A stretch of 64,000 bases of DNA, taken from Acidimicrobiia bacterium. GTDB lineage: Bacteria > Actinomycetota > Acidimicrobiia > Acidimicrobiales > Aldehydirespiratoraceae. The notes under the pieces were generated by a model. The model searched no databases. It had not been told where the DNA came from and saw nothing but the letters and a program-made list of their open reading frames with translations. Location: the NCBI GenBank assembly GCA_022819505.1, contig JAJEHD010000018.1, positions 627,663-691,662 of the forward strand, read 5' to 3'. The translations under genes were made by a program, and so were the position numbers. Of the stretch, positions 1 to 64,000 are shown one piece after another (within the stretch, counting starts at the first letter, position 1; every line of letters begins with the position of its first letter).

Positions 1-675
1 GGCCAGGGCATCGGCGTCGGGCGTCTCGGCCACCGGAACCGGGAACGCCTCCATGAGTGGCCCGTAAACCTCGTCCACCTGGCCGGCCCGCAGCAGCGGG
101 GTGTCGACCGGCCCCGGGGCGATCACGTTGAGCCTGATGCCCTGGCCGACCCACGGCTCCGTCACCGCTGCCCGGCGGCACCAGCGGGTGATGGCCAGCT
201 TGGCTCCCCCGTAGGCGACCGCGGGCGCGAACACCGGTTCGACCGTCTCGACGATCGCCACCGCGTCCTCCTCGCGGCCGTCGAGGTAGGCGTCGATCAG
301 GTCGTCGGGCAGGTTGGGAGTAGTGGTCGACGAATTCGACCCGAACTGCACGACCTGAGCCCCGCCCGAAGCGGCCAGGGCAGGCCTCAGCCCTTCCAGC
401 AGAGCCTGCGAGCCGAAGTAGTTGACCCGGGCGATGAGCGCGCCGGCCACGGGCGGAGCCACGCCCGCAGCCGAGACCACGCCATCGAGCACGCCGCCTG
501 AGGTGTCGATCACGGCGGCAACCGCTCTGTTACGGCCCTCGGCCGTGGCGAGATCGGCGATCACCTCCGCGTCGTGCAGGTCGACGCCGATGACCCGGTG
601 TCCTGCGGCTTCGAGCCGGTCCCGGGTGGCCGCCCCCATACCAGAAGCCGATCCGCTGATCGCGTAAGTGCCCAT
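1..675 (-). CDS. SDR-family oxidoreductase, 3' end cut by window edge
   Basis: Absent from the ORF track because no stop lies in the window. Minus-strand ATG at 675-673 opens an uninterrupted frame to position 1 (checked codon by codon): MGTYAISGSASGMGAATRDRLEAAGHRVIGVDL... Gly-rich Rossmann turn, Y-x3-K (AYGGAKLA) and NVIAPGPVDTPLL are all SDR-like. Confidence 0.75.
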   Translation of the reverse strand, partial: MGTYAISGSASGMGAATRDRLEAAGHRVIGVDLHDAEVIADLATAEGRNRAVAAVIDTSGGVLDGVVSAAGVAPPVAGALIARVNYFGSQALLEGLRPALAASGGAQVVQFGSNSSTTTPNLPDDLIDAYLDGREEDAVAIVETVEPVFAPAVAYGGAKLAITRWCRRAAVTEPWVGQGIRLNVIAPGPVDTPLLRAGQVDEVYGPLMEAFPVPVAETPDADALA

Positions 676-690
676 GGCCTCAACGCTACG

Positions 691-1119
691 TCACGCAACC
701 AGCGGGTTGATCCAGGACACCTCAGTGAAGCGGGCGAAGTCAGAGTCGGCCGACACGACGGCCAAGCCGTGCTCGATGCACAGCGCGGCCAGCGCGGCGT
801 CCGGCACGAGGTTGGCGCTGAGGCGCAGATCGCGCACCAGCCGGCCCAGGATCTCACGATGTCCCGATCCGGGCTGGGGGATCCAGGAGTTCCGGGCGTC
901 GAGCCAGGCTTCTACGATGTCCCAAGCGTCGTCCGGCGCCAGCGGATCGGGAACGGCGCGAGGGTTGGTGGCGATCCGCATGAACCCCGTCAGCGACTGC
1001 CACGGCAAACCCACCCGCCGGGGGCCGTTCAGGGCGTCCTCCAGCCACTGTCTGGCCGCTGGATGGAACGGGCTGGCCTCGTCCACTGCGTACAGCAGGA
1101 TGTTGGCGTCGACGAGCAC
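691..1119 (-). CDS. vapC: PIN-domain toxin (VapC family ribonuclease)
   Basis: 142 aa. N-terminus MLVDANILLYA carries the conserved PIN Asp, and the C-terminus has an acidic SADSDF motif. It lies 8 nt downstream of a small RHH gene. Confidence 0.85.
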   Translation of the reverse strand: MLVDANILLYAVDEASPFHPAARQWLEDALNGPRRVGLPWQSLTGFMRIATNPRAVPDPLAPDDAWDIVEAWLDARNSWIPQPGSGHREILGRLVRDLRLSANLVPDAALAALCIEHGLAVVSADSDFARFTEVSWINPLVA

Positions 1120-1126
1120 CTGACGG

Positions 1127-1366
1127 TCACCGGGTCCGGGAGCCTTCGAGGGCGTCTATCGCATCGGCGACGTTGGAGACATCGATCCTGAGGTTGAGCC
1201 GGCGGGTCCGCTGCACGAACGGGGATGGTTCAGGCCCGCCGTCCTCAACCAGGAGACCGCGGCGGACCAGGTGGTTGACCGCTTCCGATACTCCCATCCC
1301 CGTCCTGTTGCGCAGCCGGTCCAGAGCCCGCGCAGTATCCTCCTCGAATTCGATCGTGGTTCGCAT
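1127..1366 (-). CDS. vapB: Ribbon-helix-helix antitoxin (VapB/CopG-like)
   Basis: 79 aa. MRTTIEFEEDTARALDRL is a typical RHH N-terminus. It sits directly upstream of the PIN gene. Confidence 0.8.
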   Translation of the reverse strand: MRTTIEFEEDTARALDRLRNRTGMGVSEAVNHLVRRGLLVEDGGPEPSPFVQRTRRLNLRIDVSNVADAIDALEGSRTR

Positions 1367-1415
1367 GTCGAGAATCTAACACTTACATGCATAGTTCAGC
1401 ACATGTACATGCGCC
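1367..1415. promoter_or_regulatory. Putative vapBC promoter/operator in the divergent intergenic region
   Basis: Locally AT-rich. Three ACATG half-sites at 1385, 1401 and 1407 include the perfect 10-bp palindrome CATGTACATG (1402-1411). A minus-strand TAGATT (1373-1378) lies 6 nt from the vapB ATG, which fits a leaderless transcript. Confidence 0.4.
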
Positions 1416-1481
1416 TTGAAGGGTTGAGGCCAGTGGCGTCGAGTGGGTGCCGTCGGGGCGGGTCAGGGCCAGACTGTGACT

Positions 1482-2213
1482 ATGGACTCCGAAGCGATCG
1501 TCAACCAGATCGAACTCGACGGCCGTCGCCTGATCGAGGTGGCCCGGTCCGATCTCGAGGCGGCGGTGCCGACCTGCGGCGATTGGAACCTGCGCGAACT
1601 GGCCGGGCACATGGGGTGGGTCCATGGTCTGGTCGGCAGCTACGTGGCCAGCCGGGCCACTGAGCCCCTGGGCCGGGAGCAGATTCCCCAGGTGCCCGAC
1701 GATGACTCGGCGGTGGACTTCGCGGCTGAGGCGCTCGACCGGCTCGTTGATGCCCTGGCCGGAATCGAGCCCGACACTCCGGTGTGGAACTGGTCGCCCC
1801 GGCCCGATGCCGGCTTCTACTTCCGCCGGATGCTGCACGAGACCAGCGTGCACCGCTGGGACGCCGAGAACGCGGTGGGGGTGACCGGCCCGGTCGATGG
1901 GGACCAGGGCCGGGACGGGGTGGACGAGTTCTTCGAGTTCGTGCTGCCCAACGCCCAGAATCGCAAGCGGCGGGATCTGCCGGCAGGGAGCCTCCACCTG
2001 CATCGCACCGACGGCGAGGGCGAGTGGATCGTGCACGCCCAGGGCGATGACGTGGTGTTCGAGCGTGCCCATGTGAAGGGGGACGCCGCGGTGCGGGGAC
2101 CGGGCGGCGCCCTGTTCCTGGCCATGTGGAACCGGTTGCCGCTCGACGACGACTCGCTGTCGGTGGTCGGCGACGAGGCCACCGCGCAGGCATGGGCGGC
2201 TCTCGCTCCGTGA
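1482..2213 (+). CDS. DinB-like / maleylpyruvate-isomerase-family mycothiol-dependent enzyme
   Basis: The ORF 1443-2213 has an internal ATG at 1482 (MDSEAIVNQIE). WNLRELAGHM...HETSVHRWD is the histidine pattern of the DinB/MDMPI N-terminal domain. Confidence 0.75.
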   Translation: MDSEAIVNQIELDGRRLIEVARSDLEAAVPTCGDWNLRELAGHMGWVHGLVGSYVASRATEPLGREQIPQVPDDDSAVDFAAEALDRLVDALAGIEPDTPVWNWSPRPDAGFYFRRMLHETSVHRWDAENAVGVTGPVDGDQGRDGVDEFFEFVLPNAQNRKRRDLPAGSLHLHRTDGEGEWIVHAQGDDVVFERAHVKGDAAVRGPGGALFLAMWNRLPLDDDSLSVVGDEATAQAWAALAP

Positions 2214-3004
2214 ACGAGGGCGCCGACCGGTCGGGCGCCGAGCCGGGCGGGGCGCCGGGCGCTCCGCCCGGGGTGCCCGAGCCGGTCGATTCCGGCAGCT
2301 CGGCGACCGAGCCCCGGGAACTCGCAAGGACGTCGCGCCAGGCGGTGTGGGGCTGGCGAAGCAACCTCGACCAGTTCATGCCGGTGGTGCTGTTCCTGGT
2401 CTTCTACAACCTCGCGAACACCGAGGTGGCCGTGATCGCGGCCACCGCGTGGTCGGTGAAGGCGGCCTACAGCCGCCGCCGCCGGGGCCTGCCGATCGGC
2501 GCCTGGCTGCCCGCCATCACCGGATACCTCTTGGCCCGGGCGGCGGTAAGCATCGCAGTCGAGCGGGACCTGGTGGACTTCGGCGTGAGCAGCGAGGCCG
2601 TCTATTTCGGCATCGGTATCGGCACCAAGATGCTGGTCGGCGTGGCCGCTGCGGTCACGATCCTCGTAGGAAGGCCCTTCATGGTGTGGGTGGCCCATCG
2701 CTTCCTGAACCTGCCCGAGGAGCTCAAGCACAACCCCGACTTCCTGGCGACACTGCGCAACGTCACCTGGGTGATCACCGTCTACGAGGTCGGTTCGGCG
2801 GTGTGGGACTTCTGGCTCTACAACAGCGCGGGGGTCAACCTGTTCCTGGTCACCCGCCAGGTGGTGAACTTCGTGGCGGCCTTCCTGCTGATCTTCGCCA
2901 CCCTCCTGTACGTCGACCGCCGGTTCTCCAAGATCGACGGCTGTCCGAGCCTGGTCGACCTCATCAGTGGGGCCACCGGCCGGGCCCCCGCCGACGGTTC
3001 GTGA
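2210..3004 (+). CDS. Polytopic membrane protein (DUF3159-like)
   Basis: Frame of ORF 2126-3004. A GTG at 2210 overlaps the upstream stop (GTGA); alternative starts are 2192 and 2378. Several hydrophobic spans are present (PVVLFLVFYNL, GIGIGTKMLVGVAAAVTILV, VVNFVAAFLLIFATLLYV). Confidence 0.6.
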   Translation: MNEGADRSGAEPGGAPGAPPGVPEPVDSGSSATEPRELARTSRQAVWGWRSNLDQFMPVVLFLVFYNLANTEVAVIAATAWSVKAAYSRRRRGLPIGAWLPAITGYLLARAAVSIAVERDLVDFGVSSEAVYFGIGIGTKMLVGVAAAVTILVGRPFMVWVAHRFLNLPEELKHNPDFLATLRNVTWVITVYEVGSAVWDFWLYNSAGVNLFLVTRQVVNFVAAFLLIFATLLYVDRRFSKIDGCPSLVDLISGATGRAPADGS

Positions 3005-3846
3005 CCGGCCCCGCGCCGTCGCCCGGCCGTCTGCGGGGCAGGTCGGTACTCGTCACCGGAGGCGGCACCGGCATCGGAAGGGCGTGCGCGGCCCGGCTGG
3101 CGGCCGAGGGGGCGGCGGTAACGATCTGCGGGCGAACCCCCCAGACATTGGCCGCGGCCGCCGAGAGCATCTCATGCGACGACGGGGGATCGGTGTCCTA
3201 CGAGGTCGCCGACGTGACCTCCGAGGAGGACATGTCGCGGGTGGCCGAGGCTGCCTGCGACGCCGCCGGGCACCTGCACGGCGTGGTGGCCAACGCCGGA
3301 GGCGGGGGACGGATGGGGCCGTACCACCTGCTCGACACCGACGACTTCAAGCGGGTGCTCGATCTCAACGTGGTCGGCACCATGCTCACCATCAAGCACA
3401 CCACCGAACGCATGGCCGCCGCGGGCGGAGGGTCCTTCGTGGCGATGTCGTCACTGGCCGGGGCGGTGACCCACCCGTACTTCGGGGCCTACACCGCGGG
3501 CAAGGCCGGCATCGAGGCGATGATCCGCAACGCGGCCGACGAGTTCGGGCCGGCGGGCGTGCGCTTCAACGCGGTCAGGCCCGGGTTCATCGCCACCGAG
3601 ATCATGGAGGCCATCCCCCGCGACTCCGCCGTGTACGACAGCTACGTCCAGAACACGCCCCTCGGCGGTGTCGGCGAGCCCTCCGATGTAGCCGCGCTGG
3701 TGGCCTTCCTGATCTCGGACGAGGCCCGCTGGATCACCGGCACCGCCATCAACGTCGACGGCGGGCACAGCCTGCGTCGCGGGCCCGACTTCGGATCGTT
3801 CCTGCCCTACGGCGACGACGTTAGGTCGGGCCGGGCCCGGCCCTAG
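3001..3846 (+). CDS. SDR-family oxidoreductase
   Basis: Frame of ORF 2347-3846, with the real start taken as GTG 3001 (GTGA overlap with the upstream stop). VTGGGTGIG Rossmann motif, NAGG, SSLAG...YTAGKAG (S/Y-x3-K), PGFIATE. Confidence 0.85.
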   Translation: MTGPAPSPGRLRGRSVLVTGGGTGIGRACAARLAAEGAAVTICGRTPQTLAAAAESISCDDGGSVSYEVADVTSEEDMSRVAEAACDAAGHLHGVVANAGGGGRMGPYHLLDTDDFKRVLDLNVVGTMLTIKHTTERMAAAGGGSFVAMSSLAGAVTHPYFGAYTAGKAGIEAMIRNAADEFGPAGVRFNAVRPGFIATEIMEAIPRDSAVYDSYVQNTPLGGVGEPSDVAALVAFLISDEARWITGTAINVDGGHSLRRGPDFGSFLPYGDDVRSGRARP

Positions 3847-3876
3847 TCCTGAGCGAGAGGCCGAGCGAGTAGTCAG

Positions 3877-5979
3877 CTATACGGCTCGCAGGCGCTCCCA
3901 TTCGTCGAGCAGGCTGGAGTCCACCTCTCGCACCAGCGCGCCCAGCCACTCGATCACCTCGGCCAGGCGGTCGTTGACCGCCGCGGCCGGCACCGTCTGC
4001 GCTAAGGCCTTGTAGCAGTCGGTGAGGTAGCGCAGCACCAGGCCCTCGGAGCGCTTGAGCCCGTAGCGGCTCACGTACTGGTTGAAGGTGTCGGTGTGCT
4101 CGACCATGTCGCGCACCACCGACTTGGGGCTGGGACGCAGATGCCCGACCCACGGGTGGTGGCGGGCGAACACCTCGAAGGCGGGCTCAATGTACTCGGC
4201 CTCGGGCTTCGGCCAGGTCACCTCGGCCAGCCGGGCCATGCGCTCCTCATAGTCGACGCCTTCGTCCTTCATCCTGGTCACCAACTCGTCGCGGGCCTTG
4301 TCCCGCTGGGCGAGCAGCACCGCCATCGGATCCTCCAGCACCGATTCGGCGACGCTGAGGACTTGCATGTGGTAGTCGGTTGCCTCCGGGTCGAGGACCG
4401 AGACGGCCTCCACCGCGAACAGTCCGAGCGGCTGGTTGAGCCGGAACTCGTCCTGGAGGTCGAGGTTCACCCGCACCGGGCGGCCCAGGTCGTCGGGCTC
4501 GTCGAGCACCTCCACGATCCCCGCGTCGATCAGGGACCGGAACACACCCACCGCCTTGCGGATGTGGCGGCGCTGGCGGGGCCGGGGCTCGTGGTTGTCG
4601 ACCAGCAGACCCTTCATGGCCGTGCAGCCGTCGCCGGGCCGGTCCAGGACGTTGAGCATCATGGCGTGGGTCACGTCGAAGCTCGACTCCAGCGTCTCGG
4701 GGGTGCCCTCCCAGAGCCGGGTGAGGGTCTTGTCGTCGTAGTGGGCGTAGCCCCGATCCGGAGGCCTCTTCTTCACCAGCTTGCGCAGCTTCTTGGGATC
4801 GCCGGCAGCCCGCATCTCGGCCCGCTTGTTCTCCACCGCGTGCTGGGGTGCCTGCACCCACACGCTGCCGACGGTGTCGAAGCCCCGCCGGCCGGCCCGG
4901 CCCGCGATCTGCTGGAAGTCCCGCACCGACAGCACCCGCGTGCGGCGGCCGTCGTACTTGTAGAGCTGGGTGAACAGCACGGTCCGGATCGGGACGTTGA
5001 CACCCACGCCGAGGGTGTCGGTGCCGCAGATCAGCTTTAGATGGCCCTGCTGGGCCAGCTTCTCGACCAGCAGCCGGTACTTGGGCAGCATCCCGGCGTG
5101 GTGCACGCCGATTCCGGCCAGCACGAACCGGCGCAGGTCCTTGCCGATCGGGGTGTCGAAGCGGAACCCGCCCACCGCCTCCTTCACGGCTTCCTTCTCG
5201 TCGGGTCCGAGAACCTTGAGGCTGGTGAGGCTCTGGGCCCGGGCGGTGGCCTCCCGCTGGGTGAAGTGCACGATGTACACGGGAGCGCGGCCGGCGGAGA
5301 GCAGCTGCTCGATCGACACGTGCAGCGGGGTCTCCCGGTACTCGACATCGAGGGGGACCGGACGCTCGGCCGACGCGACCAGGGCGGTGTCACGCCCGGT
5401 GCGGGCGGTCAGGTCGCGGCGGAGAGCGCTGGTGTCGCCGAGGGTGGCCGACATGAGCAGGAACCTGGGCTTCGGAAGCTGCAGCAGCGGCACCTGCCAG
5501 GCCCAGCCGCGGTCGCGGTCGCCGTAGTAGTGGAACTCGTCCATCACCACGAGGTCTGCAGGAGTGTCGGCGCCGGATCGCAGCGCTCGCTGGGCCAGGA
5601 TCTCCGCGGTGCAGGCGATCACGGGGGCATCACCGTTGACCGACGCGTCGCCGGTGACCATTCCCACCTCGGAGGGGCCGAACGCCGCGGTCAACTCGAA
5701 GAACTTCTCGCTGACCAGAGCCTTGATGGGAGCGGTGTACACGGCCCGGCGGCCCTGAGCCAGCATGGCGAAGGCACCGGCCAGGGCCACCAGCGACTTG
5801 CCCGAGCCGGTGGGCGTGGACAGCACCACGTTCTCTCCGGCCAGCAGGCGCAGCACCGCCTCCTCCTGGTGCGGGTACAGCTCGAGGCTGGCAGCCGCCG
5901 ACCACTCGATGAAGGCGTCCAGCAGCTCGTCGACGCCGGGAGTGCCGGGCAGGAAGTCGCCTAGAGCGGGCAGTGCCAT
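3877..5979 (-). CDS. DEAD/DEAH-box (DExH) superfamily-2 helicase with long C-terminal domain (DUF3516-like)
   Basis: 700 aa. Walker A TPTGSGKS, motif II MDEFHYY, SAT motif MSATLG, HHAGMLP, QIAGRAGRRG. Confidence 0.85.
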   Translation of the reverse strand: MALPALGDFLPGTPGVDELLDAFIEWSAAASLELYPHQEEAVLRLLAGENVVLSTPTGSGKSLVALAGAFAMLAQGRRAVYTAPIKALVSEKFFELTAAFGPSEVGMVTGDASVNGDAPVIACTAEILAQRALRSGADTPADLVVMDEFHYYGDRDRGWAWQVPLLQLPKPRFLLMSATLGDTSALRRDLTARTGRDTALVASAERPVPLDVEYRETPLHVSIEQLLSAGRAPVYIVHFTQREATARAQSLTSLKVLGPDEKEAVKEAVGGFRFDTPIGKDLRRFVLAGIGVHHAGMLPKYRLLVEKLAQQGHLKLICGTDTLGVGVNVPIRTVLFTQLYKYDGRRTRVLSVRDFQQIAGRAGRRGFDTVGSVWVQAPQHAVENKRAEMRAAGDPKKLRKLVKKRPPDRGYAHYDDKTLTRLWEGTPETLESSFDVTHAMMLNVLDRPGDGCTAMKGLLVDNHEPRPRQRRHIRKAVGVFRSLIDAGIVEVLDEPDDLGRPVRVNLDLQDEFRLNQPLGLFAVEAVSVLDPEATDYHMQVLSVAESVLEDPMAVLLAQRDKARDELVTRMKDEGVDYEERMARLAEVTWPKPEAEYIEPAFEVFARHHPWVGHLRPSPKSVVRDMVEHTDTFNQYVSRYGLKRSEGLVLRYLTDCYKALAQTVPAAAVNDRLAEVIEWLGALVREVDSSLLDEWERLRAV

Positions 5980-6016
5980 TCGGACCGCAGGCTAGGTGGG
6001 GATTACCGTTGTCTTG

Positions 6017-7297
6017 ATGTCGAACGACGATTCACCGGCGGCGGACGCCGGATCGTCGACGACTGGCGACGCTCGGATCGGGCCGAGGCTCTGGGCGCTC
6101 TTCGGAGTGACGTTCCTGTCGATGGCGATGACCATGGGGCAGCTGACGATTCTGGGCAAGCAGGTGTTCGACATGACCGGCCGCCCGCTGTACCTGGGGT
6201 TCCTGGGGCTGGCCGAGTTCGTGCCGGCATTCCTGCTGGCACCCGTCACCGGCATGGTCGCGGACCGGTTCGAGCGTCGATACGTGTACGCCTGGGGCCT
6301 CGGCGGCGAGGCCCTCGCCTCCGTCGGTCTGTTCTTCTATGTCTTGACCGATCCCACATCGGTGCTCCCCATCTACGCCCTAGTCGTCGTGTTCGGCACC
6401 GCCCGGGCCTTCCTCATGGCGGTGAGCCGGGCCCTGCCGGTGGATCTGGCCCCCGAAGGGTCCCGAGAGCGGACGGTCGCACTGAATGTCGTGGCCTGGC
6501 AGGCGGGCTTCATCGTCGGCCCGGTGTCGTTCGGCTTCGCCTTCGAGGTCGATCCGGCCCTCCCGTACCTGCTGGCCGCCTGGTCCTCGGCGGCCGGGAT
6601 CGGCCTCCTCATGCTGCTGCCGACCAGCGCAGTGCGGCGTGCCGCGTCCGCGTCCGGGGCCGGAGCACGGGCTGCACTGCGACACGCGCTCGAGGGCTTG
6701 CGCTACGTCCGGCGCAACCGGGTGGTGCTCGGGGCGATCTCCCTCGATCTGTTCGCCGTGTTCATGGGCGGCGCTCACGCGCTGCTGCCCGCCATCGCCG
6801 AGGAGCGCCTGGGTGTGGGCGCCGTCGGCCTCGGCTGGCTGGCGGCCGCTTTCGGCATCGGGGCCTCGGTGGTGATGGTTGCCCTGGCGGTGCGACCACT
6901 CCAGCGGCGGGTGGGTCCGTCGCTGCTGGCGGTGGTGGCTGCCTTCGGCGCGGGGGCGGTCGTGCTCGGCCTCACCGGTTCCTTCGTCGTCGCCTTCGTG
7001 GCGCTGCTGGTGATGGGCAGCGCGGACGCGGTCAGCGTCTTCATCCGCAGCACCCTGGTGCCGCTGGCCACGCCTGAGGACATGCGGGGGCGGGTCATGG
7101 CCGTCGAATACGTGTTCATCGGCGGCTCCAGCGAGTTGGGCGCGTTCAAGTCCGGCGTCGCCGGTGCCGTGCTCGGCGTGGCTGGAGCGGTGGTGTTCGG
7201 CGGCGTGGGGGCGTTGGCCGTGGTGGCGGTCTGCTGGGTGGTCTTTCCCGAGCTGCGAGGCATCGATCGCTTCGCCGAGGTGCATCCAGACAGCTAG
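6017..7297 (+). CDS. MFS transporter (copy 1 of a tandem pair)
   Basis: ORF 5996-7297. ATG 6017 (MSNDDSPAA) aligns with the paralogue's start. About 12 hydrophobic helices; MVADRFERR matches the MFS loop 2-3 motif. Confidence 0.85.
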   Translation: MSNDDSPAADAGSSTTGDARIGPRLWALFGVTFLSMAMTMGQLTILGKQVFDMTGRPLYLGFLGLAEFVPAFLLAPVTGMVADRFERRYVYAWGLGGEALASVGLFFYVLTDPTSVLPIYALVVVFGTARAFLMAVSRALPVDLAPEGSRERTVALNVVAWQAGFIVGPVSFGFAFEVDPALPYLLAAWSSAAGIGLLMLLPTSAVRRAASASGAGARAALRHALEGLRYVRRNRVVLGAISLDLFAVFMGGAHALLPAIAEERLGVGAVGLGWLAAAFGIGASVVMVALAVRPLQRRVGPSLLAVVAAFGAGAVVLGLTGSFVVAFVALLVMGSADAVSVFIRSTLVPLATPEDMRGRVMAVEYVFIGGSSELGAFKSGVAGAVLGVAGAVVFGGVGALAVVAVCWVVFPELRGIDRFAEVHPDS

Positions 7298-7346
7298 GCA
7301 CGGGTGACGCCGTTCCGGCCGGGGGCTGGGGTGGGGTTAGCGTTGA

Positions 7347-8630
7347 ATGATGCCGAACGACGATTCACCGGCGGCCGGCGCCGGGTCTTCGGCTCCTGAG
7401 GCTGCCCGCATCGCCCCGCGACTCTGGGCCCTGCCGGTCGTCATCTTCCTGACGGCGGCCATGACGGTGGGCCAGATCACCATCCTGGGCAAGCAGGTGT
7501 TCGACATGACCGGCAAGCCGCTCGACCTCGGTCTGCTGGGCCTGGCGGAGTTCGTCCCCACCCTGCTCCTCGCACCCCTCAGCGGCGTGCTGTCGGACCG
7601 GTTCGACCGGCGAGCCATGTACGCCTGCGGGCTGGTCGGCGAGGCGGCCGCCTCGGCCGGGATCTACCTGTACGTGGCGTCGGATCCGACCTCGGTCGTG
7701 CCGATCTTCCTGCTCGTCATCGCCTTCGGCTCGGCGCGGTCGGTGCTGAGCGCGGCCAGCAGGGTCATGCCGGTCGACCTCGCGCCTCCCGGCGCGGTCG
7801 AGCGGATGGTGGCGGTGTGCATGTCCGGCTGGCAGGCCGGTTTCGTCGTCGGGCCGGTCGTGTTCAGCTTCGTGTTCGTGGCCGACGTCGCCGCGCCCTA
7901 CCTGCTCGCGACCGTGGTGTCGCTGGCGGCTGCCGCGCTCCTCGCGGTCGTGCCCGCGAGCGGAGTGGCCCGTTCGGCGGCTGTCGTCGGTTCCGGGGTA
8001 CGGGCAGTGCTCGTCCACGCCCTGCAGGGACTCCGGTTCATCCGGAGCAACCGGGTCGTGCTGGGCATCATCTCCCTCGACCTGTTCGCGGTCCTGTTCG
8101 GCGGCGCGGTGGCGCTGCTTCCCGCGATCGCCGACGAGCGGCTCGGAGTCGGGGCAGTGGGACTCGGCTGGCTGCGAGCGGCGGTGGGGATCGGGGCGTT
8201 GGCGACCATGGCCGTCCTGGCCGCCCGGCCGTTGACGAGGCGCGTGGGCCTGATGCTGATGGCGGCGGTGGGGTTGTTCGGCCTGGGCACGATCGTGCTC
8301 GGCCTTACCCGGTCCTACGCGGTGGCGTTCATCGCACTGCTGGCGTTGAGCGGCGCCGACTCGGTGAGTGTCTTCGTGCGCAGCACCCTCGTGCCGCTGG
8401 CGACCCCCGAGGACATGCGGGGCCGGGTGATGGCGGTCGAGTACACCTTCGTCGGGGCCTCCAACGAGTTGGGTGCGTTCGAGTCCGGCGTCGCCGGGGC
8501 GCTGCTCGGGGTGGCCGGGGCCGTCGTGTTCGGCGGGGTCGGCACGCTGGCGGTGGTGGCCGCGTGGTGGCTGCTGTTCCCGGAACTGCGGAGGATCGAC
8601 CGCTTCGCCGAGGTGCGCCCCGACACCTGA
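7347..8630 (+). CDS. MFS transporter (copy 2 of a tandem pair)
   Basis: 427 aa, collinear with copy 1 along its whole length (for example TILGKQVFDMTG.PL, STLVPLATPEDMRGRVMAVEY, FPELR.IDRFAEV). Confidence 0.85.
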   Translation: MMPNDDSPAAGAGSSAPEAARIAPRLWALPVVIFLTAAMTVGQITILGKQVFDMTGKPLDLGLLGLAEFVPTLLLAPLSGVLSDRFDRRAMYACGLVGEAAASAGIYLYVASDPTSVVPIFLLVIAFGSARSVLSAASRVMPVDLAPPGAVERMVAVCMSGWQAGFVVGPVVFSFVFVADVAAPYLLATVVSLAAAALLAVVPASGVARSAAVVGSGVRAVLVHALQGLRFIRSNRVVLGIISLDLFAVLFGGAVALLPAIADERLGVGAVGLGWLRAAVGIGALATMAVLAARPLTRRVGLMLMAAVGLFGLGTIVLGLTRSYAVAFIALLALSGADSVSVFVRSTLVPLATPEDMRGRVMAVEYTFVGASNELGAFESGVAGALLGVAGAVVFGGVGTLAVVAAWWLLFPELRRIDRFAEVRPDT

Positions 8631-8717
8631 CAGCCACAGGAGCCCGACCACCAGAGGTGCAGTCGGGACGGCTATCGTCGGCGCGCCGCCGGTGCCGACG
8701 AGCTGAGGTGACAGCAG

Positions 8718-8906
8718 ATGAGGATCGTGCTCGAAGTGGACAGGTGCATCGGCAGCGCGAACTGCGAGATGGTCGCCCCGGACATCTTCGAGGTTCGGGA
8801 CGACATGGTGTGCCACATCCTCATCGAGGATCCCGGACCGGACCTCGAGGAGGACGCCGAGATGGCGGTGGAGGCGTGCCCGACCCGGGCTCTAAGGATC
8901 GAGTAG
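8718..8906 (+). CDS. Small single-cluster ferredoxin (3Fe-4S/4Fe-4S type)
   Basis: 62 aa. The pattern CIGSANCEMVAPDIF...ACPTRAL is typical of actinobacterial P450-type ferredoxins. Confidence 0.8.
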   Translation: MRIVLEVDRCIGSANCEMVAPDIFEVRDDMVCHILIEDPGPDLEEDAEMAVEACPTRALRIE

Positions 8907-8927
8907 ACCGCGACTATTCTGCGAGCC

Positions 8928-9302
8928 GTGGACGAAGTACGAGTCTTGGACAGCGGTGAGGCCTGTCCCGAGTTGACCATCGTCGAGAACGGGGGAAAGG
9001 CCCTTGCGGTCGTCTGGCCGGGAGTGGGAGCGCTGCACCGGTCGATGCACATGGTCAGGCTGGACGGCGACGGAAGGACCAAGCCCCTCAGCCACCCGTC
9101 GGACGCCGTCTACCACCTCTGCGAGGGATCGGCGACCGCGGTCAACGGTGACAGCGGCGAGAGCTTCGAGATCGGCGTGGGCGCGATGCTCCACATAGAC
9201 GCGGGCACGACGTACCGGATCGACGCCGGACCGGCCGGCGCCCTGCTGATCGGCGGGCCCTGCCCGCCCGACCCGGCCCAGTACCAGCACCTGGAGGACT
9301 GA
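8928..9302 (+). CDS. Cupin-domain protein with degenerate metal motifs
   Basis: 124 aa, GTG start. Beta-barrel cupin pattern, but motif 1 is SHPSD...E and motif 2 lacks the His (DAGTTYRI). Confidence 0.65.
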   Translation: MDEVRVLDSGEACPELTIVENGGKALAVVWPGVGALHRSMHMVRLDGDGRTKPLSHPSDAVYHLCEGSATAVNGDSGESFEIGVGAMLHIDAGTTYRIDAGPAGALLIGGPCPPDPAQYQHLED

Positions 9303-9304
9303 CC

Positions 9305-9679
9305 ATGGCGATCCGCGTTTTTCACCGGGACAAGCCCAGCCTGAGGGCGCCCATGATCTCCAGCGACGCCCGGTTCGTGGTCTGGCCGGGTGTCGGCGCC
9401 GAGGTGGCCAACATGAACTACGTCGTGCTCGAACCGGGCGAGGAGAACGTTCCCCACACCCACGACGAGTCCGAGGACACGATCTTCTGCCTGGAGGGCC
9501 GGGGCTCGGTGAGCGACCTCACCAACGACACCCGACTCGAGTTCGAGGCCGGCCAGGTCATCCATGTGCCCGCCGGCGTCGAGCATGCGGTCATGGCCGA
9601 CCGGGGCGAGCGGATCGTGAGCATCGGCGGGCCCTGCCCACCGGACTGGAACCTGCTGCGCTTCCTCGGATTCGACTGA
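9305..9679 (+). CDS. Cupin-domain protein with intact metal-binding motifs
   Basis: 124 aa. Motif 1 PHTHDESEDTIFCLEG (H-x-H...E) and motif 2 HVPAGVEHAV. Confidence 0.7.
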   Translation: MAIRVFHRDKPSLRAPMISSDARFVVWPGVGAEVANMNYVVLEPGEENVPHTHDESEDTIFCLEGRGSVSDLTNDTRLEFEAGQVIHVPAGVEHAVMADRGERIVSIGGPCPPDWNLLRFLGFD

Positions 9680-9698
9680 GCCGGCGACAACCGCCGGC
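9680..9698. terminator. Putative bidirectional hairpin terminator between convergent genes
   Basis: Perfect 7-bp GC stem GCCGGCG / CGCCGGC with the 5-nt loop ACAAC, starting immediately after the stop at 9679. No U-tract. Confidence 0.4.
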
Positions 9699-9705
9699 GT
9701 GCTGG

Positions 9706-10098
9706 TCAGCTCGGGATGCCGGCTATGGCCTCGATCTCGACCTTCATTCCCTCAACGACCAGCTCGTTGATGCCGATGAGGGTGCTGCACGGCCGCTCGT
9801 CGCCGAAGAACTCCTGGCGCACCGGATTGATGGCGGCCCTGTCGCCGATGTCGGTGAGGTAGACGATGACCTTGAGCACGTCGGCGAAGGTGGCGCCGGC
9901 CGCCTCGAGGATCGCCCCGATGTTCTCCAGCGTGGCCCGGGCTTGGACCGCGACGTCGTCGCCGCCCACGAGATTCCCCTCGGAGTCGAGCGGTCCGCAC
10001 CCCGAGATGAAGAGCAGGTCGCCGAATCTGGTCGCGTCGGTGTAGTGGCTGATGGGCGGGTTGAGGTGGTCGACTCGGATCTCCTCTTTGCGGGGCAC
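9706..10098 (-). CDS. RidA/YjgF-family enamine/imine deaminase
   Basis: 130 aa with typical family segments: FISGCGPLD, ATLENIGAILEAAGATFADVLKVIVYLTD, VEIEAIA. An AGGAGG RBS lies upstream. Confidence 0.85.
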   Translation of the reverse strand: MPRKEEIRVDHLNPPISHYTDATRFGDLLFISGCGPLDSEGNLVGGDDVAVQARATLENIGAILEAAGATFADVLKVIVYLTDIGDRAAINPVRQEFFGDERPCSTLIGINELVVEGMKVEIEAIAGIPS

Positions 10099-10261
10099 GG
10101 CGCCTCCTGTGTGGGGTCTGTCTCGGGTTGGCGGCTGCGCCCCGGCCCGAGCCGATCTCCGATCACGCTCGATGCGCCCGCGTAGCCGGGGCGAGCATAG
10201 GGTTGTCGTCCGGTGAGCACCGCATCCTCCTCTCAGATTCCGGTGCGGGTCCGGTGACGCC

Positions 10262-11122
10262 GTGAAGCCCGCGGCCTTCGAGTATCACGCGCCCCGCACG
10301 CTGGAGGAGGCTCTCGGCCTACTGCACGAGCATCAGGACGAGGCCAAGGTCCTCGCCGGCGGCCAGAGCCTCGTGCCCGCCATGAACTTCAGGCTGGCCC
10401 GACCCGCGGTGCTGGTCGACATCGCCCATGTTCCCGGTCTCGACCGCATCGAGACGAACGACCCCGCCAGCGTCACCGTCGGTGCTCGGGTGCGCCACCT
10501 GGACCTGGAGCACAACACGATCGCGGGGCCGCTGGGCTCGCTGTTCGCCATGACGGGGCGGTGGGTGGGCCACTACCCGATACGGGTCCGGGGCACCTTC
10601 GGCGGGAGCCTGGCCCACGCCGACCCGGCCGCGGAGTGGTGCGCTCTGGCCAGCGCGCTCGACGCCGAGCTCCACTGCCGCAGCACCAGCGGTTCGCGCA
10701 CCGTGGGCGCCCGCGACTTCTTCGAACAGATGGCCTTCACGACCTGCCTGGAGCCCGACGAGCTGCTGGTCGGCGTGCGGCTGCCCAGGCTGAGCGATTC
10801 CTGCGGCGTCGGCATGGCCGAGTTCGCCCGCCGCTGGGGCGACTTCGCCATCGTGCTGGCGGTCACGGCCGTCGAACGCGACGGCGACTCGATCGCCCGT
10901 GCCCGCATCGCGCTCGGCGGCGTGGCCGGGGGGCCGGTGCGAGCATCCAACGCCGAGGCTGCCCTGGCCGGGCGTCCCGCGACGGCCGGGACGGTCGCGG
11001 AGGCCGCCGCGGCGGCGGCCGAGGAGGTCGATCCCACCGGCGACATCCACGGTTCGGCCGACTACCGCAGAGACCTTGTGCGGGCCATGGTGACCCGTGC
11101 GTTGGATCAGGCTCTGGCGTGA
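10262..11122 (+). CDS. Molybdenum-hydroxylase FAD-binding (medium, CoxM/XdhB-like) subunit
   Basis: 286 aa. MKPAAFEYHAP...VLAGGQSLVPAMNFRLARP...RGTFGGSLAHADPAAE...GSADYRR are CO dehydrogenase flavoprotein-family hallmarks. Confidence 0.9.
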   Translation: MKPAAFEYHAPRTLEEALGLLHEHQDEAKVLAGGQSLVPAMNFRLARPAVLVDIAHVPGLDRIETNDPASVTVGARVRHLDLEHNTIAGPLGSLFAMTGRWVGHYPIRVRGTFGGSLAHADPAAEWCALASALDAELHCRSTSGSRTVGARDFFEQMAFTTCLEPDELLVGVRLPRLSDSCGVGMAEFARRWGDFAIVLAVTAVERDGDSIARARIALGGVAGGPVRASNAEAALAGRPATAGTVAEAAAAAAEEVDPTGDIHGSADYRRDLVRAMVTRALDQALA

Positions 11123-11147
11123 TAATCGTGCGGGTGTGGAGGCCGGC

Positions 11148-13492
<2,345 letters not shown>

Positions 13493-13496
<4 letters not shown>

Positions 13497-13972
13497 GCCA
13501 GCGGCGCGTCGAGTTGACCCTGACCGTGAACGGCCAGCGGTACGAGGCGGCGGTGGAGCCCCGCAAGACCCTGGCCGACACCCTGCGAGAGGATTGCGGG
13601 CTAACCGGTACCCATCTCGGCTGCGAACACGGCGTGTGCGGCGCCTGCACCGTCCTGGTCGACGACGAGCCGGTGCGGTCCTGCCTCATGTTCGCGGTGC
13701 AGTGTGGCAGCCAGGCGATACGCACCGTCGAGGGACTCGCCGACGGCGACCGGCTGCATCCGATCCAGCAGGCCTTCTGGGAGCACCACGGCCTGCAGTG
13801 CGGCTTCTGCACTCCGGGGTTCCTGATGCTGGCCACGTCGGTGCTGGAGTCCCGTCCCGACATCGGCGACGAGGAGTTGCGGGAGGTGCTGGCGTCGAAC
13901 CTCTGCCGCTGCACCGGCTACCAGAACATCATCACGTCGGTGCACGCCGCCCGCGACCAGATGCGATCGTGA
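13493..13972 (+). CDS. Molybdenum-hydroxylase [2Fe-2S] small (CoxS-like) subunit
   Basis: Its ATG overlaps the L1 stop (ATGA). CEHGVCGACTV and GLQCGFCTPG...CRCTGY are the two 2Fe-2S cysteine clusters. Confidence 0.9.
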
Positions 13973-14006
13973 TCGGACCTCGAGCGGCCCCGGCAAAGGG
14001 ACTGCC

Positions 14007-16298
14007 GTGATAGGCGAGTCGGTTCTCCGCCTCGAGGACCAGCCCCTGCTGCGGGGAGAGGGCCGCTTCGTCGCTGACATCAACCTCCCGCACCAGCTCC
14101 ACATGCGGATCGTGCGATCGCATGCGGCCCACGGCACGATCGAGTCGATCGACGCCTCGGGGTCCCTGGACGTGCCCGGCGTGGTCGCGGTCTGGACCGG
14201 CGCCGATGTGGCCGCCATCCCGCCCATCGACTTCAGGCAGGTGGGCGCCGACCAGATGGTTCCCTACCGCCAGCCGATCCTGGCCCAGGACCGGGTGCGC
14301 TACGTGGGCGAGCCCGTGGCCGCGGTGTTCGCGGTCGACCCGTACGTCGCCGAGGACGGCGCCGAAGCCGTGGTCGTGGAGGTGTCGGAACTGGCGCCGG
14401 TGCTCGACGCGGCCGGTCCACTCGGCGACTTCGACGGGCGGCTCGACACCGAGGCCTACGTGTTCACCGAGCAGACCGGCGATGTCGACGCGGCCTTCGC
14501 CCGGGCCGGGCACGTGTTGGAGGCCGAGTTCAGCGTGGGGCGCCACACCGGCGTGCCCCTGGAGTGCCGGGGTGCGGTGGCGGTGCACCACCGCAGCACC
14601 CGGACGCTCGAGTTCCTGGGGGCGGCCAAGGTCCCGTTCCAGAACCGTGATGCGCTGGCCAGGATGCTCGGCCTGCCGCCGTCGGGGGTCGTGCTGCGCG
14701 AAGCCCATGTCGGGGGTGGGTTCGGCGTGCGCGGCGAGCTGTATCCCGAGGATGTCCTGGTAGCGCTGGCCGCGTTGCGGATGGGCCGGCCGGTCAAGTG
14801 GATCGAGGACCGCCAGGAGCACCTCGTGGCGGCCAACCACTCCCGCGATCAGCGCTACCGGCTGCGGGTGGCCACCGACGCCTCGGGCGTGGTCGAAGGC
14901 CTCGACGTGGAGTTCGTCAGCGACCAGGGCGCCTACGTCCGCACCCACGGAGCCACGGTGGCAACTCTGGCCGCGGCCATGCTGCCGGGCCCGTACCGGA
15001 TCCCGAACTACCGCGTGACCGGCCGGGTGCGCCTGTCGAACAAGACCCCGGCGGGCACGTACCGGGCGCCGGGACGCTACGAGAGCACGTTCGTGCGGGA
15101 GCGGACGCTGGACGCCGTGGCCGCCGAACTCGGAATCGACCGGGCCGAGATCCGGCGACGCAACCTGATTGGCTCGGAGGCGATGCCGTTCGAGCGGGGC
15201 GTCGACGCGCTCGGAACACCGGTCGTCTACGACTCCGGGCAGTACGAGATGATGCTCGACCGGGTCATGGCCCACATCGACTACCGGGCCCTGATGGCGT
15301 CGCTGGCCGAACGCCGGGCGAACGGGGAGCTGGTCGGGCTGGGGCTCGGCTTCTTCGTCGAGAAGTCCGGCCTGGGTCCCTTCGCCGGGAGCCGGGTCGA
15401 GGTGGACCCGTCGGGCTGCGTCACGGTTACCACCGGCGAGGCCTCGGTCGGCCAGGGCTTCGAGACGGTGATGGCCCAGATCTGCGCGGAAGTCCTCAGC
15501 GTGGGGCTCGACACGGTCTCGGTGGTCCACGGCCAGACCGACCAGATGTCCTACGGGATGGGAGCCTTCGCCAGCCGGGCCACCGTGATGGCGGGGACCG
15601 CCACCCACGCCGCCGGCGTCTCCCTTCGTCGGCGGGCCATCGAGGTTGCTGCCGAGATGCTCGAGGCCAGCCCGGACGACCTGGAACTGCTCGATGGCGC
15701 CGTGAGAGTGGTCGGCTCGCCCACCCGGGCCGTGTCGCTGGGCGCCATCGCGTCGGCTCTCGGCCCGGCGTCGCCCCATGCGCAGGACCGGCCGGGACTG
15801 GTGGCCGAGGAGTGGTACACCACGAGCCACATGAACTACCCGTACGGCCTGCATGCCGGCGTGGTGGCGCTCGATCCCGACACCGGGAGCGTGGGGATCG
15901 AGCGGTACGTGATCGCCTACGACATCGGGCGGGCCATCAACCCGATGCTGGTGGAGGGCCAGATCGTCGGCGGCGCGGCCCAGGGCTTCGGCGGAGCGCT
16001 GTTCGAGGACTTCAGCTACGACGAGATCGGCCAGCCCCTGGTGACGACGTTCATGGACTACCTGATGCCCACCGCGGCAGAGATGCCCGACCTTGAGATC
16101 CTGCTGTCCGAGGACGCCCCCAGCCCGCTCAACCCGCTGGGCGTCAAGGGCGCCGGCGAGGGCGGCACCAACGCCTGCGGCGCGGTGATCGCTTCCGCGG
16201 TGGACGACGCCCTCGGCCGTCCCGGCGCGGTCTGCTCGTTGCCAATGACCCCCGAACGCCTACACACCCTCTGCCGGTCCGGCGGAGGGTCGCCCTAA
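14007..16298 (+). CDS. Second xanthine-dehydrogenase-family molybdopterin-binding large subunit (L2) with no FeS/FAD partners of its own
   Basis: 763 aa. MIGESVLRLEDQPLLRGEGRFVAD, GTYRAPGR loop, GVKGAGEGG. Confidence 0.9.
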   Translation: MIGESVLRLEDQPLLRGEGRFVADINLPHQLHMRIVRSHAAHGTIESIDASGSLDVPGVVAVWTGADVAAIPPIDFRQVGADQMVPYRQPILAQDRVRYVGEPVAAVFAVDPYVAEDGAEAVVVEVSELAPVLDAAGPLGDFDGRLDTEAYVFTEQTGDVDAAFARAGHVLEAEFSVGRHTGVPLECRGAVAVHHRSTRTLEFLGAAKVPFQNRDALARMLGLPPSGVVLREAHVGGGFGVRGELYPEDVLVALAALRMGRPVKWIEDRQEHLVAANHSRDQRYRLRVATDASGVVEGLDVEFVSDQGAYVRTHGATVATLAAAMLPGPYRIPNYRVTGRVRLSNKTPAGTYRAPGRYESTFVRERTLDAVAAELGIDRAEIRRRNLIGSEAMPFERGVDALGTPVVYDSGQYEMMLDRVMAHIDYRALMASLAERRANGELVGLGLGFFVEKSGLGPFAGSRVEVDPSGCVTVTTGEASVGQGFETVMAQICAEVLSVGLDTVSVVHGQTDQMSYGMGAFASRATVMAGTATHAAGVSLRRRAIEVAAEMLEASPDDLELLDGAVRVVGSPTRAVSLGAIASALGPASPHAQDRPGLVAEEWYTTSHMNYPYGLHAGVVALDPDTGSVGIERYVIAYDIGRAINPMLVEGQIVGGAAQGFGGALFEDFSYDEIGQPLVTTFMDYLMPTAAEMPDLEILLSEDAPSPLNPLGVKGAGEGGTNACGAVIASAVDDALGRPGAVCSLPMTPERLHTLCRSGGGSP

Positions 16299-16301
16299 GG
16301 T

Positions 16302-17219
16302 CTAGGCGGCGGCTCGGTACTCCTCGGAACTGCCGGGGAGGATTCCCAGGCCCGGATCGCCGGATGCGCCGAAGGCGGGGGGCCGAGGGTTCGACGTGCC
16401 CCACAGATCGGACTGCTCCGGCACGGCCTCCCATGTCCGCACAACCCAGTCCGGGCTGTCGGCGACCATCAGTTCGGTGGTGAACTCGCAGACGAAGCCC
16501 GCGGGGGAGCGGAAATAGGCGAAAGCGTTGTCGCCGGGCCCGTGGCGGCCCGGACCCCAGAGGATCTCATGGCCGTGGCGCATGGCCCGGCCCGTCGCCC
16601 GCATGAAGTCGTCGATATCGGCGCACTCGTAGGCCACGTGGTTCAGGCCTGACTGGGCCGTGGCGGCCAGAGCGATCTGGTGGTGGTAGCGGCTCGTGGT
16701 CATGAAGACGAGCCTGTCCTCCAGCCAGTCGGTGACCCGGAAGCCCAGCGCGGTGCAGTACCAGTCCGCGAGCCCGGCGTTGTCGCTGCTGTTGAACACG
16801 ACGTGGCTCACGTCGAGCGGCAGGCCCTTCCCGCGTTCATGCGGTGGCGGGGTACGGACTGGCGTGGCGGCCGAGATCGACAGCAGGTGGCCCTCAGGAT
16901 CGAACACCTCGAAGCCGTACCCGCCGTCCACCGTCGGGCCGGGACGGCCGACCAGATCTGCCTCCAGCCCGACGAGGTGATCGTGCATCTGATCGACCTG
17001 CTCGCGGCTATCGACCCCGAAGGCCACCGCATCGGCCCGATCCATGGGCGCCGGGCGAAGCGTGGTGACAGCGGGCTCGATCGATCCGGGTGCCGAGAAC
17101 CCGACGCAACCGTTCTCGCCGTCCTCGCGGACCAGCCCGAACACGTCGCACAGGAAGCGGGCCTGACCCTCTACATCCCGTACACCGAAACCGACGCTGC
17201 GCAACCGCAATGCACTCAC
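16302..17219 (-). CDS. Two-domain VOC-superfamily extradiol ring-cleavage dioxygenase (catechol 2,3-dioxygenase-like)
   Basis: 305 aa. Candidate Fe ligands lie in DVSHVVFN, LNHVAYEC and FVCEFTTE. Tandem glyoxalase-fold halves. Confidence 0.8.
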   Translation of the reverse strand: MSALRLRSVGFGVRDVEGQARFLCDVFGLVREDGENGCVGFSAPGSIEPAVTTLRPAPMDRADAVAFGVDSREQVDQMHDHLVGLEADLVGRPGPTVDGGYGFEVFDPEGHLLSISAATPVRTPPPHERGKGLPLDVSHVVFNSSDNAGLADWYCTALGFRVTDWLEDRLVFMTTSRYHHQIALAATAQSGLNHVAYECADIDDFMRATGRAMRHGHEILWGPGRHGPGDNAFAYFRSPAGFVCEFTTELMVADSPDWVVRTWEAVPEQSDLWGTSNPRPPAFGASGDPGLGILPGSSEEYRAAA

Positions 17220-17247
17220 CTCCGCCTAGCCGCTGGGCTCCGACCGG

Positions 17248-17799
17248 TCAGACGATAGTCCTGATACGGGGCGCATCCACGACCGCGTCCAGGAGCACGA
17301 CGAACCGCGACATGATCGAGAAGGAGTCGCCCGCCCGCCGGACGACGTCGAAGCGCTCGCCGGTCATGTCCCCCGACTGGGTGCCGTGACGAACCATCGC
17401 CACCCGGACGTTCAGCCGGGCCAGATAGGTGTCGGGCCGGTCCGTCGAGCGAACCCGGAGTGCCGACAGGAACCGGCGGGTGCGGACCGGGGGCCGATCG
17501 GCCCAAGACACCGCGATGTTGTCGTCGGTCAGGCGGGCCGCCCAGTTCTCGGAGATCGACTCTCGGGTCTCGTCCATGAACAGGGCCGACGGGTCGTAGC
17601 CGAGCTGGGGGTGATGGTCGGTCACCAGGGGCACGGGGATGAGGTACGTGAAGCCCTCATCGACGAGATCGAGCCACTCATCGAGACGCCACTCATCCAG
17701 CAACTCGGCCTCGTAGGCGTAGAAGAGGCCCAACTGCTGGTGGACCGGCAGCGGAGCAGGCCCTCCGGTGGTGGTCGGATGGACCCAGCGGGCCTTCAT
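17248..17799 (-). CDS. Rieske ring-hydroxylating dioxygenase beta (small) subunit
   Basis: Internal ATG of ORF 17248-18189 (MKARWVHP...), forming an ATGA overlap with the alpha-subunit stop. NTF2-like sequence: YAYEAELLDEWRLDEWLDL. Confidence 0.85.
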   Translation of the reverse strand: MKARWVHPTTTGGPAPLPVHQQLGLFYAYEAELLDEWRLDEWLDLVDEGFTYLIPVPLVTDHHPQLGYDPSALFMDETRESISENWAARLTDDNIAVSWADRPPVRTRRFLSALRVRSTDRPDTYLARLNVRVAMVRHGTQSGDMTGERFDVVRRAGDSFSIMSRFVVLLDAVVDAPRIRTIV

Positions 17800-19145
17800 C
17801 GAATGGACGCGGCCGGCTCGGCGACCGCCGTGAGCTCCATGCGGCGGCGCCACTCGGTGAGGAAGCCGCGGAGGGTGTGCTCGCTGCGGTCGGCGTCCTG
17901 CACATGGCCGGGCCACTCCAGGCCGTGAGCATCGGGATGGTGGGTGCCGGCCACATAGTTGTAGGACTGGTCGAGCCCGACCGGCCCGCTGTTGGCCTCG
18001 GCCATCCCGAGGAAGTTCTCGTTGTCGTCGAGTTCGAACATCCCGCCGGGGCCGTTGGTCCTGAGGTAGGCCCGCTGGGAACGCTCCTTCCATGTCTCGG
18101 AGGCGTCGGCCGGCACCAGGTGCCACCACCAGATCTCGGTCAAGCCCTCGTCGACAGGGACCTTGAGGGTGAGCCGGGTGTAGCGGCACATCGAGCCGGG
18201 TCCGTCGGTGGCGGTCTTGAAGTTCTCCAAGAAGGACAGGTTGGGGAACACGCTGCCGTGGGTGACCGAGGTGCGGGCCATGATGTCGACCTGGCCCGGT
18301 TTCAGGTTGCGCTCGATCTCACCCCAGAGCTCCTCCGGGTAGCCGAGGAACCCGGGCGGGTGGGTCTCGATGGGCAGGTGCTGGATCCGGATGGTGTGGC
18401 CGTTGCCGCACTGCACGGTGCGGCCGGGGAACTTCGGTCCGATGGGATCGCCGTAGGGGGCGACGTCCTCGGGGCTGGGGAAGAGCCCGAACCGCAGCGC
18501 GGTCTCGTGGGTGATCATGGTGTGGTAGCCGTCGCCGGAGAGGTTCTCGGTCTCGGCCTTCCAGTTGGCGCGGATGCGGGTCCGCACCGGCGAGCCCATG
18601 ACCTCGAACCCGTTGTCGAACTTCCCGAACAGCGCGTCGAAGTAGTAGGTCATGTGGCCCAGCGCGTCGCTGAGGGACGGGCCCCGGTGGTCCCATGTGG
18701 CGAAGATCAGCCCGTGCAGAGTCTCCACCCGGGCCGATCGGAGGTTGAACCGCGACTTGTCGAGGTCGGGGCCGTACACCTCCTTCTCGTAGGTCACGGC
18801 CCGGCATGCACCGTCGAGACCGTAGGCCCAGCCGTGGTAGGAGCATCTGTGGGCCTTGGTGTTGCCGCGGCCCGACCGGCAGAGCTTCACGCCCCGGTGC
18901 GAGCACGAGTTCAACATCACGTGGACACGGCCGTCGCGGTCGCGGTTCACGATTACCGGGTCGACGCCGAGGGGCCTGGTCACGTAGTCGCCCGGCTCGG
19001 GGATCTCGGAGACGTGTCCCACGAAGAACCATGACTTCTTGAAGATCGAGTCGAGCTCGCGGCGATGGATCTCGGGGTCGTGATAGATGCGCCGGCTGAC
19101 CCGGAACCCGCCGTCGGTGTCGATAAGTGCCATATCAGCTGCCAT
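17796..19145 (-). CDS. Rieske ring-hydroxylating dioxygenase alpha (large) subunit
   Basis: 449 aa. Rieske motif CSHRG...CSYHGW and mononuclear Fe motif DGYHTMITH (D-x2-H-x4-H). Confidence 0.9.
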   Translation of the reverse strand: MAADMALIDTDGGFRVSRRIYHDPEIHRRELDSIFKKSWFFVGHVSEIPEPGDYVTRPLGVDPVIVNRDRDGRVHVMLNSCSHRGVKLCRSGRGNTKAHRCSYHGWAYGLDGACRAVTYEKEVYGPDLDKSRFNLRSARVETLHGLIFATWDHRGPSLSDALGHMTYYFDALFGKFDNGFEVMGSPVRTRIRANWKAETENLSGDGYHTMITHETALRFGLFPSPEDVAPYGDPIGPKFPGRTVQCGNGHTIRIQHLPIETHPPGFLGYPEELWGEIERNLKPGQVDIMARTSVTHGSVFPNLSFLENFKTATDGPGSMCRYTRLTLKVPVDEGLTEIWWWHLVPADASETWKERSQRAYLRTNGPGGMFELDDNENFLGMAEANSGPVGLDQSYNYVAGTHHPDAHGLEWPGHVQDADRSEHTLRGFLTEWRRRMELTAVAEPAASIR

Positions 19146-19165
19146 TCGCCGGTTCTGTTTGCAAC

Positions 19166-20143
19166 TTAGTCCCGCATGATGCGCAGGGTCCCAATCTCGG
19201 GTGCGGGAATGCCCATTCCCCGCTCGTGGGCGGCCACCAGCAGCCGGTGGGCCAGGGCGAGGTCCTGCTCCACGGTGCCGATGGACTTGAACACCAGCGG
19301 CGCCTCGCCATCCGGCTCGTAGGGTGACTCGAGCCAGTCCCTCAACAGCAGGGCCCGGTCGGGGTCGAAGCCGAAGCGCTCGACCGCGTCGATGACGTCG
19401 CCCGGTTCGTGGCGGGCGTCCGCGCAGTCGAACACCACCTGCGAGGCTTCGGCGAAGACGTCACCGACCAGCTCCCGCTGATCGGGCCGGGTGGAGCCGA
19501 TGCCGGCCAAGAACTGGAGATGGTCGACCTGGCGGGCCTCGAGAAAGGCCGGGCCGAGAGATGACGTGGCGACATACAACTGCTGGGCGCCGGCCAGCGC
19601 GGCGTCGACCGAGTCCACCGGGTAGACGGGCACGCCCAGCACGGGGCCGTGCACCTCGCAGAACGCCTTCCGGTTGGCCGGCGTGGGACTGAACACGGCC
19701 ACCTCGGACAGGGTCGACACGGTGGCCACCGCCCGGAGTCCCTCCTTGGCCTCCTCGCCGCTGCCGATCACGGCCAGCTTCTTGGGCCGGCCGTCGTCGG
19801 CATGCTCGAAGGCCAGCGCGGCCGTCGAGGCGGTGCGGAGGCTGGTGATGCGGCGACCGTCGACGACCCCGATCATGTCGGCGGTGTCGCGGTCGAAGAC
19901 GCTGATGTGATAGCGCACCCGCCTGCCGACGCGGTGGAACTCCTTGTAGCCGACGATCCCGATCTCACCCAGGATGCCGGCCAGCACCCGCATCCAGGTG
20001 TGGCCGTCGCCGATCTGCACGCGTCCGGTCACGGCCTCGGCGCGGGCTGAGACCCGGGCCGCCTCCAACCCGACCTCCACCGAGGCCAACTTGTCGACGA
20101 GGTCGCCGTCGAGGAACAGGGGCGGATCACCCAGCGCGGTCAC
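19166..20143 (-). CDS. Ornithine cyclodeaminase / mu-crystallin-family NAD(P)-dependent enzyme
   Basis: 325 aa. ITSLRTASTAAL and VIGSGEEAK Rossmann segment. GTG start overlaps the upstream stop (GTGA). Confidence 0.75.
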   Translation of the reverse strand: MTALGDPPLFLDGDLVDKLASVEVGLEAARVSARAEAVTGRVQIGDGHTWMRVLAGILGEIGIVGYKEFHRVGRRVRYHISVFDRDTADMIGVVDGRRITSLRTASTAALAFEHADDGRPKKLAVIGSGEEAKEGLRAVATVSTLSEVAVFSPTPANRKAFCEVHGPVLGVPVYPVDSVDAALAGAQQLYVATSSLGPAFLEARQVDHLQFLAGIGSTRPDQRELVGDVFAEASQVVFDCADARHEPGDVIDAVERFGFDPDRALLLRDWLESPYEPDGEAPLVFKSIGTVEQDLALAHRLLVAAHERGMGIPAPEIGTLRIMRD

Positions 20144-21159
20144 TTCGGATTCCTGCCCACCCAGAACTCCTCGTCACCATCGTTGGTGACGTCGAGGCCG
20201 GCATCGACCGCGGCCTTGCGGATCATGCCCATCTGCGCCGCGTTGATGCGGGCCAGCGGTGCCCGGAGCGGCCCCCCGTTGAAGCCGACCAGCCAGCCCT
20301 GGTACTTCCAGATGCTCCGGGGCACCATCCCGGTGGTGGCCACGACGGGGCTGGCGGTGGCGCTGTTGGCCTTGCGGATGGGCGCGTTTCGCCAGTACAG
20401 GTCCATGCCGTCGTCCCAGGTGGCGGGATCGCTGAGCAGCTTGAGCATCTGGGGAACGCGGGGCCCGAAGGCCTCGTAGTTCGAGGTGCCCATGTACTTC
20501 ATGCCGTAGTGACGGATCCAGATCGGAGCGTTGTACTCCATGGGATCGGTCACGACGACCTGGTCGCCCAGGAGACGGAATACGTCGTCCATGCCTCCCG
20601 TGTAGGGCAGGCCGATCTCGTTCTTGATCCCCACCAGCATCGGACAGTCGGCCACCAGCCTCTCCAGCAGTCCCACCGGGAACGCGGCCGGGTGCAGTCG
20701 GGCGAAGTTCCACTGGTCGATCGCGAACAGCAGCACGCCCAGCGGCGAGCGGTCGATCATCGCCTTGCTGGCCTCGTAGAGCTCGTCGAGGGTGCGGGGG
20801 TAGAACGTCAGGGGGTAGGAGGGCAGCACCAGATCGGCCCCCAGCTCGGCGCCCCATTCGATGGTCAGCTGCTGTTCATCCCAGGTCGGCTGGGATGCCT
20901 GGACGACCACGACGAGGTCGCCGGCCGCGTCGGTGACGATCTCGAGCAGCCGCCGGTACTCCTCGAGCGCGGTGCCCCCCTCGCTGACGACCAGCACCGC
21001 TGCCATCCCGAGTTCCCGCTCCATCTCGACGTCGTGGCGGATGGCGACCTCGTTCAGCGTCGAGAGGTCGCTGGTGAAGGTGGGCAGGACGCAGCCGCAG
21101 CATCCCTTGAGATTCTCAAGAGCCCATGCCCGAGCCTCGGCTGCGGCGTACTCAGGCAT
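20140..21159 (-). CDS. DapA/DHDPS-family class I (Schiff-base) aldolase-like enzyme
   Basis: Frame of ORF 20140-21228. ATG 21159 is preceded by GGAGGG. VGIKNEIG contains the family's Schiff-base Lys position. Confidence 0.7.
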   Translation of the reverse strand: MPEYAAAEARAWALENLKGCCGCVLPTFTSDLSTLNEVAIRHDVEMERELGMAAVLVVSEGGTALEEYRRLLEIVTDAAGDLVVVVQASQPTWDEQQLTIEWGAELGADLVLPSYPLTFYPRTLDELYEASKAMIDRSPLGVLLFAIDQWNFARLHPAAFPVGLLERLVADCPMLVGIKNEIGLPYTGGMDDVFRLLGDQVVVTDPMEYNAPIWIRHYGMKYMGTSNYEAFGPRVPQMLKLLSDPATWDDGMDLYWRNAPIRKANSATASPVVATTGMVPRSIWKYQGWLVGFNGGPLRAPLARINAAQMGMIRKAAVDAGLDVTNDGDEEFWVGRNPK

Positions 21160-22102
21160 CCTGGATCCCTCCTGCCGGTTCGGCCGTCCGAGCAAGGAAT
21201 AGTCGCTCGGCATTGTGTCCGAGCACATTGGCTCGCTGCTCGTCGTTCAAGCCAAGTTCGTCCACGACGGCCAGGTGCCGCTGCACCGGCCACGGAATCG
21301 GCGGGCAGTCGGTGCCGAAGCAGATGTGCTCCGAGCCGACGGTCTCCAGGGCCATCCGCAGTGTCCGGCTCCCGAAGGTGACCGTGTCGAGGAAGAGCTT
21401 CTTGACGTGGCTCGACGGCGGCTCGGCCAGGTCCACCTCGCCCCATGGTCCCAGGGGGGCGTAGTTGCGCAGCTCGTGCCCGAAGTCGAGCCGATCGGCG
21501 ATGGTGGTGATGGCCCCGCCGGCGTGGGCGCAGAGCAGCCGGAGCTGCGGGAACTGCTCGTAGGTGCCGGTGAGGATGAAGCGGGCCAGCGTGACCGTCA
21601 TGTCCAGGGGGCGCCCGCACACCTCGCCCATGCGGTAGATGCCCATGAGGTCCTGGCCGACGGTCTGACCGCCGGGGTGCACGAAGATCGGTGCACCGAT
21701 GCTTGAGACGTAGTCCCAGAACCCGGCCGGGACACTGTCGAGATAGCAGTTCCGGTCGCTCGTGGGCAGAGCAAAGCCGGCCAGTCCGAGCTCTTCGGTG
21801 GCCCGCCGGGCCTCGTCGAGGTGCTCGGGGCCGCGCCAGGGGATCGCAGTGGCTAGACCGGCGAAGGTCCCCGGATGCTGGCGGGCCAGGTCTGCGACGA
21901 AGTCGTTGTAGGCGCGGACCTGCTCGATGTCGCCGGTGTCGAGGTCGCCGTACCAGATGTGAGGGTCGGAGACGATCGAGGTGGTGAGCCCGCCCTCCTC
22001 CATCCGTTCGAGCTGCCGGGGCACATCGAACAGATCGGGTGGCATGCGACCCTCCGGCTGCCATTGCGGAGGGAAGAGATGGACGTGACTGTCGACGATC
22101 AT
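21152..22102 (-). CDS. Amidohydrolase_2-family metal-dependent hydrolase/decarboxylase (ACMSD/IDCase-like)
   Basis: 316 aa. DSHVHLF (H-x-H), FVHPG, CAHAGG and FGTDCP are the metal-ligand pattern of the PF04909-type family. Confidence 0.8.
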   Translation of the reverse strand: MIVDSHVHLFPPQWQPEGRMPPDLFDVPRQLERMEEGGLTTSIVSDPHIWYGDLDTGDIEQVRAYNDFVADLARQHPGTFAGLATAIPWRGPEHLDEARRATEELGLAGFALPTSDRNCYLDSVPAGFWDYVSSIGAPIFVHPGGQTVGQDLMGIYRMGEVCGRPLDMTVTLARFILTGTYEQFPQLRLLCAHAGGAITTIADRLDFGHELRNYAPLGPWGEVDLAEPPSSHVKKLFLDTVTFGSRTLRMALETVGSEHICFGTDCPPIPWPVQRHLAVVDELGLNDEQRANVLGHNAERLFLARTAEPAGGIQDA

Positions 22103-22121
22103 GAGCTATGCCTCCCCTGGG

Positions 22122-24386
22122 TCATGCTCGCCTCGGGCGGTGCAGGGCGTGCCATAGGCGGGCCGAGCTCACCGAGCTGGTGAGCACCTCGGCCCCGTCA
22201 CCGACGGCGTCGGCTACGCCGTTGGCGACCGCGCCGAGTGAGCCGACCATCCCGGCTTCGCCGCCGCCCTTGATGCCGAGCGGGTTGGATCCGCTGCCGT
22301 GCTCGATGATGGTGACCTCCACGTCGGGCAGCTCGGCCGCGGTGGGCATCATGTAGTCGGCGAAGGTCACCGACAGCGGCTGGCCGTGCTCGTCATACGC
22401 GACCTCCTCGAACAGCGCTCCACCGATGCCCTGCGCGGCGGCGCCCGCCAGCTGGCCCCGGAGGAGCCGCGGGTTGACGGCTCGCCCCACGTCATGGGCC
22501 AGCGCGAACCGGTCCACCCGGGCCCTGCCGTCGGCCGGGTTCACCGACACCGAGCACACCGCCCCCCCGAAGGAGGCGGTCAGCCCCTCCTTCTCGAACC
22601 GGCCGCGGGTGGGACCGATGTCGCCGAGCCCAACCGATCGGTCGCCCGGCGCGGTCGCGGTGCCGTCGCGGAACTCGACGTCGCCGGGCCCGCATCCGAG
22701 GAGCGGCGCGGCCTTGGCTTTCATCTCGTCGACTGCAGCCGCGATGGCGTTCCCGGCCAGCACGGTGGAACGGCTGGCGAAGGACCCGAAGCCCTGCGGC
22801 ACCTCGGCAGTGTCATGGAACTCGACGGTCACGCCGCTGAGAGGCACGTCGAGAAGCTCGGCCGCGATCTGAGCCAGCGCCGTCTCGACGCCCTGGCCCA
22901 GCGATCCGACACCGGCCCGAACGACGACATTCCCCGCGCCACCGATCACCTCGACCTCTTCGAATGGTCCGACCGCGGCGAACTCGATGTAGGCCGCGAT
23001 GCCGACGCCGGCATGCTGTCCATCGGCTCGCGCCTGTCGCTGCTCGACCCGCATCCGGTCGTAGCCGGCCCCGTCGAGCATCTGATCGAAGGCCGTAACG
23101 AAGTCGCCGCCCTGGTACATGATCGGCATCACCGCCCCCGAACCGGGTCCCGGCATGAAGCTGAACGGCATCGACTCGGCCGGAATCAGGTTGCGGCGCC
23201 GCAGGTCGGCCGGCTCCATCTCCAGCTCGGCCGCGAGGATGTCGACCATGCGCTCGCGGACAAACGTGGCCTCGGTCATGCCCGGGCCGCGGTAGGTGCC
23301 GACCGGAGTGCGGTTCGTCAGCACCGCGTCTAGATCCATGCTGAACGCCGGCCACTCATACGGGCCGGGAAGGTGGACCATGGGGAGCACGACCGGCAGC
23401 AGGCCCTGGGTCCTGACGTAGGCGCCGTGATCGCACCATCCCCGTACCCGGAAACCCAGCATCCGGCCGTCGGCGCCGGCCGCCAGCTCGAAGTCGTGCT
23501 CCTGTTCCCGGGCATGGTTGGTGGCGACCATGTGCTCCCAGCGGTCCTCGATCCACTGGACGGGCCTCTCGAGGCGCCGGGCCAGCAGCGGGATGAGGAT
23601 GTCCTCGGGGTAGGGCTCGCCACGCGTCCCGAACCCGCCCCCCACTTCAACCTCGATGACGCGGACGTCGGTCAGCTCGAGCCCCAGCACGCGGCTCAGC
23701 AGGGCCCGGGTGAAGTGCTTGACCTTGGCGCCGCCCCACACCGTGAGCACCCCTGATCCGGGGTCGTAGTCAGCCGCCAGTCCGCGGGTCTCCATCGGCG
23801 CCGCGGCGAGGCGATGGACTCGCAACCGGCGGCGAACCACCACGTCGGCCCGCGCGAACGCCGCGTCGATGTCCCCGTAGCGGTAGGCGAGACGGCCGAT
23901 GGTGTTGCTTCCGAAGCTCTCGTGCACCAACGGCTGGGAGGACTCCGTCGAGTTGGCTGGATCGAGGACCGGCTCCAACTCGTCGAGATCGATGGAGACG
24001 AGTTCGGCCGCGTCCTCGGCCACATAGGGGTCATCGGCCACGACCACCGCGACCGGTTCGCCGACGTAGCGGACGACATCGGCGGCCAAGGGTGCCTGCA
24101 GCACCGCGTTGGCCTCGGGCGACTCGGCGAACGGGAGCCGGATCGGTATCCGGATGTCGTCGATGTCGTCGGCGGTGATGACCGCCACGACGCCACCGAC
24201 CCGGAGGGCCTCGGAAGTGTCGACGCCGAGCAGCCGGGCGTGGGCCGACGGGCTCCGCACCACCCGGGCGTACACCTGGCCCTCGAGCCGGATGTCGGCC
24301 ACGTAGGTTCCTTCGCCGGTGAGCAGCTCCCGGTTCTTGCGCCTGGGCGCGGGGCTGCCTATGAGTCCACCGCCGGGAGCGCTCAC
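22122..24386 (-). CDS. Xanthine-dehydrogenase-family molybdopterin-binding large subunit (L3)
   Basis: Frame of ORF 22122-24512. GTG 24386 overlaps the medium-subunit stop (GTGA). LLTGEGTYVADI, GTYRGPGM loop, GIKGGGEAG. Confidence 0.9.
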   Translation of the reverse strand: MSAPGGGLIGSPAPRRKNRELLTGEGTYVADIRLEGQVYARVVRSPSAHARLLGVDTSEALRVGGVVAVITADDIDDIRIPIRLPFAESPEANAVLQAPLAADVVRYVGEPVAVVVADDPYVAEDAAELVSIDLDELEPVLDPANSTESSQPLVHESFGSNTIGRLAYRYGDIDAAFARADVVVRRRLRVHRLAAAPMETRGLAADYDPGSGVLTVWGGAKVKHFTRALLSRVLGLELTDVRVIEVEVGGGFGTRGEPYPEDILIPLLARRLERPVQWIEDRWEHMVATNHAREQEHDFELAAGADGRMLGFRVRGWCDHGAYVRTQGLLPVVLPMVHLPGPYEWPAFSMDLDAVLTNRTPVGTYRGPGMTEATFVRERMVDILAAELEMEPADLRRRNLIPAESMPFSFMPGPGSGAVMPIMYQGGDFVTAFDQMLDGAGYDRMRVEQRQARADGQHAGVGIAAYIEFAAVGPFEEVEVIGGAGNVVVRAGVGSLGQGVETALAQIAAELLDVPLSGVTVEFHDTAEVPQGFGSFASRSTVLAGNAIAAAVDEMKAKAAPLLGCGPGDVEFRDGTATAPGDRSVGLGDIGPTRGRFEKEGLTASFGGAVCSVSVNPADGRARVDRFALAHDVGRAVNPRLLRGQLAGAAAQGIGGALFEEVAYDEHGQPLSVTFADYMMPTAAELPDVEVTIIEHGSGSNPLGIKGGGEAGMVGSLGAVANGVADAVGDGAEVLTSSVSSARLWHALHRPRRA

Positions 24387-25246
24387 GGGCCGGCTCCCAG
24401 TCTTCTCAAGGCGCGCTCGACCAGGTGCGATACGAGCGCTTTGCGATAGGTGCCGTCGGCGTGCCAGTCGCCGGCGTCCGGGTGGCAGGTCTCCGCGGCC
24501 AGCCGGGCGCACTCGACGATCGCGGTGTCGTCGAGGAACGAGCCCGACAGCGCCTGCTCGGCGTCACGGGCCCGTACCGGCGTCGGGCCGACGCTCCCGA
24601 GGGCGATCCTCACGTCGCGGGCCAATCCGTCGGTGGCCAGCCGGCACCCGGCGGCCACCGAGGCGTAGGCGAAGTCACCGACTCGGGGGCTGAACTCCTC
24701 GAACACCGACCGGAACCCCGTCCCCGGCGTAGGGAACCGGGCCTCGACCAGGACCTCGTCGGGATCGGCCGCTGTGGTCAGCGGGGCCAGGAAGAAGTCG
24801 CGGGCAGGCACCGTGCGGACACCCCGGAGGCTCCTGAGGACGATCTCCGCGTCGAATGCGGCGGCCACCACACCGAGTTCGCCGGCAGGGTCGGCATGGG
24901 ACAGGCTCCCGCCGAAGGTGCCTCTGACCCTTATCGGCAGGTGGCCAATGAGCGAGGCCGCCTCCCGGAGGGCTTGCCATCCGCCGCTGAGATCGGCCCG
25001 CTCGAGCGTCGCGTGCCGGACGAGCGCGCCGACGCACAGGCTGCCGTCCTGCTCTTCAAGGATGTCGAGCCCCTCAACCCCGCCGATGTCAATGAGGTGG
25101 CTGGGCCGGGCCAGCCTGAAGGCCAGCAACGGCAGCAGGCTCTGGCCGCCGGCCAGCAGCTTGGCGTCCTCTCCGGCCTCATCGAGAAGGGCGACGGCTT
25201 CGTCGAGCGTGCCAGCCGCCGCGTAGGCGAAAGGAGGAGGCTTCAC
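24383..25246 (-). CDS. Molybdenum-hydroxylase FAD-binding medium subunit (second set)
   Basis: Frame of ORF 24383-25423. GTG 25246 overlaps the small-subunit stop (GTGA). VKPPPFAYAAA...LLAGGQSLLPLLAFRLARP...RGTFGGSLSHADPAGE. Confidence 0.9.
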   Translation of the reverse strand: MKPPPFAYAAAGTLDEAVALLDEAGEDAKLLAGGQSLLPLLAFRLARPSHLIDIGGVEGLDILEEQDGSLCVGALVRHATLERADLSGGWQALREAASLIGHLPIRVRGTFGGSLSHADPAGELGVVAAAFDAEIVLRSLRGVRTVPARDFFLAPLTTAADPDEVLVEARFPTPGTGFRSVFEEFSPRVGDFAYASVAAGCRLATDGLARDVRIALGSVGPTPVRARDAEQALSGSFLDDTAIVECARLAAETCHPDAGDWHADGTYRKALVSHLVERALRRLGAGP

Positions 25247-25740
25247 GGGTCGTCCCGGTTCGCGGCCAGAGCGTTCAGAGCAGCTTGAAACACGGGCACC
25301 GCACCGGTGCAGCGGCACAGATTCGAGGAGACCACCTCCAGGATCCGGTCCCGTCCCGCCTCCGGTTCGGAGCGCAGCAGGCCCTCGATCAGCATGAGGA
25401 AACCGGGTGTGCAGAACCCACACTGCAGGGCGTCGTTGTCGTCGAAGGCCTGCTGCAGGGTGCTGAGTTCGTCGCCGTCAGTGAGGCTCTCGACCGTCTC
25501 TATGGTGTGGCCCTGCCCCTGGACGGCCAGCATCAGGCACGAGCGGACGGCGGCGCCGTCCAGCAGGATCGTGCAGGATCCGCACACGCCGTGCTCGCAG
25601 CCGAGGCGCACGCTGGTGAAGCCGGCGTCGCGCAGAGCGTCGGCCAGGGTCCGCCTGGGCGGGACGCGAACCTTCCGTGGCGCGCCGTTCACGGTCAGGG
25701 TGACGGCAACCGAATCATGGGGGTCGAGCCATCCAGCCAT
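25243..25740 (-). CDS. Molybdenum-hydroxylase [2Fe-2S] small subunit (second set)
   Basis: 165 aa. CEHGVCGSCTI and ALQCGFCTPG...CRCTG. Confidence 0.9.
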   Translation of the reverse strand: MAGWLDPHDSVAVTLTVNGAPRKVRVPPRRTLADALRDAGFTSVRLGCEHGVCGSCTILLDGAAVRSCLMLAVQGQGHTIETVESLTDGDELSTLQQAFDDNDALQCGFCTPGFLMLIEGLLRSEPEAGRDRILEVVSSNLCRCTGAVPVFQAALNALAANRDDP

Positions 25741-25747
25741 CAGGCGG

Positions 25748-26755
25748 TCACGCCGAGACGGCAGCGCGGTCCGCGAGGTCTCGCAGGAGCTTCCGGTAGG
25801 CGATCGATCCGGAGTCGGCCAGCTTGAGGTGCAGCTCCTCGCGGGGGTCGAGGGGCAGCTCGGCCGGGTCCTGAGCCTCGACCACGATGCGGTCCTGCTC
25901 CATCACATCGTGGAAGCCGGCCCCGAAGTCGGCGTCGGAAGTGTCGAAGGAGTGGTTGCGCGACAGCCATGAGAAGATGCGGGTCTCGGCCCGGTCGGTG
26001 GGTGAGGCGATGAACGTGATGGTGGTGATGTCGCCGGCCTTCGACTCGCCCTGCTCGGACCAGGTCACGCCGCCGCTTACGGCCACGACCGACTTGCGGT
26101 CGTGCAGGGTGAAGGGCAGGTGCAGCGTGTAGTCCCGCAGCAGCACGCTGTCGTCATAGGCGTACCTCATACCGTCGTCGGTGACCGTGACCTCGAAGGG
26201 CTTGATGAACGCTCCGTCGGCCAGTTCGGTGAAGCCCTCGTGCACGAAGTTGAAGTGGGCGAAGTCGATGGCGTTCTCCAGCATCCGCCCCGCGGACGAC
26301 TGCCAGCGCCAGGTGCCTACCAGGAACACATGCCAGTCGTCGCTGTTCCAGTCGTCGTCGGGCCACGGGGGCAGATCGGCCACCGGTTCGTCGGGCGCGA
26401 CCCACACCGCACCGTGGTCCTCGCGTACGTGGTAGCGATGGACGCGGGCCTGGCTCGGGATGGCGCCGCCGGCTCCCAGTGCGGGGATGAACGCCACCTT
26501 GCCGGTGCGGTCGTACTGCCAGCCGTGGTAGGGGCACATCAGGCGCCCGTCGCGGATGCAACCCCCCGACAGCGCCACGCCCCGGTGCACGCACTTGTCC
26601 CGCAGCGCCACCAGTCCCTCGTCGTCGCGGTATAGCACGATGGCCTCGCCCAGCAGCCTCACCTGCATGGGCTCGGTTGTGACCTCTTCGGAGACCGCGA
26701 CCGGATGCCAGTAGTGCCTGAGCGCCTGTTCGAAGAGGTGTGCCTGGTCGAGCAT
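25748..26755 (-). CDS. Alpha-only Rieske non-heme-iron oxygenase (VanA/PobA/KshA-like monooxygenase or demethylase)
   Basis: Internal ATG 26755 of ORF 25748-27007 (MLDQAHLFEQALRHYWHPV). Rieske motif CVHRG...CPYHGW and Fe motif DFAHFNFVH. Confidence 0.85.
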   Translation of the reverse strand: MLDQAHLFEQALRHYWHPVAVSEEVTTEPMQVRLLGEAIVLYRDDEGLVALRDKCVHRGVALSGGCIRDGRLMCPYHGWQYDRTGKVAFIPALGAGGAIPSQARVHRYHVREDHGAVWVAPDEPVADLPPWPDDDWNSDDWHVFLVGTWRWQSSAGRMLENAIDFAHFNFVHEGFTELADGAFIKPFEVTVTDDGMRYAYDDSVLLRDYTLHLPFTLHDRKSVVAVSGGVTWSEQGESKAGDITTITFIASPTDRAETRIFSWLSRNHSFDTSDADFGAGFHDVMEQDRIVVEAQDPAELPLDPREELHLKLADSGSIAYRKLLRDLADRAAVSA

Positions 26756-26789
26756 CGGCTTTCCCCCGTCTGGGTGAGGTCTACATGAA

Positions 26790-27896
26790 TCAGGGCGCCT
26801 TGGACATGTCCACGATGGCGGCGACCATGCCACCGCCCGCGGGACCCTGCTGGAGGGCCGCCACCGAGCAGTACACGGCCGGATCCCCGATGGCGGCGGC
26901 CGCCACCGCACCGACCGCGCCCTTGGTGTGGTGGGTGTGGTGGATGTCGGAGTCGTTGATCGACACGAGCCGGCGACCCCGCAGCCGCCCCGACGGGTCG
27001 GTCTCACACTTGATGAAGCAGTTCACGACGGCATCCCCCAGGTCGCTGGGATGGGGTCGGTCGGGCAGGTCCAGCCCGGCCGAGCGGATGGCGTCGTAGA
27101 TCCCGTCGAAGTCGAGGGCGTCGCGCATGACCGAATGGCCGATGCGGAAGTCGCCGCCGGCGCCGGCCCTGTTGCCGACCACCACGATCTGGGCGGGGTC
27201 CTGCTCGACGCCCGACGAGCAGGACGCCACCGACGAGTACAGGTCGAGATCCGCGGCGATCTGCTCGGGGCGGGGAAGATCGAACTCGCCGACGGCATAC
27301 CCGATGCCGAGCGCGGCGGTGGCGTTGGACACCGCCATCGACTCCATAGTGTCGGTCATCACCACGTCCTTGCCCCGGCTGCGGGCGTCCTCGATGCGCT
27401 CCCGGGTCAGCAGCGGGGTCTTGGACTGCACGAAATGGACGTCGGCGGGGTCGGTGATGCCCGCGTCGGCCATCGCCACCCGCACGCCCTCGGCCACCTT
27501 CTCCACCATCGGCAGCCGGCCGATCTCCTCGGGCAGGATCGCCTCCGACATCGTCACGCCCACCGCCAGCCGCTTCTCGTCGCCGGCGCTGCCGTTACCC
27601 GGAACCCGGGCGAAGACATTCATGTGGGGCGCGATCACGCCGTCGGTGCCGCCGGACCACACGATGGGCATGCGGTCGATCTCCGACGGTGACCGGGTTC
27701 CGTGCGTGTTCAGGAAGTCACGGAAGACGCGGTCGGCCAGGATGCGGGAGAAGTCGTTGACCCCGCCGTTGCCCTCGGTCTTGCCGATCACGCCGATGAT
27801 CTGATCGGCGGTGAACGAGCCGGCCTCGATCTCGGCCAGCAGCCCGCCCATGTCGCTGACGAACTCGAAGGGGATCTTGCGTACAACGATGGGCAT
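26790..27896 (-). CDS. Ring-opening amidohydrolase of the cyanuric acid hydrolase (AtzD/TrzD) / barbiturase family
   Basis: 368 aa. Recalled family blocks are all present and in order: GKTEGNGGVND, VWSGGTDGVIAPH, HFVQSKTPLLT, SMAVSNATAALG, CFIKCETDPSG, NDSDIHHTHHTKGA, QQGPAGGG. Confidence 0.85.
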   Translation of the reverse strand: MPIVVRKIPFEFVSDMGGLLAEIEAGSFTADQIIGVIGKTEGNGGVNDFSRILADRVFRDFLNTHGTRSPSEIDRMPIVWSGGTDGVIAPHMNVFARVPGNGSAGDEKRLAVGVTMSEAILPEEIGRLPMVEKVAEGVRVAMADAGITDPADVHFVQSKTPLLTRERIEDARSRGKDVVMTDTMESMAVSNATAALGIGYAVGEFDLPRPEQIAADLDLYSSVASCSSGVEQDPAQIVVVGNRAGAGGDFRIGHSVMRDALDFDGIYDAIRSAGLDLPDRPHPSDLGDAVVNCFIKCETDPSGRLRGRRLVSINDSDIHHTHHTKGAVGAVAAAAIGDPAVYCSVAALQQGPAGGGMVAAIVDMSKAP

Positions 27897-28634
27897 CTAG
27901 CCGTCTCCTGTGTTGTGGTCGACTCCGAAGAAGAGCGACTGCAGCGCCGCGTCCTGCAGGACCTCCTGGCTCGACAGGGGCTCGCCCAGCACGCCGGCCT
28001 GCATCACGTAGACCCGATCGCAGTGGGGCAGGCAGACGAGCGGGCTCTCCTCGATCACCCACATGAGGGTCGTGCCCGAGTCACGGATACGCAGGATGTC
28101 GTCGATCCGCTCCCGCACGATGGAGGGAGCCAGTCCTGTGGTGGGCTCGTCCAGGGCCAGGAAGCGGGGGCCGGTGATCATGGCGCTGGCCAGTGCCAGC
28201 ATCTGGCGCTCGCCGCCCGACAGCGTGCTGGCGTTCTGTCCCATCCGGTCGCGCAGGGCGGGGTACGACTCGGCTACCTCGCCGACGCGCCGGCGGATCT
28301 CGACCGGGCTGGATCCCCGCAGCGCCACCGACAGGTTGTCGCGCACGCTCAAGTCGGGGAAGGTGTTGTTCTCCTGGGGCACGTAGCCCATGCCAAGCTC
28401 GGCCAGGCTGTGCGCGGGGTGGCGCCGGAGGTCGGCGCCCTCGAAACTGACGGTCCCGCCCGCGGTCGGCAGCAGGCGGAAGATCGTCTTCAGCAGCGTC
28501 GACTTGCCGGCACCGTTGGGCCCGACCACGGCGACGATCTCCCCGGCGGTCACCTCGAGGTCGACGCCGTGCAGCACCGGGAATCCGCCGTAGCCGGCCT
28601 CTAGAGCCTCGACGCGTAGGACAGCCTCGCTCAT
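27897..28634 (-). CDS. ABC transporter ATP-binding protein, LivF-like
   Basis: 245 aa. Walker A GPNGAGKST, signature LSGGERQ, Walker B FLALDEP. Confidence 0.9.
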   Translation of the reverse strand: MSEAVLRVEALEAGYGGFPVLHGVDLEVTAGEIVAVVGPNGAGKSTLLKTIFRLLPTAGGTVSFEGADLRRHPAHSLAELGMGYVPQENNTFPDLSVRDNLSVALRGSSPVEIRRRVGEVAESYPALRDRMGQNASTLSGGERQMLALASAMITGPRFLALDEPTTGLAPSIVRERIDDILRIRDSGTTLMWVIEESPLVCLPHCDRVYVMQAGVLGEPLSSQEVLQDAALQSLFFGVDHNTGDG

Positions 28635-29410
28635 GGGCTCCCGTCCTCTCCGCCGTCCTCGCCGAGGTACACCCGCATGACGTCGGGGTCGGCGGCGATC
28701 TCGGCGGGAGGCCCCGAGGCCAGCAGCGCGCCCCGATCGAGCACGTGCACCTCGTCGGCGATCTGCATGAGGAACGAGAGGTTGTGGTCGATGATCAGGC
28801 TGCCCAGCCCCCGCTCGTCGCAGAGGCGCCGCACGAGCTGCGACAGCCGTCCGATGTTGGCCGGAGCGACCGCGGCGGCCGGCTCGTCGAGCAGCAGCAT
28901 CTTGGGCTCGGCCATCAATGAGCGGGCGAACTCGAGAAGCTTGCGGTCACCGGCTGACAGCTCGTCGGTACGGACATCGAGCAGATCGGCCATGCCCAAC
29001 TCTGCGGTGATCTCCTCGGCACGGGCCCCGGACGCCCGCTCATGGTCCCGGGCTCTGCGGCTGAGTCCGAGAGCCCCGACCGGGGTCTCGACGAAGTGGG
29101 GGGTGGCCGCGGCGAGCATGCTCTCGCGCACGGTGAGAGTGGTGAACCCGACCGGGGTCTGGAAGGTCCTGATGAGCCCGAGCTCGGCCACCCGCCACGG
29201 CGGCAGCCCGTCGATGCGCTGATCGCCGAAGCTGATCGAGCCCCGATCCGGGGGGTCGAATCCGGTGATGGCGTTGAACAGGGTGGTCTTTCCGGCGCCG
29301 TTGGGCCCGATCAGCGCGGTGACCCTGTCCTGGGGCATCACCGCCGACACGTCGTCGACTGCGACCACGCCACCGAAGGTCTTGCGGACGGCGTCGAGCA
29401 CGAGGTCCAT
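28631..29410 (-). CDS. ABC transporter ATP-binding protein, LivG-like
   Basis: Internal ATG 29410 of ORF 28631-30313 (MDLVLDAVRKTFGG). GPNGAGKTT, LSAGDRK, LLLDEP. ATGA overlap with the downstream LivF-like start. Confidence 0.9.
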   Translation of the reverse strand: MDLVLDAVRKTFGGVVAVDDVSAVMPQDRVTALIGPNGAGKTTLFNAITGFDPPDRGSISFGDQRIDGLPPWRVAELGLIRTFQTPVGFTTLTVRESMLAAATPHFVETPVGALGLSRRARDHERASGARAEEITAELGMADLLDVRTDELSAGDRKLLEFARSLMAEPKMLLLDEPAAAVAPANIGRLSQLVRRLCDERGLGSLIIDHNLSFLMQIADEVHVLDRGALLASGPPAEIAADPDVMRVYLGEDGGEDGSP

Positions 29411-29418
29411 GCCTGCCC

Positions 29419-30411
29419 CTATCCGCCCGAGCCTTGTGCGGCTCCGGCTGGGCGCGAGTCTCCTGCGGACCGTCCGGCCGGGCGGTTGCCCGCCCCGAAG
29501 GCGCTCCGCTCCGAGAACAGTCCGTCCGGGCGGAAGCGCAGCACCAGCACCAGCAGCAGGCCCACCAGGAACGGCTCGATGGCGACCAGGATGTTGATAT
29601 GGGAGGGATCGACCTCGATGAGGCCCACCGCCTCGGTGAACACGATCAGGACGAAGGCTCCGGCGAGGCCTCCCCGGATGCTGCCCAGGCCCCCGATGAC
29701 CAGGGCGGTCCACACCGTGAACGTGATGCCCGGCGCGAACAGCTGCGGTGAGACGGCCCGGATGTAGAAGAGGTACACGGGGGCGGTGGCCCCGATGAGG
29801 ACTCCGGCCAGTATGAAGGTCTTGATCCTCATCCGGTTGACCCGCTTGCCCAGCGCGAGGGCGACCGCCTCGTTGTCGCGGGCGGCCCGGAGCGTCCGAC
29901 CGAACGGTGAGATCCCGATCTGGCGGGTGACGACATACATGACGGCCGCGGCCGCCACCGCGATGCCGAGCAGGACGTAGTTGTAGTCGCGGCCGGTGAC
30001 GAAGCTGTCGAAGGGGCGGTTGATGTTGGGCACCCCCAGTGTGCCCCGCGTCAGGTCGGCCTGGATGATCACCAACTGGCGGATGATCTCCGCGAAGGCC
30101 AGCGTGGTGATGAGGAAGTACTCGCGCCTCAATCGCAGCGCGGGCGCGCCAATGGCGAAGGCCACCAGACCGGTGAACAGCGCCGACAGCGGCCAGGCCA
30201 CCCACATCGAAAGCCCGGGCGCGAACCGCATGTCGAGATCCGGGTCGCCCGCGGTGAGGATGACGTAGCAGTAGCTGCCCGATGCCAGCAGCCCCGCGAT
30301 GCCCAGGTCCCACATCCCGCCCCAGCCGGACTCGACGTTGAGCGCCATGGCCAGGCTGGCGTAGATCGCGGCCAGCGTCAGCACGCCCACCCAGAAGATG
30401 GGATTGGTCAC
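29419..30411 (-). CDS. Branched-chain-amino-acid-type ABC permease, LivM-like
   Basis: 330 aa, multi-span hydrophobic. Positioned between the LivH-like and LivG-like genes. Confidence 0.85.
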   Translation of the reverse strand: MTNPIFWVGVLTLAAIYASLAMALNVESGWGGMWDLGIAGLLASGSYCYVILTAGDPDLDMRFAPGLSMWVAWPLSALFTGLVAFAIGAPALRLRREYFLITTLAFAEIIRQLVIIQADLTRGTLGVPNINRPFDSFVTGRDYNYVLLGIAVAAAAVMYVVTRQIGISPFGRTLRAARDNEAVALALGKRVNRMRIKTFILAGVLIGATAPVYLFYIRAVSPQLFAPGITFTVWTALVIGGLGSIRGGLAGAFVLIVFTEAVGLIEVDPSHINILVAIEPFLVGLLLVLVLRFRPDGLFSERSAFGAGNRPAGRSAGDSRPAGAAQGSGG

Positions 30412-30442
30412 GGCGTTGCCGCCTTGGTCTCTACGGTGGTGA

Positions 30443-31312
30443 TCATGCCACCACCGCGTCCTTGCGACGCTGGATCGACAGGATCCCCTCAGGCCTCAGT
30501 ATCAGCACCGCGACCAGCACCCCGAAGGCCACCACCGGCCGGTAGGCGGTGGGGATGAACAGCGCGGAGACGTCCATCATGATCCCCAGCAGCAGCCCGG
30601 CCAGGATCACGCCGGTGATGCTGCGCAGGCCTCCCAGAACCGCGGCGGCCAGCACGATCAGGATGTTGTGCCAGCCGATCTCGGTGTTGACCGCGCCGAG
30701 CACGCCGAGCATCACCCCGGCCATGGCCCCGAACGCCGAGCTGATGAACCAGATCGTGTTGGACACGGTGCGCACCGGCACGCCCCTGACCCGGGCCAGG
30801 TCGTCGTTGCTGGCCACGGCCCGGATGGCCCGGCCCAGTCCGGTGGAGTTGAGGAACAGCTGGAGCGCGGCGATGCTGCCGAACGCCAGCCCGATGATCA
30901 CGAGCTCGTTGGTGGCGATGCCGATGCCCGCAAAGCGATGGAGGCTGCCCGACACGTCGGGGTAGAAGCGGGCCTGCGTGCCGAACAGCGCCAGGATGGC
31001 GGCGTACATCATCAGCGCCAGCCCGATGGAGGTGAACAGCAGCACCGTGCCGCCCTGGTGGCGCACCGGCTGGAAGAAGATCGCGGACAGCACAACCCCC
31101 AGGGCGCCGAGCCCGACCACGGTGATGGCCCCGGCCAGGAAGATGTTCATGCCGTAGGTGTCCACCAGCACCACCCCGACGAACGCGCCCAGCGCCATCA
31201 TCTGGGCGTGGGCGATGTTGAGGAAGTTCTCGGTCTGGCGCACCAGCGCGAAGCCGAGGGTCGCCACGGCCAGGATGCTGCCGGTGACGATCCCGAAGAC
31301 GACGTTCTGCAC
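30443..31312 (-). CDS. Branched-chain-amino-acid-type ABC permease, LivH-like
   Basis: 289 aa, multi-span hydrophobic, with the typical LivH N-terminus (VFGIVTGSILAVATLG...NIAHAQMMALGAF). Confidence 0.85.
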   Translation of the reverse strand: MQNVVFGIVTGSILAVATLGFALVRQTENFLNIAHAQMMALGAFVGVVLVDTYGMNIFLAGAITVVGLGALGVVLSAIFFQPVRHQGGTVLLFTSIGLALMMYAAILALFGTQARFYPDVSGSLHRFAGIGIATNELVIIGLAFGSIAALQLFLNSTGLGRAIRAVASNDDLARVRGVPVRTVSNTIWFISSAFGAMAGVMLGVLGAVNTEIGWHNILIVLAAAVLGGLRSITGVILAGLLLGIMMDVSALFIPTAYRPVVAFGVLVAVLILRPEGILSIQRRKDAVVA

Positions 31313-31336
31313 GGCGGACTCCCCGGGGAGGGACCT

Positions 31337-31370
31337 GGCGGCCGGCCCGAAAATCTACGGGCCGGCCGCC
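31337..31370. promoter_or_regulatory. Strong intercistronic stem-loop between the binding-protein and permease genes
   Basis: Perfect 13-bp inverted repeat GGCGGCCGGCCCG / CGGGCCGGCCGCC with the 8-nt loop AAAATCTA, inside the 79-bp gap of an otherwise tightly packed operon. Confidence 0.6.
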
Positions 31371-31391
31371 GCGGTCAGGCTCGCGTCCGGA

Positions 31392-32639
31392 CTAGGACGG
31401 CTTGACCAGCGTCGGGTCGAGCTCGATGTTCTCCCGGACGGCCCAGTCCCCGTCCTGCACGTGGATCACGGCCATCACTGGCGACAGCAGGTTGCCCACG
31501 CTGTTGAGGTTCAGGTTGGACGTGGTGCCGTGGTAGTCGATGTCGTTGCCGGCCTCGAGCTCGGCCAGGCCCTGGGCGTAGGAGAACACCTCGACGCCGG
31601 GCGGGTTGGCGATCTCCGGGATGGCGGCGGCCACTGCCGCTCCGTCGGTGGTGCCGGCCTTCGCCGTGGCCAGGCCCAGGATGATGTACTGGTCGTACTG
31701 CCAGGCGTCGTAGAAGGCGATCTCCGGCGGATCACCGATCTTCTCCTCGAACCTGGGCACGTAGGCGTCCCACGCCGGGTTGTTCACGGTGTCGTAGGCC
31801 GTTGCACCGACTATGGCGCTGGCCCCCGGCACGCCGCTCACGATCTCGGCGATCTCCGGGCTGAGAAGGTCGGTCGTGAAGATCATGGGAACGTCGGTGT
31901 AGCCCCGTCGCTGCCACTCGTTGAGGATCGGCACGCCCGTCTCGAAACCGGCCGCGATGTAGACGGCGTCGGGACCGGACTCGAAGGCCTGGGCCACCTG
32001 GGCCGCGTAGGTGGTCTCCCCGGCGTTGAAGCGGACATCCTCGGTGATGGTCCCACCCATCTGCTCGGTGAAGACGGCCTTGAACACATTGGCGGGACTC
32101 TCGGTGCCCTCGCTCAGCTCGACCAGCATGGCCACGTTGCGGTACCCCTCGTCGCGTGCCACCTGGGCGCCGACGATGCCGTTGTCGGTATCGGAGGGGA
32201 TGATGCGGAACACCATGTCACCACCGGTGCTGTCGAGTTCCGTCGTGCCGCAGGTGCTGCAGATCGTGGGGATCTGCAACTCGTGCACCGTGTCGAAGAT
32301 GGCGATCATCCCGTCGGACTCGATGCCGCCCAGGGCGTGGATTCCATCGACCTCGGTCAGCTCGGCGAAGCCCGACACCGCGCCCTCAGGCGTGGATCCG
32401 TTGTCCTCGACGACCAACTCGACGCTGCGCCCCAGCACGCCGCCGCCGGCATTGAGTTCCTCGACCGCCACTTCCGCCGCGGCCAGAGCCCAGTGGCCCC
32501 ACGGGCCGTAGTCCCCGGACTGTCCGTTGAGGAAGCCGTACTTGACGGGCCCCTCATCGGCAGCATCACCGCTATCACCGCTGCAAGCTGCGGCGGCCAC
32601 GAGGCCGACCGCGAGCAGCGCCACGAGTACGCGCTTCAC
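31392..32639 (-). CDS. Liv/amide-urea-type periplasmic-binding-protein-fold substrate-binding lipoprotein
   Basis: Frame of ORF 31392-32684. GTG 32639 is preceded by AAGGAG. Signal peptide plus lipobox VKRVLVALLAVGLVAAAACSG. Confidence 0.85.
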   Translation of the reverse strand: MKRVLVALLAVGLVAAAACSGDSGDAADEGPVKYGFLNGQSGDYGPWGHWALAAAEVAVEELNAGGGVLGRSVELVVEDNGSTPEGAVSGFAELTEVDGIHALGGIESDGMIAIFDTVHELQIPTICSTCGTTELDSTGGDMVFRIIPSDTDNGIVGAQVARDEGYRNVAMLVELSEGTESPANVFKAVFTEQMGGTITEDVRFNAGETTYAAQVAQAFESGPDAVYIAAGFETGVPILNEWQRRGYTDVPMIFTTDLLSPEIAEIVSGVPGASAIVGATAYDTVNNPAWDAYVPRFEEKIGDPPEIAFYDAWQYDQYIILGLATAKAGTTDGAAVAAAIPEIANPPGVEVFSYAQGLAELEAGNDIDYHGTTSNLNLNSVGNLLSPVMAVIHVQDGDWAVRENIELDPTLVKPS

Positions 32640-32738
32640 TTTTTTCTCCTTCCGGCTACCGGGTCGGGACGACCCAGCCCCCATCTGCTAGCCCATAGCG
32701 TTGCACCAATTTCGCCGTCTAGCCAGTCCGGAGCCAAA

Positions 32739-33242
32739 ATGTCTGACAGAAAGGCGTCAGCGGAGCCCCTTCTGGACTTCACGACCGCGACGGCGGCTAA
32801 CGCGCTGAGCCCCGGCGCGCGACACGACTTCCTCGACCGGCGCAACGACGGCCGGCTGGCCACGATTCGTGCCGACGGCTGGCCGCACGTGACGCCGATC
32901 TGGTTCCTGTGGCAGGCACCGGTGTTCTTGTTCTCCCTCGGCGCCAGCCGGCTGCACCTTTCCAACCTCAGGAGCGACGCCCGGGCGACATTCTGCGTCG
33001 GTGAGGATCTCGAGCGCGACGGCTCGGGCCGCGGGACGATCGCGGCGGTGGCCTTCGGGCGGGCAACTATCACGACGATGGAGGACGACGAGGCCTTCGT
33101 GCGTGCCATGACGGAGGCCGTCCTCGGGCGCTACCGCCCCACCGATGAGGCCATCGTGTGGGCCGAGGACCGGGCCATCGTCACCCTTGCTCCCCACCGA
33201 TGGCTGACATGGGCGAGCCCGCCGACCGCGCCCGAGCGTTGA
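32739..33242 (+). CDS. Pyridoxamine-5'-phosphate-oxidase-family (split-barrel, likely F420/FMN-binding) protein
   Basis: Internal ATG 32739 of ORF 31158-33242 (MSDRKASAEP). GRLATIRADGWPHVTPIWFLW is typical of PPOX-class proteins. Confidence 0.75.
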   Translation: MSDRKASAEPLLDFTTATAANALSPGARHDFLDRRNDGRLATIRADGWPHVTPIWFLWQAPVFLFSLGASRLHLSNLRSDARATFCVGEDLERDGSGRGTIAAVAFGRATITTMEDDEAFVRAMTEAVLGRYRPTDEAIVWAEDRAIVTLAPHRWLTWASPPTAPER

Positions 33243-33265
33243 GCCGACCCCGCCGGACCGCCGCT

Positions 33266-34084
33266 TCAACCAGCAACAGGTTCGCCGTGGACCTCGAACA
33301 GGAAGGCGCGCAGGGCCGCATTGACCTGGTCGGGACTCTCGAGGTTCACGGTGTGGCCTGCGCCGGGGATCGGCACCAGGTAGGCCGAACCGATGGCCGC
33401 GACGGTGGTGCGGGCGTCCTCGATCCCGATGGCCTCGTCCTCGAGTCCGTGTATGGCCACCACCGGAACGTCGATGGTGGCCAGGCGGTCGCTGATGTCG
33501 TCCTGCGTGAGCCAGGAGCACACCTCGTGGTACACGGCGTCGCCGCGGTGGCCCGCCCAGCGCTCCACCCAGTGCCGGACCATCTCGGGGCGGTTGCCGC
33601 GGGTCGAGGCTGAGAAGCAGATCCGAGCCTCTTCCAGCGCGAAGTCGCGGCCAACGTGCGGCGCGCCGAGCAACCGCCGGTAGTGCTGCTCCCAACCGGA
33701 CTGGTCGGCCTCCGAGTAGCTCAGACCACTGCTCGCGATCAGGGCCAGGCCGTCGATGCGGTCCGGATGGCCGAGCACGACCCGCAGCGCCATCCAGCCG
33801 CCCATCGACATGCCGGCGATCACGCAGCGCTCGATCTGCAGGCTGTCCAGCAGCCGGACACAGTCGTCGGCGAGGTCGTAGAGGCTGTAGGGGCCCTCCC
33901 AGCGGGCGCCCCGGGCGCGGTGGTCGAAGGCCACCACCCGGTAGCGGTCACCGAGTGCCTCCAGCTGGGGCTCGAACATCGTGCGGTCCATCATGGAGCC
34001 GTGGCTGAAGACCACCACGGGACCCTGCCCCGCCTCGTCGTAAGCCACGCCGGCAGCCTCCGCGGAGATCATCGGTCCGGTCAC
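33266..34084 (-). CDS. Alpha/beta-fold hydrolase
   Basis: ORF 33266-34138. GTG 34084 follows a GGAGGAA RBS. Nucleophile elbow GMSMGG and HG oxyanion motif (VFSHGS). Confidence 0.8.
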   Translation of the reverse strand: MTGPMISAEAAGVAYDEAGQGPVVVFSHGSMMDRTMFEPQLEALGDRYRVVAFDHRARGARWEGPYSLYDLADDCVRLLDSLQIERCVIAGMSMGGWMALRVVLGHPDRIDGLALIASSGLSYSEADQSGWEQHYRRLLGAPHVGRDFALEEARICFSASTRGNRPEMVRHWVERWAGHRGDAVYHEVCSWLTQDDISDRLATIDVPVVAIHGLEDEAIGIEDARTTVAAIGSAYLVPIPGAGHTVNLESPDQVNAALRAFLFEVHGEPVAG

Positions 34085-34149
34085 TTGGGTTCCTCCCGAC
34101 TCCCGTCGCGAGCCCGGCGCCCGCGGCGACAGGGTCATACACTCCCGGC

Positions 34150-34548
34150 GTGGCCAAGAACAAGCCCCAAGTCGTGCCCCTGGCGTCGGTGGAGGTCAGA
34201 GCACCCGAGGACGCCCCCACGAAGGTCCGTATCGCCAGGATGATCACCAACGCCCGCTGCGGGTCCAACATGTTGCTGGGCGTGGCGTGGGTGCAGCCCG
34301 GCGAGAAGACCAACCGATGGTCGACCCAGGCCGACGACGAACTCGAGCCCAATGACCACCACTACGGCTACCTGGAGGAGGTCTACTTCATCCTCCACGG
34401 CAACTTTCGTCTCGAGTGGGACGAGGGGGTTCTCGAGTTCGGACCCAACGACGCGGTCTACCTGCCGGCCGGCTGGCAGTACCAGCTCGAATGCGTGGGC
34501 GACGTGCCCGGCATGCTGGTCTACGGCTTCTCGCCCACTCCCGAGTAG
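34150..34548 (+). CDS. Cupin-domain protein
   Basis: 132 aa. HHYGYLEEVYFILHG and YLPAGWQYQL are cupin barrel motifs. Confidence 0.65.
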   Translation: MAKNKPQVVPLASVEVRAPEDAPTKVRIARMITNARCGSNMLLGVAWVQPGEKTNRWSTQADDELEPNDHHYGYLEEVYFILHGNFRLEWDEGVLEFGPNDAVYLPAGWQYQLECVGDVPGMLVYGFSPTPE

Positions 34549-34605
34549 GCGCGGCCGCGGTCCGGCGGGCAGCGTCGCAGCCACGGGCACGGTCAGGATC
34601 CACCG

Positions 34606-35592
34606 GTGCGTTACGGGGTGACGCTCCAGGCCGTCGCCGAGCCGGCCGAGTTCACCGAACTGGTCCGCTGGATCGAGCGGCTCGGCTACGACGACCTGTG
34701 GGTCGGCGACTCGTCGCTGCACTGCGGCGATGCCTACGTGTACGCCACGCTCGCCCTCCAGGCCACCTCGCGGCTCAGGGTCGGCACCTCGGTCACCAAC
34801 CCCCTGACCCGTCACACCGGCATCACCGCCAACGTCTTCCGGTCGCTCGACCAGCTCGGTCCGGGACGGGTGGTCTGCGGGACGGGTGTCGGCGAACGGC
34901 CGCTGATCGAGCTGGGCTTCTCCAGGGCCAAGCTCTCGACCCTCGTTGAGCACATGGACGCCATGCGGCGGCTCTGGCGGGGCGAGACGGTGGACGCCCG
35001 GGTCGGGAGCCAGCGGCTGGTGGGATCGCACCTGCGGTCCGCCGCGGGCTCCATCCCGATCTTCGTGTCGGCCTCGGGCCCCCGCACGATCGAGACCGCC
35101 GGACGCCACGCCGACGGCGTTCTCATGCTGGTGGGCCTCTGGCCGGAGCCGTTGCGACAGGCTCTCGGGCAGCTCCAGCAGGGACGGCGCGACAGCACCG
35201 TGGACCGCTTCGAGACCGCCTGCTGTCTCTACGGAGCGGTCGACGATGACGAGACGGAGGCCATCGAGTCGGCCAGGGCCATCGTGGCGTGGCTGGCCAA
35301 GGCGTCACCGCCGGCGGCACGGGCTGCGGGCATGCCCAAGGATCTAATCGAGGAGATCGACGCCAACTACAGTGGTCGCGAGTTCCAGGAGGCTCGCCGG
35401 GCCGCCGCGGTCGTGCCCGGCGCGGTGGTGCAGCGGGTGGCCTTCGCCGGAGGCCGCAAGTACGCCGAGGACAAGCTGGCGTGGCTCGAATCGGCCGGGG
35501 TCGACACCGTGAATCTCGGCCCCCTGGCCCCGGACCCCCGCCCGACCATCGCGGCCGTGGCCGAGATCGCCGGGCTGGAGCCGACCGGTTGA
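34606..35592 (+). CDS. Luciferase-like (LLM-class, probably F420-dependent) oxidoreductase
   Basis: 328 aa. The TIM-barrel LLM pattern GYDDLWVGDS...LRVGTSVTNP...SASGPRTIETAGRHADG. Confidence 0.8.
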   Translation: MRYGVTLQAVAEPAEFTELVRWIERLGYDDLWVGDSSLHCGDAYVYATLALQATSRLRVGTSVTNPLTRHTGITANVFRSLDQLGPGRVVCGTGVGERPLIELGFSRAKLSTLVEHMDAMRRLWRGETVDARVGSQRLVGSHLRSAAGSIPIFVSASGPRTIETAGRHADGVLMLVGLWPEPLRQALGQLQQGRRDSTVDRFETACCLYGAVDDDETEAIESARAIVAWLAKASPPAARAAGMPKDLIEEIDANYSGREFQEARRAAAVVPGAVVQRVAFAGGRKYAEDKLAWLESAGVDTVNLGPLAPDPRPTIAAVAEIAGLEPTG

Positions 35593-35681
35593 CCGAGGGC
35601 CGGTCAGCGGGCGGCATGGTCATCGTGGTAAGCGTCTGACATATAGTTGCACCGTCGCAAGCGGAGCCATAGGGGGAGGCC

Positions 35682-36650
35682 ATGAGCAACGCATTACGCC
35701 AGTACTGGCACCCGGTAGCGGCCGTCGAGGAGCTTGACGGCGGTCCGATCAAGACCACCCTCCTCGACGAGGACCTGGTCGTGTTCCGCTCCGGCGGCGA
35801 GATTCACGCCCTGCAGGACCTGTGCATCCACCGGGGCACGCCCCTGTCGCTCGGTTCGGTGAACGCCGACGGTTGCATCGTGTGCCCCTACCACGGCTGG
35901 ACCTACGACACCGACGGCAAGTGCGTCCACATCCCGTCGCAGCCGCCCGACCGCCAGCGGATCCCGTCGCAGGCGAGGGTGCCCGCCTACCGGACCTCGG
36001 AGCACTACGGGCTGGTCTATGTGGCGCTTGAGGATCCGGTCGCCCCGGTGCCGGAGTTCCCCGAGTTCTACGACGAGGGGTTCAACATGATCCGGCCGGG
36101 CGAGTGGACGTGGAATGCCAGCGCGGCCCGTTTCGTGGAGAACGCCATCGACACGTCGCACCTTCCGATCGTGCATCCGGGTCTGCTGGCCGATCCCTCG
36201 GCCACCGTCATCGCACCCTTCGACATGGAGGAGACCGACCGTGGCTACGCCTTCTCGGCCAGGCGCCACGATGTGGACGAGGCCATGTTCGGTGACGCCG
36301 ACGAGCTGGTCACCCAGAAGACGTGGGTGGAAATCCCCTTCAGCTGGCGCCTGCTGATTACCGCCGAGTCCCAGAGCACGGTGGTGTTCATCGCCAACCA
36401 GCCGATCTCCCTCAAGAAGGTCCGCTTCTGGGAGTTCGTCGGCATCAAGGGCAGCCAGGACCAGACCGACGACGAGATCATCGCCTTCCACCAGAAGGTC
36501 ATCGAGCAGGACCGCCACATAGTCGAGAACCAGCGACCCGAGATGCTGCCGCTGGACATCACCGCAGAACTGCATCTCAGAGTGGCCGACGAGCCCGCGC
36601 TCGAATACCGGCGCCGTCTCGCGGCGGTGGCCGGCGCCGAGTACGCCTGA
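35682..36650 (+). CDS. Alpha-only Rieske non-heme-iron oxygenase (VanA/PobA-like), paralogue of 25748-26755
   Basis: 322 aa. Rieske motif CIHRG...CPYHGW and Fe motif DTSHLPIVH. Confidence 0.85.
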   Translation: MSNALRQYWHPVAAVEELDGGPIKTTLLDEDLVVFRSGGEIHALQDLCIHRGTPLSLGSVNADGCIVCPYHGWTYDTDGKCVHIPSQPPDRQRIPSQARVPAYRTSEHYGLVYVALEDPVAPVPEFPEFYDEGFNMIRPGEWTWNASAARFVENAIDTSHLPIVHPGLLADPSATVIAPFDMEETDRGYAFSARRHDVDEAMFGDADELVTQKTWVEIPFSWRLLITAESQSTVVFIANQPISLKKVRFWEFVGIKGSQDQTDDEIIAFHQKVIEQDRHIVENQRPEMLPLDITAELHLRVADEPALEYRRRLAAVAGAEYA

Positions 36651-36691
36651 GGGCAGCCCGCAATTCACATCAAGCAAAGGAGCGCTTCCCC

Positions 36692-37951
36692 ATGCCGACC
36701 GCGATGAGCCTGGAGTGGCCCACCGACGACTTCAGCCGGATCCCGTTCGCGGCGTACCTCGACGAGGACATCTACGTGGAGGAGCAGGAGCGGATCTTCC
36801 GTGGTCCCGTCTGGTCGTACCTGGCCCTCGAGGCCGAGATCCCCAACACCGGCGACTTCATCACCACCTACGTGGGCGACACGCCGGTGCTGGTCAACCG
36901 CCAGCGCGACGGCCAGGTCTCGGCGTTCGTGAACCGCTGCATGCACCGGGGCTCGATGCTCAAGCGCGAGTGCCGGGGCAACGCCACCATGCACACCTGC
37001 CTCTACCACCAGTGGGCCTACGACCTCACCGGCCAGCTGCGGGCGGTGCCGTTCGCCAAGGGACACATGGGACGGGGCGGTCTGCCGCCGGACTTCGACA
37101 TCAAGTCGGTGAAGCTGACGTCGATGCGGGTGGAGAGCTACCAGGGCGTGCTGTTCGGGACGTTCTCCGACGAGACCGAACCGCTGGTCGACTACCTCGG
37201 CGACAACGTGCGGGCCGAGCTCGACCGGGTCTTCAACCGGCCCATCAGCCTGCTCGGCTACCAGCGCCAGCGCATCCTCGGCAACTGGAAGCTCTACAAC
37301 GACAACGTGCGGGACCCGAACCACGGGGCGTTGCTTCACATGTTCCACGCCACCTTCGGCCTGTACCGGCCCACCCAGCGCGGCGGGGTGAAGATGGACG
37401 ACCGTCACCGCCACAACATCAGCTACTCCATGATGGGCACCAGCGACGACGACGCCGACGCCGAGGCGTTCGCCGGAACCCAGAAGGTCTTCGACAAGGG
37501 ATTCCGCCTCGAGGACCCGTCGATGCTGCAGTACGACAAGGAGTATCCCGACGACGTGTCGCTGACCATCCTGTCGATCTTCCCCAACATGGTGATGCAG
37601 CAGATCACCAACAGCCTCTGCACCCGCCAGATCCAGACCCGCGGTCCAGGCGAACTGGAGCTGTACTGGACCTACTTCGGCTACACCGACGACGACGAGA
37701 AGATGACCCAGCATCGCCTCAACCAGGCCAACCTGGTCGGACCGGGCGGGCTGATCTCCATGGAGGACGGCGAGGCGGTCGAGATGGTCCATCGGGCGGT
37801 GAAGCGCGAGCAGGACGAGCACGGCATCGTCGAGATCGGCGGCAAGGGCGAGATCGCGGACCACGACTACCTCGTGACCGAGATCCCGATCCGGGGGTTC
37901 TGGTCGTACTACTACGAGCTGATGTGCATCGAGGCAGAGCAGGCGGCCTGA
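36692..37951 (+). CDS. Rieske ring-hydroxylating dioxygenase alpha subunit (second system)
   Basis: ATG 36692 follows AAAGGAG. Rieske motif CMHRG...CLYHQW and Fe motif DPNHGALLH. Confidence 0.9.
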   Translation: MPTAMSLEWPTDDFSRIPFAAYLDEDIYVEEQERIFRGPVWSYLALEAEIPNTGDFITTYVGDTPVLVNRQRDGQVSAFVNRCMHRGSMLKRECRGNATMHTCLYHQWAYDLTGQLRAVPFAKGHMGRGGLPPDFDIKSVKLTSMRVESYQGVLFGTFSDETEPLVDYLGDNVRAELDRVFNRPISLLGYQRQRILGNWKLYNDNVRDPNHGALLHMFHATFGLYRPTQRGGVKMDDRHRHNISYSMMGTSDDDADAEAFAGTQKVFDKGFRLEDPSMLQYDKEYPDDVSLTILSIFPNMVMQQITNSLCTRQIQTRGPGELELYWTYFGYTDDDEKMTQHRLNQANLVGPGGLISMEDGEAVEMVHRAVKREQDEHGIVEIGGKGEIADHDYLVTEIPIRGFWSYYYELMCIEAEQAA

Positions 37952-38424
37952 TGGGCTCAGGGAGTGAGCGCGACGCCGTAGTGGCGTTGATGATCGACTA
38001 TGTGCACCTGATCGACGAGGACCGGCTCGAGGACTGGGTCGAGCTGTTCACCGACGACTGCACCTACAAGATCCTGTCGCGGGAGAACGTCGATGCCGGC
38101 TACCCCCTGGAGCTCCTGTCGTGCCACAACAAGGGCATGCTGCGCGACCGGGTGGTGTCGCTGAGAGAGGCCAACCTCTACAACCTCCACACCGACAAGC
38201 ACGTGCTGGGCATGGTCCGGACGCACCAGGAGAGCGACGGCGTGTGGACCGCCCAAGCCAACTTCTCGCTGTACCAGTCGACCCTCGACGGGGAGACCGA
38301 CCTCTTCGCGGTCGGGACCTACCGTGACCGGGTGGTCTTCGACAACGGCCAGCCGCTGTTCGCGGAGAAGATCGTCGTCAACGACACCTTCGCGGTGGCC
38401 AGGATGCTCTCAACCCCGATCTGA
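37951..38424 (+). CDS. Rieske ring-hydroxylating dioxygenase beta subunit (second system)
   Basis: The ATG shares 1 nt with the alpha stop (TGATG). NTF2-like sequence: DYVHLIDEDRLEDWVELFTDDCTY. Confidence 0.85.
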   Translation: MGSGSERDAVVALMIDYVHLIDEDRLEDWVELFTDDCTYKILSRENVDAGYPLELLSCHNKGMLRDRVVSLREANLYNLHTDKHVLGMVRTHQESDGVWTAQANFSLYQSTLDGETDLFAVGTYRDRVVFDNGQPLFAEKIVVNDTFAVARMLSTPI

Positions 38425-38457
38425 CCCGGGTCCTGCCGCGACTCTGTCGAGGCCGGG

Positions 38458-39198
38458 CTACTCCTGCCAGCGCTTGTAGCGGGGGTCGTCCTCGAAGAAG
38501 GCCCGGTACATGCCGTCGAAGGCCAGCCACTGCAGGTCGATGCTGCGCCGGACCGCGTTCCACACCCGGGTGCGGGTGTAGTCGTCGTTGGCGTAACGGC
38601 GCACGATGGCGGGCCCGATGTCGCCGTGGTCCTCCTCGATTTCCGAGGCGTGGATCTCCCAGTAAGTAAGCCCCTCGGAGCCCTTGGTGTAGCCGTAGTC
38701 CTTTACGAACGACTCGATCAGCATGTCGTTGCGCTTGGCCGAGGCGCCCTCGATGAAGGCGATTCCGGCGATGGCCGCGATCCAGTCGCCCTTGAACGCG
38801 TTGAAGTAGCGCCACTGCTCGAAGGCGGCCGTCTCCGGTATGGCGTCGGTCGCCATCATCTCCTCCGCGGACAGACCGAGGGTGGCGCACCAGTTGAAGT
38901 AGATCTGGAGGTGGTGGCCGGTGCCCGAGTGGCTGCCGGTGGCCTCCTCCATCAGCACGTCGCCGAACCACAGGTGCTCGATGTCGGGGTCGCCCTCCGG
39001 CGCGTAGGCGTACACCGCGCAGTGCGGCCTCGGGTTGGGCTTGGGCCCCACGAAGAAGAACTGCCTGGCGAAGCCCCGCAGGGACCTGCGGGAGGCGTTC
39101 CCCTCGCAGATGGCGCTGACCAGCGGGTGGAACTTGATGTGCTCAGCCTCGACGGTCTCGTCGATGCGTCGCAGGAGGTCGTCGGTTTCTGCAGACAT
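38458..39198 (-). CDS. Heme-oxygenase-like fold protein (TenA/PqqC / iron-containing redox enzyme family), possible diiron oxidase
   Basis: 246 aa, all-helical. Candidate carboxylate/His ligands lie in LMEEATGSHSGTGHH, FIEGAS and EIHASEIEEDHGD. Confidence 0.6.
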   Translation of the reverse strand: MSAETDDLLRRIDETVEAEHIKFHPLVSAICEGNASRRSLRGFARQFFFVGPKPNPRPHCAVYAYAPEGDPDIEHLWFGDVLMEEATGSHSGTGHHLQIYFNWCATLGLSAEEMMATDAIPETAAFEQWRYFNAFKGDWIAAIAGIAFIEGASAKRNDMLIESFVKDYGYTKGSEGLTYWEIHASEIEEDHGDIGPAIVRRYANDDYTRTRVWNAVRRSIDLQWLAFDGMYRAFFEDDPRYKRWQE

Positions 39199-39270
39199 GG
39201 GGCGGCACCATAGCGGTACCGGCGAGCACGCTCATGGTCGGGCTGCGCCCAAGGGCGCCTCCCGGTTCGA

Positions 39271-40122
39271 CTAGCCGCGCAGCTCGACGCCGTCCAGCGG
39301 TTCATCGCCGAGGCGACCGGCGAAGAACTGGGTGACGATGGCGTTGAACGTGTCGGGCCGCTCGAAGTAGGGGGCGTGGGCGGCGTTGTCCATGATCGCC
39401 AGGCGCGAGCCGGCCAGCAACTCGTGGGCGGCTTCGCCCATCGCCAGCGGGAAGCCCAAGTCCTGGCGGCCCCACACCAGCAGGACTCCGAACCGGCCGC
39501 TGAGGGCGGCCAGCCTCTCGCCCACGACGTGGTCGTCGATGCGTTTGGCGAAGTAGTCCGAGACCCGTTGGAACGCCTCGGCCGCCCCCGGCGAGTTGTT
39601 GACGCGGACTTCCTCGCGATGCATCTCGGGGGTGACAAGGCCGTCGTCGTGGATCACCGAGTGGAGTTTGCGGTCGACCATCTCAGGGGAGGTGTCGCCT
39701 ATGAGACCCGCGGTGCGCTCCCGGGCCTCCTGTCCTATCGGGGCCATGCCGAGGGTGCCGACGAGCACGAGTCCGGCCACGCGCTCAGGGATCTCGCAGG
39801 CCACAGTGGCCAGGATGTGCCCGCCCAGCGACGTGCCGACCAGGTAGACCCGGTCCGCGCCTATCTTGTCGAGCACGGCCCGGGCGAAGGCCGCGTAGTT
39901 GGGCACGGAATGATCGAAGCGGTCGCCCTTCTCGGCGAGGCCGTGACCGGGAAGGTCGATCGCATACGGGTGGTAGCCGGCGCCGGCCAGCCCCTCGAGG
40001 TTGAGCCGCCAACGATCGGCCCGGGCCCCGACCCCGTGCACGAGCAGCATGTTCTTGTCGCCGTGGCCAGCCTCGAGCACCCGGGTCAGGGTGCCGGCCG
40101 CGCCGAGCGGGTACTGGATCAT
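39271..40122 (-). CDS. Alpha/beta-fold hydrolase (meta-cleavage-product C-C hydrolase-like)
   Basis: 283 aa. LVHGVG oxyanion motif, GTSLGG nucleophile elbow, C-terminal DNAAHAPYFERP (catalytic His region). Confidence 0.8.
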   Translation of the reverse strand: MIQYPLGAAGTLTRVLEAGHGDKNMLLVHGVGARADRWRLNLEGLAGAGYHPYAIDLPGHGLAEKGDRFDHSVPNYAAFARAVLDKIGADRVYLVGTSLGGHILATVACEIPERVAGLVLVGTLGMAPIGQEARERTAGLIGDTSPEMVDRKLHSVIHDDGLVTPEMHREEVRVNNSPGAAEAFQRVSDYFAKRIDDHVVGERLAALSGRFGVLLVWGRQDLGFPLAMGEAAHELLAGSRLAIMDNAAHAPYFERPDTFNAIVTQFFAGRLGDEPLDGVELRG

Positions 40123-40163
40123 GGCGCGGACCGCCGCCGGGGAAGGGGTCTCAACGGCGATAC

Positions 40164-41588
40164 TCAGCTTGCTTCTTGGGCGGCGGTCTCGGCGAGGTCG
40201 TCGAGCTGGGTCAGCAGCTCGCGCTCGCCGTCGGAGTCAAAGTCGCGCGGGTCGGGCTGGGCAGCGCCGCCTCCATTGAAGACCAGGTCGTAGGTGATCT
40301 CGGACGGGCAGATGTGCTTGGCCCGGTCAAAGGGCCGGCGCTGGGCCAGCACCTCGTCGTCGAAGACCTGCACCTCGCCGCGCAGGATCACCGTCTCGAT
40401 GCGCTTCTTGTCGCACAGCACCCGGATGTCGGCCAGCGGGTCGCCGTCGACGACGATGATGTCGGCGCCCTTGCCGGCCACCAGCGAGCCGACGTCGTTC
40501 TCCTCGCCCAGCACGATCGCGCAGTCGTGGGTGGCCGCCTTGATGGCCTCGAGGGCGGTCATCCCCGCGTAGCGCATCAGCAACTCGAGCTCGCGGGCGT
40601 GCCATTCGCCGTAGGGGGTGGCCGCGAACCCGGTGTCAGTGCCGGTGATGATGGGCACCCCCGCCTCGCGGGCCTTGTTGAGACACCCGGCGGTGTCGTC
40701 GAGGAGGCGGGAATAGGCGCTGCGGGTCTCGGCCGGCACCCCGGCGGCCTGCCCGAACTCGCCCAGGTTTCCCAGCAGCAGCAGCGCTGGCGCCAGCGGG
40801 ATCTGCGAGTCGGCCAGCCGCTCGATGGTGTCGTCGCGCAGGGTGTTGCCGTGCATGATCCAGTCGAGTTCGGCCGCCACCGCGGAGTCCACGTTGTTGG
40901 AGCCCCGGGCGTGCATGGTGATGCGCTTGTTGAGCCGGTGGGCGGCATCGGACATCGCCTTGATCTCGTCGCGCGAGAACGCCTCGAAGTCTCCGAGCAC
41001 GCTGTCGCCGATCTTGATCAGATCCACGCCGTTCTTGACCTGGTGACGGACCTCGGTGACCATCTCGTCGGCGGTGTTGACCACCTTGCCGATGCTGGAG
41101 TCGGGCACCCCGACCGACGACGGGTACCAGTCGCTGATGCCGTTGCTGGTGGACAGGAACCGTCCTGCGGTGGTCATGCGGGGACCCTGTATCAGCCCCT
41201 CGGCGATGCCCTCGCGGATGCCCACCCCGATGAAGTAGCTGCCACCAGGATCAGATATCCCCGTCACCCCGGCTCGCAGGACTTTGGTGACGTTCCAGGC
41301 CGACCGCAGGGTGCGCAGTTCGTGGCTGGTGTAAAGGTCCTGCTCCTCCTGCATCCGGGTCTCGCCGAAGGATGTGTGGCAGTGGGCGTCGATCAGGCCC
41401 GGCATGACTGTCTTGCCGGTGGCGTCGATGCGCACCACGTCGTCGCCGCGGGGGATCAGATCCTCGCTGATGTCATCGCCGACAGCCTCGATCACATCGT
41501 CCTTGACCAGCACGGTGCAGCCCTCGACCGCGGGCGCTCCGGTGCCGTCTATCACGGTTCCGCCGCTGATCAGGATCCACGAACTCAC
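40164..41588 (-). CDS. Amidohydrolase-superfamily metallohydrolase (imidazolonepropionase / cyclic-amidase-like)
   Basis: Frame of ORF 40164-41813. GTG 41588 follows GGGGAGG. PGLIDAHCH (H-x-H), IKIGDS, MHARG, IMHGN, GTDTG. Confidence 0.8.
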   Translation of the reverse strand: MSSWILISGGTVIDGTGAPAVEGCTVLVKDDVIEAVGDDISEDLIPRGDDVVRIDATGKTVMPGLIDAHCHTSFGETRMQEEQDLYTSHELRTLRSAWNVTKVLRAGVTGISDPGGSYFIGVGIREGIAEGLIQGPRMTTAGRFLSTSNGISDWYPSSVGVPDSSIGKVVNTADEMVTEVRHQVKNGVDLIKIGDSVLGDFEAFSRDEIKAMSDAAHRLNKRITMHARGSNNVDSAVAAELDWIMHGNTLRDDTIERLADSQIPLAPALLLLGNLGEFGQAAGVPAETRSAYSRLLDDTAGCLNKAREAGVPIITGTDTGFAATPYGEWHARELELLMRYAGMTALEAIKAATHDCAIVLGEENDVGSLVAGKGADIIVVDGDPLADIRVLCDKKRIETVILRGEVQVFDDEVLAQRRPFDRAKHICPSEITYDLVFNGGGAAQPDPRDFDSDGERELLTQLDDLAETAAQEAS

Positions 41589-41706
41589 GGTTGCCTCCCC
41601 AGTGCTAAGTGCCGCTTGCGACCATACAGCGACAGGCGTGCGGGGACCGATTCGGGACCGCGCCGACGTTGCATGAGAGTCCGGGGCGCGGTGTGATAGT
41701 GGGTCT

Positions 41707-42252
41707 ATGGCGCCCCAACAACAGATGTCCAGACTTCCACTGCTAGCCGAGAGCGAGGGACTCAGCGACACCCAGACGGCGGTGTTCGACTGGATCGTCG
41801 AGAGCCGGGGCACGATGATCCGCCCCTACGAGGTGATGCTGCACGTTCCCGAGATGGCCCGGCCCGCGGCCGAGCTCGGCCACCAGATCCGCTACGAGGG
41901 CGGGCTGAGCGACCATGACCGCGAGCTGGCGATCCTCGCGGCGGCCACGGCCCACTCATGCCCGTTCGAGTGGGACTCCCACGTGGGATTGGCCCGATCG
42001 GCCGGCGTGTCCGAGGCGACCATCGACGCCCTGCGCGACGGCGACGGCTCCGTCGGGTCGCCCGACGATGTGATCGTCGGCTTCGTGCGGGAGATGTGTG
42101 CCACGGCCCGAGTGTCGGACACCGCTTACGCCGCGGCCTCAGAGCGCCTGGGCACCGCCGGAGTGGTGGAGTTGACCACGCTGGCGGGTTACTACACCAT
42201 GCTCGCCTTTGTCATCAACGTCGCAGAGCCCGAGGGTCCCGTTCAGCCATGA
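41707..42252 (+). CDS. Carboxymuconolactone-decarboxylase / AhpD-like family protein
   Basis: 181 aa. ATAHSCPFEWDSH is the family signature region. An alternative start lies at 41725. Confidence 0.75.
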   Translation: MAPQQQMSRLPLLAESEGLSDTQTAVFDWIVESRGTMIRPYEVMLHVPEMARPAAELGHQIRYEGGLSDHDRELAILAAATAHSCPFEWDSHVGLARSAGVSEATIDALRDGDGSVGSPDDVIVGFVREMCATARVSDTAYAAASERLGTAGVVELTTLAGYYTMLAFVINVAEPEGPVQP

Positions 42253-42620
42253 CCGTTCGGGGGCTGGATCACATCGTGTTGAACGTGGCCGACGCCGAGC
42301 GGTCCATGCGCTGGTACCGCGACCGCCTCGGGTTGGAGCCGGAGCGGTACGAGGAGTGGAAGGCGGGCGACGCGCCATTCGTGTCGGTACGCATCGACGA
42401 GGGCACGATCATCGACCTCTTCGAGACCGACCGGAGCGGGGAGAACCTGAACCACTTCGCACTGTGGGTCACCGGCGACGTGGAATCGATCGTGGCGCAC
42501 GACGATGTGGAGCTGGTGCGCCGGGCGCCGCGGGTCTTCGGGGCCCGGGGCTGGGGCTCGGCGGTCTACGTCCGCGACCCCGACGGCAACGAGGTCGAGC
42601 TCCGGCAGTACGACCTGTAG
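42249..42620 (+). CDS. Single-domain VOC/glyoxalase-family protein
   Basis: ATGA overlap with the upstream stop. LDHIVLNV...HFALWV...VYVRDPDGNEVEL. Confidence 0.8.
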   Translation: MTVRGLDHIVLNVADAERSMRWYRDRLGLEPERYEEWKAGDAPFVSVRIDEGTIIDLFETDRSGENLNHFALWVTGDVESIVAHDDVELVRRAPRVFGARGWGSAVYVRDPDGNEVELRQYDL

Positions 42621-42635
42621 ACGAAGGGGTTGCGG

Positions 42636-43463
42636 TCAGGCCAGGCCGGCGAAGTCGACCTGGTTGGTCGTGAACCAGGCCATGAACCCGTGGTCGGCGA
42701 CCATGTTGTTGCCGTTCATGGCTGCGCTGGCGTCGGAGCCGAGCATCACCAGGGTGCGGGCGATGTCGACCGGCGTGAGGATCCCGGCCGACTGGTCAAC
42801 CATCCAGTCGATGACCTTCTCGGTCATGTGGCGGCGGAAGTCGTGCAGCAGCGGCGTGTCGATCACGCCGGGGCATACGCTGTTGGTGCGCACGCCGTAG
42901 TCGAGGTAGCTGCTGCGGGAACCGTGCATGGTCCAGACCTGAGCCACCTCCTTGGAGAACTCGTAGGGCGCGGGGTCGACCAGTTCGCCGTGCTCGGTGA
43001 TCCAGGCCAGGGCCTCGTCCCAGCCATCGACCGCGATCAGCTCGGAGATCTCGGCGAGGTGCTGGGGCCAGCGTTGCCCGGCCACCGAAGCGGTGTTGAC
43101 GATGGCACCGCCGCGGTTCATGGTGGGCAGCAGCCCCTCGCTGAGGCGTCGCAGCCCCAGGTAGTTGACCCGCATCACGAAGTCCGGGGAGTGCACCCCG
43201 GCCACACCGGCGTTGTTGAACAGCACGTCCACTCCCGGCCCTATGGCCTCGCAGGCCGCGTCGATCGAACCGGGGTCGCTCAGGTCGGCGGCCACGTACG
43301 CGGTGGCTGGACCGGTGGGCTCGTTGACGTCGAGCACGGTGAGGTCGGTGCAGCCCGCCCCGGCCAGCAGCTCCACCGCGGCCGCGCCCACACCGCTGGC
43401 GCCCCCGGTGAGCACCACCTTCTTGCCGGCGTAGCTGAACAGGTCCGATGGGGATGCGGGCAC
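42636..43463 (-). CDS. SDR-family oxidoreductase
   Basis: Frame of ORF 42636-43847. GTG 43463 follows AAGGAG. LTGGASGVG, NNAG, Y-x3-K (YEFSKEV), CPGVIDTP. Confidence 0.8.
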   Translation of the reverse strand: MPASPSDLFSYAGKKVVLTGGASGVGAAAVELLAGAGCTDLTVLDVNEPTGPATAYVAADLSDPGSIDAACEAIGPGVDVLFNNAGVAGVHSPDFVMRVNYLGLRRLSEGLLPTMNRGGAIVNTASVAGQRWPQHLAEISELIAVDGWDEALAWITEHGELVDPAPYEFSKEVAQVWTMHGSRSSYLDYGVRTNSVCPGVIDTPLLHDFRRHMTEKVIDWMVDQSAGILTPVDIARTLVMLGSDASAAMNGNNMVADHGFMAWFTTNQVDFAGLA

Positions 43464-43504
43464 GGTGCGACTCCTTGTGGTCTCGGCGGGTGTGAGCAGT
43501 CCGG

Positions 43505-44719
43505 TCAGGCCGGGGTGAAGGCTAGGTGGGCCTCGAGCAGGCCGTGGACGAAGGCGTTGGGCATCTCCACCTGAAGCGTTCCCTCGATGCGCTCGATGCG
43601 GGCCACCCGCTGGAGCAGCCGCTCGAAGAAGACCTGGATCTCCAGCCGGGCCAGGGCCGCGCCCAGGCAGAAGTGGGTGCCGAAGCCGAAGGCGATGTGG
43701 TTGTTGGGGCTGCGGGCGACGTCGTACGTCTCGGGATCCGCGAAGTGCTCCGGATCCCGGTTGGCCGACGGGTACATCATGACCAACTGCTGGCCCTTGC
43801 GGACCGTCTGGCCCGCGATCTCGGTGTCGGCGGTGGCCGTGCGGCACATGTTGTGGATGGGCGTGACCCAGCGGATGAACTCCTCCACTGCCGTCTCGAC
43901 GTCGGCGCCCGCCTTGAGCGCGGCCCAGGCGTCGGGACGGTCGGCGAGGTCCAGCAGGGTGCGGGCGATCACGGTGCGGGTGGTCTCGGCCCCGCCGTCG
44001 AGCAGCAGCAGCGAGTCGGAGACGATCTGGTCCAGCCCGAACGGCGAGCCGCCCACCATCCCACGCTGGTCGGACTCGACCTCGATCCAGCGCGACATCA
44101 GGTCACCGGCCGGGCATCCCTGCTTGGTGGTGTACAGCTCGGTGCAGGCCACCGCGAACTCCAGAACGGCCTCGACGCCTTCGGTGCTGCGGTACCGGGG
44201 ACCGCCGCCGGTGGCGATGGAGGCTTCCGACCAGTGCTTCAGCTTGGGCCACAGGTCGTCGTCGTAGCCGAGCAGCAGGCCGATCATCTTGGCCGGCAGG
44301 GGAGCGGCCAACTCATCCACGATCTCGGCGGTGCCCCGCTCGATCACCGGGTCGAGCAGGCCGTCCACGGTCTCGGTGATGTGGCCCCGCCAGCGCTGCA
44401 CAGCCTTGGGGGTGAAACGGCGCGACACCAGTGAGCGGCGGGCCTGGTGCAGGGGGTCGTCGGTGCCGATGATCGACTGGTCGGCCGGGAGGTTGGGCCG
44501 GTAGCCGCCCTTCTCCCTGTCGGAGCTGATGAACAGCTGCTTGCTTGTCTCGACTTCGACGATGTCGTCGTAGCGGGTGAGCACCCACAGCTCGTTGATG
44601 TCGTCCCAGTGGCACGGCGAGTTCTCCCGCAGCCAGGCGTAGCGGGAGTAGGGGTCGTTGACGTAGAAGTCGCCGTCGAGGATGTCGAGGGGCCGGGGAT
44701 CGATGGGCGTGATCGTCAT
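43505..44719 (-). CDS. Cytochrome P450 monooxygenase
   Basis: 404 aa. I-helix LLLLDGGAETT, EEFIRW (ExxR) and heme loop FGFGTHFCLGAALA. Confidence 0.9.
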   Translation of the reverse strand: MTITPIDPRPLDILDGDFYVNDPYSRYAWLRENSPCHWDDINELWVLTRYDDIVEVETSKQLFISSDREKGGYRPNLPADQSIIGTDDPLHQARRSLVSRRFTPKAVQRWRGHITETVDGLLDPVIERGTAEIVDELAAPLPAKMIGLLLGYDDDLWPKLKHWSEASIATGGGPRYRSTEGVEAVLEFAVACTELYTTKQGCPAGDLMSRWIEVESDQRGMVGGSPFGLDQIVSDSLLLLDGGAETTRTVIARTLLDLADRPDAWAALKAGADVETAVEEFIRWVTPIHNMCRTATADTEIAGQTVRKGQQLVMMYPSANRDPEHFADPETYDVARSPNNHIAFGFGTHFCLGAALARLEIQVFFERLLQRVARIERIEGTLQVEMPNAFVHGLLEAHLAFTPA

Positions 44720-44747
44720 CGCCGGGTCATCCTAGGTTGGGTACTGC

Positions 44748-45143
44748 TTACGGGAACAGGCTGCTCAGCACGGTCCAGAGCAGTACCAGGCCCGCGATGG
44801 CGATCGGTCCGGGGATGGCGATGATCAGGGCCCAGGTCAGGTAGCGCACCCAGGCGGGACGGTCGGCGAATCGACGCTGGTGGAAGGCGGCGTCAAGCTG
44901 CTCAGCCTCGACATCGGCCCGCTCCAGGCCGAGCAGCTCGGCTGCGGGATCAGCAACCTCGGTGCGCACGACCAGAACGGCGAGACGGTTGGTGACGTGG
45001 TGGGGAGCGACATCGGTAGCGGGATCCACGAGCACCGCGGCTTCGTACCCGGCCTCCGTGAGCCGGGCTGCGGCCACGTTGGCCTCCCAGTGGCTGGCGT
45101 ACTCGGCGATGGGAACCATGCCCGGCAGCGGCCTCATCCCCAT
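44748..45143 (-). CDS. Hypothetical protein, DUF2007-like N-terminus with C-terminal membrane anchor
   Basis: 131 aa, with C-terminal hydrophobic helix WALIIAIPGPIAIAGLVLLWTVL. The family assignment is tentative. Confidence 0.45.
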   Translation of the reverse strand: MGMRPLPGMVPIAEYASHWEANVAAARLTEAGYEAAVLVDPATDVAPHHVTNRLAVLVVRTEVADPAAELLGLERADVEAEQLDAAFHQRRFADRPAWVRYLTWALIIAIPGPIAIAGLVLLWTVLSSLFP

Positions 45144-45212
45144 ATGGTGCCCGCTCCGGAGGCCGAGCGGGCAGTACTCGCGCCGTCATGCCCGGCGATA
45201 GCGTGCCCACCG

Positions 45213-46163
45213 GTGAGCCCGGCCGTCGCGGTGCGCGATCTCGTGAAGGACTACAGCGCGGTCAGGGCCGTGGACGGCGTGTCGTTCGAGGTGGAGCGGG
45301 GCGAGGTGTTCGCCCTGCTCGGACCGAACGGGGCGGGCAAGTCCACCATCGTGGAGATCCTGGAAGGGCATCGCACTCGCACGGCGGGCACGGCGCTGGT
45401 TCTCGACACCGACCCGTCGTCGGCCGGTGCCTCCTTCCGCGACCGGATCGGCATCGTGCTGCAGTCCTCGGGCATCGACCCCGAGCTGACGGCCCGCGAG
45501 GCGATCGACTACTACGGAGCCGCCTACTCGCGTCGAGTGCCAACGGGTGAGCTGATCGAACTGGTGGAGCTAGACGAGAAGGCGGACGCCCGCATCTCCA
45601 CCCTGTCGGGAGGCCAGCAGCGACGCATCGACATGGCGCTCGGGCTGGTGGGCGACCCCGACGTGGTGTTCCTGGATGAGCCGACCACCGGCTTCGACCC
45701 CGCGGCCCGTCGGAGGGGCTGGGAGCTGGTCGAGCGACTCGCCTCCGAGCAGCGGGCCGTGCTGCTCACCACCCACTACCTCGACGAAGCCGAGCATCTC
45801 GCCGACCGGGTGGCGGTGCTGGCCAAGGGCCGGATCGTGGCCGAGGGCACTCCAGCCGAGTTGAGGGCCCGGGCAGGGTCGGCACTGATCCGCTTCGCGG
45901 TGCCCGACAGGGCCGAGCCGGTATCGGATCTGCTCGCACCGGTCTCGGGCTTAATCGTCGGCCGGGGACGGCATGTGGAGATCACCACCGACACTCCCAC
46001 AGCCGACCTGGCTCAGATCACGGGTTGGGCGGCCGAGCGGGGATTCGAACTCGAAGGGTTGACCGTCACCACTCCGAGTCTCGAAGACGTCTACCTGAGC
46101 CTCGTCGCTGACGACGGCGGCGACGAGGCCGGGGCGCTCGACGACGGGGACTCCCGGACATGA
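45213..46163 (+). CDS. ABC transporter ATP-binding protein (DrrA/ABC-2 exporter type)
   Basis: Frame of ORF 44880-46163, with the first plausible start at GTG 45213. GPNGAGKST, LSGGQQRR, FLDEPTTGFD. Confidence 0.85.
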   Translation: MSPAVAVRDLVKDYSAVRAVDGVSFEVERGEVFALLGPNGAGKSTIVEILEGHRTRTAGTALVLDTDPSSAGASFRDRIGIVLQSSGIDPELTAREAIDYYGAAYSRRVPTGELIELVELDEKADARISTLSGGQQRRIDMALGLVGDPDVVFLDEPTTGFDPAARRRGWELVERLASEQRAVLLTTHYLDEAEHLADRVAVLAKGRIVAEGTPAELRARAGSALIRFAVPDRAEPVSDLLAPVSGLIVGRGRHVEITTDTPTADLAQITGWAAERGFELEGLTVTTPSLEDVYLSLVADDGGDEAGALDDGDSRT

Positions 46164-46972
46164 GGACACTGTGGCGGTGCATCCGCATGCAGAACCGGGT
46201 CTTCTGGCGGACACCGGTCGCGGCCTTCTTCACGCTGGTGTTCCCGATCCTGATGCTGGTGCTGTTCACCGCCATCTTCGGCAATGACGCCTTCGACACC
46301 GTCTACGGGCGGGTCAAGAGCAGCCAGTTCTACACGCCCGGCCTAGCCGTGTTCGCGGCCGCGTCCTCCACCTACACCGGCATCGGCATCAACCTGGCCA
46401 GCCGGCGCGAACTGGGAATCCTCAAGCGGGTGCGGGGCACGCCCCTGCAGCCCTGGGCCTATCTCGGTGGTGTGGTGCTGTCGGCGGTCTGGATCGCGGC
46501 GCTGGGAGTGGTCGCGATGGTCGTTCTGGGGGTGGCGGCCTACGGCGTCAACATCGAGGCAGCCAAGGTGCCGGCCATGATCGTCACCTTCGTGGTCGGT
46601 TCGGCGTCGTTCGCCGCGCTCGGCCTGGCGCTCTCCTCAGTGGCCCGGTCGGTAGCCATGGCCGTGCCCACAGCCAACGCCACCCTGTTGCCGCTGGCCT
46701 TCATCTCCAACATCTTCGTTCCCTTCGGCACCGAGACCCCCGCCTGGCTGGATCTTCTTGGGAACGTCTTCCCCCTCAAGCACTTCGGCCTAGCCTTCGG
46801 AGAGGCCATGAACCCGCTCTCGGACGCCCCGGCATTCGAGTGGCACCGGCTCGGCGTGCTGCTGATCTGGCTGGCCGTCGGGGCCGCCGTGGCCGCGTGG
46901 AAGTTCAGCTGGGAGCCGCCCGTGATATCGGGTCGGGCCTCCCGCCGACGCCGCCGACCGGTCCCGGCCTAG
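46160..46972 (+). CDS. ABC-2-type transporter permease
   Basis: 270 aa, six hydrophobic spans. ATGA overlap with the ATPase stop. Confidence 0.8.
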   Translation: MRTLWRCIRMQNRVFWRTPVAAFFTLVFPILMLVLFTAIFGNDAFDTVYGRVKSSQFYTPGLAVFAAASSTYTGIGINLASRRELGILKRVRGTPLQPWAYLGGVVLSAVWIAALGVVAMVVLGVAAYGVNIEAAKVPAMIVTFVVGSASFAALGLALSSVARSVAMAVPTANATLLPLAFISNIFVPFGTETPAWLDLLGNVFPLKHFGLAFGEAMNPLSDAPAFEWHRLGVLLIWLAVGAAVAAWKFSWEPPVISGRASRRRRRPVPA

Positions 46973-46981
46973 CATCGCCGG

Positions 46982-47893
46982 ATGGTCGCATACGACGAGT
47001 TCGGGCTGTTCGCCGAGAACGCAGCCGAGTACGGGATCGAATGGACCGGCACTCCCACCGTTCGCCGGGAGTCGGTGGAGTTGCCATCGGGGCTTCGATT
47101 GTCGGCGTTGGTGTGGGGAGCGGGAGCACCCGAGTTGGTGCTCATCCACGGCGGCGCCCAGAACGCCCACACGTGGGACACGGTGGCGCTGGCGCTGGGG
47201 AGGCCGCTGGTGGCTGTGGACCTACCGGGCCACGGTCACTCCGACCACCGGCCGGCCCACGACTACGGCCCGGAGTCCATGGCCGGCGACGTGGCCGTGG
47301 CGATGGAGGCGCTGGCGCCTAGAGCCGGGGCCGTCGTGGGCATGTCGCTGGGCGGGCTCACCGCCCTCTGCCTCGCCGCCGATCATGGCCATCTGGTGCG
47401 GCGACTGGGGATCGTGGACGTGACGCCGGGCACCGATCACAAGAAGGCCGAGCCCATCATCGCCTTCGTCGACGGGCCGCAGCACTTCGACAGCTTCGAG
47501 GCCATCCTGGGGCGCACCATCGAGCACAACCCCACCCGCAGCGAGCAGTCGCTGCGCCGGGGCGTGCTGCACAACGCCCACGAGATGGCCGATGGCCGAT
47601 GGACCTGGAACTACGACCCGATGCGGGACTGGAAGGCCGGAGGCGGCGCCGAGATCACCTTCGACGGCCTGTGGGAGCGGGTCTCTCGCATCGCCGCGCC
47701 CACCGCGCTGTGGCAGGGCGGCGCCTGGAGCGTGATCGACGACGCCGACGTGGCCGAGTGGATGCGGCGCCTGCCCGGCACCGTCCATGTAGTGGTGGAC
47801 GGCGCCGGCCACTCCATCCAGGGCGACCGGCCCCTGGAACTGGTTGCGCTGATCGAGGACCTGCTGGCCCGGCCGGCCGCTGCCCCCGGCTAA
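46982..47893 (+). CDS. Alpha/beta-fold hydrolase
   Basis: 303 aa. LIHGGAQN, nucleophile elbow GMSLGG, C-terminal GAGHSIQGDRP. Confidence 0.8.
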   Translation: MVAYDEFGLFAENAAEYGIEWTGTPTVRRESVELPSGLRLSALVWGAGAPELVLIHGGAQNAHTWDTVALALGRPLVAVDLPGHGHSDHRPAHDYGPESMAGDVAVAMEALAPRAGAVVGMSLGGLTALCLAADHGHLVRRLGIVDVTPGTDHKKAEPIIAFVDGPQHFDSFEAILGRTIEHNPTRSEQSLRRGVLHNAHEMADGRWTWNYDPMRDWKAGGGAEITFDGLWERVSRIAAPTALWQGGAWSVIDDADVAEWMRRLPGTVHVVVDGAGHSIQGDRPLELVALIEDLLARPAAAPG

Positions 47894-48669
47894 CCGCAGT
47901 CGGAGTAGCCGGACTCGTCGAACAGGTAGCCGTCCGGGGTGATCTCCAGGCGGTGGCGGGGACCGGGCACCGACGGGTCGGCCGTCTCGTATCCGGCGTC
48001 GCCGTGCCACAGCGACACTGGGCCCTGCTTGCCCTGCCCGATGCGGGTCTCGTAGCGGCGGGAGCGGCACCGGCCTAGTCCCTCCAGAGCGCCAGCCACC
48101 GTGGTGTAGCGCGCGATGGTGTGAAGCGTTACCCAGGTCGGGGCAATCAACTCGATCTCACCGGCGTCGCGGCGGCGCATGGCCCCCTGCGGCGTCATCC
48201 ACTCGTGGTGAACGATCTCCCCCTCGTCGATGCTGACATCCTCCGACGGCGCTCTGGCCGCGAAGAACCACGTGGCGAAGCGCTTGGGAGCCAGCGGCGG
48301 CGGGATCCAGTAGGAGAAGTGCACCAGGTCCGCCGAATCGAGCACGATGGCGGCCTCCTCGCCGGCCTCGCGGGCTGCGGCGTTCCGGGCGGCCGCGATC
48401 AGGTCGCCGGTGCCGTCATGGTCGTCGTCGTCGATTCGGCCGCCGGGGAACACCCACATGCCGCCGAACGCGAGCCTCGAGTTCTTGCGCAGCATCAACG
48501 ACTCGAGGCCAGCGGGGCCGTCGCGCAGCACGACCACAGTCGCGGCCGGGATGGCAGGCGCCTCCCCGTTGCGTTCCAGCTGCCGGCGCCATTCGTCGAA
48601 CTGCAGCACCTCGCGCCGGTAGGCGGCCCGCTTCAGGCTGTCGGCGTCGGGTTCGGCGGCGTCGTTCAC
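47890..48669 (-). CDS. NUDIX hydrolase
   Basis: Frame of ORF 47890-48714. GTG 48669 overlaps the upstream stop (GTGA). Nudix box GGRIDDDDHDGTGDLIAAARNAAAREAGEEAAI. Confidence 0.8.
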   Translation of the reverse strand: MNDAAEPDADSLKRAAYRREVLQFDEWRRQLERNGEAPAIPAATVVVLRDGPAGLESLMLRKNSRLAFGGMWVFPGGRIDDDDHDGTGDLIAAARNAAAREAGEEAAIVLDSADLVHFSYWIPPPLAPKRFATWFFAARAPSEDVSIDEGEIVHHEWMTPQGAMRRRDAGEIELIAPTWVTLHTIARYTTVAGALEGLGRCRSRRYETRIGQGKQGPVSLWHGDAGYETADPSVPGPRHRLEITPDGYLFDESGYSDCG

Positions 48670-49856
48670 TTGATCACGCCGCCGGTTCTCAACTCGTCGA
48701 TCCGATCGCCCCATCCCAACTCTGCGAGCACCTCGTCGGTGTGCTGACCGTGGGCGGGCGATGACGGCTCACGCAGTTCGGCCGGGGTGGCCGAGAAGCG
48801 GGCCGCAGGCCGGGGCTGGCGGATCCGGCCCATATGCGGGTGGTGGTGCTCGGTGAAGATCTCGTTGTGGACTGCCTGGGCGTCGGCGGCGATGTCCTCC
48901 ACGCCGAGCACGACCCCGAACGGGACTTGGTGACGGTCGAGCGCCTCCACCGCCTCGGCCAGGGGCATGGTGGCCGCGGCCGCGTGCACCGCCCGGAAGA
49001 CTTCGCTGGTCTGGGGCCGGTTCTTCTGGCGGTCGGTCATGGTGGCCACCCGAGGGTCCGACGAGTCCACGCCGACGGCTCGGGCCATGCCGTGGAACTC
49101 GGAGTCGGTCACGGCCGCCACCACCGCGTGGCCGTCGGCGAAGGCGATGGCCCGCTGGTGAGCCGAGAACGACTGGGCCAAGTGGGGCTGGTCGTTGTCG
49201 AGGGCCACCTCGTGGGCGGCCGCGTCGGCGAACAGGAACGCCACTGCGGCATCGAGCATCGAGAGTTGGATGTGCTGGCCGCCCGCGCCCCGCTCTCGGG
49301 CGAACAGGGCGGCGGTCACAGCCTGAGCGGCGGTATAAGAGGTGATCTTGTCAGCCGCGGCCTGGCGCAGGAACCGGGGGGACTCGTCATTGATGCCGGT
49401 CTGGTTGCCCACCAGCCCGGACTGGGCCTGGATCACCGAGTCGTACACCCGGCGGTGCGCGTAGGGGCCGTCGGGGCCGAACCCCGACAGCGACAGGTAG
49501 ACGATGCCGGGGTTGCAATCCGAGACCGTGTCGTAGCCGAGTCCCAGCCGCTCGATGGCGCCCGGCCGCATGTTCTGCACGAAGACGTCCGCTCCGGCAA
49601 CCAGATCGAGCACGATCTCGCGGCCTCTAGGGTCGGTGCAGTCCACTGCTATCGAGCGCTTGCCTCGGTTGCACATCTGGAACATTGCCGAGATACCGCC
49701 CGACACCACGCCGACGTAGCGGCCCTGGTCGCCATATCCGGGCTCCTCGACCTTGACCACATCAGCGCCCTGGTCGACCAGCAGGGTCACGGCAAGGGGG
49801 CCGGTCACAGCCACGGACATCTCGACGACGCGTACGCCGTGCAGCGGGCCGGGCAC
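48666..49856 (-). CDS. Family III (CaiB/BaiF) CoA-transferase
   Basis: Frame of ORF 48666-50042. GTG 49856 follows AAGGA. LHGVRVVEMS..VTGP...LVDQGADVVKVE...NRGKRS are typical N-terminal blocks. Confidence 0.85.
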   Translation of the reverse strand: MPGPLHGVRVVEMSVAVTGPLAVTLLVDQGADVVKVEEPGYGDQGRYVGVVSGGISAMFQMCNRGKRSIAVDCTDPRGREIVLDLVAGADVFVQNMRPGAIERLGLGYDTVSDCNPGIVYLSLSGFGPDGPYAHRRVYDSVIQAQSGLVGNQTGINDESPRFLRQAAADKITSYTAAQAVTAALFARERGAGGQHIQLSMLDAAVAFLFADAAAHEVALDNDQPHLAQSFSAHQRAIAFADGHAVVAAVTDSEFHGMARAVGVDSSDPRVATMTDRQKNRPQTSEVFRAVHAAAATMPLAEAVEALDRHQVPFGVVLGVEDIAADAQAVHNEIFTEHHHPHMGRIRQPRPAARFSATPAELREPSSPAHGQHTDEVLAELGWGDRIDELRTGGVIK

Positions 49857-49900
49857 TGTTCTTCGATCCTTGCTGGTCCGGGCCGGTGGGGTTTGTGGCC

Positions 49901-50353
49901 CTATCCGGCCGGGCTGTCGCCGGACGGCTTGGCGGGCTCGGGGACGCCGTGGAACCAGCCGGCCTCCTCCACCAGCGAGCGGCTCCGCCAGCCGTCGGGG
50001 GTGCGTACCAGCTCGTGGTGGTACCAGCCGCCGGTGGCCCACATTGGGGTGTTCGGCAGCTTCAGCGGGTTGTAGACCATGGCCGACACCTTCGCCTCGT
50101 CGCCATCGATAGCGATGTCGATGTTGGAGATCAGGTGCTGCATGGCCTCGAACACGGACAAGGCTTCTTGCAGGAAGCCGACGACGGTGTCCAGGTCTCC
50201 GGCGATACCGCCGACCTGGGTGTAGTCGATGCTGGCGTCGGGGGTGAAGACGGTGCGGAACAGGTCCCAGTCCTGGCGGTCGACGGCGTGGGCGTAGCGG
50301 GTGAGCAGGTCGGTGATCTCCGCCCGGTCAATGAGGGTCTGCAGGTCCATCAC
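49901..50353 (-). CDS. NTF2/SnoaL-like fold protein
   Basis: 150 aa. ITDLLTRYAHAVDRQDWDLFRTVFTPDA is the typical SnoaL_4-type N-terminus. Confidence 0.7.
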   Translation of the reverse strand: MMDLQTLIDRAEITDLLTRYAHAVDRQDWDLFRTVFTPDASIDYTQVGGIAGDLDTVVGFLQEALSVFEAMQHLISNIDIAIDGDEAKVSAMVYNPLKLPNTPMWATGGWYHHELVRTPDGWRSRSLVEEAGWFHGVPEPAKPSGDSPAG

Positions 50354-50632
50354 CCCACGATAGGGAGAAGTGCCAACAGTTGGGGAGTGCGACGCAACTC
50401 CTAGTTGACCACGAGTTCAATAGGGCTGTGCTCGCGGTGAGCAAACCCGAAGTGATCGCCGCGTCATTCGGGCCGGACTCTGCGCCGAGCCGGGACCCTT
50501 GACCGTCGGGACAACTCGGGCGAAGGCAGCCGGCGTGGTTTGCCTGATTTCTCGGCGGGTGAGTGACCTCGGTTGAAGCGGGGCGATGAAGGTCCATCGC
50601 TGGAGCAGTTGCCATAGTTTCTAAGCAATGTT

Positions 50633-52141
50633 GTGAGTTTTCAGGTTGTATTGTCACAGGGGATGGGTAGGGTTGTCTGCATGGAGCGAACAGGTGTTCT
50701 GACTCGTGGCAGAGAGCATCCCGGAGAAGGGTCGGCGGCTCGCGAGGGTGTGCGGCTCGACACCGCTGGGGTGCTTGGAGAATCGTCCGCAGGAGACATC
50801 TTGAAGGTGGCCTGCGAGGTCTTGCGCTCGGTGTCGTCGGAGGGGTTGGGCGAGGACGAGTTGTGCAGGGTGGTGGCCGAAGCGGGACAGGTCAAGGCGC
50901 TGGCTGATGCTGTGACGGTGAGGGCTGCGAGCCGGTTGGAGGCGCTGAGGGCCGGCTCGGCCCGTGAAGCGCTTGTGGCCGGGACGAAGCTGTCGGGTCG
51001 AGCGGCCAAGCGAGTGACCGAGGCGGCTCGCCAAGTCGAGGAGATGCCCAACGTCGGTCGGTTGATGGATGAGGGGAAACTGACACTGGAGAGCGTGTTC
51101 GCCCTCGGGTCCGCGGCAAGGCAGTGCGGGGCTGCGGTTGTCGACGGCTCGGACGAGTTGCTGTACCAGGCCATCACCCGGGACGCCGGGTCGTTCCTCG
51201 GAGTGGCCCGGAAGTTCGCGCAGCGCCATGACCCTTCCGCGGGCGGCGACCTGCTCCAGGGGCAGCGCAACAGCCGAAAGGCCGATCTGTTCGTCGGCAG
51301 CGACGGCATGGGAGTGCTCAAGGGCGAGATGGACCCGGTCAGCTTCGGCCTGCTGGAGCAGGCGGTGGACGAGCGCAGGGACTACCTGTGGCGCAAGGAC
51401 GGCGGCCGCGACGGTACTCCCGACGAGGTGCGCAACAACGGGCAACGCACCATGGACGCCGTCTTCGAGCTGTGTACGGGACGGGATGCGCTGACTCACG
51501 AACCGCTTCCGGCGGACGACGGTCCTCGGGGTTCGCGGCGGCTGCCGCCGGGAAGGATCATCGCGGTGACCGCGGGCGTGGTGGACGGCACCGATCCCGA
51601 GGGTTCGTGCGAGATCATCGGGGTCGGCCCGGTCCCGCCGTCGGTTCTCGACCGGATGTCGCCCGATGACCGGCTCGTCGGTGCCATCTTCGGCGGGAAC
51701 GGCCAGCCGCTGTGGCTGGGCCGCATGGAACGGCTCGCCAACCTCCCTCAATACGTGGCGGTCGCGCTGCGAGACCGGGGCTGCGTGCTCTGCCGGGCCC
51801 CGATGCACCGGTGCCGGATCCACCACATCGACGAACACTGCGCCGATGAGGGCCCGACGGACATCGAGAACCTTGCGGCACTGTGCAACCGCTGTCACCT
51901 TTGGCTGCATCGGACCAGGCGGCGGGTTGTGTACGAGGTCGACACCTACGGGGTGATCGCCTGGTCCACGGCTCCGCGCCGGTCCGCTGCTGGAGCGCGG
52001 CGCGACCCGGATGCGGTCGAGTCGGCAGCCAGGTTGAATGGCCACGCCGACTCCAGCCAGGCCGGCGTGCTCGCGGGTGGCAAGACGGGAGCCGGGGTCG
52101 GCCCACCCGGTCGCGGTCCTCCCACGGCTGGGAGCCGGTGA
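50633..52141 (+). CDS. DUF222 / HNH-endonuclease protein (mycobacterial REP13E12-family-like selfish element gene)
   Basis: 502 aa (alternative ATG at 50681). C-terminal HNH region DRGCVLCRAPMHRCRIHHIDEH...NLAALCNRCHLWLH. Preceded by about 330 bp of AT-richer non-coding DNA. Confidence 0.8.
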   Translation: MSFQVVLSQGMGRVVCMERTGVLTRGREHPGEGSAAREGVRLDTAGVLGESSAGDILKVACEVLRSVSSEGLGEDELCRVVAEAGQVKALADAVTVRAASRLEALRAGSAREALVAGTKLSGRAAKRVTEAARQVEEMPNVGRLMDEGKLTLESVFALGSAARQCGAAVVDGSDELLYQAITRDAGSFLGVARKFAQRHDPSAGGDLLQGQRNSRKADLFVGSDGMGVLKGEMDPVSFGLLEQAVDERRDYLWRKDGGRDGTPDEVRNNGQRTMDAVFELCTGRDALTHEPLPADDGPRGSRRLPPGRIIAVTAGVVDGTDPEGSCEIIGVGPVPPSVLDRMSPDDRLVGAIFGGNGQPLWLGRMERLANLPQYVAVALRDRGCVLCRAPMHRCRIHHIDEHCADEGPTDIENLAALCNRCHLWLHRTRRRVVYEVDTYGVIAWSTAPRRSAAGARRDPDAVESAARLNGHADSSQAGVLAGGKTGAGVGPPGRGPPTAGSR

Positions 52142-52216
52142 TGGGGTGGCAGCCGCCGGAGTCGAAAGGGCGGGGTCAGGTTGGTCCATCCCTGCCTGAG
52201 ATGGCCTTCACTATGC

Positions 52217-52262
52217 GGCCGGTGGGCACAACGCGGTGGCCGGTGGGCACAACGCGGTGGCC
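52217..52262. repeat. Perfect 21-bp direct tandem repeat (2 copies plus 4 nt)
   Basis: GGCCGGTGGGCACAACGCGGT occurs at 52217-52237 and again at 52238-52258, followed by GGCC. It lies in the non-coding gap between the HNH gene and the topoisomerase A gene. Confidence 0.9.
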
Positions 52263-52412
52263 TCGACAGGGACCGTTGGGGTCACCGAACCCTCAGGTCT
52301 CAGCCGCTACCGTCAATCCTGTAAGTGAGCCGCACTTCACTCCCCGTCGGGCAGGGCCCGCGGCGGTGGGCGGAGCACCCGAAGCCTCGAGAAGTAGAGC
52401 CCGGAGACGACT

Positions 52413-54956
52413 GTGTCACCACAACAGCAACTGACGACCGCGACCCTCGACCCGGTCCCGGCCCGCCACGTCGAAGACGTTCCGGTGGCCGAGGAGATGA
52501 GCGACTCGTTCCTCGCCTACGCCCTGTCGGTCATCACGGCCCGCGCCATCCCCGACGTGCGAGACGGCCTCAAGCCGGTGCAGCGCCGGGTCCTCTACTC
52601 GATGCTGCAGATGGGGCTGCGGCCCGGCACCCCGTACCGCAAGTCGGCCCGCGTCGTCGGCGACACCATGGGCCGCTACCACCCCCACGGCGACGCGGCC
52701 ATCTACGACACCCTCGTCCGCATGGGCCAGGACTTCAGCCGCATGGTGACCCTGGTCGACCCGCAGGGCAATTTCGGCAGCCTCGACGACCCGCCCGCGG
52801 CGGCCCGCTACACCGAGTGTCGCCTGAGCGAGGCCGCCATGGACATGGTCGGCGAGCTCGACGAGGACACCGTCGACTTCCGGCCCACCTACGACGGCGA
52901 GGACACCGAGCCGGTCGTGCTACCGGCGGCGCTGCCCAACCTGCTGATCAACGGCACCGCGGGCATCGCGGTCGGCATGGCCACGACCATGCTGCCCCAC
53001 AACCTGGCCGAGGCTAGTGCAGCCATCGAGTTGGTCATGAGCAAGCAGCCCAGCGACCCGGCAACCGACGCCGGGTCGCCAGCAGGCGGCAAACCGGCCC
53101 GGCGGCGCAAGGCGAGGCCGGCAACTGAGGAGCTCATGGAAGTCCTGCCCGGACCCGACTTTCCCGGTGGAGGCATCGTCATCTCCGACGAGGGCCTGAA
53201 GGCGGCTTACGACACGGGCAGGGGATCCGTCAGGGTGCGGGCCCGGGCCAGCATCGAGGCTGTGACCCGGCGTCGCCAGGCGGTGATCGTCACCGAACTG
53301 CCCCATCTCGTGGGTCCCGAACGGGTGGTCTCCCGGATCACCGAGCTGGTCGGGGCCGGCCGGCTGCAGAGCGTCGCCGGCATCGCCGACCTGAGCGACA
53401 TGGAGGGCCTGCGCCTGCAGATCGACCTGAAGCCGGGAGTCGACTCCGATGCCGCGCTCTCCGAGCTCTACCGGCTCACGCCGCTCGAGGAGGCCGTCAG
53501 CGTCAACAATGTGGTGCTGGTCGAAGGTGTGCCCACCACCGTCGGGCTCCGGGAGCTGTGCGAGCACTACGTCACCCACCGCCTCCAGGTAGTGGTGCGC
53601 CGCACCCGCTACCGGCTGCAGCGGGCCGGTGAGCGACTCCACATCGTGGAGGGCTTGCTCACCGCCCTCGACAACATTGACGACGTCGTGGCGCTGATCC
53701 GAGGCTCCCAGGACGCTGCCGAGGCCCGTGACGGGCTCATCGAGCGCTTCGAGCTCACCGACGTGCAGGCGAACCACATACTCGACATGGCGCTTCGGCG
53801 GCTCACGGCGCTGGAACGCCAGAAGCTCGACGATGAGGCCTCCCGGCTACGAGCCGACATCGAAGACCTCAAGCAGATCCTCTCCAGCCGGCGCCGCCAG
53901 CGCTCCATCGTGAGGAGCGAGCTTCGATTGCTAGTCGAGGATCACGGGCGACCCAGGCGCAGCCGGATCGTCGAGGCTGAAGTCCTGGAGCGGGAGTCGG
54001 CCGGCGGCTCAGACGCTGGCGGTGCCTCCACGGCCTCGTTCGATCCGGTGGAGGCGGGTCCCGACCTTCCCTGCGTGGTGACGGTGTCGACGAGTGGCAA
54101 TATCGGACGGGCCTCCATGAAGGGGCAGCGGCGAGCGTCGCCGGGGCGTCACGATCTGATCGCCGCCAGGGTCGTGGCCTCGACCGGGTCGCCGGTGGCC
54201 GCGGTCACTTCGGCCGGGCGGGTGTTCAAGGTGATCGGAGGCGAGATCGAGGAGACGTCCAACCGGGTGCGGGGCGCCGATGCCGCCACCGTCTTCGGCC
54301 TGGACTCCAAAGAGACCGTTCTGGCCCTCGTCGCCGGCGGGGACGACAGGCTGGTAATGGTCACTGCCGGGGGCACCATGAAGAGGCTCGACGCCGAGGA
54401 GGTGTTGGGCGCGCCCGCTGGATCGTCATTGATCGCGTTGGGAGCGAACGACCGTGTGGCCTGCGCCTTCACCGCCCCGGAGGACGCCGATGTCGTGATC
54501 GCGGCCAGCGACGGCCGGGCACTGCGCCTAGAGGCGTCGTCGGTGCGGCTGCAGCGCCGGGCCGCGGCGGGAATGGCTGGCATCAAGCTGCGTGAGGGCT
54601 CCGTCCCGGTGGGTGCCGGCGCCGTTCTCGATCACGCCGCGCTGGTCGTCGCAACCAGCGCGGGCCCTGCCGCGGGCAATGGCAAGAGCGGGATCAAGGT
54701 CACGCCCTGCTCCGAGTTGCCGACTCAGGGCAGGGGCACCCAGGGCGTTCTGGTGGTCAAGCTGCTGCCCGTCGAGTCTGTGGTGGCCGCGGCGGTGGGC
54801 CCGGCCGAGGGCATGCTGGCTCTGATGGGACAGGACGACAACCCCCGCAAGGTCGATCCCCACCCTGTGCCCGTGCGAGTGGCCCCCACGGCGCGCTACC
54901 GCTCACCGCAGCGCAGCGATCGGCGCGTCCATGTGCTGGGGCCGGGGAGGTGGTGA
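52413..54956 (+). CDS. Type IIA DNA topoisomerase subunit A (ParC/GyrA family; topo IV-like)
   Basis: 847 aa. FLAYALSVITARAIPDVRDGLKPVQRRVLY, active-site Tyr context AAARYTECRL. QRRASPG stands where gyrases carry the QRRGGKG GyrA box. Confidence 0.9.
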   Translation: MSPQQQLTTATLDPVPARHVEDVPVAEEMSDSFLAYALSVITARAIPDVRDGLKPVQRRVLYSMLQMGLRPGTPYRKSARVVGDTMGRYHPHGDAAIYDTLVRMGQDFSRMVTLVDPQGNFGSLDDPPAAARYTECRLSEAAMDMVGELDEDTVDFRPTYDGEDTEPVVLPAALPNLLINGTAGIAVGMATTMLPHNLAEASAAIELVMSKQPSDPATDAGSPAGGKPARRRKARPATEELMEVLPGPDFPGGGIVISDEGLKAAYDTGRGSVRVRARASIEAVTRRRQAVIVTELPHLVGPERVVSRITELVGAGRLQSVAGIADLSDMEGLRLQIDLKPGVDSDAALSELYRLTPLEEAVSVNNVVLVEGVPTTVGLRELCEHYVTHRLQVVVRRTRYRLQRAGERLHIVEGLLTALDNIDDVVALIRGSQDAAEARDGLIERFELTDVQANHILDMALRRLTALERQKLDDEASRLRADIEDLKQILSSRRRQRSIVRSELRLLVEDHGRPRRSRIVEAEVLERESAGGSDAGGASTASFDPVEAGPDLPCVVTVSTSGNIGRASMKGQRRASPGRHDLIAARVVASTGSPVAAVTSAGRVFKVIGGEIEETSNRVRGADAATVFGLDSKETVLALVAGGDDRLVMVTAGGTMKRLDAEEVLGAPAGSSLIALGANDRVACAFTAPEDADVVIAASDGRALRLEASSVRLQRRAAAGMAGIKLREGSVPVGAGAVLDHAALVVATSAGPAAGNGKSGIKVTPCSELPTQGRGTQGVLVVKLLPVESVVAAAVGPAEGMLALMGQDDNPRKVDPHPVPVRVAPTARYRSPQRSDRRVHVLGPGRW

Positions 54957-57241
54957 GGAAAGTGGCACCACCGAACGGTCCGGCGGGAGCATCCACCGAG
55001 ATGACCCTGCCGTTGACCTCGGGCGACGTCGCCACCCCGAACACTGATGCTCAGCCCCGCTCCCGGGCTGGATCATCAAACGGAGCGGCCCGACGAGACG
55101 GCGCCTCCAACGGCCGTCATCCCGGCCTCTCCGCTGGCTCGGGCGACGCCAGCCCCCCCGCTGCGACCAACACCGCAGACAGCTACGACGCCGACTCCAT
55201 TGAGACGCTCGAGGGTCTTGAGGCCGTCCGCAAGCGCCCGGCCATGTACATCGGGGGCAACGGCTCCGAGGGTCTCATGCACCTCGTGTGGGAGATCGTG
55301 GACAACGCCGTGGACGAGGCCGCCGCCGGCTTCGCCACCAAGGTGGGGGTGACCCTGCATCGCAAAGGATCGGTCGAGGTGACCGACAACGGTCGCGGCA
55401 TCCCGGTCAACAAGCATCCCGAACGCGACGTGTCGGCCCTCGAAGTGGTGTTCACCGAACTGCACGCGGGCGGCAAGTTCGGCGAAGGCGCCTACAAGGC
55501 CTCGGGCGGGCTTCACGGTGTGGGAGCCTCCGTCGTCAACGCCCTGTCGACTCGCCTCGACGTGGAGGTGCGGCGCGACGGGTACGTTCACGAGTTGAGC
55601 TTCTCGAACCAGGAGCCCGGCCATTTCGTCGCCGGCAGGTTCAGGGCCAGCAGCGATGTGCGGCCGTTGAACCGGCGAACCAAGGCGACCGGCACCACCG
55701 TCCGGTTCTGGCCCGACATGGCGCTGTTCCATCCCGAGGCGCGCATCGACGCCGATGAGGTGCGCCGCCGGGTCCGTCAGATGTGCTTCCTGGTTCCCGG
55801 CCTGAAGATGACGGTGGACGACCGCCGCCCCGGCGCGGCGTGCGAGCCCTTCGTCTTCGTGAGCAGGGGCGGGCTCGCCGACATGGTGAGGGAGCGCTCC
55901 GAGAGCGCTGGGGAGGGTGCCGTTAGCGGTGTGATCACCGCCAACGGCATCGAGACGTTCACCGAGAAGGTCCCCGTCGACGGCAAGATCACCGAGGTCG
56001 AGCGGGAGTGCACCGTCGACATCGCGCTGCGCTGGATAGCGGGATACGACAGTGACGTGGTGTCATTCGTGAACACGATCCCCACCACTTCGGGCGGCAC
56101 ACATCTTGCCGGCTTCGACAAGGCCCTCACCCGGGTGGTCAACAGCGTGCTGTTGAAGGACAACCGGAAGCTGGCCCGGCTCGCCCGCGATTCCCGCGGT
56201 GGCGCGGGAGCCAGGAACGGCAAGACCAACGCCACCAAGGACGACGTGCGCGAGGGCTTGGTCGCCGCGGTCAAGGTGACCTTCTCCGAGCCGCAGTTCC
56301 GGGGTCAGACCAAGCAGGAGTTGGGCACGCCCGCGGTCGAGGGCATCGTGGCCCGGGTCACCTACGAGCAACTCAAGGAGTGGTTCGAGCCGGGCGGGGG
56401 ACCCCGGACCCAGGTCAAGGCCATAAGCGACAAGGTGGCCGCGGCGGTGACGAACCGGGTCGCCTCCAAGCAGATGCTCGACACCAAGCGCAAGGCGGCC
56501 AGCCTGGGCTCCACCGGCCTGCCCGACAAGCTGGCCGACTGCCGCATCCACGGTGACCGGGCCGAGTTGGTCCTTGTAGAGGGCGACTCGGCCGCCGGTC
56601 CGGCCAAGCGGGGCCGGGATTCGGAGTTCATGGCCATCCTGCCGCTGCGGGGCAAGATCGTGAACGCGGCCAAGGCGAGCCCCAAGCAGGTGCTCGACAA
56701 CGCTGAGGCGCAGGCCATCTTCACCGCCATGGGCGCCGGCGCGGGAGACGCCTTCGACATCGAGGCCGCCCGTTACGGCCGGATCGTCATCCTCTGCGAC
56801 GCCGATGTCGACGGCAGCCACATCCGCTGCCTGCTGCTCACTCTGATCCACGGCTACATGCGGGAGATGCTCACCCAGGGCCGGGTCTTCTCGGCCCAGC
56901 CGCCCCTCTACACCGCGCGAGTGGGCGACCGGACCCTGAGGGCCTTCTCCGACGAGGAGCGGGACCGGATGACAGCCGAGCTGACACGAGGCAGGCGCAG
57001 CCGCGACAGCATCAGGTGGCAGCGCTTCAAAGGTCTCGGGGAGATGAACACCGACGAGCTGCGCCACTGCGCGCTGGACCCCGACACCCGGACCCTGCGC
57101 CGGCTCACGATGGCCGACGCTCAGCAGGCTAAGGCCGCGGCCGACATGTTCGAAGTCCTGATGGGCAACGACGTGGCCCAGCGCCGCGACTACCTGGTCG
57201 AGAACTCGTCGCTGGTGGACGAGGCGACGCTCGACATCTGA
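54950..57241 (+). CDS. Type IIA DNA topoisomerase subunit B (ParE/GyrB family)
   Basis: 763 aa. EIVDNAVDE, DNGRGIP, GGLHGVGASVVNALS, QTK loop FRGQTKQELG, Toprim EGDSAAG / DADVDGSHI, GLGEMN. Alternative start at ATG 55001. Its start overlaps the end of the A gene by 7 nt. Confidence 0.9.
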   Translation: MVRKVAPPNGPAGASTEMTLPLTSGDVATPNTDAQPRSRAGSSNGAARRDGASNGRHPGLSAGSGDASPPAATNTADSYDADSIETLEGLEAVRKRPAMYIGGNGSEGLMHLVWEIVDNAVDEAAAGFATKVGVTLHRKGSVEVTDNGRGIPVNKHPERDVSALEVVFTELHAGGKFGEGAYKASGGLHGVGASVVNALSTRLDVEVRRDGYVHELSFSNQEPGHFVAGRFRASSDVRPLNRRTKATGTTVRFWPDMALFHPEARIDADEVRRRVRQMCFLVPGLKMTVDDRRPGAACEPFVFVSRGGLADMVRERSESAGEGAVSGVITANGIETFTEKVPVDGKITEVERECTVDIALRWIAGYDSDVVSFVNTIPTTSGGTHLAGFDKALTRVVNSVLLKDNRKLARLARDSRGGAGARNGKTNATKDDVREGLVAAVKVTFSEPQFRGQTKQELGTPAVEGIVARVTYEQLKEWFEPGGGPRTQVKAISDKVAAAVTNRVASKQMLDTKRKAASLGSTGLPDKLADCRIHGDRAELVLVEGDSAAGPAKRGRDSEFMAILPLRGKIVNAAKASPKQVLDNAEAQAIFTAMGAGAGDAFDIEAARYGRIVILCDADVDGSHIRCLLLTLIHGYMREMLTQGRVFSAQPPLYTARVGDRTLRAFSDEERDRMTAELTRGRRSRDSIRWQRFKGLGEMNTDELRHCALDPDTRTLRRLTMADAQQAKAAADMFEVLMGNDVAQRRDYLVENSSLVDEATLDI

Positions 57242-57326
57242 GCAGGCGGTGCGGGTGGCATCGTCGGGGCGCCGGCCACGCCCAGGCATCCGGGCCGGTG
57301 TCACACTGGTGAGGTAGAACTGCAGG

Positions 57327-58217
57327 ATGCAGCTCGAGTTCGACCCGGGCGACATCCTCGACCCGGGCGCCACCGGTGCATTGGATGACGCTGGCGCCCC
57401 CGCCCCGCCTCAGCGGCTGTCACCGTCCGGGGCGTCCACGTTCGAGCAGTGCCCCCGCCGGTGGAGGTTCCGCTACGTGGAGCGGCTTCCGGAGCCGCCC
57501 GGACTTGAGGCACTGGTGGGAACGTTCGCGCACCGGGTGCTGGAACTGCTGATGCAGCGGGAGCCGTCTCGGCGCAGCCAGAACGAGGCCAAGCGCGTCG
57601 CCCGGGCGGTGTGGCCCGAGCTGGCCGAAGGCGACGACTACCGGGACCTGGAGTTGAGCGACGACGAGGCTCGGGAGTTCCGATGGCGGGCCTGGCGCGC
57701 CATCGAGGGCCTGTGGCATCTGGAGGACCCGGCCGCCATCGAGGTGGAAGCGACCGAGGAGCAGGTGTCGGTGACGCTGGGCGATGTGCCCTTCAGGGGC
57801 GTGGTGGACCGTCTCGAGCGGGAGGACGACGGCCTCGTCGTCAGCGACTACAAGTCGGGGCGGGCCCCCACAGCTCGCCACGCACCCGAGCGCCTGCAGC
57901 AGGTGCTGCTCTACGCGGCGGCCGTCGCCGAGGAGACGGGCGAGCAGCCGGTCAGGGCCCAGTTGCTGTACCTGGGCCAGCGGATCGTGGCTACCGCGGT
58001 GACGCCCGTCGAGATCGGCGACGCGATCGGTCGGTTGCAGTCGACTTGGAGCGCGATCGCGGACGCCTGTGACATCGACGACTTCCCACCCCAGCCAGGT
58101 CCGCTATGCGGCTACTGCGCGTACGCCGACGCCTGCCCGGAGGGTCAGGCCGAGAACCTTCGGCGGGCGCAGCAGCGAGCCGCCGAGGAGGAGTACCTGG
58201 AGAGACTCGCGGGCTGA
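57327..58217 (+). CDS. PD-(D/E)XK nuclease (RecB/AddB/Cas4-like) with C-terminal Cys cluster
   Basis: 296 aa. N-terminal FEQCPRRWRFRYV, core DRLERE..VVSDYKSGR, QQVLLYA, and C-terminal CGYCAYADAC completing a 4-Cys arrangement. Confidence 0.75.
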   Translation: MQLEFDPGDILDPGATGALDDAGAPAPPQRLSPSGASTFEQCPRRWRFRYVERLPEPPGLEALVGTFAHRVLELLMQREPSRRSQNEAKRVARAVWPELAEGDDYRDLELSDDEAREFRWRAWRAIEGLWHLEDPAAIEVEATEEQVSVTLGDVPFRGVVDRLEREDDGLVVSDYKSGRAPTARHAPERLQQVLLYAAAVAEETGEQPVRAQLLYLGQRIVATAVTPVEIGDAIGRLQSTWSAIADACDIDDFPPQPGPLCGYCAYADACPEGQAENLRRAQQRAAEEEYLERLAG

Positions 58218-58243
58218 GATCCGGGTGGCCTAGCCGCGGGCCC

Positions 58244-58504
58244 TTACCGTCTCAAGCGCCTCCATAACCACCAGAGGGTCACCAGCGCGGCTCCCGCCCC
58301 CAGCAGGGTGGAGATTCCTGCGGAGTACAGCAACCGGTCGCTCCAGGAACCCGTCGGCACTGGTGCCGCGTCCGAAGCCGCGACGGCATCGGGTGCCGGT
58401 CTGGGCCGCGGCGGGGCCACCTCGGTGTCGAGGATCGAATCGACGGCCGCCTCCCGGGGACCGGGCCGGTGCCGGGGCCGGTCGCGCTGGGGGTCATAGG
58501 CCAT
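58244..58504 (-). CDS. Small Pro/Arg-rich protein with a single C-terminal transmembrane helix (hypothetical)
   Basis: ORF 58244-58537. The internal ATG 58504 (MAYDPQRDRP) overlaps the ParA-like stop by 11 nt. TM segment ISTLLGAGAALVTLWWLW. Confidence 0.45.
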   Translation of the reverse strand: MAYDPQRDRPRHRPGPREAAVDSILDTEVAPPRPRPAPDAVAASDAAPVPTGSWSDRLLYSAGISTLLGAGAALVTLWWLWRRLRR

Positions 58505-59312
58505 CGGGGTCCTCCGGACGTTGTTCGCCGACCACACGATCGTAGATCTCGTCGAACTCGGCGCACGCCTCTGCCGCGCCCCGCCGGGGCGGAAGGGCGT
58601 GTATCGGCAGCGAGCGAGCCGCCGCTTCGGCCACGGCTGCCCGCAGGCGCACAGGCGGCAGGACCAGCCGACCGTGGTCGGTGATCAACTGCTCGTGCCA
58701 GTAGCGCGAGTCCCGGGTACGGGCCAGGCGGTTGACGGCTACGCCCGCCACGGCGAGTCCGGCTGGCTTCCTGGTGTCGACGCGATCGATGGTTCGCAGG
58801 ATCTCGCTGACGCCGTCGGAGGCCCACGCGCTCGGTTCGGTCACTACCAGGGCGGCGTCGGCCGCGAACAGCGCGTTGATGGTCAACAGACCGAGCGACG
58901 GGGGACAATCGATCAGCACCAGACTCTGATGTCCTGACAGGGCGACGCGGAGCCTGTCCTGGGCGCCTACGGGGTCTGAGAGCATCTGGCGTTCCCGCCC
59001 GGCCAACGCCGGCGCGGACGCAACGATTCGTGGTGGGAGCCCCTTGCCGTCGGGCCATCCCGACGGCTCTGCCAGGTCTTCCAGGATCCCCGGCCGGTCA
59101 GACTCCAGGGCCTCGTCCACGGTCGCGGCCGGCTCCCACACACCCAGGCCGGTGGTGGCGTTGCCCTGAGGATCCAGATCGACCACGACGCTTGGGATCC
59201 GTCGCGCCCATGCGGCCGATGCCAGGCCGAGAGCGGTGGTCGTCTTTCCGACGCCGCCCTTCTGGTTGACCAGAGCGATTACTGCCACATCTTGAACGGT
59301 AGCCACCAGCAC
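58494..59312 (-). CDS. ParA/Soj-family deviant-Walker-A ATPase (orphan, no parB nearby)
   Basis: 272 aa. NQKGGVGKTTT, DLDPQGN, LIDCPPSLG. Confidence 0.85.
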   Translation of the reverse strand: MLVATVQDVAVIALVNQKGGVGKTTTALGLASAAWARRIPSVVVDLDPQGNATTGLGVWEPAATVDEALESDRPGILEDLAEPSGWPDGKGLPPRIVASAPALAGRERQMLSDPVGAQDRLRVALSGHQSLVLIDCPPSLGLLTINALFAADAALVVTEPSAWASDGVSEILRTIDRVDTRKPAGLAVAGVAVNRLARTRDSRYWHEQLITDHGRLVLPPVRLRAAVAEAAARSLPIHALPPRRGAAEACAEFDEIYDRVVGEQRPEDPDGL

Positions 59313-59329
59313 ACGCTCTAGGCGAGGCC

Positions 59330-60616
59330 GTGCGCGAGTTCGCGCCGAAGTTCTCGCCGACGGAGCACACTTGCTTCATGGCTGCACGCAGTCGCGCACC
59401 GGTGACTCTCAGGCGAGCGGCAGCACGCTGGGCGCGGGACCTGCTCGCGGTCCGGAGCGCCTTCGGCGCCCTGGTGATGGCAGCTGTCGCGAGCCTGGTG
59501 GCTGGACTGAGCCTCGCGGCCATCACCGGCACCCTTGAGAGGCTGCCGGGCCTGCTGCTTCTGGTGCCGGCTGCCATCGCGGTGAAGGGCAACATCTTCG
59601 GCGCGCTGGGCAGCCGGCTCGGCACAGCCATCCATGCCGGCACCTTCCGCTCCGGAGGCCGGGACTCACCGATGATGCAGAACGCCATCGCGTCGGTGGG
59701 CCTCAGCCTGGTCCTCGGCGTTGTGCTGGCGGTGATGGCCAAGGGAACAGCCTTGGCGTTCAACGTTTCGCCCACCATGAGCCTGGCCGATTTCGTGGTG
59801 ATCTCGGCGCTGGGGTGCCTGCTAGCCGCGTTCGTGGTCCTGGCCATCACCCTGGCCACCACGGCCGGCGCGGTGCGCTTCGGCTGGGACCTCGACAACG
59901 TGGTGGCTCCCATGGTGACGGTCGCCGGCGACGTGGTCACCCTTCCTTCGCTGGTGGTGGCGGCCGAGCTCGCCGGCGTGGACGTCCTCACGCCGTCGAT
60001 CGCGTGGACGCTGGCCGCGATGGCAGCCGTCTCGGTGCTCTGGGGGCTGCGGAGCAGGCTGGGGGAGCTTCGGACCATCATGCGGGAGTCGCTTCCGGTC
60101 CTGACCGTCGCCGGGCTGCTCGACCTGGTGGCCGGGATCACAGTGGAGAAGCGGATCGACGACTTCCTCGAGTTCCCCGTCCTGCTGGTACTGCTGCCCG
60201 GATACCTGGCCACCGCGGGCGCGCTCGGCGGCGTGCTGTCGAGCAGGCTGTCCACCAAGCTGCACCTCGGACTGGCCCGACCATCAGCCCTGCCGTCGGG
60301 GGCCGCCCGAGTCGACCTCGCCACCACCTTCGCACTGGCCATTCCAGTGTTCGCGCTGCTCGGCCTGGTGGCCTCGATCGCGGGCGGTCTCAGCGGTCAC
60401 GCCGGGCCGTCGCTCGGCGGGCTGGTGGGCGTGGCCCTGCTCGGGGGTCTGCTGGCCACGGTGCTGGTAGTGATCGTGGCCTACTACGGGACGCTCGCGG
60501 CGGTGCGGTTCGGGGTGGACCCTGACACGTACGGGATTCCCATGGTCACCTCATCGCTGGACTTGGTCGGTGCCTTCACCCTGATCGTGGCCGTCGTTGT
60601 GGTGGGCGTGGCATGA
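59330..60616 (+). CDS. MgtE/SLC41-type divalent-cation transporter, two fused membrane domains, no cytosolic N/CBS domain
   Basis: 428 aa (alternative ATG at 59378). A duplicated pattern is seen: GNIFGALGSRLGTAIHAG...DNVVAPMVTVAGDVV and GALGGVLSSRLSTKLHLG...DTYGIPMVTSSLDLV. Confidence 0.7.
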   Translation: MREFAPKFSPTEHTCFMAARSRAPVTLRRAAARWARDLLAVRSAFGALVMAAVASLVAGLSLAAITGTLERLPGLLLLVPAAIAVKGNIFGALGSRLGTAIHAGTFRSGGRDSPMMQNAIASVGLSLVLGVVLAVMAKGTALAFNVSPTMSLADFVVISALGCLLAAFVVLAITLATTAGAVRFGWDLDNVVAPMVTVAGDVVTLPSLVVAAELAGVDVLTPSIAWTLAAMAAVSVLWGLRSRLGELRTIMRESLPVLTVAGLLDLVAGITVEKRIDDFLEFPVLLVLLPGYLATAGALGGVLSSRLSTKLHLGLARPSALPSGAARVDLATTFALAIPVFALLGLVASIAGGLSGHAGPSLGGLVGVALLGGLLATVLVVIVAYYGTLAAVRFGVDPDTYGIPMVTSSLDLVGAFTLIVAVVVVGVA

Positions 60617-60653
60617 CGGCCGTTGCGATACCTATGATTTCGGGAGAGACCTG

Positions 60654-61889
60654 ATGGAAGACAGACCTCGCAATCTGCGGGAGATGCTGGCGGAGGCCAA
60701 GGACACCTCCGAGTTGATGGTGGACCTCGCCTACGCGGCGCTGTACTTCGGTGATCCCGACATGGCCGACGAGGTGAGCGAGCTTGAGGAGCGCATGAGC
60801 GACCTCGTGCAGGACATGAGGGCGGTGTGCATTCTGGCGGTCCGTCATCCTCGTGACGCCGACGGCATGTCGTCGGTGCTGCAGGTGATCTCGGCCATCG
60901 AGCGCATCGCCAACGACGCGGTCGACATCGCTCGCATCGTGACCCACCGGGTCGGCATACCGCCGGAGCTGGTGGCCGAGCTGAGCGCGGCCGAGGAGGT
61001 GTCGCACCGGGTGCTGGTGTCCGACGGCTCGCGGCTCGCGCACCGCCACCTGGCCGACCACGAGATGCCGGCCAAGATGGGTATGCGCGTGATGGCTGTG
61101 CGCCGCGAGCGGGAGTGGATCACCGATGTGGGCGGTGACACCGTGCTCGTGCCCGATGACGTGCTGTTCCTGCGGGGGTCGCCCGACGGGATCGTCGAGC
61201 TGCGCACGCTGGCAGGGTCGCCCGAGTGGTCCCCTCCGGAGGGGCCGGCCGGGCCCCGAGTCTCAGACCTGCGGCGGGCCACCAACGTGCTCGTCGAGAT
61301 GAAGGATCTCTCGGAGGTGGCCGTAGGTCTGGCCTACTCGGCGCTGGTGCTGCGAGACGAGAGCCTGGCCGCTGAGGTGCGCCACCTCGAGGACCGTCTC
61401 GATGAGATGAAGGACCGTCTGGAGGAGTGGGTGCTGGGGGCGGCCAGGGAGCGCGCCGACCAGCCGGGTTTGCGCGGCCTGCTGCACTTGTCCCAGGCCG
61501 CGGAGGACCTTGGCGACCAGGCCCAGCAGATGGTGTGGATCATTGAGCGCCAGGAGCAGATCCACCCGATACTGGCGGTGGCGCTCGGCGACAGCGACGA
61601 GGTCGTCGTGCACGTACCGGTGGCTGAGGGCTCCGAGGCCGACGGTAGGACGCTGGGTGATCTCAGGCTGAACATCGAGCCCGGCTTCACGGTTCTGGCC
61701 ATCCGGCGCGGCGGCCAGTACCGGTACCGGCCGGGCGGGATTGTCCGGCTCGAACCCGGCGACGCTCTGATCGCCAGCGGCCCGGACGAAGGACGCGAGC
61801 GCCTGGCCGAGATCTGCGGCTGGCTGCTCACCGACCGGGACGACGACACGGCCATGGTCCTGGAGCCGCTGGGATCTGCGCCGGCCTAG
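60654..61889 (+). CDS. Cytosolic regulatory protein with two PhoU-like plus TrkA-C (RCK_C) repeats
   Basis: Internal ATG 60654 of ORF 60597-61889 follows GGGAGAG. Two helical PhoU-like segments (MVDLAYAALYFGD..., MKDLSEVAVGLAYSALV...) are each followed by a beta-rich segment (GMRVMAVRRE...VLVPDDVLFLRG, GFTVLAIRRG...LEPGDALIASG). Confidence 0.65.
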   Translation: MEDRPRNLREMLAEAKDTSELMVDLAYAALYFGDPDMADEVSELEERMSDLVQDMRAVCILAVRHPRDADGMSSVLQVISAIERIANDAVDIARIVTHRVGIPPELVAELSAAEEVSHRVLVSDGSRLAHRHLADHEMPAKMGMRVMAVRREREWITDVGGDTVLVPDDVLFLRGSPDGIVELRTLAGSPEWSPPEGPAGPRVSDLRRATNVLVEMKDLSEVAVGLAYSALVLRDESLAAEVRHLEDRLDEMKDRLEEWVLGAARERADQPGLRGLLHLSQAAEDLGDQAQQMVWIIERQEQIHPILAVALGDSDEVVVHVPVAEGSEADGRTLGDLRLNIEPGFTVLAIRRGGQYRYRPGGIVRLEPGDALIASGPDEGRERLAEICGWLLTDRDDDTAMVLEPLGSAPA

Positions 61890-61958
61890 TGAGCTGCGCG
61901 TAGACAACCGGTCGGCCGTGGAGCGCTTGCAGTCGCTACGGGGATAGCTTCACCGGCG

Positions 61959-62846
61959 ATGGCAACTCCAGCCGACCGGCTCTGTCTCCTCACCGTCCAC
62001 GCTCACCCCGACGATGAGGCGTCCAAGGGCGCGCCCACGGTCGCTCGCTACCACGCCGAGGGAATCCGGACCGTGCTCGTGTGCTGCACCGGAGGAGAGG
62101 AGGGCGAGATCCTCAACCCGGCGCTGGACGATCCCTCCATGGCCGACAAGCTGGCCGAGATAAGGGCGGCGGAGCTGGCCCGGGCTGCGGAGGTAATCGG
62201 CTACGAAGAAGTCGAGATGCTCGGCTATCGCGACTCGGGCATGGAGGGATCGGAGGCCAACAACCATCCCGACTGCTTCGCTCGGGCCGACCTGGAGGAG
62301 GCGGTGGCCCGGCTGGTGGCAGTGATCCGCCGTCACCGGCCCCACGTCATCGTGACCTATCCGGAGGATCAGGGCGGCTACATGCATCCGGACCACATTC
62401 GAGTGCACGATGTCTCCATCCCCGCCTACGAACGTGCCGGCGACCCGGCCTACCGCCCCGACCTGGGTGAGCCCTGGGCACCGGCCAAGCTGTACTACAC
62501 CCTGTGGTCGCGCAAGCGCATCGAGGAGCGCCACCAAGCGTTCCAGGATCTCGGCCTGGAATCGCCATACAACGAGTGGTGGTTCAAGCGACCGTCCACC
62601 GACGACAAGATCACTACTCAGGTTCCCGTGGACGGGTTCATCGACGCCCGCATTGAGGGACTGCTGGCCCACGCCACCCAGATCGACCCGGAGTCGACGT
62701 TCTGGTTCGGGCTGCCCGCCGAGGTCGAGCGGTCGATCCATCCATACGACGATTACGTGCTTGCCCGGGGGCGGCGTCCGGCAACTCTGCCCGAGCGCGA
62801 CCTGTTCGAGGGGCTGCGGCCGGAGCCGGCCGGCGACTCCGGCTGA
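61959..62846 (+). CDS. mca: Mycothiol S-conjugate amidase (Mca; LmbE/PIG-L family)
   Basis: 295 aa. VHAHPDDE, LGYRDSGM, GGYMHPDHIRVH and the overall collinear Mca/MshB pattern. Confidence 0.85.
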   Translation: MATPADRLCLLTVHAHPDDEASKGAPTVARYHAEGIRTVLVCCTGGEEGEILNPALDDPSMADKLAEIRAAELARAAEVIGYEEVEMLGYRDSGMEGSEANNHPDCFARADLEEAVARLVAVIRRHRPHVIVTYPEDQGGYMHPDHIRVHDVSIPAYERAGDPAYRPDLGEPWAPAKLYYTLWSRKRIEERHQAFQDLGLESPYNEWWFKRPSTDDKITTQVPVDGFIDARIEGLLAHATQIDPESTFWFGLPAEVERSIHPYDDYVLARGRRPATLPERDLFEGLRPEPAGDSG

Positions 62847-62847
62847 C

Positions 62848-63222
62848 GTGGCTCCGGAGCCTCTGGACGAAGGGTGGCTGGAAGCAGTCGCCACCGCTCT
62901 GGAGGCTGTCGATGCCTCCGGCGCGGCCGACGGCGTGGCCCAGATCACGGTGAGCGGCGCTCCCGGGGGTGCGGTCGCCTTTCATGCGGTTGTAGAGGCC
63001 GGGCGGGTGAGCATGTCGACGGGACGGCACCCGCACGCCGACCTGGTCGCCGGGTGGACGTACCCGGACTTCGTGCGGGCTTGGCAAGGCGAGCTGTCGG
63101 TGGAGGCCGCCTACATGTCGGGCCGGATGAAGCTCGAGGGCGACCAGGTGCTGCTGTTCGACGGATGGCGCCCGTTGCTGCGGTCGAAGGCGCTGCGGGA
63201 GGCCCTGGCCGCGCTCCGGTAG
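62848..63222 (+). CDS. SCP2 sterol-carrier-like domain protein
   Basis: Frame of ORF 62410-63222. GTG 62848 lies 2 nt after the mca stop. AAYMSGRMKLEGDQVLL is the SCP2 C-terminal signature. Confidence 0.7.
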   Translation: MAPEPLDEGWLEAVATALEAVDASGAADGVAQITVSGAPGGAVAFHAVVEAGRVSMSTGRHPHADLVAGWTYPDFVRAWQGELSVEAAYMSGRMKLEGDQVLLFDGWRPLLRSKALREALAALR

Positions 63223-63228
63223 TCCCCG

Positions 63229-64000
63229 TCAGGTCCGGTGCCGGGCCCTTCTCTGGGCGCTGCGCAGAGCGCGGTATCCGACCGTGACCGCGCCGGATCG
63301 CTCGATCAGGTCGGCCATCTCGCGGGACAGGGCCAGCGCCAGGTCGTCAACCCGTCCGCTCGCGGAAGGATCGATGGCGTGGATCTCGGGCTCGTCAAGC
63401 GCCGGGCACAGCGACAGTTCGGTGACACCGGGCGCCAGGCCGGCGAGTTGCTCGAAGACGTGGTCCCTGGCGTCTCCCCGAACGAGCCGGAAGTGGTCGG
63501 GGAAGACGATGCCCTCGGACTGCGCCAGCGATCGGAACGGGAATCCGGCGTTGGCCTCAGCCTCGGGGCCCTCAAGGCGCACCGGGAGGTCGAATGACAC
63601 CGCTAGGTCCATCAGCACGTCGAAGAACTCCGGGCGCTGCTGCAGGGCGGCCATGTGAGTGGTGAGGTGGGTCACGTCGAATCCCCACAACACGGCCCGC
63701 TCGAGCTGGGCGCGACACTCGCGCCGGACCTCGTCGAGGTCTGCATGGTCCCACAGGTCCTGCAGGGTCCGGGGGAAGCCACCGTCGCCGTCGAGGAGGC
63801 TCGGGGCGTTGGTGATCGGCCCCCACCGGAAGCAGTCGAGCTCGGAGTTGAGCGTGAGGTGGACCCCGAGATCCTCGCCCCGGTACAGCTCGGCCGCGTG
63901 ACGGGCCCACACCCCGGGCATCACGATCGTGCCGGTCGTGGCCGCGCCTTCCCGCAGTGCCTGGTAGCCGGCGGCGGTGGAGGAGTGGGTGGTGCCGATA
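63229..64000 (-). CDS. ChbG/HpnK (YdjC)-family carbohydrate deacetylase, 5' end beyond window
   Basis: The frame stays open upstream of the track's GTG 63924 through to position 64000 (…GTTHSSTAAGYQALREGAATTGTIVMPGVWA). LHLTLNSE and THLTTHM are family motifs. Confidence 0.7.
   Translation of the reverse strand, partial: IGTTHSSTAAGYQALREGAATTGTIVMPGVWARHAAELYRGEDLGVHLTLNSELDCFRWGPITNAPSLLDGDGGFPRTLQDLWDHADLDEVRRECRAQLERAVLWGFDVTHLTTHMAALQQRPEFFDVLMDLAVSFDLPVRLEGPEAEANAGFPFRSLAQSEGIVFPDHFRLVRGDARDHVFEQLAGLAPGVTELSLCPALDEPEIHAIDPSASGRVDDLALALSREMADLIERSGAVTVGYRALRSAQRRARHRT

Follow-up and report, generated by a model that had tools for sequence, protein, structure and literature searches.

Sixteen genes on the minus strand of a contig from a sponge-associated member of the Acidimicrobiia (Aldehydirespiratoraceae) form one compact operon, which probably breaks down N-containing ring compounds along a hitherto undescribed route. 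The reading we prefer, and to which we assign a probability of about one half, is that of a composite operon for N-heteroaromatic catabolism that ends in a barbiturate-type ring opening and was built from two separately evolving modules, A (genes 1-7) and B (genes 8-16). Gene content, protein families, modularity and conservation were all directly observed in the window, the whole 64,000-nt stretch of DNA under analysis, and in related loci. The literature searched held no description matching this combination of 16 genes, in agreement with a first-pass annotation of the sequence, which had likened it to no described pathway and had proposed an N-heterocyclic substrate, a proposal that we judge to be supported.

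Features of the operon and its surroundings.
Feature	Coordinates	Strand	Evidence
Gene 1, Liv/HAAT-type substrate-binding protein (SBP)	31392..32639	-	Peripla_BP_6, PF13458, E = 8e-43
Gene 2, LivH-type permease	30443..31312	-	PF02653
Gene 3, LivM-type permease	29419..30411	-	PF02653
Gene 4, LivG-type ATPase	28631..29410	-	PF00005 + PF12399
Gene 5, LivF-type ATPase	27897..28634	-	PF00005
Gene 6, ring-opening amidohydrolase (AtzD/TrzD 'Toblerone' family)	26790..27896	-	PF09663, 437 bits
Gene 7, alpha-only Rieske mono-oxygenase (VanA_C type), last of module A	25748..26755	-	PF00355 + PF19112
Gene 8, Mo-hydroxylase [2Fe-2S] small subunit, first of module B	25243..25740	-	PF01799 + PF00111
Gene 9, Mo-hydroxylase FAD subunit	24383..25246	-	PF00941 + PF03450
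Gene 10, Mo-hydroxylase molybdopterin large subunit	22122..24386	-	PF01315, PF02738, PF20256
Gene 11, Amidohydro_2, ACMSD/LigW/IDCase non-oxidative decarboxylase group	21152..22102	-	PF04909
Gene 12, divergent NAL/DHDPS-fold class I (Schiff-base) lyase	20140..21159	-	Predicted fold + motifs
Gene 13, ornithine cyclodeaminase (OCD)/mu-crystallin family NAD(P)-dependent enzyme	19166..20143	-	PF02423
Gene 14, Rieske dioxygenase alpha subunit (naphthalene/phenylpropionate group)	17796..19133	-	PF00355 + PF00848
Gene 15, Rieske dioxygenase beta subunit	17248..17799	-	PF00866
Gene 16, two-domain type I extradiol (VOC) dioxygenase	16302..17210	-	PF00903, two stretches
Divergent control region, 99 bp, SBP gene / PNPOx-like gene	32640..32738		Sequence read, gene calls
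Intercistronic stem-loop 3' of SBP gene	31337..31370	-	Perfect 13-bp stem, 8-nt loop, no U-tract
Convergent Mo-hydroxylase operon M-L-S-L, two large-subunit paralogues, outside the span first annotated	10262..16298	+	Neighbourhood comparison
Two further Rieske oxygenases (VanA2; AndAc-like alpha-only), outside the span first annotated	35682..37951	+	Kept beside module A in close relatives

All 16 genes (16302-32639) are intact and co-directional, an arrangement with a chance of about 2^-15; their GC3 is 0.85-0.96 in the called frame, and a second, independent gene call on the metagenome contig returned the identical set. The junctions measure, in operon order, 79, 31, 8, -4, 0, 34, 7, -4, -4, 19, -8, -4, 32, -4 and 37 nt, a spacing of -8 to +37 nt besides the single 79-nt gap. 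The five junctions with shared start and stop codons reported in the first-pass annotation correspond to 4-nt ATGA/GTGA overlaps, to which one 8-nt overlap is added; its range of gaps was correct at the lower end and for the 79-nt gap, while its maximum of +34 nt applies only if gene 16 starts at a longer GTG (17219), which shortens the preceding gap to 28 nt. Downstream, a convergent gene (14007-16298, +) stops 3 nt past the last stop of the operon, and upstream a divergent PNPOx-like gene starts 99 bp from the start of gene 1. Inside the unit, a scan limited to sigma-70-type consensus yielded no promoter- or terminator-like sites above shuffle expectation. Gene calls, packing and conserved order support the view of one compact co-directional unit. 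Its promoter would lie in the 99-bp control region, where the scan found no sigma-70 consensus; a ribosome-binding site, GGAAGGAG, is located 6 nt upstream of the GTG start of gene 1 (32639).

The 79-nt gap (31313-31391) does hold the perfect hairpin that had been noticed there. A 96-nt stretch containing it folds at -55 kcal/mol (z = -3.5, with equally good folds in 0 of 200 shuffles), and of 19 loci compared, 18, including 17 of the 18 relatives, have a hairpin at the SBP gap, with differing stem sequences. The element probably serves as an mRNA stabiliser or attenuator that raises the SBP over the membrane components.

Comparison with relatives revealed that the supposed super-operon unites two modules that are distributed separately, and is not one indivisible pathway unit: genes 1-7 and genes 8-16 each occur alone. 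Genes 1-7, encoding the importer, the barbiturase and the Rieske mono-oxygenase, are present in all relatives, genes 8-16 only in some species, as a 9.4-kb cassette cleanly inserted between gene 7 and the convergent Mo-hydroxylase operon. This cassette is found in L001, L007, L010, L011, L015 and L080 and is absent from L012, L013, L019 and L020, where the gene 7 stop lies directly against that of the convergent CoxL. The operon comes in lengths of 7, 14 and 16 genes; the 16-gene order is shared with five other species-level genomes (L007, L010, L011, L015 and L080), and the 14-gene version occurs in L102 and L106, both without gene 8. The recurrence in five genomes speaks against an accidental mosaic of genes that never co-occur elsewhere, a scenario the first-pass annotation had allowed for. 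As each module occurs without the other, their co-transcription may reflect insertion rather than a shared pathway.

Pfam and NCBIfam agree with the families originally named, except for the DapA-like gene 12, which has no Pfam match, yet fits in fold and motifs. [quoted passage not shown] Its best solved relative is the barbiturase of R. erythropolis (5HWE; 450 bits and 60% identity, which is no proof of the same substrate), solved cyanuric acid hydrolases (CAHs) score at most 300 bits, and Asn191, as in 5HWE, occupies the site of the CAH arginine (CAH Arg188, AtzD R194). The gene 1 product carries a signal peptide and a lipobox-like cysteine (AAAC); it matches urea and BCAA SBP models weakly, and its nearest solved structures are uninformative. 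The translation of gene 7 displays CxH...CxxH and DxxHxxxxH motifs, and structure matches refine its earlier VanA-like label, with the methylxanthine N-demethylase NdmA and SxtT as nearest structures (~134 bits).

Among 60 genome loci with barbiturase homologues, each of at least 15 kb, 30 have Mo-hydroxylase genes within 10 kb and 27 an adjacent CMD-family gene. The span annotated initially does include one Mo-hydroxylase, but the most conserved partner of the barbiturase, M-L-S-L, falls outside it. This set recurs next to Bar in Acidimicrobiia and Burkholderiales and adjoins Bar homologues in L012, L013, L019-L021, L025, L030 and L033, and its gene context makes it a candidate uracil/thymine-dehydrogenase-type enzyme.

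Within module B, the large Mo-hydroxylase subunit (gene 10) is closest to KdhL from the nicotine pathway (7DQX, 514 bits) and quinoline 2-oxidoreductase (365 bits), remains under all NCBIfam equivalog cut-offs and lacks the CODH motif AYxCSFR/AYRGAGR. Gene 11 has an N-terminal HxH motif and LigW, ACMSD and uracil-5-carboxylate decarboxylase as solved relatives (50-70 bits). For gene 12, an AF2 model (pLDDT 89) retrieved NAL, DHDPS and PhdJ with Foldseek at TM 0.70-0.74 and 15-17% identity; together with the invariant Lys179 (in 'VGIKNE') and Tyr115, this sharpens its description as a DapA-like Schiff-base enzyme to that of a divergent member of the NAL/DHDPS fold. The OCD-like gene 13, whose best NCBIfam matches are pyrroline/piperideine-2-carboxylate reductases under cut-off, accompanies the DHDPS-like gene more constantly than any other gene does and is translationally coupled to it in all loci seen. 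Gene 14 is nearest to Rhodococcus naphthalene dioxygenase (2B1X, 284 bits) and gene 16 to an uncharacterised VOC protein (3B59, 180 bits).

Homologues of the cassette, lacking any barbiturase, are also found on roughly two dozen further high-GC contigs from metagenomes and genomes. The cassette core comprises the Rieske dioxygenase alpha and beta, DHDPS-like, OCD-like and extradiol dioxygenase genes, joined in many loci by Amidohydro_2 and Mo-hydroxylase genes, and the commonest order is RHOa-RHOb-small ORF-DHDPS-like-OCD-cyclase-CN_hydrolase-EDO. By our own count, the cyclase is found in 20 of 24 sufficiently long loci.

From this context we infer in which order the steps run, how the modules are linked and what kind of compound is the substrate. 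The Liv-type ABC system would import the substrate, the NdmA-like oxygenase of gene 7 might catalyse N- or C-demethylation or a hydroxylation, and, in parallel to the oxidative pyrimidine pathway, a Mo-hydroxylase would create a barbiturate-type ring, M-L-S-L being the conserved partner; gene 6 would then hydrolytically open this 2,4,6-trioxopyrimidine ring. Module B, placed directly behind gene 7, would be read from the same promoter. Its Mo-hydroxylase may oxidise the carbon beside the ring nitrogen, or an aldehyde, before a carbocyclic ring is dihydroxylated by the two-subunit Rieske dioxygenase and cleaved by the extradiol dioxygenase; the NAL/DHDPS-fold lyase and the OCD-like NAD(P)H enzyme could process the resulting 2-oxo- or 2-imino-acid, and the ACMSD/IDCase-like decarboxylase could remove the remaining carboxyl group. 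Module B would thereby free a pyrimidine-containing compound of its benzenoid ring, fused or attached, and pass a barbiturate-type ring to module A. In most homologous cassettes, a PF04199 cyclase and a CN-hydrolase apparently open the N-ring that is left; because this pair is missing here and the cassette lies behind a barbiturase, such a transfer is the most economical reading. No firm role can be given to the OCD-like enzyme in this scheme, and the pathway as drawn is incomplete: of its essential partners, a Rieske ferredoxin and reductase, a dihydrodiol dehydrogenase and a regulator, none was found in the whole window, nor were an aldehyde dehydrogenase or a recognisable ureidomalonase.

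It is also possible, though less probable, that two unrelated pathways share one transcript, A serving self-contained oxidative use of pyrimidines (uracil/thymine or N-methyl-pyrimidine) and B, likewise self-contained but directed at another aromatic amine or N-heterocycle, having been inserted at the one vacant site between two convergent operons, to be expressed by read-through. Module A does stand alone in L012-L014 and L016-L021, as cassette homologues do elsewhere, the indel is clean and leaves no extra DNA, and in L007 the proteins of module B are less conserved (85-96%) than those of module A (94-99%), which fits a different history. However, the cassette does not look self-sufficient here, because its companions in other loci, the ring-opening pair, an aldehyde dehydrogenase and an SDR, have been lost. 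Moreover, a second lineage (L104 and L105; GC 0.60) again has the transporter and VanA-like genes, M-L-S-L and the cassette close together, though arranged differently, and cyclase, CN_hydrolase and CMD genes are common to A-like and B-like clusters: the alphaproteobacterium L141 has CN_hydrolase and CMD homologues accompanying a module-A-like cluster with a cyclase in place of the barbiturase, and Bar, CMD and CN_hydrolase co-occur in L023.

We consider it improbable that the substrates are pyridine- or quinoline-carboxylates or related lactams (kynurenate-, quinolone-, picolinate- or homarine-type), with gene 6 having drifted to another cyclic amide or imide made after ring cleavage. The relatives of gene 10 and the cyclase of L141 would suit such chemistry, as would the partners of the cassette homologues, cyclase with CN_hydrolase and in some loci an isochorismatase-family amidase with Amidohydro_2, which we take to resemble HpoH/HpoI and PicC/NicF of pyridine pathways. 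Gene 6, however, retains its identity to barbiturase and the characteristic non-Arg residue, and no cyclase, CN_hydrolase or NicX-type gene was found in the whole window. It is very improbable that the operon serves s-triazine/cyanuric acid breakdown and that gene 6, like its atz/trz counterparts, encodes a cyanuric acid hydrolase: the protein does exceed the equivalog cut-off of NCBIfam for cyanuric acid amidohydrolase (418 vs 360 bits), but it is far nearer to barbiturase than to any solved CAH and lacks their conserved Arg, biuret hydrolase, AtzE/F and allophanate hydrolase were not seen in the window, and the host is a sponge symbiont.

Of the known systems, the oxidative pyrimidine pathway of Rhodococcus erythropolis JCM 3132 (uracil/thymine dehydrogenase, barbiturase, ureidomalonase) offers the closest barbiturase, and the Mo-hydroxylase as commonest barbiturase neighbour matches its hydroxylation of uracil to barbiturate before hydrolytic ring opening; our operon differs in having no ureidomalonase candidate in the window, an additional Liv-type importer and NdmA-like oxygenase, nine fused genes for carbocyclic ring cleavage and an unusual Mo-hydroxylase make-up (M-L-S-L). 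In the 2-hydroxypyridine (hpo) and lower nicotine pathways, a cyclase-family trihydroxypyridine hydrolase opens a trihydroxy-azine ring and an omega-amidase hydrolyses the amide; PF04199 cyclase and CN_hydrolase genes, which match these two steps, reside within the operon in most cassette homologues outside the sponge lineage, whereas here the barbiturase takes the ring-opening role. Gene 7 shares the Rieske + VanA_C architecture of NdmA/NdmB of Pseudomonas putida CBB5, but its score is low and the NdmD-type reductase, which adjoins the oxygenase in L141, is not in the window. With the upper naphthalene/phenanthrene pathway (NahAc/Ad, NahB, NahC, NahD, NahE/PhdJ, NahF) the operon has in common the Rieske alpha/beta and extradiol dioxygenases and a NAL/DHDPS-fold enzyme, gene 12 counting the hydratase-aldolase PhdJ among its distant structural neighbours; dihydrodiol dehydrogenase, isomerase and aldehyde dehydrogenase are absent from the window, and in their place the operon has a decarboxylase, a Mo-hydroxylase and an OCD-like enzyme. 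The lum operon of Nocardioides simplex, for lumichrome/riboflavin, relies for most steps on other protein families, with an 80-kDa hydrolase (here a barbiturase), a ThDP decarboxylase (here Amidohydro_2), a single-chain 140-kDa XO and a P450 first step, and no OCD-like enzyme is reported for it (PMC12746152). Nevertheless, it resembles our operon in the overall logic of its described steps: hydrolysis that opens the pyrimidinedione ring, heterocycle decarboxylation, xanthine-oxidase-family hydroxylation, Rieske and extradiol dioxygenases, and a last retro-aldol step yielding pyruvate (PMC12746152).

The 16 minus-strand ORFs that the first-pass annotation had read as one super-operon fill their stretch of the window (G+C ~69% for the window as a whole), each with a GC3 of 0.85–0.96 in the called frame, and the same 16 genes were called independently on L001 (ENA ERZ23495076), the identical contig from a metagenome. 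In operon order, the junctions measure 79, 31, 8, −4, 0, 34, 7, −4, −4, 19, −8, −4, 32, −4 and 37 nt; five of them are ATGA/GTGA overlaps, as had been claimed, and one is an 8-nt overlap. ORFs, GC3, gene call and junctions together confirm the unit as it was observed. The unit is flanked at its 3' side by the convergent Mo-hydroxylase gene, which ends 3 nt past the stop of gene 16, and 99 bp upstream by the start of a divergent PNPOx-like gene; a promoter/terminator consensus scan inside it (sigma-70-type sites) returned nothing above shuffle expectation. The 79-nt gap 3' of the binding-protein gene holds a perfect 13-bp stem that is not followed by a U-tract. A 96-nt stretch with this stem folds at −55 kcal/mol (z = −3.5; 0/200 shuffles fold as well), and a hairpin is kept at that position in 18/19 loci examined (17/18 relatives), with differing stem sequences. 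Stabiliser or attenuator hairpins are common 3' of binding-protein genes, and this one probably serves as an intercistronic element of either kind.

Pfam and NCBIfam uphold the earlier family calls, several of which can be made more precise. Genes 1–5 encode a Peripla_BP_6 binding protein, two BPD_transp_2 permeases and two ABC ATPases; genes 6–10 an Amido_AtzD_TrzD protein, a Rieske/VanA_C oxygenase and CoxS/M/L-type Mo-hydroxylase subunits; and genes 11 and 13–16 an Amidohydro_2 protein, an OCD/mu-crystallin enzyme, Rieske alpha and beta subunits (RHO) and a two-domain VOC dioxygenase, the extradiol dioxygenase (EDO). Among solved structures, the binding protein matches generic Leu/Ile/Val-type binders alone, at ≤65 bits. 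Near-identical loci occur in MAGs, some of them binned from sponge metagenomes, that bear the names Candidatus Aldehydirespirator, Acidimicrobiaceae or Acidimicrobiales; a lineage of sponge symbionts is known within the family Aldehydirespiratoraceae (UBA11606) (PMC11706023).

All window proteins were compared by tblastn with 80 genome loci carrying a barbiturase homologue (one genome per species). Every close relative has genes 1–7, here called module A, in this order, apart from two loci (L017, L018) that are without gene 7. Among these loci, genes 8–16, the cassette or module B, are found beyond the window's own population only in L007, L010, L011, L015 and L080. In four loci (L012, L013, L019, L020) gene 7 runs so close to the convergent Mo-hydroxylase gene that their stop codons abut or overlap, indicating that genes 8–16 represent a clean 9.4-kb insertion or deletion, essentially without extra DNA. 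Two metagenome relatives (L102, L106) carry a 14-gene version, in which the cassette keeps its Mo-hydroxylase large subunit but has neither a small nor an FAD subunit of its own, pointing to subunits shared with the neighbouring M-L-S-L operon, a convergent Mo-hydroxylase operon. The 16-gene set recurs in five loci outside this genome, so that the first-pass annotation is not refuted by its own condition that the genes should never be found together in another genome. The combination is a genuine and conserved one, not described in the literature searched. What does not hold is the idea of one indivisible unit, as the 16 genes are a fusion of two separable modules. These are built from known kinds of catabolic module and apparently do not amount to a categorically new system.

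Features of the window within and around the 16-gene unit
Feature	Position (nt)	Strand	Remarks
16-gene unit	16302-32639	-	genes 1-7, module A; genes 8-16, cassette
Hairpin 3' of gene 1	31337-31370		13-bp stem
M-L-S-L Mo-hydroxylase operon	10262-16298	+	FAD subunit, large, small, second large subunit; two full-length L paralogues, 37% mutual identity
Two small cupin-like paralogues	8928-9302, 9305-9679	+	124 aa each, 35% identical; motifs 'VVWPGVGA', 'GGPCPPD'
Ferredoxin	8718-8906	+	62 aa, Fer4_15/Fer4_13
Rieske pair	35682-37951	+	second VanA-type and alpha-only oxygenase; alpha-only: 467 bits on AndAc anthranilate dioxygenase model (cut-off 750)
Heme-oxygenase-like (CADD/PqqC-like) protein	38458-39198	-	PF14518
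Cytochrome P450	43505-44719	-	404 aa
G+C dip and GC-skew spike	50000-52400		G+C 0.664; GC skew 0.148
PIN-domain toxin gene	691-1119	-	upstream RHH-type antitoxin-like ORF called in sister contigs

The ring opener of module A, gene 6, scores 437 bits against PF09663 (residues 5–363) and 456 bits against TIGR02714. Its Lys ('VQSKTPLLT') and Ser ('SCSSG') occupy the dyad positions in an alignment with AtzD and the solved Rhodococcus erythropolis barbiturase (5HWE), the central Ser-Lys dyad having been defined as Ser226/Lys156 of cyanuric acid hydrolase (CAH) (PMC4051656). The protein is closest to 5HWE (450 bits, 60% identity), against ≤300 bits for CAHs, and its Asn191 aligns with an Asn of 5HWE and with an Arg of four CAHs, at the CAH Arg188/AtzD Arg194 site. 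In the literature, the barbiturase subgroup is characterised by a residue other than Arg at this site, reported as Gln (PMC4051656); in our alignment both gene 6 and 5HWE have Asn there instead of the paper's Gln. By sequence, gene 6 is thus a barbiturase-clade ring-opening amidohydrolase, with barbiturate as its probable substrate. The NCBI cyanuric-acid-hydrolase model would name it a CAH, which we regard as a naming artefact, and the CAH/s-triazine reading was rejected on the similarity to barbiturase and the Arg-to-Asn site.

Mo-hydroxylase genes lie within 10 kb of the barbiturase gene in half (30/60) of the barbiturase loci of at least 15 kb, and about 27 of these 60 have a CMD-family (PF02627) gene immediately after it, a pairing for which we found no description in the literature searched. 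Loci L022–L059 encode barbiturase homologues of 69–76% identity, and in Poriferisocius sponge symbionts the neighbours also include RidA, CoxS/M/L and Amidohydro_2. The M-L-S-L operon, whose gene order is unusual, has counterparts of 49–70% identity next to the barbiturase homologues of other Acidimicrobiia and of Burkholderiales MAGs (L025, L030, L033). In the oxidative pyrimidine route, an established pathway that PMC4051656 also cites, uracil or thymine is converted to barbiturate by a dehydrogenase, and barbiturase follows. A barbiturase with M-L-S-L in its context is the gene picture to be expected of this route, with M-L-S-L, judged by that context, as the candidate dehydrogenase; via gene 6, this pathway is also the closest known system by homology. 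The window annotation offers no obvious ureidomalonase candidate; alpha/beta hydrolases, an Amidohydro_1 protein and a CMD protein lie nearby. Close relatives keep the Rieske pair divergently upstream of module A, and the heme-oxygenase-like protein and an alpha/beta hydrolase are conserved beside module A, cassette-less relatives included. The paired small cupins accompany the M-L-S-L operon, in L105 and the alphaproteobacterial locus L141 as well. In the latter, from a Roseisalinus-like organism, the cluster further comprises genes for a Liv-type transporter, a CN-hydrolase, a CMD protein and a PF04199 cyclase, together with a CoxL (57% identity) and a VanA-like oxygenase (51% identity) that is accompanied by its reductase. 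As this cluster contains the cyclase and no barbiturase, the two appear to replace each other as ring openers in systems that are otherwise related.

Among the oxygenases of the unit, the VanA-like gene 7 is nearest to the methylxanthine N-demethylase NdmA and the saxitoxin hydroxylase SxtT. Genes 14–15 match PF00355, PF00848 and PF00866, the Rieske CxH..CxxH motif of the alpha subunit is visible in the translation, and its nearest relative is the Rhodococcus naphthalene dioxygenase. A dedicated ferredoxin and reductase for this RHO are absent from the 64-kb window. The only ferredoxin of the window lies beside the cupin pair, 35 kb from the cytochrome P450, which has an SDR gene adjoining. 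Genes 8–10 form a three-subunit enzyme of the xanthine-oxidase family (CoxSML type) with two [2Fe-2S] domains, an FAD domain and Moco domains. The large subunit, gene 10, is nearest to KdhL of the nicotine pathway and to quinoline 2-oxidoreductase; its identities to the cassette CoxL of other loci, at most putative orthologues, are 37–46%, no higher than that to its paralogue in the window (42%). All three Mo-hydroxylase large subunits of the window remain under NCBIfam equivalog cut-offs, and none contains the AYxCSFR (form I) or AYRGAGR (form II) loop; aerobic CO dehydrogenase models give 427–543 bits against cut-offs of 950–991, and a CO dehydrogenase identity was rejected on loop motif and score. 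The Amidohydro_2 protein, gene 11, groups with the non-oxidative decarboxylases LigW, ACMSD and uracil-5-carboxylate decarboxylase.

Gene 12, a member of a family of ~340-aa proteins, has no Pfam match, and none to PF00701 at E < 0.001; many of its homologues carry a precomputed PF00701 match, marked weak where graded. An AF2 model (pLDDT 89, pTM 0.90) gives an NAL/DHDPS TIM barrel, which matches NAL (sialic acid lyases), DHDPS and PhdJ with TM scores of 0.70–0.74 and a probability of 1.0, at 15–17% identity. Across 32 homologues, K179 ('VGIKNE', at the end of strand 175–179) and Y115 ('PSYP') are invariant and correspond by motif position to DHDPS K161 and Y133. Barrel, Lys and Tyr mark the modelled gene 12 protein as a divergent Schiff-base lyase.

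We followed the DHDPS-like gene through its encoding contigs and a metagenome scan (contig G+C 0.54–0.73, metagenome and genome). A recurrent cluster emerged, with GntR and CMD genes divergent from a main operon in the usual order RHO alpha, RHO beta, small ORF, DHDPS-like, OCD-like, PF04199 cyclase, CN-hydrolase and extradiol dioxygenase. The DHDPS-like and OCD-like genes are always adjacent and usually overlap, and their translational coupling suggests that the two products may form a complex. Aldehyde dehydrogenase and SDR genes are often present, and many loci also have Amidohydro_2 and CoxSML genes in the vicinity. In a second variant there are, in addition, hydantoinase/acetone-carboxylase-like subunits and an isochorismatase-family amidase. 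The top identities to the window proteins are 62–64% (DHDPS-like), 56–58% (OCD), 53% (RHO alpha), 44% (EDO) and 63% (Amidohydro_2). By our own count, the cyclase is present in 20/24 sufficiently long loci outside the sponge lineage; the window contains no homologue of the cassette cyclase, CN-hydrolase, aldehyde dehydrogenase, small ORF or SDR. Distant proteobacterial plasmid loci (35–40% identity), which carry no functional annotation, combine VOC, OCD and DHDPS-like genes with an aldehyde dehydrogenase (SSADH) and a flavin mono-oxygenase, indicating that the extradiol/DHDPS-like/OCD-like trio is a deep core. Beside the homologue on a Rhodococcus koreensis plasmid (57%), there are no partner genes. 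The literature searched contained no description of an OCD, DHDPS and Rieske combination, and searches on barbiturase gene clusters, kynurenate catabolic genes and homarine catabolism gave no match.

Do the two modules serve one pathway? We put the probability of a single linked pathway at about 0.5. In the window, the cassette has lost exactly those genes that elsewhere would serve to open the surviving N-ring and complete its breakdown, and only 7 nt separate it from the barbiturase and oxygenase genes ahead of it. In the L104/L105 lineage (G+C 0.60; 54–82% identity), the transporter and VanA-like genes, the M-L-S-L operon with cupins and CN-hydrolase, and the cassette are together again in a different order: the VanA-like gene directly follows LivF, with no barbiturase between them, and the cassette, divergent from the M-L-S-L/cupin/CN-hydrolase operon, reads DHDPS-like, OCD, RHO alpha, RHO beta, EDO, SDR, CoxS, L, M and Amidohydro_2. 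Finally, homologues of the cyclase, the CN-hydrolase and the CMD protein are common to A-like and B-like clusters. All three observations count for the link and, equally, against the alternative that two independent pathways are carried on one transcript. That each module is found without the other, and that the cassette proteins are somewhat less conserved than the module A proteins between the closest genomes, speaks for this alternative, which we nevertheless consider rather unlikely.

If the modules are linked, the substrate would be taken up by the Liv-type system, a role suggested by its family, and the NdmA-like Rieske enzyme would perform a mono-oxygenation, that is, an N- or C-demethylation or a hydroxylation. 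The Mo-hydroxylases would hydroxylate beside the ring nitrogen and possibly oxidise an aldehyde, and the alpha/beta Rieske dioxygenase would cis-dihydroxylate a carbocyclic ring, which would then undergo extradiol cleavage. The Schiff-base lyase would release pyruvate from a 2-oxo-acid side chain, as NahE and PhdJ do, and the OCD-like NAD(P)H enzyme may act as a reductase on a 2-oxo- or 2-imino-acid intermediate; its exact place is where the scheme is weakest. The ACMSD/IDCase-like enzyme would decarboxylate, and the barbiturase, whose family is clear, would presumably open the resulting barbiturate-type ring by hydrolysis. A worked example that uses every gene would lead from (N-methyl)quinazoline-2,4-dione through the 7,8-diol and 8,8a-cleavage to pyruvate and 5-formylbarbiturate, and onward via 5-carboxybarbiturate and barbiturate to ureidomalonate; that this is the specific substrate is quite improbable. 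The whole 64-kb window has no Rieske ferredoxin/reductase, dihydrodiol dehydrogenase, aldehyde dehydrogenase, recognisable ureidomalonase or regulator, so these functions must come from elsewhere, or the scheme is incomplete.

In a broader and, taken jointly, doubtful version, the cassette would represent a lower pathway, not described so far, by which benzo-fused or aryl-substituted N-heterocycles are degraded. Once the Rieske enzyme has dihydroxylated the ring and the extradiol dioxygenase has cleaved it, the N-bearing ring-fission product would be taken by the pair of DHDPS-fold lyase and OCD-like reductase; classical meta-pathways use a hydrolase, a hydratase and an aldolase instead. In sponge symbionts, the cassette would be wired to barbiturase, so that benzopyrimidines, for instance metabolites of the (N-methyl)quinazolinedione type or related alkaloids made by the host or by microbes, would be converted to barbiturate and on to urea-level nitrogen. 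In other high-GC bacteria, it could supply the missing genes for orphan activities, for example the kynurenate 7,8-dihydroxylation/cleavage route.

Of the described systems, the lum operon for lumichrome of Nocardioides simplex is closest by logic, comprising pyrimidine-ring hydrolysis, heterocycle decarboxylation, xanthine-oxidase-type hydroxylation, Rieske and extradiol dioxygenases and a retro-aldol step to pyruvate. However, it uses other protein families for most steps, namely the P450 LumU, the 80-kDa hydrolase LumH, the ThDP enzymes LumK/L and the single-chain xanthine oxidase LumJ (PMC12746152); compared by families, the window has no ThDP enzyme, 80-kDa hydrolase or single-chain xanthine oxidase, and its P450 stands apart from the unit. 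We therefore rejected lum as the identity of the operon. The naphthalene upper pathway resembles the cassette in RHO, EDO and NAL-fold lyase, but its cis-dihydrodiol and aldehyde dehydrogenases are lacking, the SDR and Aldedh homologues of related cassettes not being in the window. The atz/trz cyanuric acid pathway would require a biuret or allophanate hydrolase, and neither a biuret hydrolase nor an AtzE/AtzF allophanate hydrolase family is represented among the annotated window genes. Membership in the atz/trz, CO-dehydrogenase and lum systems thus fails on defining features in each case.

Previously, barbiturase was regarded as rare and confined to a few bacteria from soil (PMC4051656). The clade described here spans sponge-associated Acidimicrobiia, Burkholderiales and Alphaproteobacteria, regularly beside Mo-hydroxylases, and gives the oxidative pyrimidine route, which is poorly characterised, a concrete set of genes. 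Most interesting, in our view, is the widespread, conserved and uncharacterised DHDPS-like/OCD-like/extradiol core, which may explain how bacteria dispose of N-containing ring-fission products, together with its rewiring to barbiturase in sponge symbionts. The 7-, 14- and 16-gene versions in sister species amount to a natural experiment in pathway extension by cassette insertion, and the operon points to the use of N-heterocyclic host or microbial metabolites by symbionts as nitrogen and carbon sources.

Three contigs of the same population from other samples (L003, L004, L005) are interrupted or differ within the M-L-S-L operon, with a truncated large subunit in L005 and a replaced MFS gene in L003, which indicates strain-level variation around the catabolic island. 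The G+C dip and GC-skew spike coincide with a DUF222/HNH endonuclease-type gene and may reflect a small mobile element that borders the island.

Follow-up and report, generated by a model that had tools for sequence, protein, structure and literature searches.

The window, i.e. the entire stretch of 64,000 nucleotides that was analyzed, contains a run of 16 co-directional genes on the minus strand extending from 32684 to 16302 (Table 1). The substrate-binding protein is encoded by the first and the extradiol dioxygenase by the last gene of this run. Intergenic gaps range from -11 to +79 nt; from the LivF-like ATPase gene, which overlaps the LivG-like gene by 4 nt, to the gene of the RHO beta subunit they are 0, 34, 7, -4, -4, 19, -11, -4, 20 and -4 nt. 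The barbiturase homologue thus starts without a gap behind the LivF-like gene, and the small-subunit gene begins 7 nt downstream of the alpha-only Rieske gene. At the S/M and M/L junctions, which read ...cccGTGAgc and ...cccGTGAag, the GTG start overlaps the TGA stop of the preceding gene. Based on this spacing, the genes are predicted to form one transcription unit. The six genes and the two GTGA overlaps described in the initial annotation were all recovered, on the minus strand and at the same coordinates, while the limits of the interval proposed there, 21152-27896, cut through this longer operon. Ten further genes of the operon were absent from that annotation.

Table 1. Genes of the operon, of the convergent module C and of the divergent gene set
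Feature	Position	Strand	Basis and remarks
LIV/HAAT-type periplasmic substrate-binding protein, 430 aa, operon gene 1	31392..32684	-	Pfam Peripla_BP_6, 148 bits
ABC permease, LivH-like, 289 aa	30443..31312	-	Pfam BPD_transp_2; kept in synteny
ABC permease, LivM-like, 330 aa	29419..30411	-	Pfam BPD_transp_2
ABC ATPase, LivG-like, 259 aa	28631..29410	-	Pfam ABC_tran + BCA_ABC_TP_C
ABC ATPase, LivF-like, 245 aa	27897..28634	-	Pfam ABC_tran
AtzD/TrzD/barbiturase-family ring-opening amidohydrolase, 368 aa	26790..27896	-	PF09663, 437 bits; TIGR02714, 456 bits
Alpha-only Rieske monooxygenase, VanA/NdmA type, 335 aa	25748..26755	-	Pfam Rieske + VanA_C
Small [2Fe-2S] subunit S, 165 aa	25243..25740	-	Pfam Fer2 + Fer2_2; GTGA overlap with M
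Medium FAD subunit M, 287 aa	24383..25246	-	Pfam FAD_binding_5 + CO_deh_flav_C; GTGA overlap with L
Large molybdopterin subunit L, 754 aa	22122..24386	-	Pfam Ald_Xan_dh_C + MoCoBD_1/2
Amidohydrolase_2 enzyme, ACMSD/LigW/IDCase decarboxylase group, 316 aa	21152..22102	-	PF04909, 89 bits
NAL/DHDPS-fold Schiff-base lyase (predicted), X, 340 aa	20140..21162	-	Homologue profile; AF2/Foldseek
Ornithine cyclodeaminase/mu-crystallin-family NAD(P) enzyme (OCD), 325 aa	19166..20143	-	PF02423
Ring-hydroxylating dioxygenase (RHO) alpha subunit, 449 aa	17796..19145	-	Pfam Rieske + Ring_hydroxyl_A
RHO beta subunit, 183 aa	17248..17799	-	Pfam Ring_hydroxyl_B; 4-nt overlap with alpha
Two-domain type I extradiol dioxygenase, 305 aa, last operon gene	16302..17219	-	Pfam Glyoxalase x2
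Module C, second Mo-hydroxylase set, convergent on operon	10217..16298	+	Pfam; tblastn
M2	10217-11122	+	Module C
L2	11094-13496	+	Module C
S2	13493-13972	+	Module C
L3	14007-16298	+	Module C
Divergent partner of module A, whole set of three genes	35682..38424	+	Pfam
Second VanA/NdmA-type Rieske	35682-36650	+	Pfam
RHO-alpha-like gene	36692-37951	+	Pfam
SnoaL/RHO-beta-like gene	37951-38424	+	Pfam

The operon is built of separable modules. Module A comprises the LIV-type ABC importer, the barbiturase homologue and the NdmA/VanA-type Rieske oxygenase. Module B contains the S/M/L Mo-hydroxylase, the ACMSD/LigW-type amidohydrolase_2, the NAL/DHDPS-fold lyase, the OCD-type reductase, the ring-hydroxylating dioxygenase αβ and the extradiol dioxygenase. 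Module C, a second hydroxylase set in the order M-L-S-L, is convergent on the operon. The island encodes neither a ferredoxin nor a reductase to serve its four Rieske oxygenases, and the operon lacks a dihydrodiol dehydrogenase, the nearest SDR being located at ~42.6-43.4 kb.

The substrate-binding protein is 85-98% identical across the syntenic loci, and its relatives in the PDB are merely generic Leu/Ile/Val- or amide-binding proteins. The start of the LivG-like protein was set at MDLVLDAV according to the 259-aa orthologue in contig L081. As had been proposed, the gene following the importer belongs to the barbiturase family, and by scores, identity and residue Asn191 its product falls, at the sequence level, into the barbiturase clade rather than among the cyanuric acid hydrolases. 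The best solved relative is the barbiturase of R. erythropolis (5HWE; 450 bits, 59.8% identity), whereas cyanuric acid hydrolases reach ~300 bits at 47% identity. The protein retains all three Ser-Lys dyads. At four positions (Asn191, Cys226, Ser228 and Val345) it agrees with barbiturase and not with the Moorella cyanuric acid hydrolase, which carries Arg at the site of Asn191; this Asn is invariant in 118 of 118 aligned homologues. The alpha-only Rieske oxygenase, likewise recognized before, shows the CxH...CxxH and ENAIDFAHFNFVH motifs and can now be placed closest to the methylxanthine N1-demethylase NdmA and to SxtT (each ~134 bits).

S/M/L carries the complete domain sets for binding two [2Fe-2S] clusters, FAD and Mo. 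The large subunit possesses GGGFG and GGGEAG motifs, and its loop GTYRGPG differs from the signature of form-I CO dehydrogenases. Among solved structures it is closest to KdhL of 6-hydroxypseudooxynicotine dehydrogenase (7DQX, 514 bits), with CoxL and quinoline oxidoreductase (Qor, 365 bits) next in rank. The amidohydrolase_2 enzyme shows HxH, VHP, AHAGG and GTDCP motifs and has no NCBIfam equivalog. Its assignment to the family was correct, whereas the proposed likeness to IDCase was not upheld, since in the PDB comparison LigW (70 bits) and ACMSD (66 bits) score higher than IDCase (53 bits).

Protein X alone has no Pfam match. A profile built from 28 of its homologues matches DHDPS/NAL, and the invariant Lys180 aligns with the Lys in the KDATG motif of DHDPS, which we take to be the Schiff-base Lys. 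The AF2 model (pLDDT 88.9) resembles NAL, DHDPS, KDG dehydratase and PhdJ in Foldseek searches (each TM ~0.72), and the modelled fold would fit a hydratase-aldolase, an imino-acid deaminase or a dehydratase alike. X is invariably paired with OCD, whose top NCBIfam match, the delta1-pyrroline-2-carboxylate reductase family, lies under its cut-off. The RHO alpha subunit is most similar to the Rhodococcus naphthalene dioxygenase among solved structures (2B1X, 285 bits). For the extradiol dioxygenase, the NCBIfam matches to HpaD and catechol 2,3-dioxygenase are each below the cut-off.

Modules A, B and C occur together in seven other contigs (L081, L083, L085, L086, L087, L093 and L094), with large subunits 73-94% identical to that of the window and with the ABC-Bar-Rieske genes directly upstream of the large subunit. 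Since the same gene order recurs in these contigs, the arrangement is not due to chance. Module C was located convergently downstream by gene lists in the window, L081, L083, L085, L086 and L087, and by tblastn matches to L3 in L093 and L094. It adjoins module B in L081, L083, L085, L086, L087 and L094. Bar-Rieske-(S-M-)L linkage is kept in 8 of the 9 contigs with sufficient flanks, counting the window as well as L087 and L093, which may be one sequence. This linkage and the predicted co-transcription of S/M/L with the barbiturase and Rieske genes support this part of the initial annotation. S and M were lost in L083, L087, L093 and L094, where the large subunit still follows the Rieske gene and S2 stays nearby, as does an M2 in the loci reaching that far. 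This points to selection on gene order and to shared Mo-hydroxylase subunits. L001, L002, L083 and L085 retain the divergent set next to the ABC-barbiturase genes. In L001 and L002, module A makes up a complete operon without B, and module B without barbiturase is present in L082. L088 and L089 contain X-OCD-amidohydrolase_2-glyoxalase-Mo-hydroxylase sets without barbiturase, accompanied by formamidase-like cyclase and isochorismatase-like genes, which are typical of pyridine-ring routes. In L003, module C orthologues of ~60% identity adjoin a barbiturase gene without module B.

Most likely, these genes serve a composite catabolism of N-heterocycles that ends at a barbiturate-type ring. With a probability of about 45%, the operon and the two flanking gene sets represent a catabolic supercluster, conserved among uncultured Acidimicrobiales, for one or more N-heteroaromatic compounds, in which a 'lower' module A was fused to the 'upper' modules B and C. 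The occurrence of module A as a complete unit in L001 and L002 fits a lower pathway. The LIV-type transporter would bring the compound into the cell, and the NdmA/VanA-type Rieske monooxygenases may strip off methyl groups or hydroxylate the ring. Up to three catalytic subunits of Mo-hydroxylases would introduce oxo groups at positions adjoining ring nitrogens, or oxidize aldehydes. A second ring could be opened by the naphthalene-dioxygenase-like RHO and the extradiol dioxygenase, the NAL/DHDPS-fold lyase would release or process a 2-oxo-acid fragment, the ACMSD/LigW-type enzyme would remove a carboxyl group, and the OCD-type enzyme may handle an imine. In sum, a heterocycle of greater complexity, perhaps a pyrimidinedione that is fused or substituted, would be trimmed to a substrate of the barbiturase homologue. 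This enzyme would hydrolyze the barbiturate-type (2,4,6-trioxopyrimidine) ring and yield a product of the ureidomalonate type. What the sequences show is the gene content, the family assignments, the residues typical of the barbiturase clade, the spacing of the operon and the conservation of synteny; substrates, step order and metabolite flow from modules B and C to the barbiturase are what we infer throughout.

Alternatively, two unrelated pathways are merely co-transcribed and no metabolite passes from S/M/L to the barbiturase. Module A would then handle a small pyrimidine, e.g. methylated uracil or barbiturate, and modules B and C would degrade a carboxylate of the pyridine or quinoline type in a pic-like manner, e.g. 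picolinate-like compounds or N-methylated forms such as homarine, with S/M/L acting like PicA, RHO-alpha-beta like PicB and amidohydrolase_2 like PicC, as judged by family likeness. A and B are each found alone, and hence neither needs a flow of metabolites between them to persist. This explanation is also consistent with the proximity of the large subunit to hydroxylases of pyridine and quinoline rings (KdhL, Qor), with the pic precedent, where these three families work one after another and picA usually adjoins picB, and with the barbiturase-free core accompanied by pyridine-route-type genes in L088 and L089. Nevertheless, we consider it rather unlikely, given the tight gene order that 8 of 9 contigs conserve over a range of 73-94% large-subunit identity, the lack of a transporter of its own in module B and the absence of PicD/E/F/G-type maleamate-pathway genes.

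In its strict form, the hypothesis of the initial annotation would place S/M/L, Rieske oxygenase, amidohydrolase_2 and barbiturase on a single pyrimidine route, in which S/M/L acts as dehydrogenase of uracil, thymine or a 5-substituted uracil to yield a barbiturate, the Rieske enzyme oxidizes a methyl substituent, amidohydrolase_2 decarboxylates 5-carboxyuracil like IDCase, and barbiturase opens the ring. Co-transcription of a barbiturase-clade enzyme with S/M/L, the full domain sets and motifs of the latter, the significant match of amidohydrolase_2 to IDCase and the relationship of the Rieske enzyme to NdmA, whose target is the pyrimidinedione ring of methylxanthines, agree with such a route. 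In addition, no gene assignment for uracil/thymine dehydrogenase (EC 1.17.99.4) was found in the literature searched, as the initial annotation had remarked. However, S/M/L is not orthologous to the Mo-hydroxylases accompanying barbiturase genes in other genomes (large subunits 28-36% identical). Compared to the pattern-2 enzymes (L029, L056, L080, L090) its large subunit reaches 220-293 bits, the lowest score of the three large subunits in the window, versus 336-459 for L3. Furthermore, RHO, extradiol dioxygenase, NAL-fold lyase and OCD, which travel with S/M/L, are not needed for a monocyclic pyrimidine, LigW and ACMSD outscore IDCase, and the importer is of the LIV type rather than a nucleobase permease, with no uracil permease in the window. 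S/M/L is therefore probably not the classical uracil/thymine dehydrogenase, and the strict route appears improbable; of the proposed degradation of a substituted pyrimidine or pyrimidine-like heterocycle, the barbiturase end is supported, and the roles of S/M/L and of an IDCase step are not. Mineralization of an s-triazine by a cyanuric acid hydrolase is highly improbable. The window protein passes the NCBIfam equivalog NF052395 'cyanuric acid amidohydrolase' (417.8 bits, cut-off 360), but so does the validated barbiturase 5HWE (478 bits), and for both TIGR02714 scores higher than NF052395, the reverse of a true cyanuric acid hydrolase. Among the family hits, no gene matched the families expected for biuret hydrolase, allophanate hydrolase or triazine deaminases. 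Moreover, Asn replaces the domain-B Arg that is reportedly conserved in all cyanuric acid hydrolase subgroups except two (PMC4051656).

The composite cluster differs from barbiturase loci elsewhere. There, the neighbouring Mo-hydroxylase is from another clade and its genes run M-S-L; Embleya, with a barbiturase sharing 75% identity with the validated enzyme, is an example. These loci also hold carbamate kinase and AllFGH-like genes, and frequently a permease for uracil/xanthine. None of these genes is present in the window, where no enzyme for the barbiturase product, including a ureidomalonase-type gene, was recognized. The combination of Mo-hydroxylase, Rieske hydroxylase and amidohydrolase_2 decarboxylase follows a logic already proven for the pic pathway, and the Lum pathway, in which xanthine oxidase, Rieske dioxygenase and extradiol dioxygenase act on a fused N-heterocycle, provides a precedent for the composite catabolism proposed here.

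The six genes that the initial annotation had placed between 21152 and 27896 are all present, with coordinates exact to the base. In the three-subunit Mo-hydroxylase, both the small/medium (S/M) and the medium/large (M/L) junctions read GTGA as described, so that in each the TGA stop of one gene and the GTG start of the next overlap. As the bounds of a module, 21152 and 27896 did not hold, since they cut a larger operon of co-directional genes, spaced at -11 to +79 nt, that runs from 32684 to 16302. This operon starts with a LIV-type substrate-binding protein, followed by two permeases, two ATPases and, after a gap of 0 nt, the barbiturase homologue. The Rieske oxygenase comes next, then S (gap of 7 nt), M, L, the amidohydrolase_2, a 340-aa NAL/DHDPS-fold protein (X), and an ornithine cyclodeaminase/mu-crystallin-family protein (OCD). 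A two-domain extradiol dioxygenase forms the end. One apparent transcription unit therefore combines a complete S/M/L set with a barbiturase-clade enzyme and a Rieske oxygenase of the NdmA/VanA type.

Genes and gene sets of the operon core and its flanks in the window
Feature	Position	Strand	Domains or remarks
AtzD/TrzD/barbiturase family, 368 aa	26790-27896	-	PF09663, 437 bits
Alpha-only Rieske oxygenase, 335 aa	25748-26755	-	Rieske + VanA_C (Pfam)
Mo-hydroxylase small subunit S, 165 aa	25243-25740	-	Fer2 + Fer2_2 (Pfam)
Mo-hydroxylase medium subunit M, 287 aa	24383-25246	-	FAD_binding_5 + CO_deh_flav_C (Pfam)
Mo-hydroxylase large subunit L (MoL), 754 aa	22122-24386	-	Ald_Xan_dh_C + MoCoBD_1/2 (Pfam)
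Amidohydrolase_2, 316 aa	21152-22102	-	PF04909
Second Mo-hydroxylase set (module C), order M2-L2-S2-L3	10217-16298	+	Converges on the operon
Second VanA/NdmA-type Rieske + RHO-alpha-like + SnoaL/RHO-beta-like gene	35682-38424	+	Upstream, divergent from the ABC-barbiturase unit

The 368-aa protein is predicted from its sequence to be a member of the barbiturase clade (EC 3.5.2.1). Its label as a barbiturase homologue proved right, because it is closer to barbiturase than to the cyanuric acid hydrolases and lacks the domain-B Arg. The best solved relative is the R. erythropolis barbiturase 5HWE (450 bits), with cyanuric acid hydrolases at about 300 bits or less. In an alignment of 121 sequences, identity was 59.8% to 5HWE versus 47.0% to the Moorella cyanuric acid hydrolase (300 bits). 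The family domain is full-length (TIGR02714, 456 bits, in addition to PF09663), and the Ser-Lys dyads K39/S81, K159/S225-228 and K296/S344 as well as E231 are invariant in all 121 sequences. The role of the three dyads in the AtzD/TrzD/Bar 'Toblerone-fold' family has been described (PMC4051656). At position 191, the window protein, 5HWE and 118 of 118 aligned homologues have Asn, the Moorella enzyme Arg. Cho et al. (PMC4051656) reported loss of the domain-B Arg in the barbiturase subgroup and named Gln as the replacement; our alignment has Asn, so its register may differ slightly from theirs. Identity as a cyanuric acid hydrolase (AtzD/TrzD) was rejected, as one of the three substrate-binding Arg residues, that of domain B, is Asn. 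The NCBIfam equivalog NF052395 'cyanuric acid amidohydrolase' is passed (417.8 bits, cut-off 360), but this model does not discriminate, since the validated barbiturase 5HWE passes it too (478 bits). Automated annotation based on NF052395 will hence name members of the barbiturase clade wrongly, as cyanuric acid hydrolases.

The Mo-hydroxylase has the features of a heterotrimer of the xanthine-oxidase family, with translationally coupled, overlapping genes for separate 2x[2Fe-2S], FAD and Mo-binding subunits (Pfam). MoL carries GGGFG at residue 249 and GGGEAG, with the catalytic Glu, at residue 707. Against solved relatives it scored 514 bits with KdhL of nicotine catabolism (7DQX), 381 bits with CoxL and 365 bits with Qor (1T3Q), and it reaches no NCBIfam equivalog. 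The names CO dehydrogenase and glyceraldehyde dehydrogenase were rejected for S/M/L, because all scores fell far short of the cut-offs and the loop does not have the right motif; for form I CO dehydrogenase (CoxL), the loop reads GTYRGPG instead of AYxCSFR and TIGR02416 gave 427 bits versus a cut-off of 991. Kdh and the quinoline 2-oxidoreductase Qor share the S/M/L organisation and the GGGFG and catalytic-Glu motifs with the window enzyme but differ from it in gene context. MoL is not an orthologue of KdhL or Qor, since its orthologue group does not extend below about 72% identity, the next relatives having 60% or less. A Streptomyces locus with a large subunit of 59% identity (L084) contains none of the accessory genes of the operon. 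A metagenome scan with MoL added only three orthologues; the other 76 loci represent paralogues resembling L3, a large subunit of module C, without accessory genes.

The translated Rieske protein shows both metal motifs. Its closest matches are NdmA (methylxanthine N1-demethylase; 133.7 bits) and SxtT, both at about 134 bits. NdmA/NdmB (PDB 6ICK, 6ICL) and SxtT/GxtA are its best solved relatives and share the alpha-only Rieske + VanA_C architecture, although the similarity is modest. Like NdmA and NdmB, the cluster has two Rieske paralogues (37% identical), the second being that of the divergent upstream set. Methyl C-hydroxylation is equally possible alongside N-demethylation. A methyl C-hydroxylating enzyme is TsaM, the p-toluenesulfonate methyl-monooxygenase. 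In contrast to the Ndm system, no NdmD-type reductase was found nearby. The island (9150-44750) encodes four Rieske oxygenases and one P450, and no ferredoxin or ferredoxin-reductase-type domain was recognised among the genes annotated at 9-45 kb. Electron supply must come from elsewhere in the genome.

The amidohydrolase_2 had been called IDCase-like. Membership of the decarboxylase group was supported (PF04909, 89 bits), and DSHVH, VHP, AHAGG and GTDCP, which we take to be the metal ligands (HxH...H...H...D) of the ACMSD group, are visible in the translation. The specific assignment to IDCase (iso-orotate/uracil-5-carboxylate decarboxylase) was dropped, since LigW (70.2 bits) and ACMSD (66.4 bits) outscored IDCase (52.9 bits) among PDB entries and no NCBIfam equivalog was reached. 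X alone had no Pfam match. A profile of 28 X homologues matches DHDPS/NAL, with the invariant Lys180 aligned to a Lys of DHDPS within KDATG, presumably the Schiff-base Lys. The AF2 model of X (pLDDT 88.9) matched NAL, DHDPS, KDG dehydratase and PhdJ about equally, and assignment as a hydratase-aldolase of the NahE/PhdJ type was rejected because the fold search did not separate these. For the substrate-binding protein, the solved relatives were generic and gave no lead to a ligand.

The island of about 9-45 kb also encodes a cupin, RidA, PNPOx-like and luciferase-like flavoenzymes, two alpha/beta-hydrolases, Amidohydro_1, CMD, a glyoxalase, an SDR and the P450. A catabolic-looking block at 38458-44731 comprises a Haem_oxygenas_2 iron enzyme, an alpha/beta-hydrolase, and the Amidohydro_1, CMD, glyoxalase, SDR and P450 genes. 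The region is flanked by a PIN-domain gene (691-1155, minus strand) and a DUF222/HNH endonuclease gene (50618-52141, plus strand). Genes resembling DNA gyrase/topoisomerase IV subunit A and gyrase B were found at 52398-57241, their open frames overlapping by about 360 nt. The G+C content of the window is about 69-70%. AT skew was -0.355 in the 2-kb bin 6001-8000, which contains two MFS transporter genes (plus strand), versus at most |0.12| in all other bins.

Comparison of related loci divides the operon and the flanking gene sets into three modules. Module A comprises the ABC importer, barbiturase and Rieske genes with the divergent second Rieske/RHO (ring-hydroxylating dioxygenase) pair. Module B consists of S-M-L, amidohydrolase_2, X, OCD, RHO alpha-beta and the extradiol dioxygenase. 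Module C contains one FAD, one Fe-S and two large subunits (M-L-S-L). A barbiturase-family scan of one genome per species placed the window in an Acidimicrobiales bacterium, the closest locus being 93% identical at the protein level (MAG OZ220709). The window has modules A, B and C together in an order that is repeated in L081 (MoL 94% identical), L086 (82%), the Tara Oceans scaffold L085 (78%), L094 (75%), L087/L093 (74%; possibly one sequence), and L083 (73%). Gene order is hence conserved across 73-94% large-subunit identity. In the 73-75% group (L083, L087, L093, L094) the S and M genes are missing and L stays 66-77 nt after the Rieske gene; S2 is still nearby, together with an M2 in those loci that reach that far. 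This retention of L without its own S/M suggests shared subunits, and the three catalytic subunits may share one pair of electron-transfer subunits. Module B alone was found in L082 (MoL 85%); in L001 and L002, module A stands by itself and makes up a complete operon. In these two loci, the second Rieske/RHO set is kept beside the ABC-barbiturase unit even without a Mo-hydroxylase module. C-type orthologues (about 60% identical) adjoin a barbiturase gene without module B in L003. The metagenome contigs L088 and L089 contain the X-OCD pair without barbiturase, together with amidohydrolase_2, glyoxalase-fold, Mo-hydroxylase, PF04199 cyclase (formamidase-like), isochorismatase-like and hydantoinase A/B genes. 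The fixed pair in these other gene sets suggests a wider, uncharacterised core for N-heterocycle degradation, and the constant pairing of X with an OCD-type enzyme hints at cyclic imino-acid chemistry.

Clustering of neighbour genes across 80 barbiturase loci gave a different picture for other Actinobacteria. The commonest neighbour is a carbamate-kinase-like gene (42 of the 80 loci), followed by AllF/AllG/AllH-like genes (oxamate carbamoyltransferase subunits). An M-S-L Mo-hydroxylase lies beside barbiturase in two groups of loci. In the first it comes immediately behind Bar-AllH-AllF-AllG; in the second, from Geodermatophilus, Modestobacter, Blastococcus, Klenkia and Streptomyces, it is accompanied by or close to a xanthine/uracil permease. 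The recurring neighbour set was seen in loci L012, L013, L055, L058 and L061-L063, in L029, L056, L059, L069, L079 and L080, and in L090. The last of these (Embleya, NZ_CP108785) was the only informative one of two unannotated actinobacterial replicons found in a plasmid collection. Its layout is likewise AA_kinase-Bar...M-S-L; the large subunit has 69% identity to that of Geodermatophilus, and the barbiturase 75% identity to the validated enzyme. The initial annotation regarded the dehydrogenase of the oxidative route as lacking a well-defined gene set, and indeed no paper assigning uracil/thymine dehydrogenase or ureidomalonase genes was found in the literature searched. The permease, M-S-L hydroxylase, barbiturase, AllFGH-like carbamoyltransferase and carbamate kinase of cultured Actinobacteria form a candidate oxidative-pyrimidine gene set. 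By analogy to oxalurate, ureidomalonate would be cleaved phosphorolytically in this set, not by ureidomalonase.

In our main reading, modules B and C would represent an "upper" pathway in which a more complex N-heterocycle is hydroxylated, demethylated, ring-cleaved and decarboxylated until a ring of the barbiturate type is left, and module A would import and finish that ring. More specifically, we consider it possible, with a probability of roughly 0.3, that these uncultured, partly marine Acidimicrobiales possess a new pathway in which barbiturase performs the terminal ring opening of a fused or substituted pyrimidinedione, not of uracil or thymine, after trimming to barbiturate by the Rieske, Mo-hydroxylase, RHO/extradiol and ACMSD-type enzymes. 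Up to three Mo-hydroxylase catalytic subunits with common Fe-S and FAD subunits might take part in the trimming. Candidates for the substrate include uracils or barbiturates with N-methyl groups, and diones fused to a benzo or pyrazino ring, of the quinazolinedione, lumazine or alloxazine type. The chief rival to the main reading treats A and B/C as independent pathways that merely share a transcript. The separate occurrence of A and of B speaks for such independence; the common order of all three modules in the window and seven further loci has to be set beside it.

The suggestion that S/M/L is the classical uracil/thymine dehydrogenase fared worst, and a strict function of this kind is the least supported of the three readings. 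The link of a barbiturase-clade enzyme to a multi-subunit Mo/FAD/Fe-S hydroxylase is what it has in common with the oxidative route. MoL is only 28-36% identical to the barbiturase-linked M-S-L large subunits elsewhere. Against those of four such loci (L029, L056, L080, L090) it reached 220-293 bits, the lowest of the three large subunits of the window, with L3 at 336-459 bits, and a neighbour-joining tree, rough and drawn without support values, sets it apart from the barbiturase-linked large subunits. The barbiturase-adjacent M-S-L sets of Embleya, Streptomyces and Geodermatophilaceae are hence better candidates for the orphan dehydrogenase, and the window S/M/L a weaker one.

All enzyme families of the operon are already known. 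Barbiturase has so far been treated as a rare enzyme of the three-step uracil/thymine route, and its presence in a 16-gene Rieske/Mo-hydroxylase/extradiol operon of uncultured Acidimicrobiales is not described in the literature searched. Its placement in such a large conserved operon suggests that the breakdown of other heterocycles, not only of uracil, converges on rings of the barbiturate type. A more directly useful by-product is the gene set proposed above for the orphan oxidative pyrimidine pathway of cultured Actinobacteria. Our comparison narrows the search for the uracil/thymine dehydrogenase, and an old question becomes directly testable in cultured strains.

The oxidative pathway, as outlined for R. 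erythropolis JCM 3132, proceeds from uracil/thymine dehydrogenase (EC 1.17.99.4) via barbiturase (EC 3.5.2.1) to ureidomalonase (EC 3.5.1.95) (Soong et al. 2001/2002, via PMC3758960, PMC4051656). The window resembles it in a barbiturase with the same active-site substitutions. It differs in that the hydroxylase is not of the clade accompanying barbiturase in other Actinobacteria, and uptake is by the LIV-type ABC transporter instead of a nucleobase permease. Ureidomalonase-type and AllFGH/carbamate-kinase genes are absent from the window: tblastn with AA_kinase, AllG and FdrA representatives gave no match there, and neither Xan_ur_permease nor AllG/AllH or AA_kinase was matched by Pfam among its genes. 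The three-step route has no place for ten further window genes, which encode Rieske oxygenases, an extradiol dioxygenase, a lyase, a reductase and a decarboxylase among them. The upper pathways of bicyclic aromatics (naphthalene/phenanthrene RHO, extradiol, NahE/PhdJ) share with the window an extradiol dioxygenase, an RHO alpha subunit closest to Rhodococcus naphthalene dioxygenase (285 bits), and an NAL/DHDPS-fold protein that keeps the putative Schiff-base Lys and has PhdJ among its structural matches. In contrast, the window operon has no dihydrodiol dehydrogenase or isomerase, and X, always paired with OCD, is no nearer to PhdJ than to the other lyases of its fold.

By analogy, the proposed enzyme logic has proven precedents in the Lum riboflavin and pic pathways. 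In the Lum riboflavin/lumichrome operon of Nocardioides simplex, a hydroxylase of the xanthine-oxidase family occurs with a Rieske alpha-beta dioxygenase and an extradiol dioxygenase, and the operon's products dismantle a fused N-heterocycle containing a pyrimidinedione ring (PMC12746152). The window shares this combination of families, and a P450 and several hydrolases are nearby in both. However, the Lum Mo enzyme is a single polypeptide, whereas the window has separate S/M/L subunits. Lum takes the pyrimidine ring off first, by the hydrolases LumH, LumI and LumM and a TPP-dependent decarboxylase, and lacks a barbiturase; a TPP enzyme, in turn, is missing from the window, and the Lum pathway itself was rejected on these grounds. 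The picolinate cluster of Alcaligenes faecalis JQ135 (PicA1A2A3, PicB1-4, PicC; bioRxiv 10.1101/530550) follows the same family logic, compared here by family and not by sequence: a three-subunit Mo dehydrogenase, an alpha-beta Rieske hydroxylase, an amidohydrolase_2-type decarboxylase and ring-cleavage dioxygenation. S/M/L, RHO and amidohydrolase_2, of the PicA, PicB and PicC families, lie in one operon of the window, where no genes of the PicD, PicE, PicF or PicG type were recognised. Ring cleavage in the window differs in being assigned to a type I extradiol (glyoxalase-fold) enzyme, and to the pic scheme the window adds the NAL-fold lyase, the OCD-type enzyme and the fusion to a barbiturase module.

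Follow-up and report, generated by a model that had tools for sequence, protein, structure and literature searches.

A barbiturase-like ring-opening hydrolase from an uncharacterised subclade, linked to a Liv-type importer in a sponge-associated member of the Acidimicrobiales

To our knowledge, cyanurate and barbiturate are the only established substrates of enzymes with the Toblerone fold, which is that of the AtzD/TrzD/barbiturase family. In AtzD the catalytic Ser-Lys dyads are S85/K42, S233/K162 and S344/K296; Arg54 is universally conserved and a Glu adjoins the central dyad (PMC4051656, PMC3758960). The cyanuric acid hydrolases (CAHs; EC 3.5.2.15, e.g., AtzD, TrzD and the enzymes of Moorella and Azorhizobium) are defined by arginines at AtzD R194/195 and R324/325 (PMC9118981, PMC3758960), and the C-terminal metal loop is formed by backbone carbonyls of A-x-x-Q-G-P-x-G-G-G plus Glu298 (PMC3758960). 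The barbiturase Bar of Rhodococcus erythropolis (EC 3.5.2.1; PDB 5hwe/5hxu/5hxz/5hy1; Group VI) has the signature Asn195, His321, Lys325, Val345 and Ser/Ala346, in which the exchange of Arg195 for Asn and of Arg325 for Lys is the published mark of a barbiturase (PMC3758960). In the oxidative pathway that has been described, pyrimidines are first oxidised to barbiturate, with subsequent hydrolysis by Bar, and the family also holds a class (Group V) without activity on either cyanurate or barbiturate (PMC3758960). As far as the searchable literature shows, this oxidative route around barbiturase is still poorly defined genetically, and our searches on uracil dehydrogenase, on ureidomalonase genes and on the type-A subclade described below found nothing newer than the structural papers.

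The gene that we compare with these systems, called BarL here, lies in a window of 64,000 nucleotides (the whole stretch of DNA that was analysed) from a sponge-associated member of the Acidimicrobiales (Aldehydirespiratoraceae). The gene and a His-rich segment within it are located as follows:

26790-27896, minus strand: BarL, 368-aa ring-opening cyclic amide hydrolase of the barbiturase clade, subclade NTKVA or type A (ORF, PF09663/TIGR02714, match to 5hwe, AF2 model, phylogeny)
26922-26942, minus strand: HHTHHTK segment, residues 319-325 (AtzD 319-325), with Thr321 (specificity), His322 (second shell) and the active-site Lys325 (translation, mapping to AtzD and Moorella CAH)

The ORF begins with ATG, has zero internal stops and is intact and full-length. 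PF09663 covers residues 5-363 of its 368 (E 7.6e-131, 436.9 bits with a cutoff of 25) and TIGR02714 scores 455.8 bits (cutoff 153.1), far above chance. The AF2 model (pLDDT 86.2, pTM 0.90, with low confidence at residues 311-319) has the three repeats of the Toblerone fold, and Foldseek gave TM values of 0.94-0.96 to barbiturase structures and 0.87-0.93 to CAH structures. BarL is a member of the AtzD/TrzD/barbiturase family, as a preliminary description of this DNA had already proposed, and all the sequence blocks quoted there, QQGPAGGG included, are found in the translation. The same description had called the family small, which no longer applies: clusters at 90% identity with E<=1e-20 number more than 7,995, and there are 217 representatives at 50% identity with E<=1e-30.

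The three Ser-Lys dyads are intact in the alignment (K39/S81, K159/S227 and K296/S344), and these dyads, together with R51 and E231, both kept in BarL, are invariant in the family alignment. The catalytic Ser and Lys residues are thus all there, as had been claimed, only that the second and third serines lie in SCSSGVE (S227) and YCSVAA (S344) and not in the VSNATA and NDSDI blocks to which they had been assigned. What VSNATA and HHTHHTK do hold is two of the three active-site arginine positions of CAHs, occupied in BarL by Asn and Lys; the differences from AtzD that had been pointed out there (DSDI-HHTHHTK-GA against DSDI-NSTRHAR-A, and VSNATA against YSRGAS) were borne out by the alignment. 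A structural metal loop is predicted from the motif, which reads AALQQGPAGGG, with Glu298 in FIKCE as a further part of the putative metal site.

Among solved structures the best match was barbiturase 5hwe (450 bits, with CAHs at ca. 300 or less), and identity was 60% to Bar over the whole length and 42-47% to CAHs. BarL shares with Bar the dyads, Arg54, Glu237, an Asp in place of the CAH Glu89 and the C-terminal QGPxGGG metal loop. Its five published specificity positions read N-T-K-V-A, that is, four of the five residues of the Bar signature (Asn195, Lys325, Val345 and Ala346) with Thr in place of His at the fifth, 321. This Thr was found in 100% of 168 type-A sequences, and His in all 35 Bar-type and HHHRH-type ones. 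Along with Thr321, the subclade is marked by His322, Gln349 and Ala196 (His, Arg, His and Gly, respectively, in barbiturases); in addition, BarL has Leu348 where Bar has Ala. The Arg322 that is replaced by His in BarL is conserved in both Bar and CAHs. Altogether ten positions divide the type-A subclade from Bar-type sequences. Four of them, S50, A192, T321 and H322, are published active-site residues or adjoin such residues, and another, Q349, belongs to the mobile loop through which substrate binding is coupled to the metal site.

These comparisons also change what should be regarded as unusual in this protein. Thr321, His322, Gln349 and Ala196 are indeed distinctive, but Asn195, Lys325 and the His-rich start of the helix, which seemed unusual because the preliminary description compared BarL with AtzD alone, are normal for the barbiturase clade (Bar has HWHRQIK there, and another subtype HHHRHSK). 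In the AF2 model HHTHHTK forms the N-terminal turns of helix 316-336. The question raised earlier, whether the His cluster faces the active site or a metal site, can be answered in part: homology places it at the side of the active site and substrate tunnel, away from the structural metal loop, with the AF2 model of low confidence at 311-319. A novel metal site was considered and found no support, as the cluster maps to the tunnel mouth and to the helix that carries the active-site Arg/Lys, and His-rich versions occur throughout the clade.

In a neighbour-joining tree of 114 sequences with bootstrap, which included no Group V reference, the barbiturase clade (N-x-K-V-x, 97% bootstrap) contains BarL and lies outside all RTRGG sequences. 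Within it BarL falls into the type-A subclade (100%), whose sister (90%) comprises Bar and the HHHRH type; Bar and all sequences from isolates are in the sister subclade, and the type-A members in the sample all come from MAGs, none of the 80 genome loci sampled having given a type-A gene from a cultured organism. Judged from its sequence, BarL is a relative of barbiturases and not a CAH, is not nested among ordinary CAHs, and belongs to a subclade that is sister to the characterised barbiturases and itself uncharacterised. A further group, with signatures that are neither of CAHs nor of Bar (STKGA, SIKAA and others), forms the sister of the barbiturase clade in this tree; that it represents Group V is only a guess, because the tree had no reference for that group. 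BarL itself is clearly distinct from Group V (Frankia 5hy0 and A. caulinodans AZC_3203), to which it had only 187 bits and ca. 35% identity and in which position 195 is absent.

The genes around BarL that are shared with its relatives are these:

27897-28634, minus strand: LivF/UrtE-like ABC ATPase whose TAG stop abuts the BarL ATG (Pfam ABC_tran; closest NCBIfam model UrtE, below its cutoff)
28631-29410, minus strand: LivG/UrtD-like ABC ATPase, 259 aa (profile matches, gene call)
29419-30411, minus strand: LivM-like permease, 330 aa (PF02653, gene call in relative L001)
30443-31312, minus strand: LivH-like permease, 289 aa (PF02653)
31392-32639, minus strand: substrate-binding lipoprotein (SBP), Peripla_BP_6, 415 aa (Pfam; lipobox-like N-terminus)
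25748-26755, minus strand: Rieske non-haem iron oxygenase, NdmA/SxtT-like, 335 aa, 34 nt downstream of BarL (Rieske and VanA_C domains; start codon, RBS)
35682-36650, plus strand: second NdmA/SxtT-like Rieske oxygenase, 322 aa (Pfam, PDB matches of 113-150 bits)
36692-37951, plus strand: AndAc-like Rieske oxygenase alpha subunit, 419 aa (NCBIfam AndAc at 467 bits, short of the cutoff of 750)

The stop codon of livF (TAG, 27897-27899) is directly followed by the ATG of BarL at 27896, giving TAGATG, with an AGGAG 9 nt upstream of the ATG. The junction had been noticed before, and with it the tie to the importer; we likewise read it as predicting that BarL is translationally coupled to the Liv-type ABC importer. 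The order SBP-LivHMGF-BarL(-Rieske) was kept in 17 of 17 close relatives (86-99% identity in BarL and 75-99% in the importer proteins). In the PDB the SBP matched binding proteins of the Liv type, and those no more than weakly. A 560-aa ORF (28631-30313) resembling a LivM-LivG fusion of permease and ATPase was discarded, since on a nearly identical contig LivM (330 aa) and LivG (259 aa) were called as separate genes, each in its own frame.

The Rieske protein next to BarL had its best PDB matches (103-134 bits) with NdmA, SxtT, SxtDIOX and NdmB. The gene of the second one belongs to a block divergent from the importer operon, ca. 3 kb upstream, and is kept at 80-96% in all close relatives, as is the AndAc-like protein at 71-95%. 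Four genes (PNPOx-like, alpha/beta hydrolase, a 132-aa hypothetical and luciferase-like) lie between the importer operon and this second Rieske gene. NdmA and NdmB are methylxanthine N1- and N3-demethylases, and Ndm systems deliver xanthine to the urate pathway, in which we know of no Toblerone-fold enzyme. Together with SxtT they are the closest relatives of solved structure for both Rieske proteins, and both systems have two paralogues per locus, but the NdmD-type reductase was not found at the BarL locus. As the matches to NdmA, NdmB and SxtT reach only ca. 103-150 bits, with those to NdmA at ca. 134-145 bits, function cannot be transferred from them to these oxygenases. In the BarL operon we identified neither a reductase for the Rieske enzymes nor a nucleobase permease, nor any gene recognisable as processing ureidomalonate, and among type-A lineages (dereplicated at 85%) the Rieske association was found in only 2 of 13.

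A wider association is that with molybdenum hydroxylases of the CoxSML type, of which the window has two sets:

22122-25740, minus strand: set (a), CoxS-like 25243-25740, CoxM-like 24383-25246 and CoxL-like 22122-24386 (Pfam; downstream of BarL on the same strand)
10217-16298, plus strand: set (b), CoxM 10217-11122, CoxL1 11094-13496, CoxS ca. 13508-13972 and CoxL2 ca. 13980-16298 (Pfam; CoxS by tblastn)

Set (a) is the nearer one, and we had to reject it as the conserved partner, since it is confined to the closest relatives and b-type sets are found in other lineages and phyla. Orthologues of set (b) directly adjoin BarL-Rieske at 68-90% in L009, L010 and L016-18, and at 55-60% they adjoin type-A BarL in MAGs of other Acidimicrobiia, Burkholderiales and Verrucomicrobiales, which makes set (b) the more widely conserved partner. 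Counting lineages dereplicated at 85%, a CoxL-like gene was found within 10 kb of the type-A gene in 9 of 13 (Acidimicrobiia, Burkholderiales and Verrucomicrobiales); in four close relatives a Mo hydroxylase is absent from the 10 kb around BarL. With NCBIfam profiles, these hydroxylases gave no match to a curated uracil dehydrogenase model.

From the family and fold, the preserved catalytic residues, the position in the tree, the structure of the operon and its conserved neighbours, all set out above, we think it probable that BarL is a functional ring-opening amidohydrolase of the Ser-Lys type, belonging to the barbiturase clade, and that it cleaves the ring in an oxidative operon for the catabolism of a pyrimidine-like compound. 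The order of the steps and the substrate we infer as follows. The Liv-type ABC importer would take up a pyrimidine-like N-heterocycle, which the CoxSML-type molybdenum hydroxylase would oxidise and which in this lineage the NdmA-like Rieske oxygenases may also hydroxylate or N-demethylate; the product would be a 2,4,6-trioxo-pyrimidine (barbiturate-type) ring, and BarL would open it hydrolytically to a ureidomalonate-type product that passes to other hydrolases. As physiological substrate of BarL we would tentatively name plain barbiturate or 5-methylbarbiturate first; an N- or C5-substituted barbiturate is a possible second choice, and something else altogether seems unlikely.

BarL is an ordinary family member of an uncharacterised subgroup. 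Its locus reveals a large barbiturase-like subclade in which one published specificity residue is switched and further changes lie beside the active site. The gene is hard-wired to an importer and lies near oxygenases and hydroxylases, so that a third specificity, if there is one, and candidates for the oxidising step can be put to a concrete test. Should BarL turn out to be a plain barbiturase, the case is routine: a catabolic island with another member of the family in it. A bolder version, which we regard as rather doubtful, is that the N-T-K-V-A subclade is a seventh functional Toblerone class, with an N-methylated or C5-substituted barbiturate or related trioxo-heterocycle as substrate, closing an undescribed pathway in sponge-associated Aldehydirespiratoraceae. 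An imported methylated alkaloid of the pyrimidine or xanthine type would then be demethylated or hydroxylated by the two NdmA-like Rieske oxygenases and oxidised by the Mo hydroxylase with two large subunits, before BarL cleaves the ring. If this were true, type-A loci would provide candidate genes for the uracil/thymine dehydrogenase, whose step is poorly defined.

It is also conceivable, if unlikely, that the type-A subclade has left barbiturate-type chemistry and opens another cyclic amide, imide or ureide (e.g., a fused heterocycle or a ring resembling that of orotate, hydantoin or alloxan), with the Mo hydroxylase and Rieske enzymes acting on that scaffold. The ten separating positions, several of them at or beside the active site and Q349 in the mobile loop, would fit such a departure, for which the family has a precedent in its class inactive on both known substrates (PMC3758960). 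So would the presence of type-A and type-C paralogues together in single MAGs (L012 with L072, L029 with L074) and the different gene contexts: Bar-type loci (L003, L067) have a nucleobase (Xan_ur) permease, carbamate kinase and AllFGH-like genes, BarL has the Liv-type ABC importer and NdmA-like Rieske oxygenases, and Liv-type ABC, CMD, OYE, amidase and RidA genes occur at type-A loci. However, BarL retains in full the asymmetric pocket of Asn195, Lys325, Val345 and Ala346, which the literature ties to C5 of barbiturate, it is 60% identical to Bar with a TM of 0.95, and linkage to a Mo hydroxylase is just what the barbiturate route predicts.

Apart from its conserved core, the region is quite variable, as illustrated by the block that lies downstream of set (a):

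16302-22102, minus strand: variable block with ACMSD/LigW-like decarboxylase, 339-aa hypothetical, OCD-like reductase, Rieske dioxygenase alpha/beta and extradiol dioxygenase (Pfam, NCBIfam, PDB)

Among relatives with 86-99% identity some have this block and others lack it, and it is probably a separate aromatic or N-heteroaromatic module. A thymine to iso-orotate to uracil route (methyl oxidation by a Rieske enzyme, then an Amidohydro_2 decarboxylase) was considered and set aside, as the decarboxylase sits in this variable block and is closer to LigW and ACMSD than to IDCase, with weak matches to all three. Searches with NCBIfam and PDB gave no substrate-level assignment for the 339-aa hypothetical, the SBP or the hydroxylase subunits. 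Such flanks, with a 9.4-kb block present or absent between relatives, differing sets of Mo hydroxylases and unrelated neighbours at more distant type-A loci, could mean that we are looking at a mosaic catabolic island with incidental linkage, in which BarL is a housekeeping barbiturase for endogenous uracil/thymine turnover and is not fed by the ABC importer. We consider this quite unlikely, given the TAGATG coupling to livF, the invariant SBP-LivHMGF-BarL order in the 17 relatives and an orthologous SBP (53%) that again adjoins type-A BarL in a Verrucomicrobiales MAG (L041).

That BarL is instead a CAH of the AtzD/TrzD type supplying nitrogen from cyanurate is most improbable and was ruled out by residues, motif and phylogeny: the fold, dyads, metal loop and Thr321 are indeed those of CAHs and the His323 at the tunnel mouth of the Moorella enzyme corresponds to His320, but two of the three active-site arginines are replaced (R194/195 by Asn, Asn191 in BarL numbering, and R324/325 by Lys325), Gly345 is Val, Leu takes the place of the Glu351 that forms a salt bridge with the active-site Arg193 in Moorella CAH, instead of the CAH motif SGGxExQGPxGGGP there is SVAALQQGPAGGGM (S-V-A-A-L-Q-Q-G-P-A-G-G-G-M) with four mismatches, the signature of CAH groups I-III is R-T-R-G-G against N-T-K-V-A in BarL, which falls into the barbiturase clade, and Bar has no reaction with cyanurate (PMC4051656). 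The non-triazine context that had been described holds, with no cyanurate-pathway neighbours and no biuret or allophanate hydrolase genes seen in the window. The label itself is in use, since JGI annotates several members of the clade as 'cyanuric acid amidohydrolase' and the NF052395 equivalog of that name gives BarL 417.8 with a cutoff of 360. We regard this cutoff, which conflicts with the residue, motif and phylogeny tests, as too permissive for the barbiturase clade; because the model scores the clade above its threshold, metagenome surveys of cyanurate/triazine degradation could over-count.

The open reading frame of BarL was confirmed at 26790-27896 of the window on the minus strand, with an ATG start and a product of 368 aa. 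All membership tests place this protein in the cyclic amide hydrolase family. In profile searches the PF09663 match spans the whole protein (E 7.6e-131) and the TIGR02714 score of 456 bits exceeds its cutoff (153); among solved structures the top sequence match, by a wide margin, is the Rhodococcus barbiturase (Bar) 5hwe with 450 bits, the cyanuric acid hydrolases (CAHs) reaching 300 bits at most. By alignment, BarL is 60% identical to Bar and 42-47% to the AtzD, TrzD and Moorella CAHs, and superposition of its AlphaFold model (pLDDT 86, pTM 0.90) gives TM 0.94-0.96 with the barbiturase structures and 0.87-0.93 with the CAHs. The alignment also shows the complete catalytic set to be kept (dyads K39/S81, K159/S227 and K296/S344, plus R51 and E231). 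The family motif blocks listed in the preliminary description are indeed present, and both of its alignments with AtzD are correct; the serines of dyads 2 and 3, which it had located in VSNATA and NDSDI, actually lie in SCSSGVE and YCSVAA. These results establish BarL, as read from its sequence, as a predicted intact Ser-Lys hydrolase of the Toblerone fold within the barbiturase clade.

Published criteria separate CAHs from barbiturases by Arg at AtzD 194/195 and 324/325 and the motif SGGxExQGPxGGGP (PMC9118981), and by specificity positions 195/321/325/345/346, which are R-T-R-G-G in CAHs and N-H-K-V-S/A in barbiturase Group VI (PMC3758960). BarL has N-T-K-V-A at these positions and SVAALQQGPAGGGM as the counterpart of the CAH motif; because of this signature and this motif every CAH residue test came out negative, and a CAH identity was rejected. 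Two of the three CAH active-site arginines align within VSNATA and HHTHHTK. Four of the five specificity positions carry the barbiturase residue, while position 321 is Thr, the CAH residue. Barbiturase is the nearest relative, yet BarL lacks one published signature residue and sits in its own subclade.

The aligned sequences were 80 genome loci (a sample skewed to sponge Acidimicrobiia), 120 close homologues and full-length representatives from an exhaustive 50%-identity search, joined by four PDB reference sequences. The tree was by neighbour-joining only, on 114 dereplicated sequences with 100 bootstraps and leaving out the 5hy0 and 4nq3 references. In it the barbiturase clade, including BarL, had 97% bootstrap and the query-type subclade inside it (type-A, N-T-K-V-A; ‘SNATAA…HHTHHTK…ALQQGP’) had 100%. 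Its sister, at 90%, holds Bar (‘SNGGTA…HWHRQIK…AAHQGP’) and a third type (‘SNGTTA…HHHRHSK…DAMHQGP’). BarL is a new subgroup within the known family. Two MAGs carry both a type-A gene and an HHHRH-type paralogue on different contigs (L012/L072 and L029/L074), which argues against full redundancy. One further MAG locus (L059) has two neighbouring barbiturase-clade copies (NHKVD, NHKVA). In the fold search output, the deposit title of 5hy0 (Frankia, class V) reads ‘orotic acid hydrolase’; the associated paper reportedly did not identify the substrate.

With the NCBIfam equivalog NF052395 ‘cyanuric acid amidohydrolase’, BarL obtains 417.8 (cutoff 360), although both CAH-defining arginines and the CAH motif are absent. 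Public names in the clade are a mixture of ‘ring-opening amidohydrolase’, ‘barbiturase’ and ‘cyanuric acid amidohydrolase’, and the last two are also mixed in its JGI annotations. Surveys of cyanurate degradation in metagenomes may over-count.

A HHTHH segment had earlier been singled out as unusual. A His-rich helix start is a feature of the whole barbiturase clade and not particular to BarL, since Bar has HWHRQIK and the third type HHHRHSK, and much of the sequence that had seemed unusual is normal for barbiturases. Clean differences between the query-type subclade and the other two types are confined to 10 alignment positions, including:

S50, adjoining the active-site Arg
A192, adjoining Asn195
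T321, H322 and Q349, further separating positions

The subclade positions were mapped onto the published Moorella CAH structure (PMC6557486). His322 of BarL stands where that enzyme has Arg325; this Arg holds the Glu by which Arg328 of the active site (Lys325 in BarL) is positioned. Leu348 and Gln349 replace Glu351 and His352, both in a mobile stretch through which the structural metal loop is coupled to substrate binding (PMC6557486). This mapping would place the His segment on the side of the active site and tunnel rather than at the structural metal. The AlphaFold model has low confidence over residues 311-319.

The abutment of the BarL start codon on the stop of the importer ATPase gene, noted in the preliminary description, was borne out by the sequence (…AGGAGACGGC TAG ATG…), and BarL is translationally coupled to the ABC importer. 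Between the BarL stop and the start of the next gene, which has its own ribosome-binding site, lie 34 nt. The surrounding genes are:

Minus strand, operon start, in order: Peripla_BP_6 substrate-binding lipoprotein (SBP), LivH, LivM, LivG, LivF, BarL
Minus strand, after BarL: Rieske/VanA_C oxygenase, then CoxS, CoxM and CoxL of a Mo hydroxylase (set a)
Minus strand, after set (a): ACMSD-like decarboxylase, 339-aa hypothetical, OCD-like reductase
Minus strand, operon end: Rieske dioxygenase alpha and beta, extradiol dioxygenase
Upstream of the importer, four genes: PNPOx-like, alpha/beta hydrolase, 132-aa hypothetical, luciferase-like monooxygenase
Beyond those four, divergent: second Rieske/VanA_C oxygenase and AndAc-like Rieske alpha subunit
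10217-16298, plus strand: another Mo hydroxylase (set b), its large subunit present as two paralogues

Among solved structures, both VanA_C-type Rieske proteins match NdmA, NdmB, SxtT and SxtDIOX best (about 103-150 bits). The large subunits of set (b) are full-length (800 and 823 aa, as stop-to-stop ORFs), with a 2Fe-2S subunit gene between them; the set is preceded by genes for a cupin (9152-9679) and, on the minus strand, RidA (9706-10284), an arrangement kept in relatives. A CADD/PqqC-like ‘iron-containing redox enzyme’ (PF14518) and an alpha/beta hydrolase (38458-40236 and 43505-44731, both minus strand) likewise accompany BarL's cluster among the relatives, at 62-98%, and a cytochrome P450 lies further on.

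The order from the Rieske genes, divergent from SBP-LivHMGF-BarL, is unchanged in each of the 17 relatives (86-99% identity), and 15 of the 17 have the Rieske gene downstream of BarL. In five loci (L009, L010, L016-18) a b-type hydroxylase, 68-90% identical to the copy in the window, directly adjoins BarL-Rieske. The window and L004, L007, L008, L012 and L077 have between the two an extra 9.4-kb block (16302-25740), missing from those five, that contains set (a), the ACMSD-like decarboxylase, the hypothetical, the OCD-like reductase, the Rieske dioxygenase alpha/beta and the extradiol dioxygenase; a whole catabolic module has been inserted or deleted among close relatives. Four close relatives had no hydroxylase within 10 kb. 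Orthologues of the b-type (55-60%) adjoin type-A genes in MAGs of other Acidimicrobiia, Burkholderiales and Verrucomicrobiales. After dereplication at 85%, a CoxL-like gene lies within 10 kb in 9 of 13 type-A lineages versus 4 of 15 Bar-type/HHHRH-type ones, and an NdmA-like Rieske occurs in 2 of the 13. The association of type-A BarL with Mo hydroxylases is conserved.

Directly downstream of type-A BarL, 28 Acidimicrobiales loci (70-74% identity; L037, about 11100-11679) have a CMD-family gene (PF02627), whose product could act on the ring-opened product; the window also has a CMD-family gene, at 41677-42252. Divergently upstream of type-A BarL, L038 (8509-9822, minus strand) and 14 other sponge Acidimicrobiales loci encode a protein of 437 aa in which three RidA/YjgF domains (PF01042) stand in tandem. 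This neighbour may merit structural comparison, because the Toblerone fold is thought to come from three concatenated YjgF units (PMC3758960).

The nearest genome loci, at 93-99%, belong to Acidimicrobiales MAGs that go by the name Candidatus Aldehydirespirator or Acidimicrobiaceae, some with SB06xx labels that we take to be sponge-study isolate labels. In the species-representative genome set all type-A loci (57/57) come from MAGs, and Geodermatophilus telluris, the one isolate represented in the 80 loci, has a Bar-type gene. A sponge-symbiotic lineage exists within Aldehydirespiratoraceae (PMC11706023).

In the described oxidative route, pyrimidines are oxidised to barbiturate, which Bar hydrolyses, and ureidomalonase then gives urea and malonate (PMC3758960). 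Modelled on this route, the ABC importer would take up a pyrimidine-like heterocycle, which would be oxidised to a barbiturate-type ring, in this lineage possibly also demethylated or hydroxylated, and then opened by BarL. The substrate may be barbiturate as such or an analogue carrying substituents. The kept Asn/Lys/Val/Ala pocket favours a barbiturate-type ring as the probable substrate, and some shift of specificity in the subclade is favoured by its changes near 321/322, at the tunnel mouth and in the mobile loop, and also by the co-occurring paralogues and the distinct operon. The candidate subclade, its near-active-site changes, the importer/oxygenase/hydroxylase operon and the annotation pitfall make BarL of moderate interest.

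Bar-type loci differ from type-A ones: L003 and L067 have AllF/G/H-like genes, a carbamate-kinase-like gene, a xanthine/uracil permease and CoxM/CoxS. The carbamate-kinase-like and FdrA/AllF-, AllG- and AllH-like genes suggest that ureidomalonate might there undergo phosphorolytic cleavage (transcarbamylase plus carbamate kinase), and these loci offer candidate genes for the ‘ureidomalonase’ step and for the uracil dehydrogenase step. These two Bar-type (His321) loci are those of Geodermatophilus telluris and GCA_030447625 (L067, 5086-6357, 12458-14110 and 13899-15611; L003, 14778-21000), and in L003/L067 the carbamate-kinase-like gene lies directly upstream of Bar.
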